Notes: generated by a model from the letters alone, not told the origin. A stretch of 63,419 bases of DNA, filler included, from Guillardia theta CCMP2712 (GCF_000315625.1; 8 parts of 8 records of this genome joined end to end with filler, not necessarily neighbours in it), one strand, 5' to 3'. Shown: positions 1-63,419, counted from the first letter of the whole stretch. Numbers and translations: made by a program.

Positions 1-4230
<4,230 letters not shown>

Positions 4231-4528
4231 CAATCCCCTCTCATTCACTCCTCCTCCTCCTCCTCCTCCTCCTCCTCCTCCTCCTCATCTGCCTCCTCTT
4301 CCTCCTGCTCCCCGTGCTTCCCTCCCTCCTCNNNNNNNNNNNNNNNNNNNNNNNNNNNNNNNNNNNNNNNNNNNNTTAATTAATTAANNNNNNNNNNNNN
4401 NNNNNNNNNNNNNNNNNNNNNNNNNNNNNNNCCTCCTCCTCGTCCTCTCCTACTCTCCTCCTCCTCCTCCTCCTCCTCCTCCTCCTCCTCCTCCTCCTCC
4501 TCCTCCTCCTCCTCCTCCTCCTCCTCAC

Positions 4529-5116
4529 CTGAGCAACGCTTAACTTAACCGATGCCTCTCCCATGGGCCCTGCCGCCCGCTTGGGAGGCTCTTTGAGCTT
4601 CACTCCGGAGCTCTCTGCGCTCCGCATCCTGACCTCCACCAACCCGCCAGCTCCATCCTCCCACTTCCCTTCCTCCGTCTTCTTGTATCCCTTGGGTACA
4701 GCGAACGACAGGGCTCCTTCCTTCCCCTCCTCCCCCAGGCCCGTCCGATCCGACTGGAAGCACAGCATCGACTGGCAACCGTCCTCCTCCACCACCGCTC
4801 CTTCTGCTCCCTGCTCTCCTGCCTCGTTCCCTCCTGTTACCCTCTTCCTCAGAGCCTCCATCATCCCCTCTGCATGCACTGGCCTTCCTGCCACGGCTCC
4901 TCCAAGCGCCAACCCCAGCCCGAACCCTACAGCTCTCCTCCGGTCCACCCGAGGTCCCGATGCTGAGGGATCTGCTTTCATAAGAATTGGTTGGAAGCAA
5001 AGCTTGGAGGAGGAGGAGGAGGAGAGGGAGGAGGAGTAGAATCCTCTTCCTCCGCCTTCAGCCATCGAAGGGGCTGCCATGGCTGCGAGGGCCGCTATGG
5101 CCAAGTAATGTGCCAT
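4529..5116 (-). CDS. First exon of a plastid thylakoid-lumen protein, possibly PsbP-like
   Basis: MAHYLAIAALAAMAAPSMAEG signal peptide, then a Ser-rich transit region, a twin-arginine motif (VDRRRAVGFGLGLALGGAVAGRPVHA) with an AxA-type cleavage site, and LSFAVPKGY resembling the PsbP start. A GT donor follows at ~4528. Confidence 0.55.
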
Positions 5117-5572
5117 GGAATGGAGCGTAATAATAATTTGAGAAATACTTTCAACTTGACTTCTCATATTTCAAGATTTCCTCACAAAAAAGTTCAGATT
5201 CTATCAACAATTTAAGCTTCAAGTTTATTTGAATTTTTGTATGTAAATTTCAAAAATGGATATTTGTTTTGGGCCGGAACAGGAAATATGAATCGCTGAG
5301 GCGGGTCAGTTGCACTATCGGGGAATGTGTGTTTGTTGCGAGTGAGGGTGAGTCGGAAAGAAGGTGGGTAGGGGGTACTTACTTAGGGGTACTTTAACTG
5401 GTTTGATTATGGGTGATTTTGATTAAGAGGGGGTACATCAGCAAATTGAGGGGTGGGGGTGGTAGAGGGGGCCATGGCGAGATGGGATAGGATAACGGGA
5501 GAGGGAGGAGGGAGAGGAGGAGGAGGGAGGAGGGAGGAGAGTGAGGAGAGGGAAGCAAAGAGCAAGACCGAT

Positions 5573-6915
5573 GCTGATGCTCATGAACACTCCTGGTCGA
5601 CAAGAGAGTGCAGAGGCCCCTCGTTGGTACAGGGCTGCGACGGAGGAGTCAAGGTGTGTGGGAGAAGGATCCTGGACAAGAAGCAGCATAGAGCAAGTCT
5701 GCTCCTCACCTTCTTCGTCTTCATACTTACCATGGCGCACTTGGATCCATGCTCTGCCTTGTCGCTTCCCGACATGCCCAGCGTTCTGATCGGAAAGGCT
5801 GATGACAAGCCCTTCCAGCAGCACATGCTGCTTGCTCCTACGATCGCTGGAGGGATCGCGACAGCGGTAGGTGACCTTGCGCTTCATCCCATCGATACCA
5901 TCAAGACTGTTCAGCAATCGTAAGCTTGCATTGATGCCTCCTGCCTCCTCACGCGCATGTTGCAGTGCCGCGGCTGGAAGCCCGAGCGCTAGTATCTTCG
6001 GCGCATGCTCAAAGATCATGCGGGAAGGAGGAGGACTGGGCGGCTTCTACGCTGGAGTGGGTCCGTACGTGACGTTCGACAGCCTGGCAGGATGCGTGAA
6101 GTTCGCAGCGTACGAAGTCTGCAAGACCATCGCGGACCAGCATGTCGACGAGAACCTGAAACCTTTCACTCACTTCCTGTCTGCTGCCGTCGCCTTCATC
6201 GCCTGCTCTGTCGTCCTCGTCCCTGGGGAGCTGATGAAGCAGCAGCTGCAGGCGGGCATGTACCGCTCTGTGCGCGCGTGCGCTGCGGGGATCCTGAAGA
6301 AGAATGGCCCGCGCGGTTTCTTCCAGGTAAGGGGAGCATGAGTCGAGAGGGGAAGAGGAAGGGGGGGGCAGGAGGAGCAGGAGCGGGACAGGAGGCGGGA
6401 GAATTGGAAGGAAAGGAGAAAAAGAGTCGTGGGAATGGAACGGAGGAGGAGCGAAATGAGGCAGGCAGGCAGGGAGCAGGAAAGGGAAAGAGGAGCAGGA
6501 GCAGGAAGAGGAGGATAGCAAGAGGTAGGAGGCTTGAAGGGAAAGGAGAGAGGGGACGTGGGAAGGGAACGGAGGAGAAACAAAATGAGGCAGGCAGGCA
6601 GGCATGAAGGGAGCAGGAGGGGGAGGGGAGGAGGTGGAAAGGAGGGAGGTGGAAACTTACTAGACCAGGTTGAGCTCTTTGACTTTGTATCCTTAGGGTT
6701 ACAAGGCGACAGTCGTGAGAGACGTTCCTTACACGATGCTGGAGCTTGGACTCTATGACAACATCAAGTCGTTGATCAGCCACTTTCGGAAGAAGGAGGT
6801 GAGAGGAGGAGGAGGGGGAGGAGGGGGAGGGGGAGGAGCAGGAGCAGGAGCAGGAGGAGCAGGAGGGGCAGGAGGGGCAAGGGTAGAAGAGCGGGGGTAG
6901 TAGCCCAAGAAGAAT

Positions 6916-6956
<41 letters not shown>

Positions 6957-7504
6957 GCTGACCAAGTGTCACAGGGGAACGCGAACAGCAAGGTTGACGA
7001 CGTGCTGGCAGCAGCTGTAAGTCCAGCTGTTCTCCTGCTCGGGGGCAAGGGATGAAAAGTTTGCGCGCAGGCCGTGGGGGGCATAACAGGATGGATCACG
7101 AACCCTCTGGACATCATCAAGACTAGGATGATGACGAGTGGAAGGTGGTGGGGGTAGTGTCGGAGGCCTCCGGTCTGAGTAGTTGGGCAGCGCTGCTCCC
7201 AGGGTGAAGACGGTCGTCATGGACATTATCAAGAAGGACGGGCCGAGGTGATGGGGAGGGGCAGGGGGGGAGAGCAAAGCAGAGAGGAGGAGGAGAGGGG
7301 ATGGAGGAGGAGGAGGAGGAGGAGAAGGAGAGGGGATGGAGGAGGAGGAGGAGGGAGATGAGGGGAGGTTGGAGGTGAGAAGTTCGGGAGTGAAGAGGAA
7401 GTTGAGGAGTGCGCAAAGGAGCATAGAAGGAGATCAGTGCGAAGGGTGTGTGAGAGAAGAATGATCGGAGGAGGTGCACGAGGAGGAGCATGAGGAAGAG
7501 CAGG

Positions 7505-7591
<87 letters not shown>

Positions 7592-7770
7592 GTAGTCGAT
7601 GAGGAATTTTTATCCTTGTGATCACAGTGGACTGATCGTTCTCTTGTTTCCTCAGAACATTCTTTGCCGGGAGTATCGCGAGGGTTTCCTGGTTGATGCC
7701 TTTCACTGCCATCTACCTTCCAACCTACGATCTTGTCAAGAGTGCGATCAAGGAGAAGATGCAAGATTGA
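5573..7770 (+). CDS. Mitochondrial carrier family (SLC25) protein, SAM-carrier-like, multi-exon; start uncertain
   Basis: Three Px[DE]xx[KR] signatures (HPIDTIKT, VPGELMKQ, NPLDIIKTR), plus GFYAG and VRDVPYTMLELGLYD. Last exon ends AIKEKMQD* at 7770. Confidence 0.85.
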
Positions 7771-8154
7771 CGCAAGATAAACACTTGAACTTCCAGTCTG
7801 ATCCCCTGACTTCTTTGCACCGCTGTCATGCCGTCTCCCGTATCATATCATCGCTCTCCTCTCCTCTCCTCTCCTCTCCTCTCCTCTCCTCTCCTCTGCT
7901 CTGCTCTGCTCTGCTCTGCTCTGCTCTGCTCTGCTCTGCTCTGCTCTGCTCTGCTCTCCTCTTCTCCCATCCCATCCCACCTAATGTTGCAGTGCGTGAC
8001 GAGGAGATGTTGTCTCCATTCTCGGACATTACAAGCTCAGTCATTCAATCTTTATCTTATGTACACCAACAAGTCTGTCAGAGGCATTGATATGTTAACA
8101 ACGGTTCGGACCACGACATCTTGAACGAGAAAACTCATCATGCACATCTTGCTA

Positions 8155-9418
8155 TCATACAAACTGAACATCATCGAACGGGTCAGCCCCCGAGTAGCAT
8201 CTCGACAAGACTGTCATGCTCTTCCTCTGCTGCTCTATCAGCTGCTGAATCACAACATCTGAGAAATCTTCGGCACGGTACTCGGACCTCGTCTCCTCCA
8301 CCAGCGCGCCGTCGTTGACGTCATACTGCATGCAAGTCAGAACAGAGTTCAGCTCAACCCCACCTCCTGCCCACCTGAGACGACAGCTTCTCCGCACTCC
8401 CCAGACTCACAAGCGACCGATCGCGTACCATCCTTGAGTTGAGCATGGCGTTGGTGCGAGAAGGAGAGGGCGTGCGGGAAAGGTTCGAGACTGAAGGGCT
8501 GCGAGATAACCTTGAAGGGGAAGGAGAGCGAGAGGACAGGAGAGGGGAGGAAGGCATGAAGGAAGGGGAAGGAGGAGACTGGGACAAGCTTGCTGATCGC
8601 TTTTCCCTCCTTGGGAGGCGATGGCGCGGCTCGACGCTGCCCTCACTTCCGCTCGAAGCATCCTGATCGTTCTCATCCACCTTGTCCTCCAGCTTCGTCT
8701 GGCTGGGTGACCTGCTGTATGAGCCCCTGGGTCGAGCCACAGCCGCGTCGCTGTCCCTCGTATTCACCCGGAGCCTCCTTGTTTTCTCCTTGAATTTGGG
8801 TTCGCTTGCACCTGAGGAGGAGGACAGAGAAGTGTTGGACGGGCTGCGGCTCATGTTCAGCTCCGGCAGGATCAAGGTTCTCTCAGCCGACACTGGCTCT
8901 CTGGGAGCAGCCTGGACGGGGCTGGAGGGCCTGCTCAACTTGGAGAAGTAAGAGTGCTGAGAGCGGGAAGGAGCGAGCTTCGTGAGGTTCTTCGTGTCCT
9001 GCTGATTCCTTTCAGCTGAGCGCGACCTGAGTCGACGTTGCTGCTGTTCTCCCTCCACCACTCGGATCGGCGCGAGCTTGAGAGTCGACATGTCTTGAAC
9101 GAATCGATCCTCAATGAGCTTGGCGCTTGCGATGTCTCCCCGAATCTTCTGCACTGGCGAAGTTCTCCTCCTGGTCTTACCCTGACCAGCCTCTGTCGAC
9201 CTCCCTCTCACAGGTACATCGTCCTCCAGTCGCCGTGTGATCTTCACAGGAGCCTGATTCGGATCCATCTCTTCCAAGCACTCGAAATCGTTTTCCATCT
9301 CCTTCATACTGGTGATGTTTGTTGTCGCTAGAACTCTTAGTCTAGAGAACGAGAGACCTGAAAAGCTACTCGTGAGGATCTTTAAGGATTTGAAATGGAT
9401 GGTCGTCAATTCTGACAT
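8155..9418 (-). CDS. Ser/Arg/Pro-rich hypothetical protein, multi-exon
   Basis: 354-aa non-microsatellite ORF (8354-9418) plus a downstream coding-like exon. No recognised domain. Confidence 0.5.
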
Positions 9419-11566
9419 ATTTCTTCAAAGGTCCTCTGCTTTCCTCGCGATTGTTCCTCTACACTTCGCCTTGATGCCTTTCCTGGTCCAGCCCCTCTTT
9501 CGCATCATCCTCCATGCTTCAGTCTCTCATATAATCTTCTATGGCTCAATCCTGCCCTCTCTCCCCTCCTCTATCTTTCCCTCCCATCACTTCCAATCTC
9601 ATTTGCTTTCCTTCACACCCCCTCCTCCACGCATCTCCTCAGGCAGCTAAGTCTCTATCCCCTCCCTGTAGCGACTCTCCTACTTGCTCTCACAACAACT
9701 TTCTCTGCTCGCATCCTCCTCTCTCCGCCTCTCTCCTCCTCCTCTCCGCCTCTCCTCTTCCCATGACCATGGACGATGTGCCCCTGCATGGCTTCTTTCA
9801 GAATGGCGGCCCTTCTGCTCTGCTCAAATACCCTGTTTTTACTACCCTACCCCCTTGTGAACGACCCCTTCCTTCTACCCACCCCTTGACCTACATATTT
9901 CAGTCAAAGAACCCGTACTTTTATATCCCTACCCTCATTTCGCCTGGGACCTCAGTCGTGTAATCTTGAGGCAAAAATAACCCTACTGAGCGAAGCACCC
10001 CACCCCTCTGAGAGTTCACTGAAAGATGACCACCCCAAACAAGGAATACCCCCTTCACCCCCACCCCCTCAAAATCCTTATTCAAACCCCTTCATTCTCC
10101 TAAGTCAATTCATAATTTGCTTGTCATTGGTTGGTCCACCCTACCCCCTCACACACCGCCTTCAGCCTAACTGACCTCCCCCCCAGTCACAAGGAGTACC
10201 CCTACCCCGATGGAAGTTCGGTCCACCGCTGACGGGGGGTGGGTTACCCCTACCCCCAATTCCACACATAATGTACCCACCTTTTACCAGTACTTTGCAC
10301 CCTCGTAGAAACTTTTGCCCACAACCCCCCCCCCCCTTTATCCAGCGTGGTTCCGCCAGCAGTCAGCATGATGTAGTAAAGAAGTTGTTGCGGACCCACC
10401 ACAGCTGCTGCTGACTGTAAAATGATACACAGTACCTAGAAGAAACAGTCAAATTGAGGGTAGGGTCATAGGGTAAGGACCCCACCCATCTCCTGGTCAC
10501 CAAAATTTCGTGTAAGCCGAACGAACTCTTGTTCAATCTTTCATTCCGACCTATTGATGCCGAAAGGGGCAGAAGTCGTGACCGTTTTGTCAGCAGCCCG
10601 CGTGACTCGGTCAAAGAGTCACTTTCCGTGCTCAAAGGCTTACAGTACTACCTCCAATATGACTAACCGAAGATAATACGGCCCTCCGGTCACCTCATAC
10701 TCCGGCGGCGGCCCGGGGGCCGGTCGGGCGGCGGGGCCCGACGGGGCCGGGCCGCCGGTTGCCCGGCGGCGCGGGCCCGCCCGGCCGCCCGGCCGGTATA
10801 TCATATCCGATCGGAGCTTTACTAAGTTACAGGTACTTTTCTCTATAATAATCATGAGTGACTGCGCAGTGCGTCTGCGGCTCGCACCCTTGCCAGGCTG
10901 CAACGGTGACAGGACTCCGGGACGGTTCAATGGGCTGCACCCTTAGTCGGAGCCCGGCGGCCTCCTTATCATCCGAGTCTCTTGCCGCTGCACACACTTA
11001 GCATACTATGATAAACTTCAGGCTTGATGCAGCCAGCGTGAGACTCGGTTCCGAGTGCCTAGTAGTAAGTTGACTCACTGGTAACTGATGGAACGTATGC
11101 CAGCCGTGCCAGTCAGATAGCGCCGAGTTAACAAAAACTCTCCTGTAAACCAAGACGACTTACGTGTTTTGCGAGGCGGCCAATGTAGCGTGTGTGGACG
11201 AAGAGGGGGCTTTCCTAGCCGTCTTGCTAAGGTCCTCTCATGTCTGGATGCTTGGGTTTCACATCCTAGCATACAGTCTATCTCTCATGTGAGTCCTCAA
11301 TTCTGGATTTGTGTGCATTAAACTCGGTCTTGAGCAAAAACTGTCTTGTTACAACTAAAGTCGATGTGATATCTGCGTGACTTTGGACTAGTACAAGTCT
11401 AACAAACTTGTATTCCGTCAGTAACTAACGGTTGACTCACTGGTAACTAAGTCACTGGTAACTATTGAGGCTCACTCATCAGCCGCGCCGCACCTTCGCA
11501 GTCAATCGGTTACGATTCAGTTACTTGGTGGTTACGATTGCGTAACGATCGAGGATCGAATAAACA

Positions 11567-12269
11567 ATGCTGGCCGCTAGAGGGTTGCGACTGTTGCACA
11601 AGGTAGGAGGAGGAGGAGGAGGAGGAGGAGGAGCATTAAGACGATCAGGAAGAGGAGGAGAAGGAAGGGCAGTGGCTGCAGCCCGTCAGAGCATGCGCTC
11701 AATGGTGTCTAGCAGCGAGAGGATGGCGGGAGGGGCTGTGCCCCTCGTGGGATTGAAGGGATGCAGAGCAACGATCCCTCATGCACGGGCTAGCATGATC
11801 CGCCCTGTCGTCTGCAGGATGGGACTGCAGCATGATGGATACCTCGGTGACCGCAGCTTCTCGAAGAAGGCCAAGAAGGGCAAGGCGGCAACGGAAGAGG
11901 AGGAGGAGGTGGAGGAGGTGGACATCTCCAACTTGGTGGGGGAGATGGAGGAGGGGCTTAACGCCATCATGGATAACTACGACAAGGAGCTTGCTGTCAT
12001 CAAGACAGGACGGGCTGATCCGAGGATCCTCGACAAGGTGCGAGTGAAGGCATACGACGATGCCGAGGTACAGCTCGTTACCGTTGCGCAAGTCTCTGCC
12101 CCGGACCCCCGGACCCTGCTGGTCAATGTCTTCGACCCCAACATCGTGTCCATGGTGGACAAGGCGATCCGAGGAGCGGGGCTTGACCTGAACCCCACGG
12201 TAAGGAGGAGGAGGAGGAGGAGGAGGAGGAGGAGGAGGAGATATGGGCAGAATGATGGGAGGCAGTGAC

Positions 12270-12324
<55 letters not shown>

Positions 12325-13335
12325 ATCGAGCCTTTTATAGGGAGGGAAACAGAGGAACAGAAGGAGGGAAAGTGAGGGAGGGAATGGCATGGAGTGAGGG
12401 CTGGAGGCGGGGCGGGTGGGAAGGAAGAGGAGTGGGGTAGAGGAGGATTGGAAGGGAGTTGGGGAGGAGAACGAGGAGGAGGAGGAAGAAGAGGAGAAAG
12501 ATGAGGAGGAGCAGGGAAGGAGAACGAGGAGGAAGAAGAGGAGAAGGATAAGGGGGAGGGGAGGGGGAGGAGGAGGAAGCGAGGGAGGGTGCCTGTCAGG
12601 TTCATTCAGTGACTTTGTTGTTCTACAGATCTCCGGGTCGCAGATTAAAGTTCCCATCCCCAAGGTGACGCAGGAGGGCAGAAAGAAGCTGATGAAGCAT
12701 GCTTCCTCGCTCGCTGAGCAGACTAAGGTCTGGATCAATCATTTTCCTCCTCCTCCTTCCTCCTCCTCCTCCTCCTTCCTCCTCCTCCTCCTGCTCCTGC
12801 ACCTGCACCTGCACCTGCACCTGTTCCAACACCCCCTCCTCCTCCTTCCTCTTCTCCTCTCTTCCTCCTCCACTTCAACTTACAAGACTGTAGATCGCCA
12901 TCAGGAGGGCTCGGCAGCATTGCATGGACCAGATCAAGAAGATCGAGATGTCCAAAGACGATCTTAAGAAGGAGGAGAAGGAAATTCAGGTCCTCCTTGC
13001 CCCTGCCTCTGCTCTTGCATGCTTGTCCCCACTTGTCAATGCTGATCCTCCTACTCGTCCTCTTCCTCTTCCTCCTCCACTCCCCTCCACTCCCCTCTGC
13101 TTCCCATCACTCTGCTCCCCTCCTCTCCCCTCCTCTCACTCTGCTCCACTCCTCTCCCCTCCTTTCCCCTCCTCTCCACTCCTCTCCCCTCCTCTCCCCT
13201 CCCCCCCCTCCTCTCCTCTTCTCTACTCTCCTCACTTCTTCTCCTCTCTTACTTATCTCTCAGATTCTTGTCGACAAGTACATCAAGCTGATCGAAGACA
13301 AGCTGCAAGCCAAGCAGACCATCTTGTCGGAGTAA
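11567..13335 (+). CDS. frr: Ribosome recycling factor, organellar (probably mitochondrial), 4 exons
   Basis: Arg-rich presequence, then KTGRADPRILDKVRV, VAQVSAPDPRTLLVNVFDP, AIRGAGLDLNP, IKVPIPKVTQEGRKKL, IAIRRARQ and ILVDKYIKLIEDKLQAK, all matching RRF. Confidence 0.92.
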
Positions 13336-16300
13336 TGACCAAAATCATAAGGATGCACTGGAAACAACATGTTGCACGAGATCAAAACATGTACAAGATG
13401 TCGTGAAACAAGTTACAGTAACATGTCAACTGCTATGACATGTTATCGCATCGCATCGTGACAGTCTGAACTACATGACCTGCATCAGGCGCAAGAATGA
13501 ATAGTGAACAACAACATTGATGACTTGTCTTTATTTANNNNNNNNNNNNNNNNNNNNNNNNNNNNNNNNNNNNNNNNNNNNTTAATTAATTAANNNNNNN
13601 NNNNNNNNNNNNNNNNNNNNNNNNNNNNNNNNNNNNNCTCCTGCAGGTTCTGCTGCCTCCTCCTACAGTACACGTGGGCACTGACAATGGGCTGACAGTG
13701 GGGGTACGACCGGCTGGTCCAAGGGAAGAGGAAGGAGAAGAAGAAGGGAAAGGGGAAGAAAAAGGGGGGCAAAGGGAAGGGAAAACAGGAAGAGCTCTAA
13801 ACTTGTCGACGTTAGTGTACCGATACTCCTTCCCTTTACAATTTCCTCTCCTCCCCCACTCCACCCCTACTCATCTCCTCCCACAGGGTCAGCAGCACAG
13901 GACAAGACTTTACGCTTCCCCGCTCCTCGCTCAGTCCTCCTCCTCACCCGTGATCCTCAAGCTGGTTCGAGGGAGTTTCAGCAAGAGCCCCCACAGACGA
14001 GCATGGAAGCCTCACATGATCTTGTCCAGCAGGCCTTCCAGCATCTCAGTCGTCTCGATCAGCTCGGCCTGCCGGGCTGTAAGCGCTACAGGGAGCGAGG
14101 ACGCGCGATCTTCTTGCCTCTTTCCGCTCGTTGTCCTCATGAAACGCGATCTCCGTTCTACCTGCTCGTCCCATGAACNNNNNNNNNNNNNNNNNNNNNN
14201 NNNNNNNNNNNNNNNNNNNNNNNNNNNNNNNNNNNNNNNNNNNNNNNNNNNNNNNNNNNNNNNNNNNNNNNNNNNNNNNNNNNNNNNNNNNNNNNNNNNN
14301 NNNNNNNNNNNNNNNNNNNNNNNNNNNNNNNNNNNNNNNNNNNNNNNNNNNNNNNNNNNNNNNNNNNNNNNNNNNNNNNNNNNNNNNNNNNNCCTCCTCC
14401 TCCTCCTCCTCCTCCTCCTCTTCGTCGCTTCCTCCTCCTCCTCCTCCTCCTCCTCCTCCTCCTTCGTCGCTTCCTCCTCCTCCTCCCTCCTCCTCTTCGT
14501 GCTTCCTCCTCCTCCTCCTCATGTCGCTTCCTCCTCCTCCTCCTCTTGTGCTTCCTCCTCCTTCCCCTCCTTCCCTCTCCCTCCATGCGCCTGCTCACCT
14601 TGAGCCAGCAAAACTCTGAAGTTTGCTAACCTCAACCGAGTGTCTGGATCCTCCGCGATCGCACTGGGCCAACATTATCCATCCTCCCTCTCCCATCCCC
14701 GCACTCACCTCGGGGCTCGAGCCCAGGAGCATCTCCTCCTCCATTCTGCTTCCAGCACTCAGGACAAGAGGCAGGAGGAGGGGCAGAGAGTCACCTGAAC
14801 GCTTTGTGCTCGTCTGCCGTCGTCGCATGCTCGCTGGCGTTCACTGCGAGAGCCGCCTCAGTGGAGGGCAGGGAGGGAGGGAGTGTGGAGGGAGAGAGGG
14901 AGGGAGGGAGGGAGGTAGGGACAAACGGAGGAGGGACGAACCAGCATCGGGAGCCGAGCACTGCAGCCTCTTTGCCTTCTCTATCGAGGCCTCCCTCCGG
15001 AGTTTGCGCGCATAGCGATGGCTGGCTGCAGCGTCAGGGGCGTCGGTGCCCACCAGAGGGCCCAGCTGACCTTGAGCCCGAAAACTTCTGCACGTCCTCG
15101 AGCGGGTGCTGATCTCCCACGCTCTCCTCCCTGTCGCTCCCCGTCGGGCTCTTCGTGCCCCCCGTCACTCGCCTCCAACCCCCCCACCCTTCCCTCCCTC
15201 CACCTGCATCAAGCCATCCTCCCCCAGCAGCAGCTCAACCTCCAGGTTCCTGCAGGGAAGGCAGTCAGGGCGGTCGCTACCCCGCATGGCCGGCTGCATC
15301 ACTTGAAGAACTCATGGTCCTCTCGCGTCTGGGTCGGAGAGCTCGCTACTCTCATCGTCATCCACACCCGGCAGTAGAGCATACGCCTACCTTCCTCAAG
15401 CTCCTGCGCCTCCCGCTTCGAGTTCTCTCTGCGGAGCTTCCTGCTGAACCTTGAACTGCAACTCCACGTGAGGAAGGGAATAGAAACGAGCACCGTCCAC
15501 CTAGACCCTTTGAAGTCATGGATGACCTGCTCCTGCATCGCAATTCAAACATGCCGCGAGCCGCTGGATCCCTGTTTGTACCTGATTAGGTGAATCCATT
15601 GCCTCGGCCAGCATTTGACGTCCTGCCTCCTCGAAGTTTGCTGCTTCAACCAATCAACTTCGTGGCCATATCAATTATTCCGAGCTCGGGGCGCGAGGAA
15701 AACAGTACAGAAGGGATAAACGGAACCACTATGAAGTTCTGCACATTGCAATAGCGTCGTTCTAGCCAAAAAAAATCCACAAAAACTTTCAAAACTCAAC
15801 ATCTACATCAGGTAGAGACTCAACGCTTCCATCTGCTGCTTCATCTTCATCATCCTGCATCATGAAGCACCGCCGTCTCCAACCCTCCTCCCTCCTCCCT
15901 CCTCCCTCCTCCTCCTCGGAGTTATCCTACAAAAACTGTAAAACGTTTTAAAGTTACTGGAGTGCATTTGTAAATGCATACAGTATGTTTGTACGACATC
16001 ACAATCGCTGTATGGGAATACTTCATAAAATGGTTTTTAAAAGAGTACCACTCCCCAAGGCATCATAAGGTCAGACTTTTAAAACGAAAAACGGCACCCA
16101 CGAAACCACCAGGAAGCAGACATTGAAGTAGGAGAGAGGAGGGACGGAGGGACGGAGGGACGGAGGGACGGAGGGGGAAGGAACGGAGGGAGGGACGGAC
16201 GGACGGACGGAGGTACGGGGGGGAGGGGGGGGGTTACGGACAGAGAAGAAAGATGCAGTTGATTGTGGATTTTCATCCGTTTGGAGGAGATTGTAGATGC

Positions 16301-16340
16301 AGAAACGACATGGTGTTGCTGTCTGACTTGTTGCTGAAGG

Positions 16341-17106
16341 ATGTCAGACGAATGTCCGATCTGCATGGAAAACTTGAGCGATTCGATGGCTGTTGGGCTG
16401 CTAGCCTGCTGTTCCAACTCACGTTTCTGTGCCGACTGCATCGTCAAGTGGGGGAAGGAAAGGGACAACCGCTGCCCCATGTGCCGCGGCGATTTCTTCG
16501 AGGTCGTGTGCATGAAGGGGACGAGCTGCTGGACAGTGAAGATCTCGAGGAGAAAGGAGCGGAAGGAGCTCTCCGAGGACAGCGAGGAGGATGCCGTGAA
16601 CAACTCGAGCTGCTGCCTGTGCGAGCGGATGATCTACGACTGTAGAGGAGGGATGCTGGTGGAGTGTGATGAGTGTCAACGGGACTTCTGCCTCGATTGC
16701 CTGGGCCTCGAAGACAGCACGAGCCTCCCGGAAGGAGATTGGTTCTGCGGCTCCTGTGAGAGGGAAGGAACGAGGAGGAGGGGGGCAGACAGGAGGGCTG
16801 AAGGAGGGCAGCTTGACGCGAACGACGCTGCGGAGGAGGAGAACAACGCTGAAATCAGTCAGGCTACCTTAATAGGCGGTGGGAATGGAGGGGAGGGGAG
16901 GAGCAGAGACAGCGAGCAACAGAGAGCAAGAACCGAGAGGAGAAGGGAGGAGCAGCAGCAGGAGCCCTCAAGGATGAGTCAGAACCCGAGCGTGTCGGTC
17001 GGAGCACGCAGTCAGGTGCTACTGCCAGGAGGAGGGAGAAGTTCTGACGCTGATTCACAGGCCTGTCTCAGTAGGATAAGATTGAGGAGGCAAAGTGTGA
17101 CGCAGT

Positions 17107-17151
<45 letters not shown>

Positions 17152-17999
17152 TGCGGGGAGAGGACAGGATGCAAGGAGGTCCAAGCATGAAGCAATGGGA
17201 GTGCATGGCTTCCGAGGAAAACATCATGAAGCTGTTTGCTGAGGCGGATGAGTTGCAACGGGGGAAGAAGGAGTCGGTACAGACTCTCGGAGGACGGGAG
17301 GGTTCTGATTCTACTCGACAGGAGGCAAAGAGGATGGAGGAGGAAGTGGCAAGAAAGAGACAAGAGAAGGAGCAGTGGAGGAAGTGGAGGGATCATTATT
17401 CCGCGTCCCCCCTGGCGAGCTCTTCTGCCGCTCCTCTAGCTCGCGGCAGCTCCTCTCGCCAGGCTCAGAGCTCCGTCTCCCCTCTTGCTCGTTCTTCCTC
17501 TCCTGTGAGGAAGGGAGGGGTCGTCCAGCATCCTCCCGGCCTTGGATACGCGGGGATGGTAAGGAAGGGAGGCAGCGGAGGAGGCAGCGGAGCTGCTGCT
17601 TGCTCGCCCTCCCCCAGCGCGTCCCTGCCTTCAATCCCAAAGAGGAAGACAACGGAAGCAGGTCATCGAAGCCCTCCAGCTCGCTGCTCCCCGCTCCTCT
17701 GCCCGCAGGATGTTTCCTCCTCTTCCCACCATCTCCCTCCTCCTGTGTTGTCGACCAGCAGTTTGCACGAGGAGAGAGGAGCCCCTGCTGGTCACTGGGA
17801 GGCGGAGGAGGAGGCGAGGAGGAAGAGGAGGAAGACAGAGAGAGAGGGAGGCAGTGGATCGTCGTCGATGAGGTCGAGGGGGGAGGGGGGAGGATGGACC
17901 GCGTCGAGGGGAGAGGAGCAGTGCTCGCAGCAGGAGAGGAGAGAATCTGCGGGAGGAAGAAGCGACATGCATTCTTCGAGGATGCTGCAGAGGCAATGA
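16341..17999 (+). CDS. RING-finger + PHD-finger protein (PHRF1-like architecture)
   Basis: RING-type CPIC...FCADCIVKW...RCPMCR, then PHD-type CCLC...MLVECDEC...FCLDCLG...LPEGDWFCGSC, then a low-complexity tail. Confidence 0.85.
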
Positions 18000-18733
18000 A
18001 ATGCCTGCATGCTGGAAGGAGGAGAGAAAAGAGAGCAGAGCAGAGATATTCAAGGAGTTGATAATAGTCAGACGGCATACCCACTTGAGCTTGGTAGAAC
18101 TTGTAAGTAATGAACAAAAAATGACAAAAGAAATCCATGCTGATCATGTCATGTGTCAATGAATAAAATGCCATGGAGGGATCTTGCTCGACAAGAATCC
18201 ACAACCTCCTTGAGCGAAAATCCGCTGTACTCCCTCTTTCATCGCTTCTTCCTCCCCTTCTTCTCCCCTATCCTCCCCCCCTCCTCCTGCTCTCGTCGGC
18301 GATCCAGCAGATAGTCCGCTCGGTCCTCACTTGTTGTGAACATGACGAATCTCTCGCTCACCACCTGCTCCTCATCATTTCCCGCACACACACACGAGCT
18401 GGAGGTAACCTTCCCGCCGATTTTCGTCATTTCCACCCTAGAACATAAATGTCAGAGTGTCAGGAGGGAGGAGAGGAAGGGAAGGGCAAGGGGCAAGCCC
18501 AGGGACGAGGAGGAAGAGGAGGGGGAAGAGGGGGAGGAGGAGTATCGGAAAGGAGGTGGTGGCATTGGCCATACATTGAGATAGTTTAATCCAGTAGTCC
18601 TTCTCCTCCCTCAGCCTGTCTTATCCTTTTATAGCCGGGAAGAAAGAGAACCCTTTTTTCCCCCCCCCTTCTCTTTTTTTTTTTTTTTGTTTTTTATTAA
18701 AATCTTTTTTTTTTTGTTTTTTTGGTTTTTTTT

Positions 18734-18853
18734 TTTTTTTTTTTTTTTTTTTTNNNNNNNNNNNNNNNNNNNNNNNNNNNNNNNNNNNNNNNNNNNNTTA
18801 ATTAATTAANNNNNNNNNNNNNNNNNNNNNNNNNNNNNNNNNNNNNNNNNNNN
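18734..18853. other. Artificial contig linker (N-run + TTAATTAATTAA + N-run); also at ~4376, 13582, 50795, 54241, 58689 and 62325
   Basis: Identical 12-mer with stops in all frames, embedded in Ns seven times. Confidence 0.95.
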
Positions 18854-18890
18854 CAAATACCAACGCCAGGAGGGCGCCTAAAGCCGCCCC

Positions 18891-19438
18891 GAGGCTCACC
18901 TGACCGGTCACGTGACACATCACGTGACCGAGACAAGACTTTTTTATATCGCAGATCCAAAAACCCATAGGACATTTCTCCCAGGGGGAAGAAAACCTCC
19001 CTTGACCCCCCTGTTTCTCGACGGATCCTGCCGGCCGGGCCCGTCAGTAGACCGACTGCAGCCTTCAGCCCCGCCTCAGACCCCCTGGAGGCCCGCCAGG
19101 AGGCTAAGTGTCCGGAGATTGGCCGGGGGCCTGATCTCTCCGGGCGGCCGTGACCGGTCAGCGGGCCGTGTCAGCAGGCCCGTGACATGTCAGCCGGCTG
19201 ACAGGGGCCGTGACCCGGCTGACAGGCTCACCTGACCGGTCACGTGACACATCACGTGACCGAGACAAGACTTTTTTATATCGCAGATCCAAAAACCCAT
19301 AGGACATTTCTCCCAGGGGGAAGAAAACCTCCCTTGACCCCCCTGTTTCTCGACGGATCCTGCCGGCCGGGCCCGTCAGTAGACCGACTGCAGCCTTCAG
19401 CCCCGCCTCAGACCCCCTGGAGGCCCGCCAGGAGGCTA
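18891..19438 (+). repeat. 332-bp tandem satellite, left remnant (~1.6 units)
   Basis: Same sequence as the units at 45166-50740. Period 332 (18912 vs 19244). Confidence 0.95.
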
Positions 19439-19463
19439 CATTGTGGGGTCAAACCGCGTTGGT
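19439..19463 (+). repeat. Left terminal inverted repeat CATTGTGGGGTCAAACCGCGTTGGT
   Basis: Reverse complement of 45141-45165 with 3 mismatches. Directly follows the CTA TSD. Confidence 0.92.
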
Positions 19464-19668
19464 CGTACTTAACGCAAAAGAGGAATGGGTAATTCGAGTT
19501 ATAGGAGACCGGTGGATGGGGACCCCCTGTAATCATGGTGGTAGTTTACAGTGATATTGGTGGTAGGGGTAATGGTGTATTTCATTGTGAGCTACCCAAA
19601 TTCTTTTTAAAACTATAGTTTTTATCATTCCTATTTTACCATCGTGTTGTGTACCAATCTTGTAGGAG

Positions 19669-20585
19669 GTTTGAATTTTTGTACCAGGAGCACTAGACAG
19701 ACCGGGTCCTTCTATACTTGTTTTTCTGGACCCAGGCCCCTGGGTCCACTTGATGAGAGCTACCCTACCCCCATGAGCCCTCCCATCGTACCCTACCTGG
19801 TAAGGCATTTTTTGTTTGAATTTTTGTACGAGTGGGTCTATATACACCGGGTCATTTGACGCAATATTTTCGACTGAGGGTAGGGTACTGAAATGTACTC
19901 TGTACCCCTCCTGATGGGTAGAGGGGGTAGTGGATGGTTTGAATTTTTGTACCAGGAGCACTAGACAGACCGGGTCCTTCTATACTTGTTTTTCTGGACC
20001 CAGGCCCCTGGGTCCACTTGATGAGAGCTACCCTACCCCCATGAGCCCTCCCATCGTACCCTACCTGGTCAGGCATTTCTTGTTTGAATTTTTGTACGAG
20101 TGAGTCTATGTACACCGGGTCATTTGAGGCAATATTTTCGACTGAGGGTAGGGTACTGAAATGTACTCTGTACCCCTCCTGATGGGTAGAGGGGGTAGTG
20201 GATGGTTTGAATTTTTGTACCAGGAGCACTAGACAGACCGGGTCCTCTCTGAGGATTGTCACCCCACGGGTGGTAAGCTCCATTCGAGGTACCCTACCCC
20301 CATGAGCCCTCCCATCGTACCCTACCTGGTCAGGCATTTCTTGTTTGAATTTTTGTACGAGTGGGTCTATATACACCGGGTCATTTGAGGCAATATTTTC
20401 GACTGAGGGTAGGGTACTGAAATGTACTCTGTACCCCTCCTGATGGGTAGAGGGGGTAGTGGATGGTTTGAATTTTTGTACCAGGAGCACTAGACAGACC
20501 GGGTCCTCTCTGAGGATTGTCACCCCACGGGTGGTAAGCTCCATTCGAGGTACCCTACCCCCATGAGCCCTCCCATCGTACCCTA
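19669..20585 (+). repeat. Subterminal tandem repeat, ~3.5 copies of a 261-268-bp unit
   Basis: GTTTGAATTTTTGTACCAGGAGCACTAGACAGACCGGGTCC recurs at 19669, 19937, 20205 and 20466. Confidence 0.9.
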
Positions 20586-20718
20586 ACCCACAACCCTGTT
20601 CCACTACCCCAGGGGTATGGTACCAAATTGACACCCCCCCGGGGTCAGATTTTTTCAAAGGCGCGCAAGTGAAGGTCACGTTACCGCATCACGTTACACA
20701 CGGCCGGGACTTTGGAAC

Positions 20719-20845
20719 CGTGACCTTGGTATCGTGACTTTGGTATCGTGACTTTCGGTATCATGACCTTGGTATCGTGACTTTCGGTATCATGACCTTG
20801 GTATCGTGACTTTCGGTATCATGACCTTGGTATCGTGACTTTGGT
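20719..20845 (+). repeat. 14-16-bp minisatellite (RTGACYTT(C)GGTATC)n
   Basis: About 8 copies directly visible, alternating two variants. Confidence 0.9.
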
Positions 20846-21147
20846 CTACGGTATCGGATTCAACCGGTCCGATGCCGACATGTTTGCGCACACAACCCTG
20901 TCGACCATCTCACGGTGCTGCATGTAGAGCTCGTACCATTCAATGGCATGCTGCATTTTCTGCAGATTGATGTCATTGTCCCGAAGGATCGCATGCAATG
21001 ACGCGAGGTCTGACGCGGTGTCCATGACTTCTTGGGGGCATTCAGATTCCCCAAGTCCTTTTATTATTTAGGGCAAAAAAAAAACGGTTAGCTTAGTTTT
21101 TTTTAAAAAATTTACAAAAAGGGATTCAACCGGTCCGAACCAAGAGA

Positions 21148-21681
21148 ATGTGGGACGCACTGTCGCTGTACGGGGGCATCACTGTCTTGGTGGCCAGTCT
21201 TTTCACCCTTCAAATGGCGTGGAAACGTCAGAATAAGGCAAAGGCAGTGGTGGGGAATAGAGATTGGGTCGGGAAATTCATGTTGAAGCACAAGAAGTGG
21301 TTCCCGTTGGCCCTCCGCGAGGTAAAAGCGGGCACGAAGGAGTCGGACTGGATATTGTGGGTCTTCCCGATCCCCCTCACATTGGCGGAGGATGAAATAG
21401 ACATTCTCTCGGCCAGCAGAAAGGAGTACTGTGTGCCGACTGCAGAGGAAGGGATTGCCCTCATCCTGGATGAAGTCTTTCACAAGGACCTCGTGGAGAT
21501 CATGCAGGCGTTGCAGCATCATGGGAATCCGCAAAGGGTGTTCACGAGCAGCATCGATCGGACAATGTTCCGCATGTCGATCGACTACCTCATTGGTATC
21601 CTCGGTGAGAACCCGGAGGTTCTGCTGCAGGATCAGCGTCTGCAGGATCTGCTGGTCTTCTGGCGCGATCAAACGGCGTAG
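21148..21681 (+). CDS. Cargo hypothetical protein with N-terminal transmembrane helix
   Basis: ATG-initiated 177-aa ORF with hydrophobic LYGGITVLVASLFTL. AATAAA just after the stop, A/T-tract flanks. Confidence 0.7.
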   Translation: MWDALSLYGGITVLVASLFTLQMAWKRQNKAKAVVGNRDWVGKFMLKHKKWFPLALREVKAGTKESDWILWVFPIPLTLAEDEIDILSASRKEYCVPTAEEGIALILDEVFHKDLVEIMQALQHHGNPQRVFTSSIDRTMFRMSIDYLIGILGENPEVLLQDQRLQDLLVFWRDQTA

Positions 21682-21982
21682 TGTTGAAAATAAATGAATT
21701 TTATGTTGGGTCTTGGGTCATGTCATTTCATGGGTCATTTCTGACCCAAAAACAAAAAAGAGATTCGCACGGATTTACTACTTGCACGTGCGACATTTTC
21801 CAAAAAAAAAAAGATATTGCGTGCACGTGCGTTGCATATCTTTCAAAAAAAAAAAAATATATCGCCTTATCCAAACGGTCGGGGGATTTACTCCATGTGC
21901 CCCTTATCCTAACGCACACGACTCCTTATAAAAAGGGGCGTCGGCACCGGCGGTGGCCACACAAGCAAACACGGAAAGAGAC

Positions 21983-23964
21983 ATGTGCGTCGGACACGGC
22001 CTGTCCTATCACTTCATAGGCCTCGGCTGCCTGGCTGCATTGGAGAGGGATGGGGAACTGATTGGGCCGATCCTGTACGGCCCGAGGGTCATGGAGTGGG
22101 GCACCGGCGCAGTGCACGTGGTCGCACACAGGTTGCAGGATGGGGAGGGCTCGATCGTGTCCTTTGAGCACAGGGTCGGTGTGGAGGAGTGTGACTTCAC
22201 GCTGGTCCCCCACGAGCCATGCTGCCTGTTCGACGGCGTGCCGCCCGACGCGATGATCACCAAGACCGCATCGGATGGCATCGACGAGCTAATGGAGAGC
22301 GGCGTCGGCGCAAGGGTGTTGGATTACATCTCCGGGCTGGACCCCGATGAGAGGATATGCCTCACCGGGTACGACATGGGCGGGGTCATGGCCCAGCTGT
22401 TCGCCCTCACGTGCAGGTAAACATAGAGCATGCCCCTCTGACGCACTGAGAAACACGCGCAGGCGGGCGTTTGTCATGACCATGGGGAGGCCCATGTTCG
22501 CCAACCGGGCGTTCACCAAGTGGTACAACAACACCGTGCACTCTGTCAGCTGCTTCATTGCAAAGGGGGACAGCATAGCGGATTACTGCCGGGCAAGGGC
22601 ATCCGGGGGGCTGCACGAGGATGCCGGGGTGATCATCCTGGACAACAACGAGGACCTGCCGCAGGAAACCCCCGATGGCACGCTCCGGAACCACGGCAGG
22701 GACTATTACAGGAGGTGCTTCTCGAACCTGCGCAGGAGGAGGCAGCGGATCGGCCCCATGATGGACCCCGCCATCGCTGGGAGGTACATCTCGCGGCTTG
22801 CAAGGCCGCCCCCCGGGCGGATGGGGATGATCGCCAGGGCCCGCCGCATGATCGAGGACGGGCTCCTGGGGGACAATAGTGCCGCAAAAACCGCATACCG
22901 CAGCCTCGCGGAGAGGATCAATCAAAAGGCTGTCATCTCCAACACGGCGAGGTTCGTGTCGGGCCTCTTGTACCTGATCAAGAGGGCACAGATCAGGTCG
23001 GGGCGCGCGACGCTGGAGGGCAGCGACCCCCCCCGCTCCTTCAACGCCAGGCCCGTGGTGGCCTCTGTCCTGATCAAGTGGCACCCGAGGGCATGCTTCG
23101 AGTCCATGGGGGCAATGGAGGAGGACCTGCGGGCGCGCGCCGTGGCCCTGATCAAGCGGCTATCGGACATTGCCGCAAGCATGGCCTCCCCCGGATTCTC
23201 GTTCTCGATCGACGCCTGCCTGGGTTGGGAAGGGCTCGACGAGGAGCTCACCGGGTACCTGGCGGCATTCGAGAGGTGGAGGGTCCCGGACAAGAAGAGG
23301 GTGGCGTCGAGGATATCGCACTCCCTCAGGGCGCTGTACGTCGCACACAGCAGGCTCAAGGATCGCGGGGACGCGGAGTTCATGAACATGCACAGGGATT
23401 TCATCGCACAGAAGGAAAAGCTGAGGAAGCAGTACGCCGCGTGCATCGGGAAGGAGGAGCTCGCCCGGCTGGATGCAGAGTTCGGGATGATCGATGTGAA
23501 GGAGGCCGCGGGATCCCAGGATGCCGCCGGCACCACCAGGCCCCCGCAGAAGCAGGACAGGATGAACAACGAGCAGCTCGCCTATGAGCTCTTCCTCGAC
23601 CCCAACTTTCGCATCAAGGACGGGTACCAGGAACTCAACCGCGGCGTCTTGGATGGCGTGCGCAACGCGTTCAGGGAAGCGTTCTGGGAAAGCCTGGTCG
23701 ATGACATGAGGCTCCAGCCCCCGGTATACTGCCGCGTGATCAAGGTCCTCGGCGATATTCTCAATGGGTACACCGAGATCGTCCCGTCGGAGAGGGCCCT
23801 CATGATGGACATCGTAAACCTGCAGCTCATCCAGGAGCGGGTTGCAAGTGACAGCCTCGGATGGGCCGACACCGTCGCGTTGATCAGGTTGCTGGCCGGG
23901 AAGGTCCATGACTTGGATGGATTCAAGGTGACATTGTTGGTCGTTTGTTTGATTGATTGTTTGT

Positions 23965-23995
<31 letters not shown>

Positions 23996-24094
23996 GTTGG
24001 TTGGTTGGTTGGTTGGTTGGTTGGTTGGTTGATTGATTGGTTGGTTGGTTGGTTGGTTGGTTGGTTGGTTGATTGATTGATTGATTTGATTGAT

Positions 24095-24125
<31 letters not shown>

Positions 24126-24142
24126 GTTGATTGATTGATTGA

Positions 24143-24210
<68 letters not shown>

Positions 24211-24312
24211 NNNNNNNNNNNNNNNNNNNNNNNNNNNNNNNNNNNNNNNNNNNNNNNNNNNNNNNNNNNNNNNNNNNNNNNNNNNNNNNNNNNNNNNNNN
24301 NNNNNNNNNNNN

Positions 24313-24396
<84 letters not shown>

Positions 24397-24404
24397 CGAT
24401 TGAT

Positions 24405-24488
<84 letters not shown>

Positions 24489-24496
24489 CGATTGAT

Positions 24497-24540
<44 letters not shown>

Positions 24541-25730
24541 CGATTGATTGATTGATTGATTGATCGATTGATTGATTGATTGATCGATTGATTGATTGGT
24601 TGGTTGGTTGATTGATTGGTTGGTTGGTTGGTTGATTGATTGGTTGGTTGGTTGATTGATTGATCGATTGATTGATTCTTTAGTTGATCGATTGATTGAT
24701 TCTTTAGTTTGATCCTGTGCTTAGGAGCGCGAGGTGGAGCACATGAAGAGATGGGGGGAAATCGACGCATCCATGGACACCGCCCCCGCCGTGCAGCACC
24801 CGGGCATCATCGGCGGGTCGCTGTGCCTCATCCTGGACGGCCTCAACCTGGCCAGGGTGCACAGCGCAAACGAGAACCTGAGGAAGATATCGTGGGTCAT
24901 CGCCGCACACGGCGTCGATTATCTCCGCAGCGCATACAAGGCAAGGGTGAAGGCCGACCCCACGGCGCTCCAAAGGAACAGGTCGTGGCTGGAGAGGGTC
25001 GCAAGGGGGCTCGTGGAGACCGGGCACATCCAGATGCAGGCGCTCGCGGCGGGAAGCGCGGAGGCCTATCTGACCGTCACAAGGCACGCCATCCTCAGGA
25101 TGGCAACCGGCAGCGCGTTCCTCGGCGCGATGGATACCCCCCCGCTGCTCGCGATGGATGTCAAGCGCCTAAGGGACCTCCGGATGGATTCAGCATGGAT
25201 CGCATCACCGTCGCCATGATCGGCATGGCAAGGCAAAGGCTGCTCGCGCACGCAGACAGGGAGGAGGCCTCCGCACTGGCCGAGGCATTCGCCACCGCCA
25301 TCAACGGGTTCAGTATCACCGGCACGCTCAACAGCGACCTCCCCGGCGACTTCAGCAGGGAGAGGCAGGTCGCCGCCGTCATAGCGGCGCTCGAAGACTC
25401 CCTCAGCATCGAGCAGAAGAGGGTGGCGGCATCCATCATGGGCCAGCCGCAGTGCGACCTCGCCGCATTCTTGAGGTTCGATGACAACGTATGGAGGATC
25501 ACCCACCGCGTGGTGTACAACAGGTGGCTCGTGGCGGTCTCGTCGTCGTCGCAACCACCGGCAGTCCCCACGGATTCCGTCACCAAGACCACCTATACAA
25601 GGATCTACCACAACGCACGCAGGATCCGCGCGCTGGCAAAACGGACATTGACATCTACGCACCATTCTACAACCAGGCCATCACGAGCGCATTCTCCCAG
25701 ACGGATATCTCCAACGGCAACGGTAACTAG
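21983..25730 (+). CDS. Cargo lipase-3-like + TCP11-domain fusion, paralog A (2 introns, 2 apparent frameshifts)
   Basis: Lipase-3-like motifs [15 protein letters not shown] and [20 protein letters not shown]11-like motifs [24 protein letters not shown] and [14 protein letters not shown] introns 22417-22462 and 23928-24724 restore frame. Frame changes near 25185 and 25640. Confidence 0.75.
23940..24700. repeat. (GATT)n/(GGTT)n intronic microsatellite with gap
   Basis: Directly visible inside intron 2 of paralog A. Confidence 0.95.
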
Positions 25731-25828
25731 TTAGAAGCCTTGAAAAAGAAACCAATAAACACGCGCGCGGTTTATTGCCGTTGTTAGAGTTTCACTCGCT
25801 CCCAAGAAAATACCGTTGTGTTAGAGTT

Positions 25829-26361
25829 TCACTCGCTCCCAAGAAAATACTTCAGCACAGCCCCCATGTCGCCGCCATCCCCGAACTTCTCGGTGAAGAC
25901 ACTCGCGCAGCGCTTGAAGAATCTTCGATACTTCTGGACCTCGGCGTCATCAAGCGACACACGGCCACGGAGCAGATCTCCAAAGCAGAGCCAGGACCTC
26001 CTCGAAGCAGTGCTCGGGAAACCGTTCGGCTCCAGCTTCACGTAGTTCACCCACACGAGATGGCACCCCTCGGCATCCATCACGCTGCACGATGTCGCAG
26101 CATCCATCACAACATCCCCCGGGTCGAGATCCTGCCCCGAAAGGACCTTCTCGAAGCGGATCAAAAGGCCGGTCTCCAGCGCAATCCTCCTCAGCGTCTG
26201 GGCCAGGGCACAGCCCCCACGGCATCCACACCCGCACAGCCGCCGCAGGCACACAACAGGCCGTCGCTGTTGTACACGATGATCTCCGTCAGCTTGGATG
26301 TGTTCAAGTTGTCCCAGAACACCATACGCTCGAATTCGTGGAGCTTCACCAACCGTTCCAT
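25829..26361 (-). CDS. Cargo hypothetical protein, probably frameshifted
   Basis: MERLVKLHEFERMVFWDNL... in one frame appears to continue as ...LRRIALETGLLIRFEK... in an overlapping frame. Bounded by T/A-rich spacers. Confidence 0.45.
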
Positions 26362-26590
26362 TGTATCGCCGGTCGATCGAGGCTCACTGCCCGAGTCGTG
26401 TTTTTTGTTGTTTTTTTGTTGTTGTTTTTTGTTGTTGTTTTTTGAAGCTTTTTTGTTTATATTGATCATCAACAAAAATCAACAACCGCATGAGGGGGAG
26501 GGCGATGATCAACAACCGCACCGCAACGATGATCGACAACCGCACCGCGGGGAGGATGCAAATGATGGTTGCCCCAGTCGTGGCCGGGGG

Positions 26591-27031
26591 ATGGGCGCCG
26601 CAGCAATCGCGATGGGCGCGCAGTGCGCAAGGCTGCTCCGCGATCGCGACGCCAGGATACGGGAGCTCGAGAATACAATGCAGCTCATGGTGCAGCATAA
26701 GACCGAACTTGAAAGCATGCACAAGGCGGATATGGATAGTGCCAACAGCGTGTGGGATGCAAAAATGCAGGGGGAGAAAGCCAGGCATGAAAAGGAGATG
26801 GGAAAGATGAGGGACAGGCTCAAGCGCGCCAATGACGATCTGGAGGAGCAAAGTGGTTACATGCAGAGGCTCGCGGATAAGTTGAGTGTGTCGACTCAGA
26901 ATGAGAAGAGGCTCGAGGTCAAGGTGCAGAGGTTGCAGAATGAGATCGATCACATCGAGGACGTAGAACGTATCACGCGTGGGGTCGACAATTTCTCGGT
27001 GTCGGGCGATGAGACATCGACTCCGGGATAG
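26591..27031 (+). CDS. Cargo coiled-coil protein; 5' part may begin at 26490 in another frame
   Basis: Heptad-rich, charged sequence RDARIRELENTMQ...LEVKVQRLQNEIDHIE. Confidence 0.6.
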   Translation: MGAAAIAMGAQCARLLRDRDARIRELENTMQLMVQHKTELESMHKADMDSANSVWDAKMQGEKARHEKEMGKMRDRLKRANDDLEEQSGYMQRLADKLSVSTQNEKRLEVKVQRLQNEIDHIEDVERITRGVDNFSVSGDETSTPG

Positions 27032-27046
27032 GTTTTGCGCGCCTAA

Positions 27047-27358
27047 CTAAACATGTATTGATTGCAAACGGGAAAACTGGCCACACGCTGGCATGGTCTC
27101 GTGCTTGACACTCCGTCCCACACAGTCCGGCACATACGCACACTCCGACACGATGCCGACGATGAACCCAGTATCCTCCTGGGCATCGAGCGGTGGGGCC
27201 GTCGGTTCCTGGTGGTCTTCCACTTGCGCGACTTGGACGCCCCGACGCAAGTGCAGGCCGTGAGTGATCATGGCACGCTTGACTAGATAGACAAGCGTCA
27301 TGCATGACGATATCCAGATGAATAGGACGATGACGACGGTCACCCAGCTGTAGCCCAT
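27047..27358 (-). CDS. Small cargo membrane protein
   Basis: MGYSWVTVVIVLFIWISSCMTLVYLVKR hydrophobic segment. AT-rich upstream spacer. Confidence 0.55.
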   Translation of the reverse strand: MGYSWVTVVIVLFIWISSCMTLVYLVKRAMITHGLHLRRGVQVAQVEDHQEPTAPPLDAQEDTGFIVGIVSECAYVPDCVGRSVKHETMPACGQFSRLQSIHV

Positions 27359-27692
27359 GGTTCCTTGCCGAATTTCGATTCGTGTCATTTTTATTTCTAT
27401 TCAAAAAAATTTTTTGTTTTTTTTGAAAAAAATAATTATTGACCTTAAAAAACGCACCGGTCCGCTGAACTCAGCCGGTTTTGTTGCGGACAATCGAACC
27501 ACCCCTCGGGGACAGCGGGATGTTGTAGATGAACATGCTCGGCCGTGGCAACCCGTCCGTTGCATGGCAGGGTGATGGGGAGGCTAGCGCAGTTGGGGCG
27601 TTGGGTCGTGTCATTCGATCGGATTTGTGGGTGATTTTTTTTTGTTTTGTGCTGTGTCTTATATTCGCATTGATATTCGCAAGGAGCAAGAC

Positions 27693-27947
27693 ATGACAAA
27701 CTACATCGAAAAGTCCGCCCATCGGCTCGAGAGGGAGCTCCACCTAGACTCGGAGATATCGGAGAAGATCCAGACCATCAGTGATCTCGAGAGGGACCTG
27801 TACCAGAATCCTTCCTCCAACTCCCGGTTCAATCATGAGGCCGCTGATATCCTTGCGAGAACCAAGAAAGAGCTGCAGGAGCTGGATGCCGCAAAGAATG
27901 ACCCCCTGTACGCCGTCAACACATGGTTGAACCTCTTCGACATGTAA
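27693..27947 (+). CDS. Small cargo helical protein
   Basis: ATG-initiated MTNYIEKSAHRLERELHL... with cargo-like codon usage between T-rich spacers. Confidence 0.55.
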   Translation: MTNYIEKSAHRLERELHLDSEISEKIQTISDLERDLYQNPSSNSRFNHEAADILARTKKELQELDAAKNDPLYAVNTWLNLFDM

Positions 27948-28117
27948 CCTTGCATTTTTTTGGAGTAAAAGCGCACGTGCTATACTTCGGTGTTTTTTAA
28001 AAAAAAAGGATAAGCGTTCGGTTGATGGATAAAGCGTCACAGTTTTTACCACAGGGGTGGGATCTATATAAACCACCACCAAGCGCTTGAAGCCGACCAC
28101 CAAGCGTCACGCGCCGC

Positions 28118-29236
28118 ATGTCTGACTTCCCCCCCGACCTTGAGGAGTTTTCATCCCAGCAAGAGATGAGATCAAAGAGAAGGAAAGTCTGCATTCATGG
28201 GAGTGCGCCATCGAGATGTCAAACGAAGGGATGCTACAGGGCGAGCAGGTGTGAGCACGGGAGGCAGCGATCGCAGTGCAAGGACTGCGGGGGCGGCAGC
28301 GTATGCGAGCACTGGAGGCAGCGCTCGAGGTGCAGGGACTGCGGGGGAGGTAGCATATGCGTCCACGGGAGGCTGCGCTCAGGCTGCAGGGACTGCGGGG
28401 GAGGCGGCTTATGTCAGCACGGGAGGCAGCGATCGCAGTGCAAGGACTGCGGGGGAGGCGGCGTATGCGAGCACGGGAGGCAGCGATCGAGGTGCAGGGA
28501 CTGCGGGGGAGGTAGCATATGCGTCCACGGGAAGCTGCGCTCAGGCTGCAGGGACTGCGGGGGAGGCGGCATATGTCAGCACGGGAGGCAGCGATCGCAG
28601 TGCAGGGACTGCGGGGGAGGCGGCGTATGCGAGCACGGGAGGCAGCGCTCGAGGTGCAGGGACTGCGGGGGAGGTAGCATCTGCGTCCACGGGAGGCTGC
28701 GCTCAGGATGCAGGGACTGCGGGGGAGGCGGCATATGTCAGCACGGGAGGCTCCGCTCGAGGTGCAAGGAATGCGGGGGAGGCGGCATATGCGACCACGG
28801 GAGGCAGCGGTCGAAGTGCAGGGGATGCGCCGGCGTCGGCATATGCGACCACGGGAGGCGCCGATACCAGTGCAAGGAATGCGGGGGCAGCAGCATCTGC
28901 GAGCACGGGAGGCGACGGTCAGGATGCAGGGACTGCGGGGGCGGTGGCATATGCGACCACGGGAGGCAGTGGTCCCGATGCAGGGACTGCGGGGGCAGCG
29001 GCATCTGCGGGCACGGGAGGCGGCAGACGCAGTGCAAGGAATGCGGGGGCAGCAGCATCTGCGAGCACGGGAGGCGCCGGTCAGGATGCAGGGACTGCGG
29101 GGGCGGTAGCATATGCGACCACGGGAGGCTGCGCTCGAGGTGCAGGGACTGCGGGGGCGGTAGCATATGCCAGCACGGGCGGCAGCGATCGCAATGCAAG
29201 GAGTGCAGGCGCGGTCGAAGCTCACCACCCCAGTAG
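28118..29236 (+). CDS. Cys/His zinc-binding repeat protein (~18 x CxHGRxRSxCxDCGGG)
   Basis: 18-aa (54-bp) repeat with conserved C, H and CxxC. Basic RSKRRK NLS-like motif. TATATAAA upstream at ~28065. Confidence 0.85.
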   Translation: MSDFPPDLEEFSSQQEMRSKRRKVCIHGSAPSRCQTKGCYRASRCEHGRQRSQCKDCGGGSVCEHWRQRSRCRDCGGGSICVHGRLRSGCRDCGGGGLCQHGRQRSQCKDCGGGGVCEHGRQRSRCRDCGGGSICVHGKLRSGCRDCGGGGICQHGRQRSQCRDCGGGGVCEHGRQRSRCRDCGGGSICVHGRLRSGCRDCGGGGICQHGRLRSRCKECGGGGICDHGRQRSKCRGCAGVGICDHGRRRYQCKECGGSSICEHGRRRSGCRDCGGGGICDHGRQWSRCRDCGGSGICGHGRRQTQCKECGGSSICEHGRRRSGCRDCGGGSICDHGRLRSRCRDCGGGSICQHGRQRSQCKECRRGRSSPPQ

Positions 29237-29253
29237 TGTTCGGGCGGCAAGGG

Positions 29254-29800
29254 ATGTCATCCAAGAGCAACATGCCCCATATTCTATTCGATACTGTAGC
29301 AATTTTGACCGTTCGTAGTAAAATATTGATGTCATCCAAGAGCAACATGCCGCCGCCAAACGTGCCTTGAGGGCCCCCCAAGGTCAAGGCGTCGACACAA
29401 CCCATCGCTCCCCCCCATCCAGCTGTACCATGGACAAGAGCAACATGCCCCATATTCTATGCGATACTGTAGCAATTTTGACCGTTCGTAGTAAAATATT
29501 GATGTCATCCAAGAGCAACATGCCGCCGCCAAACGTGCCTTGAGGGCCCCCCAAGGTCAAGGCGTCGACACAACCCATCGCTCCCCCCCATCCAGCTGTA
29601 CCATGGACAAGAGCAACATGCCCCATATTCTATGCGATACTGTAGCAAATTCGTCGTATATGTAGTTTACCGTTTGTAGTAAAGTATTGATGTCATCCAA
29701 GAGCAACATGCCGCCGCCAACGTGCCTTGAGGGCCCCCCAAGGTCAAGGCGTCGCCACAACCCATCGCTCCCCCCCATCCAGCTGTACCATGGACAAGAG
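29254..29800 (+). repeat. Tandem repeat of ~173-188-bp unit (~3 copies)
   Basis: ATGTCATCCAAGAGCAACATGCCGCCGCC recurs at 29329, 29502 and ~29689. Confidence 0.85.
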
Positions 29801-30481
29801 CCGCGTGCCCAGCACAGCAACGCATCCGTGTCCCCCATACTCAGGTCGGCATCCAGCGGACAGCACAGCAACGCACCCGTGTCCCCCATACTGAGGACGG
29901 CATCCAGCGGACAGCACAGCAACGCATCCGTGTCCCCCATAATCAGGACGCCGTCATACACGCCCCCGTCGGCATCCAGCGGACAGCACAGCAACGCGTC
30001 CGTGTCCCCCATAATCAGGACGCCGTCATACACGCCCCCGTCGGCATCCAGCGGACAGCACAGCAACGCGTCCGTGTCCCCCATAATCAGGACACCGTCA
30101 TACACGCCCCCGTCGGCATCCAGCGGACAGCACAGCAACGCGTCCCCGTCCACATCTATCATGAGGACACCGTCGTCCACCGCATCCCTGACGCGGACGG
30201 TGAGCTTCGACGATCGCACGATAAAGCCCCGCAAGCCGTCCGAATCCTATCACCGGGGCCGTGCCGCCAACAACGAAGCCGAAGAGACGCAGCGCGAGAG
30301 GGAGGCGTGCATGGCGATGATGAGGGAGCTGTGTGAGTGCAACAAATCCCTCCGCCGGAAGATCGACACCATCGAGCGAAATTGCCAGAGCGCCAACCAA
30401 GCCATCAACGACATCTACCACAGGATCGATTACGGAACCAACGTGGATGGCGGTAACAGGAAACACTGCTCGACTCAGTGA
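29687..30481 (+). CDS. Ser/Pro-rich repeat protein with C-terminal coiled coil
   Basis: 264-aa ORF with 21-aa repeats SASSGQHSNASVSPIIRTPSY and a helical C-terminus. Confidence 0.55.
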   Translation: MMSSKSNMPPPTCLEGPPRSRRRHNPSLPPIQLYHGQEPRAQHSNASVSPILRSASSGQHSNAPVSPILRTASSGQHSNASVSPIIRTPSYTPPSASSGQHSNASVSPIIRTPSYTPPSASSGQHSNASVSPIIRTPSYTPPSASSGQHSNASPSTSIMRTPSSTASLTRTVSFDDRTIKPRKPSESYHRGRAANNEAEETQREREACMAMMRELCECNKSLRRKIDTIERNCQSANQAINDIYHRIDYGTNVDGGNRKHCSTQ

Positions 30482-30533
30482 GGGATGCAAGGAGTGGCAC
30501 CTGCCATCGCCTGCCATGAGACCCAGAGAAAAA

Positions 30534-31301
30534 CTAGGCCTGGGATACAATCCCATCGCTTTTCATCCTCCTGACCACGCGGGGTGTCATGCGTGAAGCG
30601 ATATCTCTCCCACCGATCAAAGTATGCGCGTTCCCGGGCGTGTAGTAGTTTCTCAGCCGGTTGGTCATGCCGTCCTTCTTCTCCGTCCTGTACACTTGGT
30701 CGTGGAGAACATCGATCCTTGTGGCCCGTTGACTCTGGATGGATTCGAGCTCGGAGATTTGTTCTTCAAGGGTGGCGATGGTCTTCCTGAGCGTTTGATT
30801 GAGCCTCTTGCAGGAGACGATTTCATCCCTGAGTCGGCGATTTTGTTCCTTCATGGATCTGTTCTTGGCGATGAGGTGAGTGTTCTCGCCCTTGATATGC
30901 GAGTCCTTGCTCTTGAGCTTGTCGTCGTCGAGGATGAGCCTGTCGTAACCTGATTGTATTGAGGAGAGCCTTTCTTGGAGGGTTTCGTGTTCACGCTGCA
31001 GTGCGACGTAATCCTCTTGATGCGATTTCAGGGACTCGTTCTCGGCGAGGGGTTGCTGGTTCCTCTCGAGGAGCTGCTGGTGCCTCTCAAGCAGGGCCTC
31101 GTTCCTCTGGGTGAGCTCCCTGTGTTCCTTCAACTTCTCAGAGCCCTTGCGCATGAGCAGCTGCCCGCTGTCCCCCGTGGGCTGGCTCTTGTACGCCCCC
31201 CCCGCCGCCAAGGCGAGCGGCTGGATGTATCGGGTGTATCTCGGGGGAACATAGAAGGACTGGGTGAGGTAGAGGCCGGCGCCGAGGCCTGCTCCCAGCA
31301 T
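30534..31301 (-). CDS. Cargo coiled-coil protein with hydrophobic N-terminus
   Basis: 255-aa ATG-initiated ORF with long heptad stretches. Confidence 0.7.
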   Translation of the reverse strand: MLGAGLGAGLYLTQSFYVPPRYTRYIQPLALAAGGAYKSQPTGDSGQLLMRKGSEKLKEHRELTQRNEALLERHQQLLERNQQPLAENESLKSHQEDYVALQREHETLQERLSSIQSGYDRLILDDDKLKSKDSHIKGENTHLIAKNRSMKEQNRRLRDEIVSCKRLNQTLRKTIATLEEQISELESIQSQRATRIDVLHDQVYRTEKKDGMTNRLRNYYTPGNAHTLIGGRDIASRMTPRVVRRMKSDGIVSQA

Positions 31302-31354
31302 GGTGTCTGAGAAATTAGGGGTTTTTACTTATACTCGCAGGGCCCTCATCCTAA

Positions 31355-32465
31355 CTAATCCTCATCATCATCATCCTCATCCGCGTCCATCGGGCACGCA
31401 TCCCCCGCGTACTGCCCAGTGTTCACCCTGTCGATCACAGTCTCCACACCCAGGCCGTTCACAGCGAGGCCGGGATCATGCCCCAGGGGCAGAGGGAGCC
31501 CAATGTCAAGTTGGAACAGGATGTCGCACTCAAACCTGGTGACCAGCTCATCCCGCGGATGGTCCAGCATCGATACGCGCTGGCAGATGGACTCCTTCGC
31601 CTCCTCGACGCGCCGCTTCGCGTCCCTGTACACCTGCCCGAACAGCTCGGCCGAGGCTCCGGGCAACTCGCCAGGCGGCCTCATCAGAACGGTGTACTCG
31701 TACCCCTGCTCCTCGTATCCCCTGTACAGGGGTCTCGAGACGATGAAGGGGGACAGGGCCTCGGAGACGATGGCATAGACCTTGTCCTGCATGGGGCGAA
31801 CGGTCAAAAAAACAAAAAAGACGGCAGATCGTGGGGGTTGGGTTGCCTGCATGAGCGTAAAGCAGAAGAGATCCCGCTGGTAAAAATCCTCCATCATCGC
31901 CCTCTCCCCGTGCTGATAGGTGCTCTCCAGGCCGATCTCCTGGAAGGTGTGATTGCACTCCAACAGGCACTCCTTCCAGTCCTGGGACACAGGTCAAAGA
32001 AAAAAACCGTGGTCAACGGATCGCATCACATCGAAGAACCCGACCAGCCGGTATGCAACCCCCTCGTCGGCGACGTTGGCAAAGGCCTTCTCGAGGACAT
32101 TCAGCTGCATCTCAGCAACGAGACAGGCGCAGCTCATGAAAGGCCTCAGGTGGTTCTCGAGCTGGTCACTGAGCTCAACTTCAAGGGCGTTCTCAATCGA
32201 GAAGTGCTGCCAACCATCTTCAGCCCCAGACACCGCTCAAAACATGAGGAGCAACCTTCATATGCCCAAGCAGCTCGTCCTTCTTCTCAAACAAGGCCTC
32301 AAAGTCGCCGGGCTCTCGGAAGCCCAATCGCCGCAGGTCTTCGATGACTTCTTCGACCCCGTGCCAGTCGCAACCCCTGATCCTCTCCAACGAGAGCCCG
32401 TTGTCACTCAACACGGTGTGCATCAATGCACCATCAACGACATCCTTCAGGCGCCTTTCGTTCAT
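31355..32465 (-). CDS. Cargo multi-exon hypothetical protein with acidic tail
   Basis: Three adjacent minus-strand ORFs linked by short T-rich intron-like stretches ending in AG. Ends DADEDDDDED. Confidence 0.55.
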
Positions 32466-33031
32466 CTCGGCTAAACCAAACCCCTCACGAGGCCTCTTTA
32501 TTGGTGAGATCAAAGTTTACCACAGGGGTTTTACTACACACCCTTGGCCGCGTTAACCGATAACCATATCCTGCGACAACGGGCCTTGAAGTACCCCCGT
32601 TCGCACTGTGGCCACCCCAATCTCGGGTAACTAAGTATTTTTTTTTTGAAGCGCAAGTGCACGTGCGCTTGGTGCAAAACAAAAAAAAAGAAGGGGTTGT
32701 TCCCGTTTTTTTTTCTGAGCGCCAGCACGTGCGCTTGGTGCAAAACAAAAAAAAAAGAAGGGGTTGTTCCCGGTGGTACAAAAGTCTCATGCTAGGAAAC
32801 CCCATGGTGGGTACCACAACCCACCCCCCCACATTGCACCGCAGGAGGCGCATCGAACCACCCGTACCCAGGAAGTTCATGGCTGAGATCGCATAGCACC
32901 GGTCCTTCAACACCAAAAGATCTCGAACAATCACCCCCCAACGAGACCACAAAATAACCCCACCCCCATAAAAAAAAAGAAAACAGCCCACAGCATAAAA
33001 TCACCCAAAACCCCCCCGTTCTCCCCCCACG

Positions 33032-33826
33032 ATGCTCCCCAAGAGCTTGATCGGAGTCGCAGGACTCGCCGCCCTCGAGGAGGGCACCATACACTCGGCC
33101 CCATTGCTCCGCGGCATCAAGAAGAAACAGTGGACATTCCCAAACTCAAGGGCTCGCGCATACCGCCTGCCCTCCGGCGCATCCGTCATCGCCCTCGAGT
33201 TCAACCCCACTCCCTTGGACTTCTCCCTCGCGACCGTCAGACAGGTAAAAAAACTCCGCATCCCCAGGCAACAAATCGCTGACACAGGCCAAAACAGGAC
33301 CCCACGCAGGAGCCCAAGCCACCAGAGATCCTCGCAAACGCGCCCCAGGACGCAAAGGCATTGCAGGCGCCCATCCGAGAGCTCATCGCGATCCTCCCCA
33401 CAAAGGCATTCAAGGACCTCCTCCGATACATGGGCACGCTCGACAGGGACCAGACACTCATCCTCACGGGATGGGAGTTCGCAGCAGTCCTCGCACAGCT
33501 CCTCGCTCTCTTCGTCCCCAGGCACCCGGGATTCGAGCTCATCGCCTTCGGGAAACCATGCCCAGGGAACAGGAGTTTCGCCCGCTGGTACAACAGCATG
33601 CTCCCCTTCCAGTTCTCCTTCCACGCACAGGGTGACTCCCTCGGCCAATACTGCAGAGACCTCGTCCCAAGGTCGGACCCCGACTCCCTCTGGGAGGATA
33701 AGCCCCACGTATTCCTCGACAACGCGGAGCAGATCTTCCCCGCCGCAGGCGACGACCTCACCCACCACGACAGGAACTACTACAGGCGATGCTGCTACAG
33801 CCTCCACAGGTGCCACCCAACAAGAA
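33032..33826 (+). CDS. 5' part of lipase-like/TCP11 paralog B, truncated by a gap (duplicate of 35900 onward)
   Basis: Matches 35900-36706. Motifs ILTGWEFAAVLAQL and AFGKPCPGNRSFARWYN. Confidence 0.6.
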
Positions 33827-33926
33827 NNNNNNNNNNNNNNNNNNNNNNNNNNNNNNNNNNNNNNNNNNNNNNNNNNNNNNNNNNNNNNNNNNNNNNNNNN
33901 NNNNNNNNNNNNNNNNNNNNNNNNNN

Positions 33927-36706
33927 TGGTTCCTCTCGAGGAGCTGCTGGTGCCTCTCAAGCAGGGCCTCGTTCCTCTGGGTGAGCTCCCTGTGTTCCTT
34001 CAACTTCTCAGAGCCCTTGCGCATGAGCAGCTGCCCGCTGTCCCCCGTGGGCTGGCTCTTGTACGCCCCCCCCGCCGCCAAGGCGAGCGGCTGGATGTAT
34101 CGGGTGTATCTCGGGGGAACATAGAAGGACTGGGTGAGGTAGAGGCCGGCGCCGAGGCCTGCTCCCAGCATGGTGTCTGAGAAATTAGGGGTTTTTACTT
34201 ATACTCGCAGGGCCCTCATCCTAACTAATCCTCATCATCATCATCCTCATCCGCGTCCATCGGGCACGCATCCCCCGCGTACTGCCCAGTGTTCACCCTG
34301 TCGATCACAGTCTCCACACCCAGGCCGTTCACAGCGAGGCCGGGATCATGCCCCAGGGGCAGAGGGAGCCCAATGTCAAGTTGGAACAGGATGTCGCACT
34401 CAAACCTGGTGACCAGCTCATCCCGCGGATGGTCCAGCATCGATACGCGCTGGCAGATGGACTCCTTCGCCTCCTCGACGCGCCGCTTCGCGTCCCTGTA
34501 CACCTGCCCGAACAGCTCGGCCGAGGCTCCGGGCAACTCGCCAGGCGGCCTCATCAGAACGGTGTACTCGTACCCCTGCTCCTCGTATCCCCTGTACAGG
34601 GGTCTCGAGACGATGAAGGGGGACAGGGCCTCGGAGACGATGGCATAGACCTTGTCCTGCATGGGGCGAACGGTCAAAAAAACAAAAAAGACGGCAGATC
34701 GTGGGGGTTGGGTTGCCTGCATGAGCGTAAAGCAGAAGAGATCCCGCTGGTAAAAATCCTCCATCATCGCCCTCTCCCCGTGCTGATAGGTGCTCTCCAG
34801 GCCGATCTCCTGGAAGGTGTGATTGCACTCCAACAGGCACTCCTTCCAGTCCTGGGACACAGGTCAAAGAAAAAAACCGTGGTCAACGGATCGCATCACA
34901 TCGAAGAACCCGACCAGCCGGTATGCAACCCCCTCGTCGGCGACGTTGGCAAAGGCCTTCTCGAGGACATTCAGCTGCATCTCAGCAACGAGACAGGCGC
35001 AGCTCATGAAAGGCCTCAGGTGGTTCTCGAGCTGGTCACTGAGCTCAACTTCAAGGGCGTTCTCAATCGAGAAGTGCTGCCAACCATCTTCAGCCCCAGA
35101 CACCGCTCAAAACATGAGGAGCAACCTTCATATGCCCAAGCAGCTCGTCCTTCTTCTCAAACAAGGCCTCAAAGTCGCCGGGCTCTCGGAAGCCCAATCG
35201 CCGCAGGTCTTCGATGACTTCTTCGACCCCGTGCCAGTCGCAACCCCTGATCCTCTCCAACGAGAGCCCGTTGTCACTCAACACGGTGTGCATCAATGCA
35301 CCATCAACGACATCCTTCAGGCGCCTTTCGTTCATCTCGGCTAAACCAAACCCCTCACGAGGCCTCTTTATTGGTGAGATCAAAGTTTACCACAGGGGTT
35401 TTACTACACACCCTTGGCCGCGTTAACCGATAACCATATCCTGCGACAACGGGCCTTGAAGTACCCCCGTTCGCACTGTGGCCACCCCAATCTCGGGTAA
35501 CTAAGTATTTTTTTTTTGAAGCGCAAGTGCACGTGCGCTTGGTGCAAAACAAAAAAAAAGAAGGGGTTGTTCCCGTTTTTTTTTCTGAGCGCCAGCACGT
35601 GCGCTTGGTGCAAAACAAAAAAAAAAGAAGGGGTTGTTCCCCGTGGTACAAAAGTCTCATGCTAGGAAACCCCATGGTGGGTACCACAACCCACCCCCCC
35701 ACATTGCACCGCAGGAGGCGCATCGAACCACCCGTACCCNNNNNNNNNNNNNNNNNNNNNNNNNNNNNNNNNNNNNNNNNNNNNNNNNNNNNNNNNNNNN
35801 NNNNNNNNNNNNNNNNNNNNNNNNNNNNNNNNNNNNNNNNNNNNNNNNNNNNNNNNNNNNNNNNNNNNNNNNNNAAAACCCCCCCGTTCTCCCCCCACGA
35901 TGCTCCCCAAGAGCTTGATCGGAGTCGCAGGACTCGCCGCCCTCGAGGAGGGCACCATACACTCGGCCCCATTGCTCCGCGGCATCAAGAAGAAACAGTG
36001 GACATTCCCAAACTCAAGGGCTCGCGCATACCGCCTGCCCTCCGGCGCATCCGTCATCGCCCTCGAGTTCAACCCCACTCCCTTGGACTTCTCCCTCGCG
36101 ACCGTCAGACAGGTAAAAAAACTCCGCATCCCCAGGCAACAAATCGCTGACACAGGCCAAAACAGGACCCCACGCAGGANNNNNNNNNNNNNNNNNNNNN
36201 NNNNNNNNNNNNNNNNNNNNNNNNNNNNNNNNNNNNNNNNNNNNNNNNNNNNNNNNNNNNNNNNNNNNNNNNNNNNNNNACAAAGGCATTCAAGGACCTC
36301 CTCCGATACATGGGCACGCTCGACAGGGACCAGACACTCATCCTCACGGGATGGGAGTTCGCAGCAGTCCTCGCACAGCTCCTCGCTCTCTTCGTCCCCA
36401 GGCACCCGGGATTCGAGCTCATCGCCTTCGGGAAACCATGCCCAGGGAACAGGAGTTTCGCCCGCTGGTACAACAGCATGCTCCCCTTCCAGTTCTCCTT
36501 CCACGCACAGGGTGACTCCCTCGGCCAATACTGCAGAGACCTCGTCCCAAGGTCGGACCCCGACTCCCTCTGGGAGGATAAGCCCCACGTATTCCTCGAC
36601 AACGCGGAGCAGATCTTCCCCGCCGCAGGCGACGACCTCACCCACCACGACAGGAACTACTACAGGCGATGCTGCTACAGCCTCCACAGGTGCCACCCAA
36701 CAAGAA
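33927..36706. repeat. Near-identical direct duplicate of ~31068-33826 (offset ~2870 bp)
   Basis: Identical ORFs at offset 2870 (31300/34170, 31355/34225). One visible SNP (32772 vs 35642). The junction is an N-gap. Confidence 0.9.
34225..35335 (-). CDS. Duplicate copy of the 31355-32465 gene
   Basis: Identical translation. Confidence 0.5.
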
Positions 36707-39244
36707 ATCCCAAAAAACAACACTCACGCGAGAGCGCGCAGGTGCAGGAGCACAGTCCCCCCCCGCGAGCCCTCCCTCCTCAAGCGCTCGGCCTCCAGGA
36801 TCCTCAAGCGATTCTTCCGCGGCGTGGTCGCAGGTAAAAACAAAACAAAACTCGAGGCAGAGAGCTCACCCAATCATTCCCGCAGACAGGGGGCTCATCG
36901 CGAACGCGCGGAGGTTCAAGGCCTCCGGCATCATGGACCCCTCCTCATCGCTCACCGACGACCAGATCGTCACAAGGCTCCGCCAGCAGCCGCTCATCGA
37001 CTGCGCAAGGAGGCTCTTCATCGCGCTCCAATACATCATCAGAGCGGCCCAGGTCAAGTGCGGGCCCGACGCGGCCCAGGTCAAGTGCGAGCCCGACGCG
37101 GCCCAGGTCAAGTGCGGGCCCGACGCGGCCCAGGTCAAGTGCGAGCCCGACGCGGCCCAGGTCAAGTGCGGGCCCGACGCGGCCCAGGTCAAGTGCGGGC
37201 CCGACGCGGCCCAGGTCAAGTGCGAGCCCGACGCGGCCCAGGTCAAGTGCGGGCCCGACGGGGACAGGGCGGCGAAGCGCCCAAGGCAGCACGATCGGCA
37301 GCAGCGGCAGCAGGACCAGGACACCCAGGAGCCGTGGAACATCAGGGTCGTCCTCTCCATCACCCTCATACACCTCAACCCCAACGTCTGCTTCGAATAC
37401 ATCCAGAGGCACCAGACACAGCCCCAGCAGGAGCTCAGGAACTCCGCGGCGGAGGCCTTCCTCGCTCTCCAGGACTTCATCTCCGAGGCAACCGCCCCAG
37501 GTTACATCCTCGACGCGCACGGGCTCCTCCGCCACGCCAGGCTGCCCGCCAAGATCAACGCGTACATCCGCGCGTTCAAGAGGTGGAAGGTCCCCGACGA
37601 GCAGAAGATCACCGCGAGGATACAGCACTCCCTCCTCGGGATATACAGCGCGGAACTCCGCATCCCCAGGGGCCACCCCGACTTCCAGGCGCAGCAGCTC
37701 GAGTTCGCCCTCCAGAAGACCAAGCTCTGGGAGAAATACGCTCAGCTCAACTCCCCAGAGGGCGCACTCCAGCTCCAGGAGTCCCTCCGCAAAGATGGCT
37801 TCGTCGTCGACCTCCAGCAGGACGCGGACATCGTCGCGGGCGCACGGATGACCACCCCCGCAGAGGAGGCGACCATCCGCCCGCCAAGGCTCACCGACAC
37901 CCAGATGTCCAACGAGCAGATCGCATACGAGCTCTTCCTCGACCCCGCATTCAAGATCCCGGACTCCCACGACCCAAACGCAAGGGACGTGCACTCCACG
38001 GTCAGGGTCGCCTTCAGAAACGCCTTCTGGGAAAGCCTCGCCGTCGACCTCCAAATGAACCCCCCGGTCTACGCAAGAGTCGTGAACGTCTTCGCGGAGA
38101 TCGTCCAAGGCTACCTCGAGATCCGCCCTTCCGACACGGCCCTCGTCCGCCAGAACGTCAACCTCCCATACATAACAGCACAGATCGAGGCCGCCACATT
38201 CCAGTGGCAGGACATCATCGCATACCTCCAGTTCATATTCTCAAACCTCCTCAAGATCGAGCCGACCGTCCTCCGACAGGAGGGGTCGCAGTGGCAGGAC
38301 ATCGTGCACGGCTTCGGGGGCTCCCAGGCTCGGGATCAGCCAGGGATCGCCACAAGGGCACTCAGGCTCATGCTCGACTCCCTCCAGAAGCTCAGGCTCC
38401 ACATCGCAAACTCCAGGCTCTCGAGGATCGCCCACGTCATCGCCGCCCACGGGGTCGAGTACCTCAAGGCACACCACAAGAAGTTCGCCGCCGCAAACCC
38501 CGAGAGGATCGCACAGGACAGGGCCTGGCTCCTATCCGCCGCAAGCAGGCTGCCCGCCATCGACACCCAGGCGCTCAGGGATGGCTCCCCGCAGCATTCT
38601 CCGCCGTGCTCAACCACGCAATACTCTCCGTCGTCGCCTCCGACCAGCACCTCGTGCAGGGCTCCATCCCGGCAATCCTCAGGCTCGACCTCAACAGGAT
38701 CAGGACCTTCCAGCTACACTTCCTCATGGACAGGATCGCAGTCGCAGCGGTCGCGCTCGCGGACTTCAAGCTCTCCAGGGCAAGGGATGTCTCCCCCCAG
38801 CAGAGATCCCAGGCGGTCATCGCCGTCGCCGACACCCTCAACACACTCGACATCGCCCAGAGGATCGACATACACTCCGTGTGGATCATCACCCTCCAGG
38901 CCCTCCTCCCAACCGTCCTCCAACACCTCCAGAACACCCTCCCAAAAAACGCCATCCAGCTGCTCCAAGACCCCCAGGAACCGGGCTCCCTCGAGGCGTT
39001 CTTCCAGATCCCAGAGGCATTCTGGAACGTGACACAGGACGCCGTATACAACAGGTGGCTCGAGATCATCGCCCACGAGAAGAAGCCCCCAGCCGTCATC
39101 CCCGCTGCCCTCAAGATGCCAACAAGGCCGGTTTACCCCCGCATACTCCGCAACGCCCGCGCACTGTGGAGCGTCGTCGACGCAAAGCGCAAGATACACG
39201 CATCGGACGTCAACGAAGCGCTCGCAAACGCATCCCCGCAGTGA
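35900..39244 (+). CDS. Cargo lipase-3-like + TCP11-domain fusion, paralog B (3 short introns, 1 apparent frameshift)
   Basis: Introns ~36113-36165, 36690-36741 and 36834-36885 join the frames. TCP11-like motifs [24 protein letters not shown] and IAAHGVEYLK. Frameshift in a C-run at ~38590. AATAAA at ~39272. Confidence 0.78.
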   Translation: MLPKSLIGVAGLAALEEGTIHSAPLLRGIKKKQWTFPNSRARAYRLPSGASVIALEFNPTPLDFSLATVRQVKKLRIPRQQIADTGQNRTPRRXXXXXXXXXXXXXXXXXXXXXXXXXXXXXXXXXXQRHSRTSSDTWARSTGTRHSSSRDGSSQQSSHSSSLSSSPGTRDSSSSPSGNHAQGTGVSPAGTTACSPSSSPSTHRVTPSANTAETSSQGRTPTPSGRISPTYSSTTRSRSSPPQATTSPTTTGTTTGDAATASTGATQQEIPKNNTHARARRCRSTVPPREPSLLKRSASRILKRFFRGVVAGKNKTKLEAESSPNHSRRQGAHRERAEVQGLRHHGPLLIAHRRPDRHKAPPAAAHRLRKEALHRAPIHHQSGPGQVRARRGPGQVRARRGPGQVRARRGPGQVRARRGPGQVRARRGPGQVRARRGPGQVRARRGPGQVRARRGQGGEAPKAARSAAAAAGPGHPGAVEHQGRPLHHPHTPQPQRLLRIHPEAPDTAPAGAQELRGGGLPRSPGLHLRGNRPRLHPRRARAPPPRQAARQDQRVHPRVQEVEGPRRAEDHREDTALPPRDIQRGTPHPQGPPRLPGAAARVRPPEDQALGEIRSAQLPRGRTPAPGVPPQRWLRRRPPAGRGHRRGRTDDHPRRGGDHPPAKAHRHPDVQRADRIRALPRPRIQDPGLPRPKRKGRALHGQGRLQKRLLGKPRRRPPNEPPGLRKSRERLRGDRPRLPRDPPFRHGPRPPERQPPIHNSTDRGRHIPVAGHHRIPPVHILKPPQDRADRPPTGGVAVAGHRARLRGLPGSGSARDRHKGTQAHARLPPEAQAPHRKLQALEDRPRHRRPRGRVPQGTPQEVRRRKPREDRTGQGLAPIRRKQAARHRHPGAQGWLPAAFSAVLNHAILSVVASDQHLVQGSIPAILRLDLNRIRTFQLHFLMDRIAVAAVALADFKLSRARDVSPQQRSQAVIAVADTLNTLDIAQRIDIHSVWIITLQALLPTVLQHLQNTLPKNAIQLLQDPQEPGSLEAFFQIPEAFWNVTQDAVYNRWLEIIAHEKKPPAVIPAALKMPTRPVYPRILRNARALWSVVDAKRKIHASDVNEALANASPQ
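37044..37260 (+). repeat. 27-bp coding minisatellite x8 (AAQVKC[G/E]PD)
   Basis: GCGGCCCAGGTCAAGTGCG(G/A)GCCCGAC repeated in frame. Confidence 0.95.
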
Positions 39245-39303
39245 AAAGAGAGGCAATCTCGACTATATAACAATAAAAAATTCGTTTACTAGAATCAAAA
39301 AAG

Positions 39304-39543
39304 TCAAATCTTTCTCTTCTTCTCGCTCTGCTTTTCCAAGCACTCGTCACCCTCTTCTTCTCTCTCCCCTCCTTCCATGTCAACCTTTACCTCGTCGTTG
39401 TGCTGCGCAAGGCATATCTTCAACATTTGTTGGATGAGCTGGACCTGATACGTGATGTTCTCCGTATCAACGCAACACTTCAGCCCTTCCCAAAACTCTT
39501 CGTCGTTTTGAAGATCACTGAGCGTGTAGAACCTTTCGGACAT
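39304..39543 (-). CDS. Small acidic cargo protein with basic C-terminus
   Basis: MSERFYTLSDLQNDEEFWEGLK...EKKRKI, convergent with paralog B. Confidence 0.5.
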   Translation of the reverse strand: MSERFYTLSDLQNDEEFWEGLKCCVDTENITYQVQLIQQMLKICLAQHNDEVKVDMEGGEREEEGDECLEKQSEKKRKI

Positions 39544-39875
39544 GTCGGGCGGTAACAAACTTGACCCAAGTTTGGGGCTCGCTTTTCTTTGAAAAAACGC
39601 AAGCACGTTTTTTTTTTCAATTCTTGAAAAAAATGACTTCAAACGGGGCCTTTTGTCGTATAAAGGTTAAAAAAAAAGAATTGCACCAAACGCACGTGCT
39701 TGCGAAAAAAAAAGAATTGCACCAAACGCACAACGCAAGCACAAATCTGTCTGAAACAGAATGGGGGGTGGGGTGGGTCTATTGTTGGTACAAAACCTGG
39801 GGCGGGGGCTAGATGACCACCCCCTATTCTTAAGTACCCCACCTGTGGTTCACGGCGGTTCGTGCTTCCATCGCC

Positions 39876-41027
39876 ATGAACAGGCATGGCGGCAAGCGCC
39901 AACGCGATGATGTTGGCAGTGATGGGGCTGGATCAACAGACAGGCCAGGAGATAGCGACAGCGGCGGCGAGAGCGGCAGCGGCGGCGAGAGCGGCAGCGG
40001 CAGCGGCGGCGAGAGCGGCAGCGGCAGCGGCGGCGAGAGCGGCAGCGGCGGCGAGAGCGGCAGCGGCAGCGGCAGCGGGAGCCCCGAGGACTTCGGAACG
40101 CTAGAGATCATCGAGGCCATGCAGCAGCACCCGGACAGCACAGAGGTGCAGCTGAGGGGCTGCAGGCAGCTGTGCGGCCTCGCCGACGCCGACAGATCCA
40201 CGCTCTCTCACTACTTCGATGCGGCCGTCGGCTCGGTATACAGGGCCATGTTCATGTACCCAGGCAGCAGGGAGCTGCAAGAGCAGGGCTGCAAGGCGCT
40301 CAGAAGGCTCACCGACAGCCATGACAAGTGCACCCCCCAAGCCCAAGGCTACCTCATCAAACCAATCACCAGGGCCATGCAGCAGCACCCAGACAGCACA
40401 GAGGTCCATGCGCACGGCCTCAGGGTGATGTGCCGCTTGTGGCACCAATTCAAGTCCATCGACGAGATCAAATCAATCATCGATGCTGTACGGAGGCACG
40501 CGGGCAGTGAGGTGATACAGGCGGAGGGCCTCAAGGTGCTCATGTACTGCACCAGCTTGAAGTCGCGCCTCGCGTTATCGAGCCTCGGCGTGGTTCGGGT
40601 CATCGTCGAGGCTATGGGGCTGCACCCGGGCGACCAGCACGTGCAGGAGGAGGGCTGCTCTTTCATGAAATCACTCGCCGAAGACGGTGAAGATGGATCG
40701 GAGCTGGGCATCATGATAGCGAGCCTCGGTGGGATCGAGGCGATCGTTCGGGCCATCAAGCTACACCCAGGCTCATGGGGCTGTTTTTTCAACGGCTGCT
40801 GGGCACTGGCCGGCATCGCCAGGAATGACGACATCGGCGCAAAGATCGCCGCAAACGGTGGGATCCAGGCAATCCTCGAGGCGATGGAGATGCACCCAGC
40901 CAGAGGCTATCGCATCAAGAAACCGCTCAAGGCCCTCGCTGCCAACGCCGACAACAGGGCCATGTTTGCCAGGGCCTTGGAGCTTCACACGGGCACGGAG
41001 CAGGTGCGTCAGGTACTTTGGGAGTAA
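39876..41027 (+). CDS. Armadillo-repeat protein with Gly/Ser-repeat N-terminus
   Basis: ~42-aa repeats of the type GGIEAIVRAMxxHPxxxxVQxxGCxAL. Confidence 0.85.
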   Translation: MNRHGGKRQRDDVGSDGAGSTDRPGDSDSGGESGSGGESGSGSGGESGSGSGGESGSGGESGSGSGSGSPEDFGTLEIIEAMQQHPDSTEVQLRGCRQLCGLADADRSTLSHYFDAAVGSVYRAMFMYPGSRELQEQGCKALRRLTDSHDKCTPQAQGYLIKPITRAMQQHPDSTEVHAHGLRVMCRLWHQFKSIDEIKSIIDAVRRHAGSEVIQAEGLKVLMYCTSLKSRLALSSLGVVRVIVEAMGLHPGDQHVQEEGCSFMKSLAEDGEDGSELGIMIASLGGIEAIVRAIKLHPGSWGCFFNGCWALAGIARNDDIGAKIAANGGIQAILEAMEMHPARGYRIKKPLKALAANADNRAMFARALELHTGTEQVRQVLWE

Positions 41028-41045
41028 ATTGGTGGGTAGGGTACA

Positions 41046-43652
41046 TTGACCAATACCCACCCGTTGAAGGTCCTTGCCTGTACCCTTCACATCCCCCCCG
41101 TTCCATTCTATAAAAGCTGGGATGAAAGTTGTGTTTCGCGCCGGGGTGCCACATTCACGCCTTGTTCAACACGATTGAGAAATCTCTGCCCAATGTTTCA
41201 ATTGGACTGTGGTCTATTCAAGAGAAATTCTACATCTTTGCATCAAGGACCACCAACGAAGAAGAGAAGAACAAAACAGAAAATTGAAATCAGTGATCCT
41301 GCTTTGGAATTCTGGGAAGAAGTTGCCAAAGAGGCAGACTTTGTCTACTCCAAGCGCAGTAAATGGCAAGGTGATGGAGATTTGCATTCGTTCTTCAATG
41401 GTTTTGGTTCAAGTGCCTCTGCCAAGTTTCCTGGACACATTACTGCGCGTACATTCAGTGAACTGTGGGAAGAATTCAAGACAGAGCATGAATTTCCATC
41501 GGAATTCCAACCATCCACTTGGACAGATTTTGAGGATGAGAATATCCAGCTACTTTTCTTGGAGAAGGTTAAAAAGCAAGTGATACCTTTCCTGGACATG
41601 AGTCTACGGAATTTTTTGGATGGGATCGGGGTTTCAGGACGCTCACACGAGGAACAATGGAGGTGTTTTGCATACTTGTTCGATGCGGTTTCAAATCAGA
41701 AAAACAGGAACAACAAATTTACTTTGGAGAAATTTTTGTCGGGGATTGTTCGTAACAGGAATGTTAAGCGTTACCTTGCAAAAGAGATTCGCAAAAACCT
41801 AAAACTTCAAAAGAAGCTCAAGTATATTGCCCGAAGCTATATGCCGGATGTCAACGAGTCATGTGCATTACTGCTGAAGGCGAATATGACCAAGGGTGCG
41901 TACAATACATTCTGGACTGAGGATGGCCGAATGCATCGTCTCGCAATTCCATTCAAGAAAATAGGAAAATGCCGTGTGATGAAGAAGCTTTTCTTGAAGC
42001 AAGCTTTGAAAGTTTTTCGAACCGAACAAGGATGTCACGGAACAGACCTTTTTGATTCTGTGAAATTGAAGATAGTGCAGAAGCATTTGCAACACAAAAA
42101 GAAGTTGCTGTTGATTTTCAACACAGATGCAACGGTTTTGGGGAAGTCACTTGGATCGGACACAAAACACACTGAAGTATCTTACACAATCCTCGCACCT
42201 CGATCCGAATGCGATGACAGCGAAGAATGGAATCAAATAGAAGCTTGTATCAGGCGGGCCCTCGATGCTGGGACTTTGATGATATTACCTGTGGGTGACA
42301 ACGCCAAGAATATGGACTTCAATTTTTGGAAACCGTACGAGAACCCTATCATTTCGATTCTGAAGAATGGCATCACGATCGGAGACAACAACATCGAGAT
42401 TCAAGTATTTTTCAGAGCAGACTTAGCTGGACACTATGGATTGCTCGATCATGGTGGAGTTCACGATCGCAGCGGGAAGTTTTGTCTTCACTGTGAAGAG
42501 ACAGCGCAAGCCAAGAAGGCAGGGAAATTCATTTTCCTCTCGGAGAACCAGCAGCAGGATTCGATCTCTTTGCGTGAATTTTGCAATCGTCATCGCCTTT
42601 TCCCTTCCGACATTGAAATGTTGAATGACATTGTACGCAGTGCTTGCGGTAATGGAGATCTTGCTATGGCAGAAATGATTGAAGGCAGTGATTCGGGAGG
42701 GGGCGCACATGTTGAACAGCTTTTGAGCAAATGTCTGGAAGCGGGCAATCAGCAGGAGTTGAGAGCATGCTTAGAAAATCCAGATAAGCCTCTTCCTATT
42801 GGCCTTGTTGTACCTTGTCTTCGTTTATGTAAGATTTCAAGAAAGTCTAGTCATCTTCAACAAGCTGACTTCCCGAGTCTGCATTTCCTCTACTGTGCAC
42901 TTCATCTGAGGTTAAGATTTGTCAACTTGTTGGTGAATTATATTTATGAAGTCGCTGCCAATCAAGGCAAAGTGGCAGCTGTTAACAGAATCTTGCAGTC
43001 GTTTCAAGTCAACATGGAACTGAAAAATGACAAAGATCAACAAAGACAGTTGAGCGGAAAGATGTGTAAACGATTCATGAACGCTTTGCCGCAAATCATA
43101 GATTTGCTGGTGCCGAACGAGGCGACTCGTCAAGAGTGGAAAACTGCCCTTGATGAATGGGATCATGTGATCACGGTTCTCTCGTGTCAGTACTACGACA
43201 AAATTACTCCGGCAGATGCTGAACAACTGCCGTTTAGGATCCGGAGCTTTTGTGTGAAAATTGTCAAATTGATCGGAGATGTGAAGAGGCTGCAGTCGTT
43301 TTATTTTCATAGCCTGCTCATTGGGCACATTGGTGAACAATTCGAGTATCTATACAAGGAGTTTGGAGTTCCCCTGGGACTTTTGAGCCTTTCTGCAATC
43401 GAAAAGCGACACGAAACAATGGGAAGACGATGCTACAAGAAAGCTGTAGCAGAGATCAATTTGTACATGAGTGGAAAGAGTACTTCCGATTTGCATCCCG
43501 ATGGACAACCCGATTCTAAGGCCTCACGATCGTTTTACACTCTGATGAATCTGCTTTTGCAATCATACAACGATGAGACTGCTGAAGCTCTATTTCAGCA
43601 CACAGTTCAAAACGTTAATTTAGCAGCGTTAAGAAGAAGTTTGGATGAATAA
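41046..43652 (+). CDS. RAG1/Transib/Chapaev-like DDE transposase (first ATG at 41193)
   Basis: Motifs in RAG1-core order: IFNTDAT (D1), FFRADLAG (D2), FCLHC, YCALHLRLR, LSGKMCKRF, FYFHSLLIGH and LGLLSLSAIEKRH (E). Uninterrupted and intronless. Confidence 0.85.
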   Translation: MTNTHPLKVLACTLHIPPVPFYKSWDESCVSRRGATFTPCSTRLRNLCPMFQLDCGLFKRNSTSLHQGPPTKKRRTKQKIEISDPALEFWEEVAKEADFVYSKRSKWQGDGDLHSFFNGFGSSASAKFPGHITARTFSELWEEFKTEHEFPSEFQPSTWTDFEDENIQLLFLEKVKKQVIPFLDMSLRNFLDGIGVSGRSHEEQWRCFAYLFDAVSNQKNRNNKFTLEKFLSGIVRNRNVKRYLAKEIRKNLKLQKKLKYIARSYMPDVNESCALLLKANMTKGAYNTFWTEDGRMHRLAIPFKKIGKCRVMKKLFLKQALKVFRTEQGCHGTDLFDSVKLKIVQKHLQHKKKLLLIFNTDATVLGKSLGSDTKHTEVSYTILAPRSECDDSEEWNQIEACIRRALDAGTLMILPVGDNAKNMDFNFWKPYENPIISILKNGITIGDNNIEIQVFFRADLAGHYGLLDHGGVHDRSGKFCLHCEETAQAKKAGKFIFLSENQQQDSISLREFCNRHRLFPSDIEMLNDIVRSACGNGDLAMAEMIEGSDSGGGAHVEQLLSKCLEAGNQQELRACLENPDKPLPIGLVVPCLRLCKISRKSSHLQQADFPSLHFLYCALHLRLRFVNLLVNYIYEVAANQGKVAAVNRILQSFQVNMELKNDKDQQRQLSGKMCKRFMNALPQIIDLLVPNEATRQEWKTALDEWDHVITVLSCQYYDKITPADAEQLPFRIRSFCVKIVKLIGDVKRLQSFYFHSLLIGHIGEQFEYLYKEFGVPLGLLSLSAIEKRHETMGRRCYKKAVAEINLYMSGKSTSDLHPDGQPDSKASRSFYTLMNLLLQSYNDETAEALFQHTVQNVNLAALRRSLDE

Positions 43653-43745
43653 AATTTTTACTTCTCTGTCTGAATACTTTTACAAACACAACAGTTCACA
43701 ATGCAGACTTAGGAAATTTGGAAGAACACCTTTCTACCTAGTTGC

Positions 43746-44891
43746 TTAGTCGTGCTCCGAGGGAGGGAAACTCCAAATTAGCGCCTTGGTGAAGGATAAC
43801 CTCACAATTTTTGTGAACTTGAAGGTGATCGCTGTTGCACATGCCGAACGTGGATTTTGGATCGGCATGAAAATTTGGATAGGGCCTTCGAGGTAGATGG
43901 ATCCTCGAGCAGGCCCTAGGCTAAAAGGACAATCTTTCAAGGGAACATTCAAGGCTTCTTTGAACAATGGAGTGTCTAACAGATTTGCATCCAGAGTCCA
44001 GGCACATCGACGAGAATGGCGGTTTGAAATTCCTGAGCACAGCACCTTGCTTGTTTCTACAGGCATCTGTCTCAACAAATACAGCATTGCAGTAAAATCT
44101 TGAATTGGTACGGTGAAAGCAAGGCGATTTGCTTTTCTCGGATTCCATTTAGTGCATCCTCGCTTCACCAACCATACCTTCAATTCTTCTCGTATGACAT
44201 TAAAAACATTGGTGATCTTGAAGAAGTTAAGCTCGTCCTGAAAGTTCGCAAAATAACAATTGAGCATTGATTGTGTCAACCGAAATCCTTTGAAGTATTC
44301 TATGTGACAACGTTCTTTTTGCTGTACATTCTCGAAAAAGATCCATCCAACGACGCTTACAAGTGAGACAGGAGATGGAGGACCGGGGGCAACATAAACA
44401 CATGGAAATGTAACATGGAAAATTCTCACGATATCTGATATTGGAAACTCATCTGTATATATGCTCTGGAAACACTCATGTGATTGAATTCCAGCTAGCA
44501 AACTTGTGTACCTCCTGTCATTCATGATAGACAACTTTTGGAAAACTTCCTCAATGATCGACCTATTGTACAAAATGTAAACTTCTACGGACTGCTCTGT
44601 GACATGTTTAATGACTCCGTGCCGCTCCTTACGATCGACGTCCAAGAACACAACGCCAAGAAAAGGTTTCAACGTCAGATCAACATTCCACATGGGCACA
44701 TGGTACTTTGGAGGGTTTGGCAACGGAGGAGAAGCTTGCATCTCAGATTGGTAGGTAAAACAAAGAGGAACTTGGACATTGTTAGGAATGTTTCCGGGCT
44801 GTTCTTGCAGCTGAACCCGTTTGTCCCTCTGTTCGTAATGTCTCCTACTGTCATCTGCAATTTGAGCTGCCTTCCTTCGAACTCTTGCCAT
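43746..44891 (-). CDS. Transposon accessory protein with putative BAH-like domain
   Basis: Intact 381-aa ORF convergent with the transposase, same AT-richer composition. HECFQSIYTDEFPISDIVRIFHV resembles the BAH C-terminal signature. The ORF is likely real; the domain call is tentative. Confidence 0.7.
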   Translation of the reverse strand: MARVRRKAAQIADDSRRHYEQRDKRVQLQEQPGNIPNNVQVPLCFTYQSEMQASPPLPNPPKYHVPMWNVDLTLKPFLGVVFLDVDRKERHGVIKHVTEQSVEVYILYNRSIIEEVFQKLSIMNDRRYTSLLAGIQSHECFQSIYTDEFPISDIVRIFHVTFPCVYVAPGPPSPVSLVSVVGWIFFENVQQKERCHIEYFKGFRLTQSMLNCYFANFQDELNFFKITNVFNVIREELKVWLVKRGCTKWNPRKANRLAFTVPIQDFTAMLYLLRQMPVETSKVLCSGISNRHSRRCAWTLDANLLDTPLFKEALNVPLKDCPFSLGPARGSIYLEGPIQIFMPIQNPRSACATAITFKFTKIVRLSFTKALIWSFPPSEHD

Positions 44892-45140
44892 TCCTTTTCT
44901 GGTTGGACAGGGAGGGCACCGCCAACATTTTAGGATTGAGAATTTTAGGGTTATTATTTCTAAAGCTATAATTGCAATAGATTTGTACCAATTCCATGTT
45001 AAGCTTTGAGAGTAAAATACATGTAAAAACAGGTTTCAACCCAGTGTGAAAATCTTCGATAGCAAATTTCAAGAATCCTTGAAACAGAAATAACTACCCC
45101 CTGTTTCCCATGCCCCACCCCCCTTGAAAATTCCATTCGA

Positions 45141-45165
45141 ACCAACGCGGAATGACCCCAGAATG
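45141..45165 (-). repeat. Right terminal inverted repeat (reverse complement CATTCTGGGGTCATTCCGCGTTGGT)
   Basis: 22/25 match to the left TIR, immediately followed by CTA and the resumed satellite. Confidence 0.92.
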
Positions 45166-48100
45166 CTAAGTGTCCGGAGATTGGCCGGGGGCCTGATCTC
45201 TCCGGGCGGCCGTGACCGGTCAGCGGGCCGTGTCAGCAGGCCCGTGACATGTCAGCCGGCTGACAGGGGCCGTGACCCGGCTGACAGGCTCACCTGACCG
45301 GTCACGTGACACATCACGTGACCGAGACAAGACTTTTTTATATCGCAGATCCAAAAACCCATAGGACATTTCTCCCAGGGGGAAGAAAACCTCCCTTGAC
45401 CCCCCTGTTTCTCGACGGATCCTGCCGGCCGGGCCCGTCAGTAGACCGACTGCAGCCTTCAGCCCCGCCTCAGACCCCCTGGAGGCCCGCCAGGAGGCTA
45501 AGTGTCCGGAGATTGGCCGGGGGCCTGATCTCTCCGGGCGGCCGTGACCGGTCAGCGGGCCGTGTCAGCAGGCCCGTGACATGTCAGCCGGCTGACAGGG
45601 GCCGTGACCCGGCTGACAGGCTCACCTGACCGGTCACGTGACACATCACGTGACCGAGACAAGACTTTTTTATATCGCAGATCCAAAAACCCATAGGACA
45701 TTTCTCCCAGGGGGAAGAAAACCTCCCTTGACCCCCCTGTTTCTCGACGGATCCTGCCTCGCCGGGCCCGTCAGTAGACCGACTGCAGCCTTCAGCCCCG
45801 CCTCAGACCCCCTGGAGGCCCGCCAGGAGGCTAAGTGTCCGGAGATTGGCCGGGGGCCTGATCTCTCCGGGCGGCCGTGACCGGTCAGCGGGCCGTGTCA
45901 GCAGGCCCGTGACATGTCAGCCGGCTGACAGGGGCCGTGACCCGGCTGACAGGCTCACCTGACCGGTCACGTGACACATCACGTGACCGAGACAAGACTT
46001 TTTTATATCGCAGATCCAAAAACCCATAGGACATTTCTCCCAGGGGGAAGAAAACCTCCCTTGACCCCCCTGTTTCTCGACGGATCCTGCCGGCCGGGCC
46101 CGTCAGTAGACCGACTGCAGCCTTCAGCCCCGCCTCAGACCCCCTGGAGGCCCGCCAGGAGGCTAAGTGTCCGGAGATTGGCCGGGGGCCTGATCTCTCC
46201 GGGCGGCCGTGACCGGTCAGCGGACCGTGTCAGCAGGCCCGTGACATGTCAGCCGGCTGACAGGGGCCGTGACCCGGCTGACAGGCTCACCTGACCGGTC
46301 ACGTGACACATCACGTGACCGAGACAAGACTTTTTTATATCGCAGATCCAAAAACCCATAGGACATTTCTCCCAGGGGGAAGAAAACCTCCCTTGACCCC
46401 CCTGTTTCTCGACGGATCCTGCCGGCCGGGCCCGTCAGTAGACCGACTGCAGCCTTCAGCCCCGCCTCAGACCCCCTGGAGGCCCGCCAGGAGGCTAAGT
46501 GTCCGGAGATTGGCCGGGGGCCTGATCTCTCCGGGCGGCCGTGACCGGTCAGCGGGCCGTGTCAGCAGGCCCGTGACATGTCAGCCGGCTGACAGGGGCC
46601 GTGACCCGGCTGACAGGCTCACCTGACCGGTCACGTGACACATCACGTGACCGAGACAAGACTTTTTTATATCGCAGATCCAAAAACCCATAGGACATTT
46701 CTCCCAGGGGGAAGAAAACCTCCCTTGACCCCCCTGTTTCTCGACGGATCCTGCCGGCCGGGCCCGTCAGTAGACCGACTGCAGCCTTCAGCCCCGCCTC
46801 AGACCCCCTGGAGGCCCGCCAGGAGGCTAAGTGTCCGGAGATTGGCCGGGGGCCTGATCTCTCCGGGCGGCCGTGACCGGTCAGCGGGCCGTGTCAGCAG
46901 GCCCGTGACATGTCAGCCGGCTGACAGGGGCCGTGACCCGGCTGACAGGCTCACCTGACCGGTCACGTGACACATCACGTGACCGAGACAAGACTTTTTT
47001 TATATCGCAGATCCAAAAACCCATAGGACATTTCTCCCAGGGGGAAGAAAACCTCCCTTGACCCCCCTGTTTCTCGACGGATCCTGCCGGCCGGGCCCGT
47101 CAGTAGACCGACTGCAGCCTTCAGCCCCGCCTCAGACCCCCTGGAGGCCCGCCAGGAGGCTAAGTGTCCGGAGATTGGCCGGGGGCCTGATCTCTCCGGG
47201 CGGCCGTGACCGGTCAGCGGACCGTGTCAGCAGGCCCGTGACATGTCAGCCGGCTGACAGGGGCCGTGACCCGGCTGACAGGCTCACCTGACCGGTCACG
47301 TGACACATCACGTGACCGAGACAAGACTTTTTTATATCGCAGATCCAAAAACCCATAGGACATTTCTCCCAGGGGGAAGAAAACCTCCCTTGACCCCCCT
47401 GTTTCTCGACGGATCCTGCCGGCCGGGCCCGTCAGTAGACCGACTGCAGCCTTCAGCCCCGCCTCAGACCCCCTGGAGGCCCGCCAGGAGGCTAAGTGTC
47501 CGGAGATTGGCCGGGGGCCTGATCTCTCCGGGCGGCCGTGACCGGTCAGCGGGCCGTGTCAGCAGGCCCGTGACATGTCAGCCGGCTGACAGGGGCCGTG
47601 ACCCGGCTGACAGGCTCACCTGACCGGTCACGTGACACATCACGTGACCGAGACAAGACTTTTTTATATCGCAGATCCAAAAACCCATAGGACATTTCTC
47701 CCAGGGGGAAGAAAACCTCCCTTGACCCCCCTGTTTCTCGACGGATCCTGCCGGCCGGGCCCGTCAGTAGACCGACTGCAGCCTTCAGCCCCGCCTCAGA
47801 CCCCCTGGAGGCCCGCCAGGAGGCTAAGTGTCCGGAGATTGGCCGGGGGCCTGATCTCTCCGGGCGGCCGTGACCGGTCAGCGGGCCGTGTCAGCAGGCC
47901 CGTGACATGTCAGCCGGCTGACAGGGGCCGTGACCCGGCTGACAGGCTCACCTGACCGGTCACGTGACACATCACGTGACCGAGACAAGACTTTTTTATA
48001 TCGCAGATCCAAAAACCCATAGGACATTTCTCCCAGGGGGAAGAAAACCTCCCTTGACCCCCCTGTTTCTCGACGGATCCTGCCGGCCGGGCCCGTCAGT

Positions 48101-50740
48101 AGACCGACTGCAGCCTTCAGCCCCGCCTCAGACCCCCTGGAGGCCCGCCAGGAGGCTAAGTGTCCGGAGATTGGCCGGGGGCCTGATCTCTCCGGGCGGC
48201 CGTGACCGGTCAGCGGACCGTGTCAGCAGGCCCGTGACATGTCAGCCGGCTGACAGGGGCCGTGACCCGGCTGACAGGCTCACCTGACCGGTCACGTGAC
48301 ACATCACGTGACCGAGACAAGACTTTTTTATATCGCAGATCCAAAAACCCATAGGACATTTCTCCCAGGGGGAAGAAAACCTCCCTTGACCCCCCTGTTT
48401 CTCGACGGATCCTGCCGGCCGGGCCCGTCAGTAGACCGACTGCAGCCTTCAGCCCCGCCTCAGACCCCCTGGAGGCCCGCCAGGAGGCTAAGTGTCCGGA
48501 GATTGGCCGGGGGCCTGATCTCTCCGGGCGGCCGTGACCGGTCAGCGGACCGTGTCAGCAGGCCCGTGACATGTCAGCCGGCTGACAGGGGCCGTGACCC
48601 GGCTGACAGGCTCACCTGACCGGTCACGTGACACATCACGTGACCGAGACAAGACTTTTTTATATCGCAGATCCAAAAACCCATAGGACATTTCTCCCAG
48701 GGGGAAGAAAACCTCCCTTGACCCCCCTGTTTCTCGACGGATCCTGCCGGCCGGGCCCGTCAGTAGACCGACTGCAGCCTTCAGCCCCGCCTCAGACCCC
48801 CTGAAGGCCCGTCAGGAGGCTAAGTGTCCGGAGATTGGCCGGGGGCCCGATCTCTCCGGGCGGCCGTGACCGGTCAGCGGACCGTGTCAGCAGGCCCGTG
48901 ACATGTCAGCCGGCTGACAGGGGCCGTGACCCGGCTGACAGGCTCACCTGACCGGTCACGTGACACATCACGTGACCGAGACAAGACTTTTTATATCGCA
49001 GATCCAAAAACCCATAGGACATTTCTCCCAGGGGGAAGAAAACATCCCTTGACCAACCAGTTTCTCGAGGGATCCTGCCGGACGTGCCTGTCAGTAGACC
49101 GAGTGCAGCCTTCAGCTCCGCATCAGACCCAGCGGAGGCCCGCCAGGAGGCTAAGTGTCCGGAGATTGGCCGGGGGCCTGATCTCTCCGGGCGGCCGTGA
49201 CCGGTCAGCGGGCCGTGTCAGCAGGCCCGTGACATGTCAGCCGGCTGACAGGGGCCGTGACCCGGCTGACAGGCTCACCTGACCGGTCACGTGACACATC
49301 ACGTGACCGAGACAAGATTTTCTTATATCGCAGATCCAAAAACCCATAGGACATTTTTTATATCGCAGATCGAAAAACCCATAGGACATTTCTCCTTGGG
49401 GGAAGAAAACCTCCCTGTGACTCGCCTGTTTCTCGACGGATCCTGCCGGCCGGGCCCATTAGTCGGCCGACTGCAGTCTTCAGCCCCGCCTCAGACCCCC
49501 TGGAGGCCCGCCAGGAGGCTAAGTGTCCGGAGATTGGCCGGGGGCCTGATCTCTCCGGGCGGCCGTGACCGGTCAGCGGGCCGTGTCAGCAGGCCCGTGA
49601 CATGTCAGCCGGCTGACAGGGGCCGTGACCCGGCTGACAGGCTCACCTGACCGGTCACGTGACACATCACGTGACCGAGACAAGACTTTTTTATATCGCA
49701 GATCCAAAAACCCATAGGACATTTCTCCCAGGGGGAAGAAAACCTCCCTTGACCCCCCTGTTTCTCGACGGATCCTGCCGGCCGGGCCCGTCAGTAGACC
49801 GACTGCAGCCTTCAGCCCCGCCTCAGACCCCCTGGAGGCCCGCCAGGAGGCTAAGTGTCCGGAGATTGGCCGGGGGCCTGATCTCTCCGGGCGGCCGTGA
49901 CCGGTCAGCGGGCCGTGTCAGCAGGCCCGTGACATGTCAGCCGGCTGACAGGGGCCGTGACCCGGCTGACAGGCTCACCTGACCGGTCACGTGACACATC
50001 ACGTGACCGAGACAAGACTTTTTTATATCGCAGATCCAAAAACCCATAGGACATTTCTCCCAGGGGGAAGAAAACCTCCCTTGACCCCCTGTTTCTCGAC
50101 GGATCCTGCCGGCCGGGCCCGTCAGTAGACCGACTGCAGCCTTCAGCCCCGCCTCAGACCCCTGGAGGCCCGCCAGGAGGCTAAGTGTCCGGAGATTGGC
50201 CGGGGGCTGATCTCTCCGGGCGGCCGTGACCGGTCAGCGGGCCGTGTCAGCAGGCCCGTGACATGTCAGCCGGCTGACAGGGGCCGTGACCCGGCTGACA
50301 GGCTCACCTGACCGGTCACGTGACACATCACGTGACCGAGACAAGACTTTTTTATATCGCAGATCCAAAAACCCATAGGACATTTCTCCCAGGGGGAAGA
50401 AAACCTCCCTTGACCCCCCTGTTTCTCGACGGATCCTGCCGGCCGGGCCCGTCAGTAGACCGACTGCAGCCTTCAGCCCCGCCTCAGACCCCCTGGAGGC
50501 CCGCCAGGAGGCTAAGTGTCCGGAGATTGGCCGGGGGCCTGATCTCTCCGGGCGGCCGTGACCGGTCAGCGGGCCGTGTCAGCAGGCCCGTGACATGTCA
50601 GCCGGCTGACAGGGGCCGTGACCCGGCTGACAGGCTCACCTGACCGGTCACGTGACACATCACGTGACCGAGACAAGACTTTTTTATATCGCAGATCCAA
50701 AAACCCATAGGACATTTCTCCCAGGGGGAAGAAAACCTCC
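45166..50740 (+). repeat. 332-bp tandem satellite array (~17 near-identical units)
   Basis: Period 332-333 (45306, 45638, 45971, 46303...). Runs into the contig end. Confidence 0.97.
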
Positions 50741-53074
50741 GACCGAGACANNNNNNNNNNNNNNNNNNNNNNNNNNNNNNNNNNNNNNNNNNNNTTAATT
50801 AATTAANNNNNNNNNNNNNNNNNNNNNNNNNNNNNNNNNNNNNNNNNNNNTTCGCATTGTTCCGCTCCCTGACCTGCTCGCTGGGAAAGACTCATGATCA
50901 GACTGTGAAGCTTCACCATTGATCCCCCCCCATGTGACTCACCCTCCCTCCCTCCCTCTCCTTACCTCTAGGTGGAGCAGCAGGATGAATCCTGCCGTCT
51001 TCATCCTGCCATGGCTCAACTGAAGGGTTTAGTTGGTATCCCAGTGACTGAACTAAGTTCGTTGATGCGGCTGTAACGACTTTAGTACCGTCATCGGTGC
51101 AGCAGGTAATAATAGCTCAATTACAGGGGTTGTGGTACTTTACTAGGATTGTTGGACTGGTAGGGTATAATAATTCCCATATATTACCCCTACAATTGAA
51201 GTAAATTTAGGGGGTATTGAAGAGGATGGAAGGGTGGTCTTAGAAGGACAGGGGTCCCAGTGGACTGGGGAAGGGTCGGCCTTATATGTCGGGGCGCGGG
51301 ATGGCCGGGGAACATGGGGGGCATCAGTCGAAGTACGACATGCTGGTGACAATGCAGGTAAGGATCATGGCAGAGAGGGGAGATGTATGATAGGAAGAAG
51401 CTGCAAGATGTTGTTGGAAAGGATATTGTGATGATTGATGGATGGAAATCGGAAGCAAGGAACTTTGTGCACACAGTTCGTGGACCGGGGGCCAGAAGGG
51501 GAGAGAGAATGGTGCAATCAGATTGTGATTCAAACATGAGATCGTGTCTATGGTTGGAATGAAATCAGGCATGAGGGAAGATTGAAGACCGACGAATAGA
51601 TTCATCGTCCTTCTATGGTAAGACAGGCTGACTTGGGAGCACAGGCGGTGTTTGCGAGTTCCTTTGGAGCGATGATGATAGTGGATCCGGTGTTTTTTGA
51701 ATTCATATCTCGGAGCCCCTTTGATCTGCACGCGCAAGATTGTATCAGGTATGGTAGAACACATGCTGCGCTCGGGGCGTCAGTGGTTTTATAGCAATGA
51801 GTCTGATCTCGTTCCTTCCGTTGGGGTGTACAGGGTTTGCGGGCCATTCGTGGTTCTTTTGGGAATTTTCGCGTACAGAACTCGTACGTTGACGGAGGAG
51901 GCTAGAAGAGCATTCTCGCAGACGTGATCCTTCCATTGCCGGCATCCATCGTTATTGTTGACATGGCTGAAAGGTGTTTGATAAGCTACTCTTTGGCAGT
52001 TATTTTATGCTTATGTGGGTACTACACGGGGAGGTAATTCGATTGATCACGGTTGATGTTTGATCTTTCCCTTTTGGAATATTCCTGTCAACTCGCTTGT
52101 GGATTTTTTCATTCTGATCGTGGTAGTGGTCAGGGTAGTAGTTGATTCTGTTAGACTCAGGAAGATCATACTATAGAACACTTCTATCGATGCTCATCCC
52201 CTCCTCTTGTTATCTGATAAGATTCTCGGGCTTGGGAGATCTTCCTTGAACTCAGTGTGATTACCCTGATACTAATCGTCAACTCTGTTCGCAAAGCAGG
52301 AATGCTATGAGCAAACGTTTTTGTTCAATCATGAGACTGATGTGATTTCAACCAAACAGATGGAACCTATGGTTGATAGTGTGCGCGATGATATTCACTG
52401 GTATTGGGGTTGTTGGTCACGGTGAGCAACTTATTTGCAAGAAGAACTCTTTAGAATGTGATAGAACCCTACAGGGGCTTTCGGGCTGTTTGTATCACCG
52501 GGCGGATGCATCAGTCGAAAATAATGTTTGTTTTTTGAGATTATATGAGATGCAAAAAGTTTCTCTAGCATTTCTGTACAGAGACGGTGTCAGTAGTGAA
52601 GCCAGGTGTTTCAATCTTGTGTGCAGTGGCCTTGGCGTGAGTTGGGGCACCTGAATCTTTCCTTTGCTGAAAAGGAATCAAGCAAACGAGTATAGTAAAA
52701 ATATCAATTGGGGGAGAAGGGGAACAAGGTAGTATGTAAGACTATCCTCTTAAAATCTGTCGGTACACAAGATGTCGACCAAAAGAAGAAGGGAATGGTT
52801 GGATGCGCACGAGTTCGAAGAGAAAGTCTTTGTGTTGTGAGACAATATTAGCTTGATTTAATGACTCATTCAGGGAGTTTCAAAAGCGCAACGCGAGGGC
52901 AAATCATGTATCGACCTGTCTATCAAGCTCACGGTGAAGACTAAGAAAAATCGGAGAACTATCACAACAATTCATCAGCTTGATTTACACCCGACTAACG
53001 TAGAGATGCCTGAAAGAATAACAGAGTACAGGAGAACGAAAGAACCATCCAGAAAGTTCATCACACTGACACAT

Positions 53075-53731
53075 TCAAGACTTCGGAAGGTCATTCTTCA
53101 ACCTAGCGAGATTCTCCGGCCGAAGAGCTTTCGAGATAGCGGATAAGCTTTTGTTGTACATAGCAGCCAATTCGACCTTGCTCTTTCTGACGTCCGGGTC
53201 CTTGGAATGATGAAGCCTGGCGATCTCAAGGCGCTCTTTCAGGCTGAGACGCGCCTTCCCTTTGCAAGCCGCCTTATGCTTCTCCCTCTCATCATTCGAC
53301 CATATCCTGCCTTTCCTACTTGGCCTCTTCTTCTCCTCGAGAGGTACAGAGGTGGGTACCTGGGGGTGCGACGCCAGTGAAAGAGGTCCAGATACAGGGG
53401 CCTGATTGACTGAGGCCTGAGTGATTGGGAACTGCGTCACTGGGAAATGAGCCAGTGAGATCTGGGAAAGTGCGATGGGTGAAGCCTGCAAAGAAAAAGG
53501 ATCCGGGAAGGGATTTTGCTGCGTTCTTGGAGTCTGGAGAGGAGGGAGGATGGGAGGCATCACCAGAAACATCGCGGTCGTGCCTGCCTGCGTGGGAGGA
53601 GAGGGAGAGAGAATGCATGCGGAATATGAGGTTGGTTGCGGGGGAGGTATCGATAGAACAACCAGCTTTGGCACGCCGCCGAAAGCTGACATGAGAAAAA
53701 TGTATGTCGAGAATCCGCTATGCACGTTCAA
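53075..53731 (-). CDS. Pro-rich protein with C-terminal CENP-B/Psq-type helix-turn-helix; 5' end uncertain
   Basis: KARLSLKERLEIARL...SKVELAAMYNKSLSAISKALR fits the CENP-B N-terminal HTH pattern. Confidence 0.65.
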   Translation of the reverse strand: MNVHSGFSTYIFLMSAFGGVPKLVVLSIPPPQPTSYSACILSPSPPTQAGTTAMFLVMPPILPPLQTPRTQQNPFPDPFSLQASPIALSQISLAHFPVTQFPITQASVNQAPVSGPLSLASHPQVPTSVPLEEKKRPSRKGRIWSNDEREKHKAACKGKARLSLKERLEIARLHHSKDPDVRKSKVELAAMYNKSLSAISKALRPENLARLKNDLPKS

Positions 53732-54386
53732 GAGAGGGAGAGTCTTGGAGGATGTTGACCTGAAGACTGAGCAAACTAAGGCGTCCAGGAGCCCGAGGAG
53801 GATCCGAAGGAGGAGGAGGCGGAGGAGGCGGAGGAGGCGGAGGAGGCGGAGGAGGCGGAGGAGGAAGGCAGTACGTGGGGAATGTCAGTAAAAGGACTGC
53901 AAGGAGGTACACTTCGAGGTCGATCGATCTTAACATCGACTCACTACCCCCCAGAGCTCCTATGTACCCCTACCTATGCCATGAATTCTGTGGTACAGCA
54001 CCCCGTTCTCAGCACTACCCACCCTGATTTTTTACTTTCAGTCAATCTAAGGACTACCCCTGTAGTGTGACTAGTTGATTTTTTGTCCTCCCGCTGAACT
54101 TTCGGAGCCTGACCACCGGTGGTACCCGGACACTGTTTGTCACCCTACCCCCTGTACACAGATCCTTCCGTCAAAAGTCACCCTAGGCTAGTACCCNNNN
54201 NNNNNNNNNNNNNNNNNNNNNNNNNNNNNNNNNNNNNNNNTTAATTAATTAANNNNNNNNNNNNNNNNNNNNNNNNNNNNNNNNNNNNNNNNNNNNTCTC
54301 TTCTCATCTTCTCCTTGTCCTCCCTCCCTCTTAACCTCGTCTGGTTCAACCCCCAGTTCTCTGCTCTTCGTCTGAATCTCCTGCAG

Positions 54387-55139
54387 GCACATGCGTCAAA
54401 GCTTGCAAAGCTGCTCAGAGATCCAACCTTTCATCCGTTCGTGCTGGACCTCTCCGACCCCAAGTAGCCCCCTCCTCCCTCCCTTCCCCTCTCCTCCTCC
54501 CCTTGCCTCTCTTTCTGATCTGCTCCGATAACATGGCATGCTCTTGTCATGGTTTCCATACCCTCACTCCTTTCTGCAACTCTCCTGCTCTCCATGGTTT
54601 TCGATTCCTCTCCCCGCCTCCTCACCTCCGCTGTCCTCGCTTTCTGCCTCCTTACGGTATCCCCAGCAACCCTCGTGAGAAGACGAACCGACGGGACCCT
54701 CGTCTCCTTCAGATCCGTCACGACTACGGCACAGCCGTAGCAGAGGACATGATCCGGGCCCTCCACGAGCTGAATACGTAAGCTCCTCCCCCTCCCTCCA
54801 TCCCTTCCTCCCCCCCTTCTTCCTCGCGCCCTCACCTCTTCCGTCTTACTCCGCCTTCATCGTTTATTGCTTTCTCCTCTCTCTCCTTTGTATTCCTTGC
54901 ATTCCCTCCCCTCCTTCCTCCCTCCCTTTCCCCCATCGCTTCTGCCTGCTTTCACCCCCTCAGTCTCATCCTTCATCATCAGGTGGAACGCCAGTGGCCG
55001 CTACCCTGTGGAGATCCCATGGAACGACAAGGAGGGGAGGGAGCTTGCACCAGCAGAAGTGATACAACTTCTCACGGACAACATGAACAGCATGAGCTCT
55101 GTCACGATCGCATCCCAGCAGATCAACAGGAGGCGATGA
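54387..55139 (+). CDS. 3' exons of a hypothetical multi-exon gene, paralogous to the gene at 57132
   Basis: Exon AHASKLAKLLRDPTFHPFVLDLSDP also occurs at ~58490. Two further exons end in INRRR*. Confidence 0.5.
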
Positions 55140-55410
55140 GGGAAGAGCCTGGGGGGGTTTGCTCTTGAAGTATGAATGTCGTACATGAAATGCAGAAACC
55201 AGCACGCCTCTCTGTCTCTCTGTCTCTCTATTCCCCTTCTCCTCCACCCGCTCGTGTTCGATGTGCTGGGAGGCAAGTGAAACGTGAAATCTGTAAGCTA
55301 GAAGAGAGAAAGTAGGTAATTCACAGCAGGTTGAGGAAGGTGAGGAGAGCAGCGGAGCAGCTGGAGAAGGAAGCACAGGTGCGAAGGCAAAGAGGGTGAC
55401 AAGATAGAGG

Positions 55411-57801
55411 TGACATGCGCAAGCTTCTTTGGTTGATGTGTCAAGGACTCGTGCAGGGACCTGATCCTCGAAGCATTTTCGATTTATTGTTTCGATCAGC
55501 ATCACATGTAATTGCACCGAAGTAGTGCAAGACGCTGGCTGATAGGTGGATGTTGACACCAGCTGTGGGATCAACGCAAGATCCTTCTGTCTTGCTCGTC
55601 TTCCATCAAGTCCCGAAGAATCTGTTCGACCTTGTCACAATCTTCGAGGTTGAGGACAAGGGCAGTCGCATGAGGTTTTCCATTCTCGGTCACATAGATT
55701 ACGCCGGAAGGTCTATTGAATGGATCACAGCACTGCATCTTCTGCCAAGCCGCGAGATTCCAGTCAGAGACCGTGAGAGACCATCATGGGGCAAGTCTCA
55801 CCTTCTTGACGTCAATATGCGAAATGCTGGATGTGTCGATGTTGATAGTCGTTGTTTCTAGACAGAGACCGCAGAAGTTCGGGGAGAATGCCTCTATCCT
55901 CACGTTAGCCATCGTAATCTTGATCTGCTGGTATGTAGTCGGGATCAGGAAGAAACATTGCCGCCAACCCTGCCCTTCCCAGGCAACAGCATTTCGCTCC
56001 TTTCTTTTCTGTGCTTTCAGGTCCTGCGAGCTTACCATGACAGGAACGTCAGCCATGGCTACTGGCGTCGCTCTGTCCATGTTCGCCGCGCAGAGTTCAC
56101 CGGGAATGCCGTGATGACAAAACGATTGACTGCTATATATGTAAAATTAGGGGAGATGTATATAAAGAGTCGGTACAAATCTAAAAAAAAATTTTGGACA
56201 AAAAACCTCAAACATAGTAAAACCCCGTTCCGGGGTACCTTGGTGCCGATAAGGGGGGGGTTAAAATCCCCCCGGGGAGGTAAGGAAATTTTCTTTGAGT
56301 TACCCCCCCCAAATACTACCCCCCCCCCCCTTTTTCCCAGCAGGGGGTTTCATTGGGTACCCTTTTTGTATGAAAAAAGTGGGAACAAATCTGGTTAAAA
56401 TTGGGTCAAAATAGCTCACCATAGTACAACCCCTTTATGGATTCCCTTGTGCAAAGGGGGGGGGGTTAAACCTCCCCTGTAAGTTAGAAAATTTTTGTGA
56501 TTTTCATCCCCACATACTACCCCCTCCCCCCCCCCCCCCCTTTTCCTCCCAGTACAAGGGTTCATTGTGTACCAGACAATTCCCACCTAACAGTAGTGGA
56601 GTTCTATCCCCCCTCATCTGCACGAGGTTCTCGGTAACGGTCAGCGGCTGTACTATGTCGAGCTATTCAAGATTTGTACCAGATTCATACATTTGTACCG
56701 ACTGCTTATATACAAAGCGGTACACAATGAAAAACCTCGTTCTTGGGGAGGGGGGGGGCGGGGTAGTATGTGAGAACGTGACTCACAGACATTTAGTTCC
56801 CACCTCACAGTCACCCGTGGAGTCCTACCCCCCCCTTATCGGCACGATGAGGGGGGTAGAACTCCAATGAAACCTCGTGCTGGGAAGAGGGGGGTGGGGG
56901 TAGTATGTGGGGCGTAACTCACAGACATTTCCTACCTCACAGTGGAGTTCTAACCCCCCCTTATATCGGCACGAGGTACCCGGTAACGGTGTTGTACTAT
57001 GTTGAGCTATTTGTACCAGATTTATATTCAGATTTGTACCGACTCTTTATATACATCTCCCCTAATTTTACATATATAGCAGTCAATCGTTTTGTCATCA
57101 CGGCATTCCCGGTGAACTCTGCGCGGCGAACATGGACAGAGCGACGCCAGTAGCCATGGCTGACGTTCCTGTCATGGTAAGCTCGCAGGACCTGAAAGCA
57201 CAGAAAAGAAAGGAGCGAAATGCTGTTGCCTGGGAAGGGCAGGGTTGGCGGCAATGTTTCTTCCTGATCCCGACTACATACCAGCAGATCAAGATTACGA
57301 TGGCTAACGTGAGGATAGAGGCATTCTCCCCGAACTTCTGCGGTCTCTGTCTAGAAACAACGACTATCAACATTGACACTTCAAGCATTTCGCACATTGA
57401 CGTCAAGAAGGTGAGACTTGCCCCATGATGGTCTCTCATGGTCTCTGACTGGAATCTCGCGGCTTGGCAGAAGATGCAGTGCTGTGATCCATTCAATAGA
57501 CCTTCCGGCGTAATCTATGTGACCGAGAACGGAAAACCTCATGCGACTGCCCTTGTCCTCAACCTCGAAGATTGTGACAAGGTCGAACAGATTCTTCGGG
57601 ACTTGATGGAAGACGAGCAAGACAGAAGGATCTTGCGTTGATCCCACAGCTGGTGTCAACATCCACCTATCAGCCAGCGTCTTGCACTACTTCGGTGCAA
57701 TTACATTTGAAGCTGATCGAAACAATAAATCAAAATTGCTTCGAGGATCAGGTCCCGGCACGAGTCCTTGACACATCAACCAAAGAAGCTTGCGCATGTC
57801 A
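55411..57801. repeat. Large inverted duplication (arms ~55411-56182 and ~57030-57801, degraded toward the centre)
   Basis: The same ORFs appear on opposite strands (55784-56080 minus, 57132-57428 plus) with scattered substitutions. Confidence 0.9.
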
Positions 57802-58644
57802 TCCAAGTTTTTTCTCAAGATTGCCGCGGAGGTGCTAACTCGGAATGCAAGAGCACTTAGAACTGACTAGCCTGAGCATTGCACAACAGCTCGTAGCAGG
57901 CCCAGGAAGCAAGGTTTATTACTTGCAGCATACGTACCTATAACAGCTATATCACTCTCCAGAACGGGTGCAAGAACCTATCTTCTTATCTATCAGAGCT
58001 CTGATGCGCTCCCCAAAGGCACGCTCAAGCCTCCGCAGGGAGGAGTCTTATTGAGTTGGAGTGGGCAGCAAGAGAAGCTATGGTCTTCTCTTACAGCCAC
58101 AAGGGCAGCAAGGGCTCTAACGGCTACCAGACCTGTAGAGTACAACCCCTGTTGGGCGACAGAGAGTGCCAAGTACGGGTGGTATCTCCTGTACTGGTAC
58201 GATTGGATGAACCTGAAGGAGGAGCAGGCAGCAGACCTAAGCGGACGCACGCGGGATGCTCGCTCGTGCGTGAGGAGCCTGACGTGACCACCCCTGGTGG
58301 TTCCCCTCGACTATAACTTGACAACTGCTCAGGTGGTCTGCCCTTCCCTTGCTGTGTGTGCCACGAATCGATAGTGTGTTCGTGTTATCAAGTAAACTTC
58401 ATGTCTCTACTCTTCTCCTTTGTGTGTGATCCATTCGCTGTAGACGTCCGCCAAATCGTGTCACAACCCGAAGCTTTACAGGGGTTGCAGGCACATGCGT
58501 CAAAGCTTGCAAAGCTGCTCAGAGATCCAACCTTTCATCCGTTCGTGCTCGACCTCTCCGACCCCAAGTAGCCCCCTCTTCCCTCCCTTCCCCTCTCCTC
58601 CTCCCCTTACCTCTCTTTCTGATCTGCTCGGATAAATGGCATGC
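57132..58644 (+). CDS. Hypothetical multi-exon gene, truncated by a gap
   Basis: ATG at 57132, GTAAG/GTGAG donors and coding-like exons. No recognised domain. Confidence 0.45.
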
Positions 58645-60717
58645 NNNNNNNNNNNNNNNNNNNNNNNNNNNNNNNNNNNNNNNNNNNNTTAATTAATTAA
58701 NNNNNNNNNNNNNNNNNNNNNNNNNNNNNNNNNNNNNNNNNNNNACCCTACCTCCCTTCCTACTACCCCCCCTCCCCCCCACCCCCCCCTCTCCCATCCA
58801 AGTTCTTATCCACTGAATGCTCGCTGCCATATATCAACTCTATTCCCATGATCCACACCCTGTCACCAACACATGCCTCATCCCCATCCCCTCACACACC
58901 CCATCCCCATCACGAGCACTTACTTCCTGTCTATATCCTCATCAAACAGCATGATTCCTCCCCTTACCTGAAACCACAGGATCGCAGTTTCCGAATGCAT
59001 CACACCGCCGCCCCCACAGCAGCATTATTGCCGACCCTTCGCCGCCCGGATGTTACCCTCATCCCCGCTCATGTACGTTATTGGCCTGCACCCCGCACCC
59101 CCGCTATGACCCTTAAGCTTTTGTCCACTCTGTGTCCACTACAGGTGATGTTTCCCTCATCCCCGCTCATGTACGCAATTTGCCCCTCATTCAGCCCCCT
59201 CCAGTCTGGTCTGATCTGGTGTCCCACTTTTGGTGCCAGCATGCAATTTAGTACCGGGAATCTGTGATCAATATTCGTACAAATTACATTCCCAGTACCC
59301 TACTTCTTTTGATCAAATATTTAACAATTTCCTAAATATCTCATACAGTTTGAGATTTTTATTTGTACCTGTATGCCGCCTTGCAACAGATTCTCGTACT
59401 GAGTGTTTCAAAAACCATTTTAGTTTCGCTGGTGTAACCAAACGAGGGCCCCTCCCAATAATGGTTCCGCCACCCGCAAGCCACCCACCCACCCCCAGGA
59501 CCCTTCACACAACCAGCACCCCACCCTGAACGTTTGAAATCCCCGGAAAATACACCCTCTTCTTCTACCCCTACCCATGTTTTTATTCCATATATCACCC
59601 CCTTCGATGCTTCGGCCTCTTATCACAACTACTACTGGCAACGATCCTTCCCCAGAGAAAAAGGGGGTTGAAGAGGTGGTGGATACCCCTCTTGTTGATA
59701 TATAAATGAGGGGTACAGGGGTGGTCAATATTTTTTTAATTTGTAGAAACTTCTACGGGGGTCCTAGGAAGTCGGACAAGCAAGGGGGTATACAGCGACA
59801 TTTGGCCTAAAAATCAAAATCCATAGCACCGGCTAAGACTTTCCTAGGACCCGCTATAGAGAAGTGGCAATGCACCCTTGCACCCCAGAGAGACCTGGGA
59901 CCTGACCTACCCCTACCCCTACCCCCCAGCACGACCACAAGGCAACATATCGACCACCGGTACAAGGCGGGATATACCCCGTGGAATTCTTTTCACCATT
60001 GCAAGAGGTGTAGCCTCGATTCCAGGGGTGGTCAGGTTTTTTACCTGGGGTGGGTGGTTTATGTGCAGTCGGAGACTACTTTTGAGGGGGTGATGACATA
60101 TGGTTCTGGGGGGTCGTGGGGTTCATAGGGAAATCGATTTTCCATCGAGAACGGGTGGGGTATTAAAGATAACCTGGGGTGGTGGTTAGGTTTTCACGAA
60201 TTCTAGAGGTCGGGGGATGAAGTCGATTAGGTAGGGTGGTGGAAAATATCTCAAGGGTGTAGTGATACTTGGGGGTGATGATCAGTTCTTGGTAAGGTGG
60301 GGTAGTCAGGGGTGGGGTTGTCTGATAGAAGCAGGGGAGGGTGTTGACCATGTGTACCAAAATTGTGCCTGGGATGAATTTAACTATTGTGGGAAGGTGA
60401 TGGTGTGGTCGTGAGAGAAGCAAGAAGGAGAAGAAGAGAAGAAGAGACGAAGAGAAGAAGAGAAGAGAAGGAGAAAGGAAGACAAGAAGTGAAGAAAAAC
60501 AAAGAGGGAGGTCAATCAAGCAAAGAAATCACAGGAGCAAGGCCATCTGCGTATCATTTGAAGGAAGTGCACACCAGGCTCGAATACAAGCGACTGTCAC
60601 GAAGGAAGGTTCAGAGGACAAGACAGAACAAACCGGCAGCGGGACTTTCAGGATCTGAAATTGATCACGTCATCGTTTGATATTCAGGCAGGAGGATCGA
60701 AGAGTACCGCCAGTGAA

Positions 60718-60935
60718 CAGCTTATTGTGAGGCTTGACAACCCATAGCTTACTGTGAGGCTTGACAACCCATAGCTTATTGTGAGGCTTGACAACCCATA
60801 GCTTACTGTGAGGCTTGACAACCCATAGCTTACTGTGAGGCTTGACAACCCATAGCTTACTGTGAGGCTTGACAACCCATAGCTTACTGTGAGGCTTGAC
60901 AACCCATAGCTTACTGTGAGGCTTGACAACCCATT
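60718..60935 (+). repeat. 27-bp minisatellite x8 (CTTAYTGTGAGGCTTGACAACCCATAG)
   Basis: Directly visible head-to-tail repeat without spacers. Confidence 0.95.
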
Positions 60936-60940
60936 TCACC

Positions 60941-61417
60941 ATGTGCGACGAGATCATAGAAATTTTGCAGAACTATGACTCGTCGGATGAATCCTGCAGG
61001 GAGGATGAGAATGTTTGCTTCAAAAACAGCGACCTGTCAGACATTTTCTTATGCATCGCTCTGGGGCATTCGCTGAAACGCACGGAGAGTTTATTCAAGA
61101 TATTTCCTATCGAGTTGATACAGAACTGTCTGTGTGCTGAGATCAGGCAGCAGTTTTGGGCCTTTCAGTCAAGCATTGGTTACGTGACGCCCGAACCCTT
61201 CGCCCCTGCCTGCTGGAACACGGCTCCTCCTCCTGTCTCCCGTCGAAAGATCAAGTCTGAAGCGTTCAGCTCGTCGGAGTATGCGAGGAAGCATCAGCCG
61301 GTGAGGGAGGTGAACTGGCCGCAGAGCGTGCCTGGCAAACTCCCCAAGCATTTCCACGTGCTGGAGGTGGAAGGATGGGATCAGGACATGGCGGGAGGTG
61401 ACGGCATGTGCGAATGA
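60941..61417 (+). CDS. Hypothetical protein
   Basis: ATG immediately after the minisatellite opens a ~158-aa ORF. Confidence 0.4.
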
Positions 61418-62380
61418 AGGGAGGATAGAGAATTGAACTAATTAGAGGGTGAGAAGTCGAGATTGAACGGCTTTTTCCCCGTTTGTAGTTGTTGTGATAA
61501 TTTATGTACATTTTTACACTTTTTGATTCTGAAATTGATATGAACAAACGTTAGTGCGAGATACGCTCATGGTACACGAGAACTACCTGCATAATTCGTA
61601 GGATACAGTCGTGCATCTGATCTCTTGAGAGGACAGGGTTGAGACAGGCGTCAAGCCCGGGGTTGTGCATGATTTCAGGGTTGCAGTTGGGACTGCCCGG
61701 CTCGTCGTCCCGGCAGGACGCCTGGTGTGGAACATTCAGCACGTCCATCTCGGGCATGAAATTGAGTCACCTGGTTCAGAGTCCGTCGGAAGAGCAGCCA
61801 CACGAAGTGATTGGCGCAGGAGATCTTGTCCTCCTGCTCCTCCTCGTCAGCTCTACCACCACAGGAAGCTTGCAAGCAACAGAGGTCAGCTCCTCGTCGC
61901 CCTTGGAGCACTTCGCCCACGTCTGGCTGATGCCCTGGAGAGTGAGAGGAGTTAGCGCAAGAAAGACAGCGGAGGGGGGGCGGGAGGAGAAGGGAATCAG
62001 CGGGACGAGACTAACCGGCACGTTGTAAGGATACGCTTTCTGCAAGCGATGAATACTATCGATGTCGTTCTCGCTGTTGACTGCAGGAAAGGTGAGGAGG
62101 AGCATGGTGAGATATGAAAGCCTGACCTCCACGGTTCGTGGCCTCTGTGAAGAGGCTATTGATGACGCTGGAGACGATTTCCTCCTTCGATCCTTCTGCA
62201 CAAGAACGTCGCTAGTGAGAAGCAGGAAGAAGATCATAACAGCTAGCTGCAGGTATCAACAAAAGTCTCTGACCTTCATCNNNNNNNNNNNNNNNNNNNN
62301 NNNNNNNNNNNNNNNNNNNNNNNNTTAATTAATTAANNNNNNNNNNNNNNNNNNNNNNNNNNNNNNNNNNNNNNNNNNNN

Positions 62381-62584
62381 TTTGCTGTTCTCATGGTGGA
62401 TGAGGGAGAATTACTTCCTGTGAAAGTTCCTACTAAGTTTCAGCCTGCGGACCTGTTCACGAAAATTCTGCCGTTTACGAGGTGGAAAGCAATTGGTTCG
62501 TTTCTATTTGGAGAAGATTTCAACGCTCAAGGGGTATGCTGCAGTGATGACTCTCATCCTAATGAGAACGATGGCATTCTGTGA
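62381..62584 (+). mobile_element. Ty1/copia LTR retrotransposon pol C-terminus (RNase H end)
   Basis: VDEGELLPVKVPTKFQPADLFTKILP matches the copia RNase H motif QxADxxTKxL. The upstream part is lost in the gap. Confidence 0.8.
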
Positions 62585-63419
62585 GCATCTTGACATGTAG
62601 TACGCGAATGGTGGAGTTCATGCTGGTTGAGTGGAGTGAAGTCAGCCATGGGAGGCGCAGTTGCAGGACATGGGGGGAAAGATTTTCTACAGAATCAACG
62701 CAGTATGATTTCTGTCGCAACTGTGTGCTGACTGTAGTTGTAGAGACTGCCTGGAGACAGCGCTTTGGGAGCAACTTTGAACTTCAGTGGGATTTATCCC
62801 AGCTTGAATACAATGGGGTTCATCGTACAGCTGGTATCAACGAGCAATCGCCTGCACCAATCTCTGATTCAGGGAGGGAGAACCTTGGAAGGAAGGTTTG
62901 ATATTGAGAAGTAGAATCAGATGATTGGCATGGCGTGGTATCAAGCTTCTTCTCCCGAAGACTGTTCAAGGAACTCTAGGTCAAGTCAAGCAGGTTAGGA
63001 TGTGAAGCCTCCCATCATGACAAGAATTGAAATGAGAATTGAAATTGATGAAAAAATCGGCCGTTGAGAAATTGAGAAATCGAAAATGAAGAGATGATTG
63101 ATGGGAAAGGCAAATGAAAGAAGATCATATGGTCAATATGAGAATTGAAATGAACATGCATGCAAATGAAGTATCAAGAGCTCTCAGGTGACATGGCGCC
63201 AAATCATTCATACCGCGGTTAGATAGCGATTTGTTAGATGGGCCCGTAGAGCAGATAGTTAGGACAAACACATTGGTCATGAATGGTGGACATCATTGGG
63301 TGGAAATTTGGATTGAGAAAGTCAGATGGGTGACAATTGAAATCGATGGGATTTGAAGCACAATGATGGGATGGATGACTGGGATGATCAGAAAGTGGTC
63401 TGGGGAGCCTGACTGATCA

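Follow-up and report, generated by a model that had tools for sequence, protein, structure and literature searches.

The present analysis indicates that the segment located at positions 19439-45165 of the window (the whole stretch of 63,419 nucleotides analyzed here, filler included) from the cryptophyte alga Guillardia theta CCMP2712 is probably one enlarged copy of a family of DNA transposons of the cut-and-paste type found in this species, which would have taken up its load through the repair of an inner break. A sequence-only reading had proposed a DNA transposon with exact ends and CTA on both sides, and this was confirmed by the satellite unit that the insertion splits and by the inverted ends. 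The intact unit of the 332-bp satellite reads GGAGGCTAAGTGTCC, the left flank ends with GGAGGCTA (to 19438) and the right flank begins with CTAAGTGTCC (from 45166). One unit is split at 19438/19439 and 45165/45166, and the comparison of the flanks with the intact unit shows that exactly 3 bp (CTA) were duplicated at insertion. At its left end the insert carries a 25-nt arm, the reverse complement of which (22 of 25 positions matching) closes its right end. It measures 25,727 bp in the scaffold, or ~22.85 kb when a 2.87-kb duplicate described below is subtracted. The flanks and ends are:

18854-19435, no strand: left flank, interrupted unit of the 332-bp satellite (satellite repeat and split-unit comparison)
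19436-19438, no strand: left target site duplication, CTA (flank comparison)
19439-19463, plus strand: 25-nt terminal inverted repeat of the left end (departs from the family consensus only at position 5)
45141-45165, minus strand: 25-nt terminal inverted repeat of the right end (departs from the consensus at positions 14-15)
45166-45168, no strand: right target site duplication, CTA (flank comparison)
45169-50750, no strand: right flank, 16.7 units of the 332-bp satellite (tandem repeat)

A genome search with both ends, the check that this reading called for, revealed the same ends at more than 12 further loci with different flanks. The consensus inverted end begins with CATTCTGGGG, the 25-nt ends of the family being of the form 5'-CATTC...GAATG-3'. 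The 3-bp target duplication, also predicted beforehand, is perfect in six of the seven paired copies (CTA, AAC, GAC, TCA, TAA and GGA). Therefore, neither the ends nor the duplication can be attributed to chance. The abundant form of the family consists of non-autonomous copies of 2.1 kb that share 91-100% identity. Two of them are identical and occupy separate sites, which points to recent activity. The ends of the window copy depart from the consensus at one and two positions, which leaves its present mobility uncertain. Among the searches made, the family was found only in cryptophytes and in a few metagenome contigs, one of which (L064) has only tentative element ends. The 5-kb loci of the other subfamilies are too short a stretch, and no inverted ends were found in them.

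An autonomous sister copy, carried by contig C154, is 5,331 bp long and has its left arm directly joined to the right module. It shares with the window copy the following backbone, whose right part corresponds to the transposase module expected at this end of the insert; the interior, listed last, belongs to the window copy alone:

19439-20585, plus strand: backbone, left arm (84% identity with C154)
41010-45165, plus strand: backbone, right module (94.4% identity with C154)
41193-43652, plus strand: single-exon gene for the 819-aa transposase (RAG1/Transib fold in the predicted structure)
43746-44891, minus strand: ORF2, the second gene (381 aa), placed tail-to-tail with that of the transposase
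20586-41009, no strand: acquired interior, 20,424 bp, absent from C154, replacing 52 bp of backbone

The left arm includes 3.2 subterminal tandem units of 261-268 bp each (19668-20585) and seven direct copies of the 17-mer GTTTGAATTTTTGTACC between 19669 and 20482. Where the window copy has its 20,424-bp interior, the C154 copy has 52 bp that carry on the subterminal repeat unit across the breakpoint. Since this unit is unbroken in C154 and interrupted in the window copy, the interior is a secondary acquisition made by one copy. From this comparison, we consider that the uninterrupted state of C154 is ancestral and that the loaded state is derived. The reverse scenario, C154 being a deletion derivative, was ruled out because its 52 bp prolong the repeat unit. 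The working unit of the family is the 5.3-kb element, in which 25-nt inverted ends enclose a left arm made of subterminal repeats, a DDE transposase encoded by one exon and, convergent with it, the conserved ORF2.

The insert had initially been seen as a member of a giant gene-carrying lineage. In such a lineage of giant cargo-carrying DDE transposons, the 20-kb load would be functional and mobile, as in Starships. The intact ends and the perfect duplication do bracket the entire 25.7 kb, and the load is located between the arms in a way that leaves transposase, ORF2 and subterminal repeats undamaged. Furthermore, at a locus of another subfamily (C47), long inverted repeats are more than 10.7 kb apart and extra GC-rich open frames lie between them. 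However, a 2.1-kb copy is nested in this locus, the true ends of which are ambiguous. Moreover, the abundant mobile forms are only 2.1 kb long, the autonomous sister displays the ancestral state with 5.3 kb, a single occurrence of the 20.4-kb interior is found in the genome, and part of the load consists of a truncated gene and a piece of another repeat. The giant lineage is therefore quite unlikely, and we retain the enlargement of a single copy of a much smaller element.

The interior has a GC content of mostly 52-67%, compared to 43-46% for the right module. It was found only once in the genome and is mostly single-copy, except for known multi-copy families. The features that it carries are:

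20592-20856, plus strand: end of an unrelated repeat, truncated (97-98% identical copies at three further loci, with the same sharp left boundary)
21148-23972, plus strand: chain of open frames matching DUF1810, Lipase_3 and the Tcp11 N-terminal domain (Pfam)
23945-24701, no strand: (TTGA)n microsatellite, which holds the assembly gap 24211-24312
28118-29236, plus strand: Cys-rich protein built of an 18-aa repeat (17.7 copies of a 54-bp unit)
31057-33826, no strand: first copy of a 2.87-kb unit (sequence comparison)
33927-36706, no strand: second copy of this unit (99.9-100% identical to the first), containing two gaps, with a third directly before it
36669-39032, plus strand: open frame with a Tcp11 domain (E 4.6e-16)
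39876-41027, plus strand: ARM-repeat open frame, cut at the interior/backbone junction

Where the sequence-only reading counted ~12 cargo genes, the recognizable content is limited to DUF1810, two Tcp11-like regions, ARM repeats and the Cys-rich 18-aa repeat. The frames of the 21148-23972 chain (E 1.8e-9 for DUF1810, a weak match for Lipase_3 and one under the Pfam cut-off for the Tcp11 N-terminal domain) probably correspond to one or two host-type genes with introns. The Cys-rich repeat protein belongs to a family with at least 57 further matches in the genome (69-82% identity), and the closest paralogue of the 36669-39032 Tcp11 frame, on contig C359, shares 71-78% nucleotide identity with it. 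The ARM-repeat frame reaches a stop 18 bp into the backbone; a GT beside the junction could be a splice donor. A domain scan of the open frames found no transposon-type domain in the interior. No donor locus with more than ~81% identity was found in the assembly, the best match for any unique part being 71-81%, so that copying from an extant host locus is at most a possibility. Movement together with the load is unproven, since the genome carries a single loaded copy.

Both inner junctions (20585/20586 and 41009/41010) are devoid of duplication, and the right one shows 7 bp of microhomology, CAGGTAC being shared there. These characteristics favor an uptake during repair. In the window copy, the 52 bp that separate the left repeat array from the transposase gene have given way to 20.4 kb of host-like DNA rich in GC, which comprises Tcp11-like, ARM-repeat, DUF1810 and Cys-repeat genes as well as a piece of another repeat. 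From the anatomy of the junctions alone, we infer that this load most likely entered through a single repair event, or a few of them, at a break within the element, by template switching or end joining. It may have entered before or after the element landed in the satellite, a single copy being compatible with both. By analogy with RAG1 and Transib, the transposase probably nicks at the CA end, the element is probably released via a flank hairpin, and its 3' ends would be joined to a target cut with a 3-bp stagger. The lack of duplication at the junctions, the lack of an inverted repeat with an arm at 20586 and the absence from the rest of the genome of any further copy of the interior's right end led us to reject the interior as a complete nested transposon. 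A Helitron was rejected on this last ground and on the loss of 52 bp of backbone at the insertion site.

The same junctions bear on a hybrid origin, in which two neighboring elements flanking 20 kb of chromosome would have lost, respectively, their right and left parts, the outer ends then moving the whole into the satellite. This model, proposed for Pack-CACTA (Catoni et al., cited in PMC13317346), is documented for CACTA-type elements and accounts for host DNA located between the left arm and the right module without inner duplications. However, the parts retained here are complementary within 52 bp of the 5.3-kb backbone, a coincidence with a ~1-2% chance if two independent deletions had occurred, and no remnants of inner inverted repeats are found. 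We thus regard a hybrid as very unlikely and favor repair of a break inside a single element.

As the scaffold is only 31.9 kb long and includes four gaps, all or part of the interior could in principle have been misscaffolded between two true transposon ends. Three of the gaps (33827-33926, 35740-35874 and 36180-36279) fall in or beside the second copy of the 2.87-kb unit, whose near-perfect identity with its neighbor is reminiscent of redundant contigs; this second copy may be a scaffolding artefact. Reading frames that span any of the four gaps are untrustworthy. However, the contig ending at 33826 and the one starting at 36280 overlap by 427 identical bases, which links the two halves of the interior, and the gap 24211-24312 is inside a single microsatellite that continues on both sides. 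In addition, the outer flanks both fit one split satellite unit and both inner junctions fall within contigs. Contigs that come from two independent runs, each of a different study, cross the right one and show no difference there (X1, 40684-41377, and X3, 40500-41137). An artefactual interior is therefore highly improbable.

The transposase had been described as RAG1-like, and this holds by its fold and by its motifs. Sequence and profile searches gave no match in Pfam or in the PDB. The structural model predicted from a 31-sequence alignment has a pLDDT of 81 and a pTM of 0.71 (pLDDT 38 for a 4-sequence version). The top 49 Foldseek matches of this model are all RAG1, HzTransib or BbRAGL (E 2.5e-9 to 1e-4). 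VIA-align gave Z scores of 19.6 for RAG1 (421 residues, 3.4 A), 19.2 for HzTransib and 18.4 for BbRAGL, compared to 11.4 for the next one, the P element. The match spans the whole catalytic core, with ~420-430 residues aligned. Residues D312, D410, E737, C431, C434, H706 and H712 are kept in 96-100% of 22-27 sequences, C431-x2-C434 (24/25 and 26/26) and H706-x5-H712 (27/27 and 26/27) being located between D410 and E737. Overall, the predicted fold, the catalytic D, D and E and the C(2)C and H(5)H pairs support a RAG1-like transposase despite the absence of any sequence or Pfam match. To our knowledge, no CACTA or Chapaev structure has been solved, so that the fold match cannot separate "Transib-like" from "CMC-like". 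PIF/Harbinger, which combines a 3-bp duplication and two genes, was rejected: the fold is RAG1-like and there is no match to DDE_Tnp_4.

ORF2 adjoins the transposase gene tail-to-tail in every subfamily, being conserved in all of them, and in metagenome contigs. Its best Atlas feature score is 0.84, and Pfam and PDB sequence and profile searches revealed nothing, RAG2 and kelch included. The dN/dS ratios between the window and C154 copies are 0.31 for the transposase and 0.18 for ORF2, and the Hanusia phi transcriptome includes homologues of both. One run (X4), probably RNA according to the guess of the tool, covers only 41469-44947, without differences from the window copy. In the window copy, both genes are intact and appear to be transcribed. 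A bolder proposal, that the family is a superfamily-level branch between Transib/RAG and CACTA/Chapaev whose ORF2 is an obligatory partner of the transposase, analogous in function or even remotely related to RAG2, and that it can carry more than 20 kb of host genes to new sites, seems unlikely to us.

Neither this family nor any such elements in cryptophytes are described in the literature searched. CA..TG ends, 2-5 bp duplications and gene capture are already known. With this family, the cryptophytes, a protist lineage, gain a recently active transposon of two genes whose enzyme has the RAG1/Transib fold. The way in which it joins a RAG1-like core to a duplication of 3 bp, to CA..TG ends and to a conserved convergent partner gene helps to relate the RAG1/Transib and CACTA/Chapaev groups, and bears on whether two-gene transposase systems had more than one origin. 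The loaded copy does not establish a Starship-like class; it provides a clean natural case of an autonomous element that gained 20 kb of host DNA while keeping its genes and its ends.

CA..TG ends and 2-5 bp duplications are hallmarks of the CACTA-Mirage-Chapaev-Transib (CMCT) clade (Kojima 2025, PMC12730594). The family shows both, with CATTC...GAATG in all copies and a duplication of 3 bp, as well as the C(2)C motif and the His pair between the second D and E, the His residues being separated by 5 residues instead of 3-4. Its 3-bp duplication and CA..TG ends place it in this wider clade but outside Transib itself. It resembles Transib, RAG1 and RAG1-like transposases (ProtoRAG and AanRAGL from the alga Aureococcus) by its catalytic fold (Z 19-20), by C(2)C ~20 residues past the second D and by the His pair ~25 residues before E, and its convergent two-gene layout is similar to that of RAG1L/RAG2L in ProtoRAG-type elements (PMC10629977). 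However, their duplication is 5 bp long, their ends, which also start with CA, carry a CACAGTG-type heptamer that has only CA in common with CATTC(TG), the H(5)H spacing differs, the transposase has no sequence-level or Pfam match to RAG1 families, and ORF2 carries no RAG2 or kelch signature in sequence searches that would relate it to RAG2L.

The CMC superfamily (CACTA/EnSpm, Mirage and Chapaev) shares with this family the subterminal repeats, the second gene and a tendency to acquire host DNA, but the ends found here start with CAT instead of CAC and ORF2 is unrelated to the named accessory proteins. CACTA/EnSpm proper does not fit, considering the CATTC ends and the absence of any match to Transposase_21 at E up to 10; Atlas clusters carrying Transposase_21 are fold neighbors only (TM 0.38-0.47). 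The ends and duplication of PlavakaB (CATCA..TGATG, 2-3 bp) are close to those found here (PMC12730594), but the Plavaka Pfam models gave no match. A possible link to Lanisha is indicated only by the host types that it shares with the Atlas neighbors of the transposase (moss, coral and Mucoromycota).

In the fungal Starships, mobility depends on a "captain", which is a tyrosine recombinase; these elements reach a much larger size and occur repeatedly as families together with their cargo. The present element has in common with them only the idea of a large element with host-type genes: its enzyme is a DDE transposase and its load is a secondary acquisition unique to one copy. No recombinase domain was found in any of the open frames scanned, the mobility genes being those of the DDE transposase and ORF2.

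CACTA-type elements are already known to capture genes (PMC13317346), and the closest parallels for the load are Pack-CACTA, Pack-MULE and the soybean Tgm elements (PMC13317346, PMC8903248). These elements likewise carry pieces of host genes between transposon arms, with one gene truncated at a junction and inner junctions devoid of duplication. The window copy differs from them in that its load has neither a donor locus nor a second copy in the assembly, is far larger (20 kb) and is borne by a carrier that is still autonomous, with both genes intact. It could be used to test the size of the load that such enzymes tolerate.

The insert at 19439-45165 splits one unit of a 332-bp satellite that is present on both sides. 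The intact satellite unit reads GGAGGCTAAGTGTCC, whereas the left flank, up to 19438, ends with GGAGGCTA and the right flank, from 45166, opens with CTAAGTGTCC; therefore, exactly 3 bp (CTA) are duplicated. The inverted ends of the insert are 25 nt long and match at 22 of 25 positions. This confirms the insertion, the exact ends and the 3-bp duplication put forward by the sequence-only reading. The genome-wide search of the ends that it had called for, done on the 87-Mb, 669-contig assembly of G. theta CCMP2712, found both ends again at many other loci. The seven copies having both ends give the consensus end CATTCTGGGGTCAAACCGCGTTGGT, and six of them show perfect 3-bp duplications of unrelated sequences (CTA, AAC, GAC, TCA, TAA and GGA). 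Five complete non-coding relatives of 2.1 kb share 91-100% identity. Two of them, on contigs C2 and C14, are identical across 2,141 bp and differ in their flanks and duplications, revealing a very recent movement of the family. Both this movement and the precise two-ended insertion with 3-bp duplication are thus seen directly: the transposon family is real, has multiple copies and was active recently. Its description was not found in the literature searched, and the clade itself is known.

Three examined insertions of the family lie in one 332-bp satellite family (flanks 18854-19435 and 45166-50750 in the window; flanks of the C447 and C535 copies at loci L010, L011, L017 and L018), which could reflect either a target preference or a mere tolerance of insertions in satellite DNA. 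At a loose end of sequencing run X3 (window 45165), one contig meets the satellite exactly at the insertion position with 35 different letters before it, and may represent an insertion into a different satellite unit at the equivalent position.

The gap at 24211-24312 lies within a (TTGA)n microsatellite of about 750 bp that runs on either side. The three remaining gaps lie inside or immediately ahead of a further copy (33927-36706) of the 31057-33826 segment (99.9-100% identity), and the contig ending at 33826 overlaps the one starting at 36280 by 427 identical bases. Since the microsatellite is found on both sides of its gap and these contigs overlap, the interior is linked across the gaps, which speaks against the earlier concern that they join unrelated loci. 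The 2.87-kb duplicate may result from scaffolding of redundant contigs; without it, the element measures about 22.85 kb, instead of 25,727 bp as scaffolded. Frames crossing gaps (for example 35900-39244, 1114 aa) should be disregarded. The right inner junction (41010) is bridged with zero differences by contigs of run X1 (40684-41377) and also, without difference, by contigs of X3 (40500-41137), an independent run from another study.

The sister copy carried by contig C154 (locus L025), whose transposase is GUITHDRAFT_119696, is 5,331 bp long and consists solely of the left arm (84% identity with window 19439-20585) followed directly by the right module (94.4% identity with 41010-45165). The breakpoints are 4145|4198 in L025 versus 20585|41010 in the window, 52 bp of C154 standing at the position of 20,424 bp. 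The inner junctions of the interior with the backbone carry no duplication, and the right one shares CAGGTAC. The 52 bp simply continue a 261-268-bp subterminal repeat unit and align to window 20314-20381. Therefore, the uninterrupted state is ancestral and the interior was acquired later, the normal size of the element being 5.3 kb. The left arm also includes seven direct copies of a 17-mer, found again at the contig end of a distant subfamily, which is probably a protein-binding site, as in CACTA elements.

The GC content of the interior is mostly 52-67%, compared to 43-46% in the right module of the backbone. The interior carries:
20592-20856, truncated end of an unrelated repeat at the start of the interior (copies 97-98% identical at three other loci)
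28118-29236, Cys-rich 18-aa repeat protein, member of a large family
interior, DUF1810 frame
interior, two Tcp11-like regions
interior, coiled-coil frame
interior, ARM-repeat frame cut at the right inner junction, beside a possible splice donor

Searches of the interior gave no transposon-type domain. The Cys-rich protein includes about 18 repeats of an 18-aa unit (type C-x-H-G-R-x-R-S-x-C-x-x-C-G-G), with at least 57 related genome matches (69-82% nucleotide identity). The boundary of the unrelated repeat is sharp and common to its copies (window 20592-20856, L056:3347-3614, L057:2889-3135 and L058:3140-3388). The repeat contains tandem units of 29 bp, and two of the loci have about 600 bp in common; it may be a small transposon or a satellite. 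Runs of A or T flank a palindromic motif around GCGCACGTGC, which is found at 32708-32743, 35578-35613 and 39681-39716 and also just past the unrelated repeat in L056-L058, and which could represent an intergenic signal common in the genome.

Apart from multi-copy families, the interior is single-copy in the genome, and its nearest paralogue (C359) is only 71-78% identical; therefore, the assembly contains neither a second loaded copy nor a donor locus. Considering also the 5.3-kb sister copy and the later acquisition of the interior, the proposed giant cargo-carrying lineage is not supported. The interior would have been captured when a break within the element was repaired. The two-element model of Pack-CACTA (PMC13317346) could also be considered, but is a weaker alternative to break repair since the retained parts of the backbone are complementary to within 52 bp.

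The right module carries two convergent genes:
41193-43649, transposase, 819 aa, single exon
43746-44891, minus strand, ORF2, 381 aa, tail-to-tail with the transposase

The transposase has no match in Pfam or, by sequence, in PDB. Among 1.84 billion representatives, a profile search retrieved 30 relatives, eight of which were traced to G. theta, Hanusia phi transcripts, and metagenome or run assemblies. G. theta itself harbors at least 25 substantial transposase loci belonging to several subfamilies (identity down to about 20%). For an AlphaFold model built from 31 sequences (pLDDT 81, pTM 0.71), the top 49 Foldseek matches in PDB are all RAG1, HzTransib or BbRAGL (E 2.5e-9 to 1e-4), the next one being Hermes (E 0.04). 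VIA-align comparisons of the model gave:
RAG1, Z 19.6, 421 residues, 3.4 A (model 217-796 versus RAG1 480-1024)
HzTransib, Z 19.2
BbRAGL, Z 18.4
P element, Z 11.4
Hermes, Z 7.5

The fold therefore bears out the initial description of this transposase as RAG1-like. The conserved columns agree with the model's RNase H topology:
D312, first strand, conserved in 22/22
D410, end of the fourth strand, 24/24
C431-x2-C434, 21 residues past the second D, 24/25 and 26/26
H706-x5-H712, 25 residues ahead of E, 27/27 and 26/27
E737, predicted catalytic E, 25 residues past H712, 24/25

D369, C568, H571 and R575 are also invariant. The D-C-x2-C and H-x5-H-E spacings parallel those of RAG1 D708-C727/C730 and H937/H942-E962. 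By ESM Atlas features and shapes, the transposase lies among RAG1, Transposase_21 and Plavaka clusters, and its neighbors also include unnamed clusters from moss, cnidarians, Mucoromycota and rotifers.

Across all G. theta subfamilies, ORF2 homologues occupy the same place and have the same orientation (identity down to 21%); the tail-to-tail layout is also found in metagenome contigs and an ORF2 homologue in the Hanusia phi transcriptome. Pfam and PDB searches with ORF2 gave no match. Comparison of the window and C154 copies gave dN/dS values of 0.31 (transposase, dS 0.12) and 0.18 (ORF2), indicating that both genes are kept by selection. Run X4 (an RNA run according to the tool's guess) covers only 41469-44947 (word depth 226-345), shows zero differences from the window copy and leaves the adjacent interior uncovered, a pattern that fits transcription of its transposase and ORF2; about 6% of a 2026 RNA run gave 5 reads. 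Depth drops at 41140-41470, just past the transposase start codon, in all three contig-based runs, which masks the start of the transcript.

At G000:C47:551571-562273 (L061 and L028), the transposase and ORF2 of another subfamily sit within a pair of inverted repeats (at least 575 bp long, 98.8% identity) that are more than 10.7 kb apart. The space between these repeats also holds a nested copy of the 2.1-kb family form and open frames that are GC-rich and devoid of Pfam matches. In a metagenome contig carrying a family member, a neighbor gene (L064:2314-2910) has SH3_Tf2-1 and Chromo domains and resembles the tail of a retrotransposon integrase, which would suggest a transposon-rich neighborhood.

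The family combines an enzyme having conserved DDE and zinc-motif residues and a modeled RAG1 fold with a conserved partner gene. Cutting would proceed by nick-and-hairpin, as in RAG and Transib. Transib and RAG-like elements have a 5-bp duplication and a CAC heptamer (PMC10629977); the 3-bp duplication and CAT end therefore exclude this family from them in the strict sense. CACTA proper also fits poorly, as the end is CAT and Transposase_21 gave no match. The traits of the CMCT clade (CACTA/EnSpm-Mirage-Chapaev-Transib) include CA..TG ends and 2-5 bp duplications (PMC12730594). All three clade traits are found in the family, the third being the Cys and His pairs between D410 and E737, except that the His spacing is 5 rather than 3-4. 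The tree of that study includes no G. theta family, and an affiliation to Lanisha is a lead. Overall, the window element is a single loaded copy of a family within this known clade.
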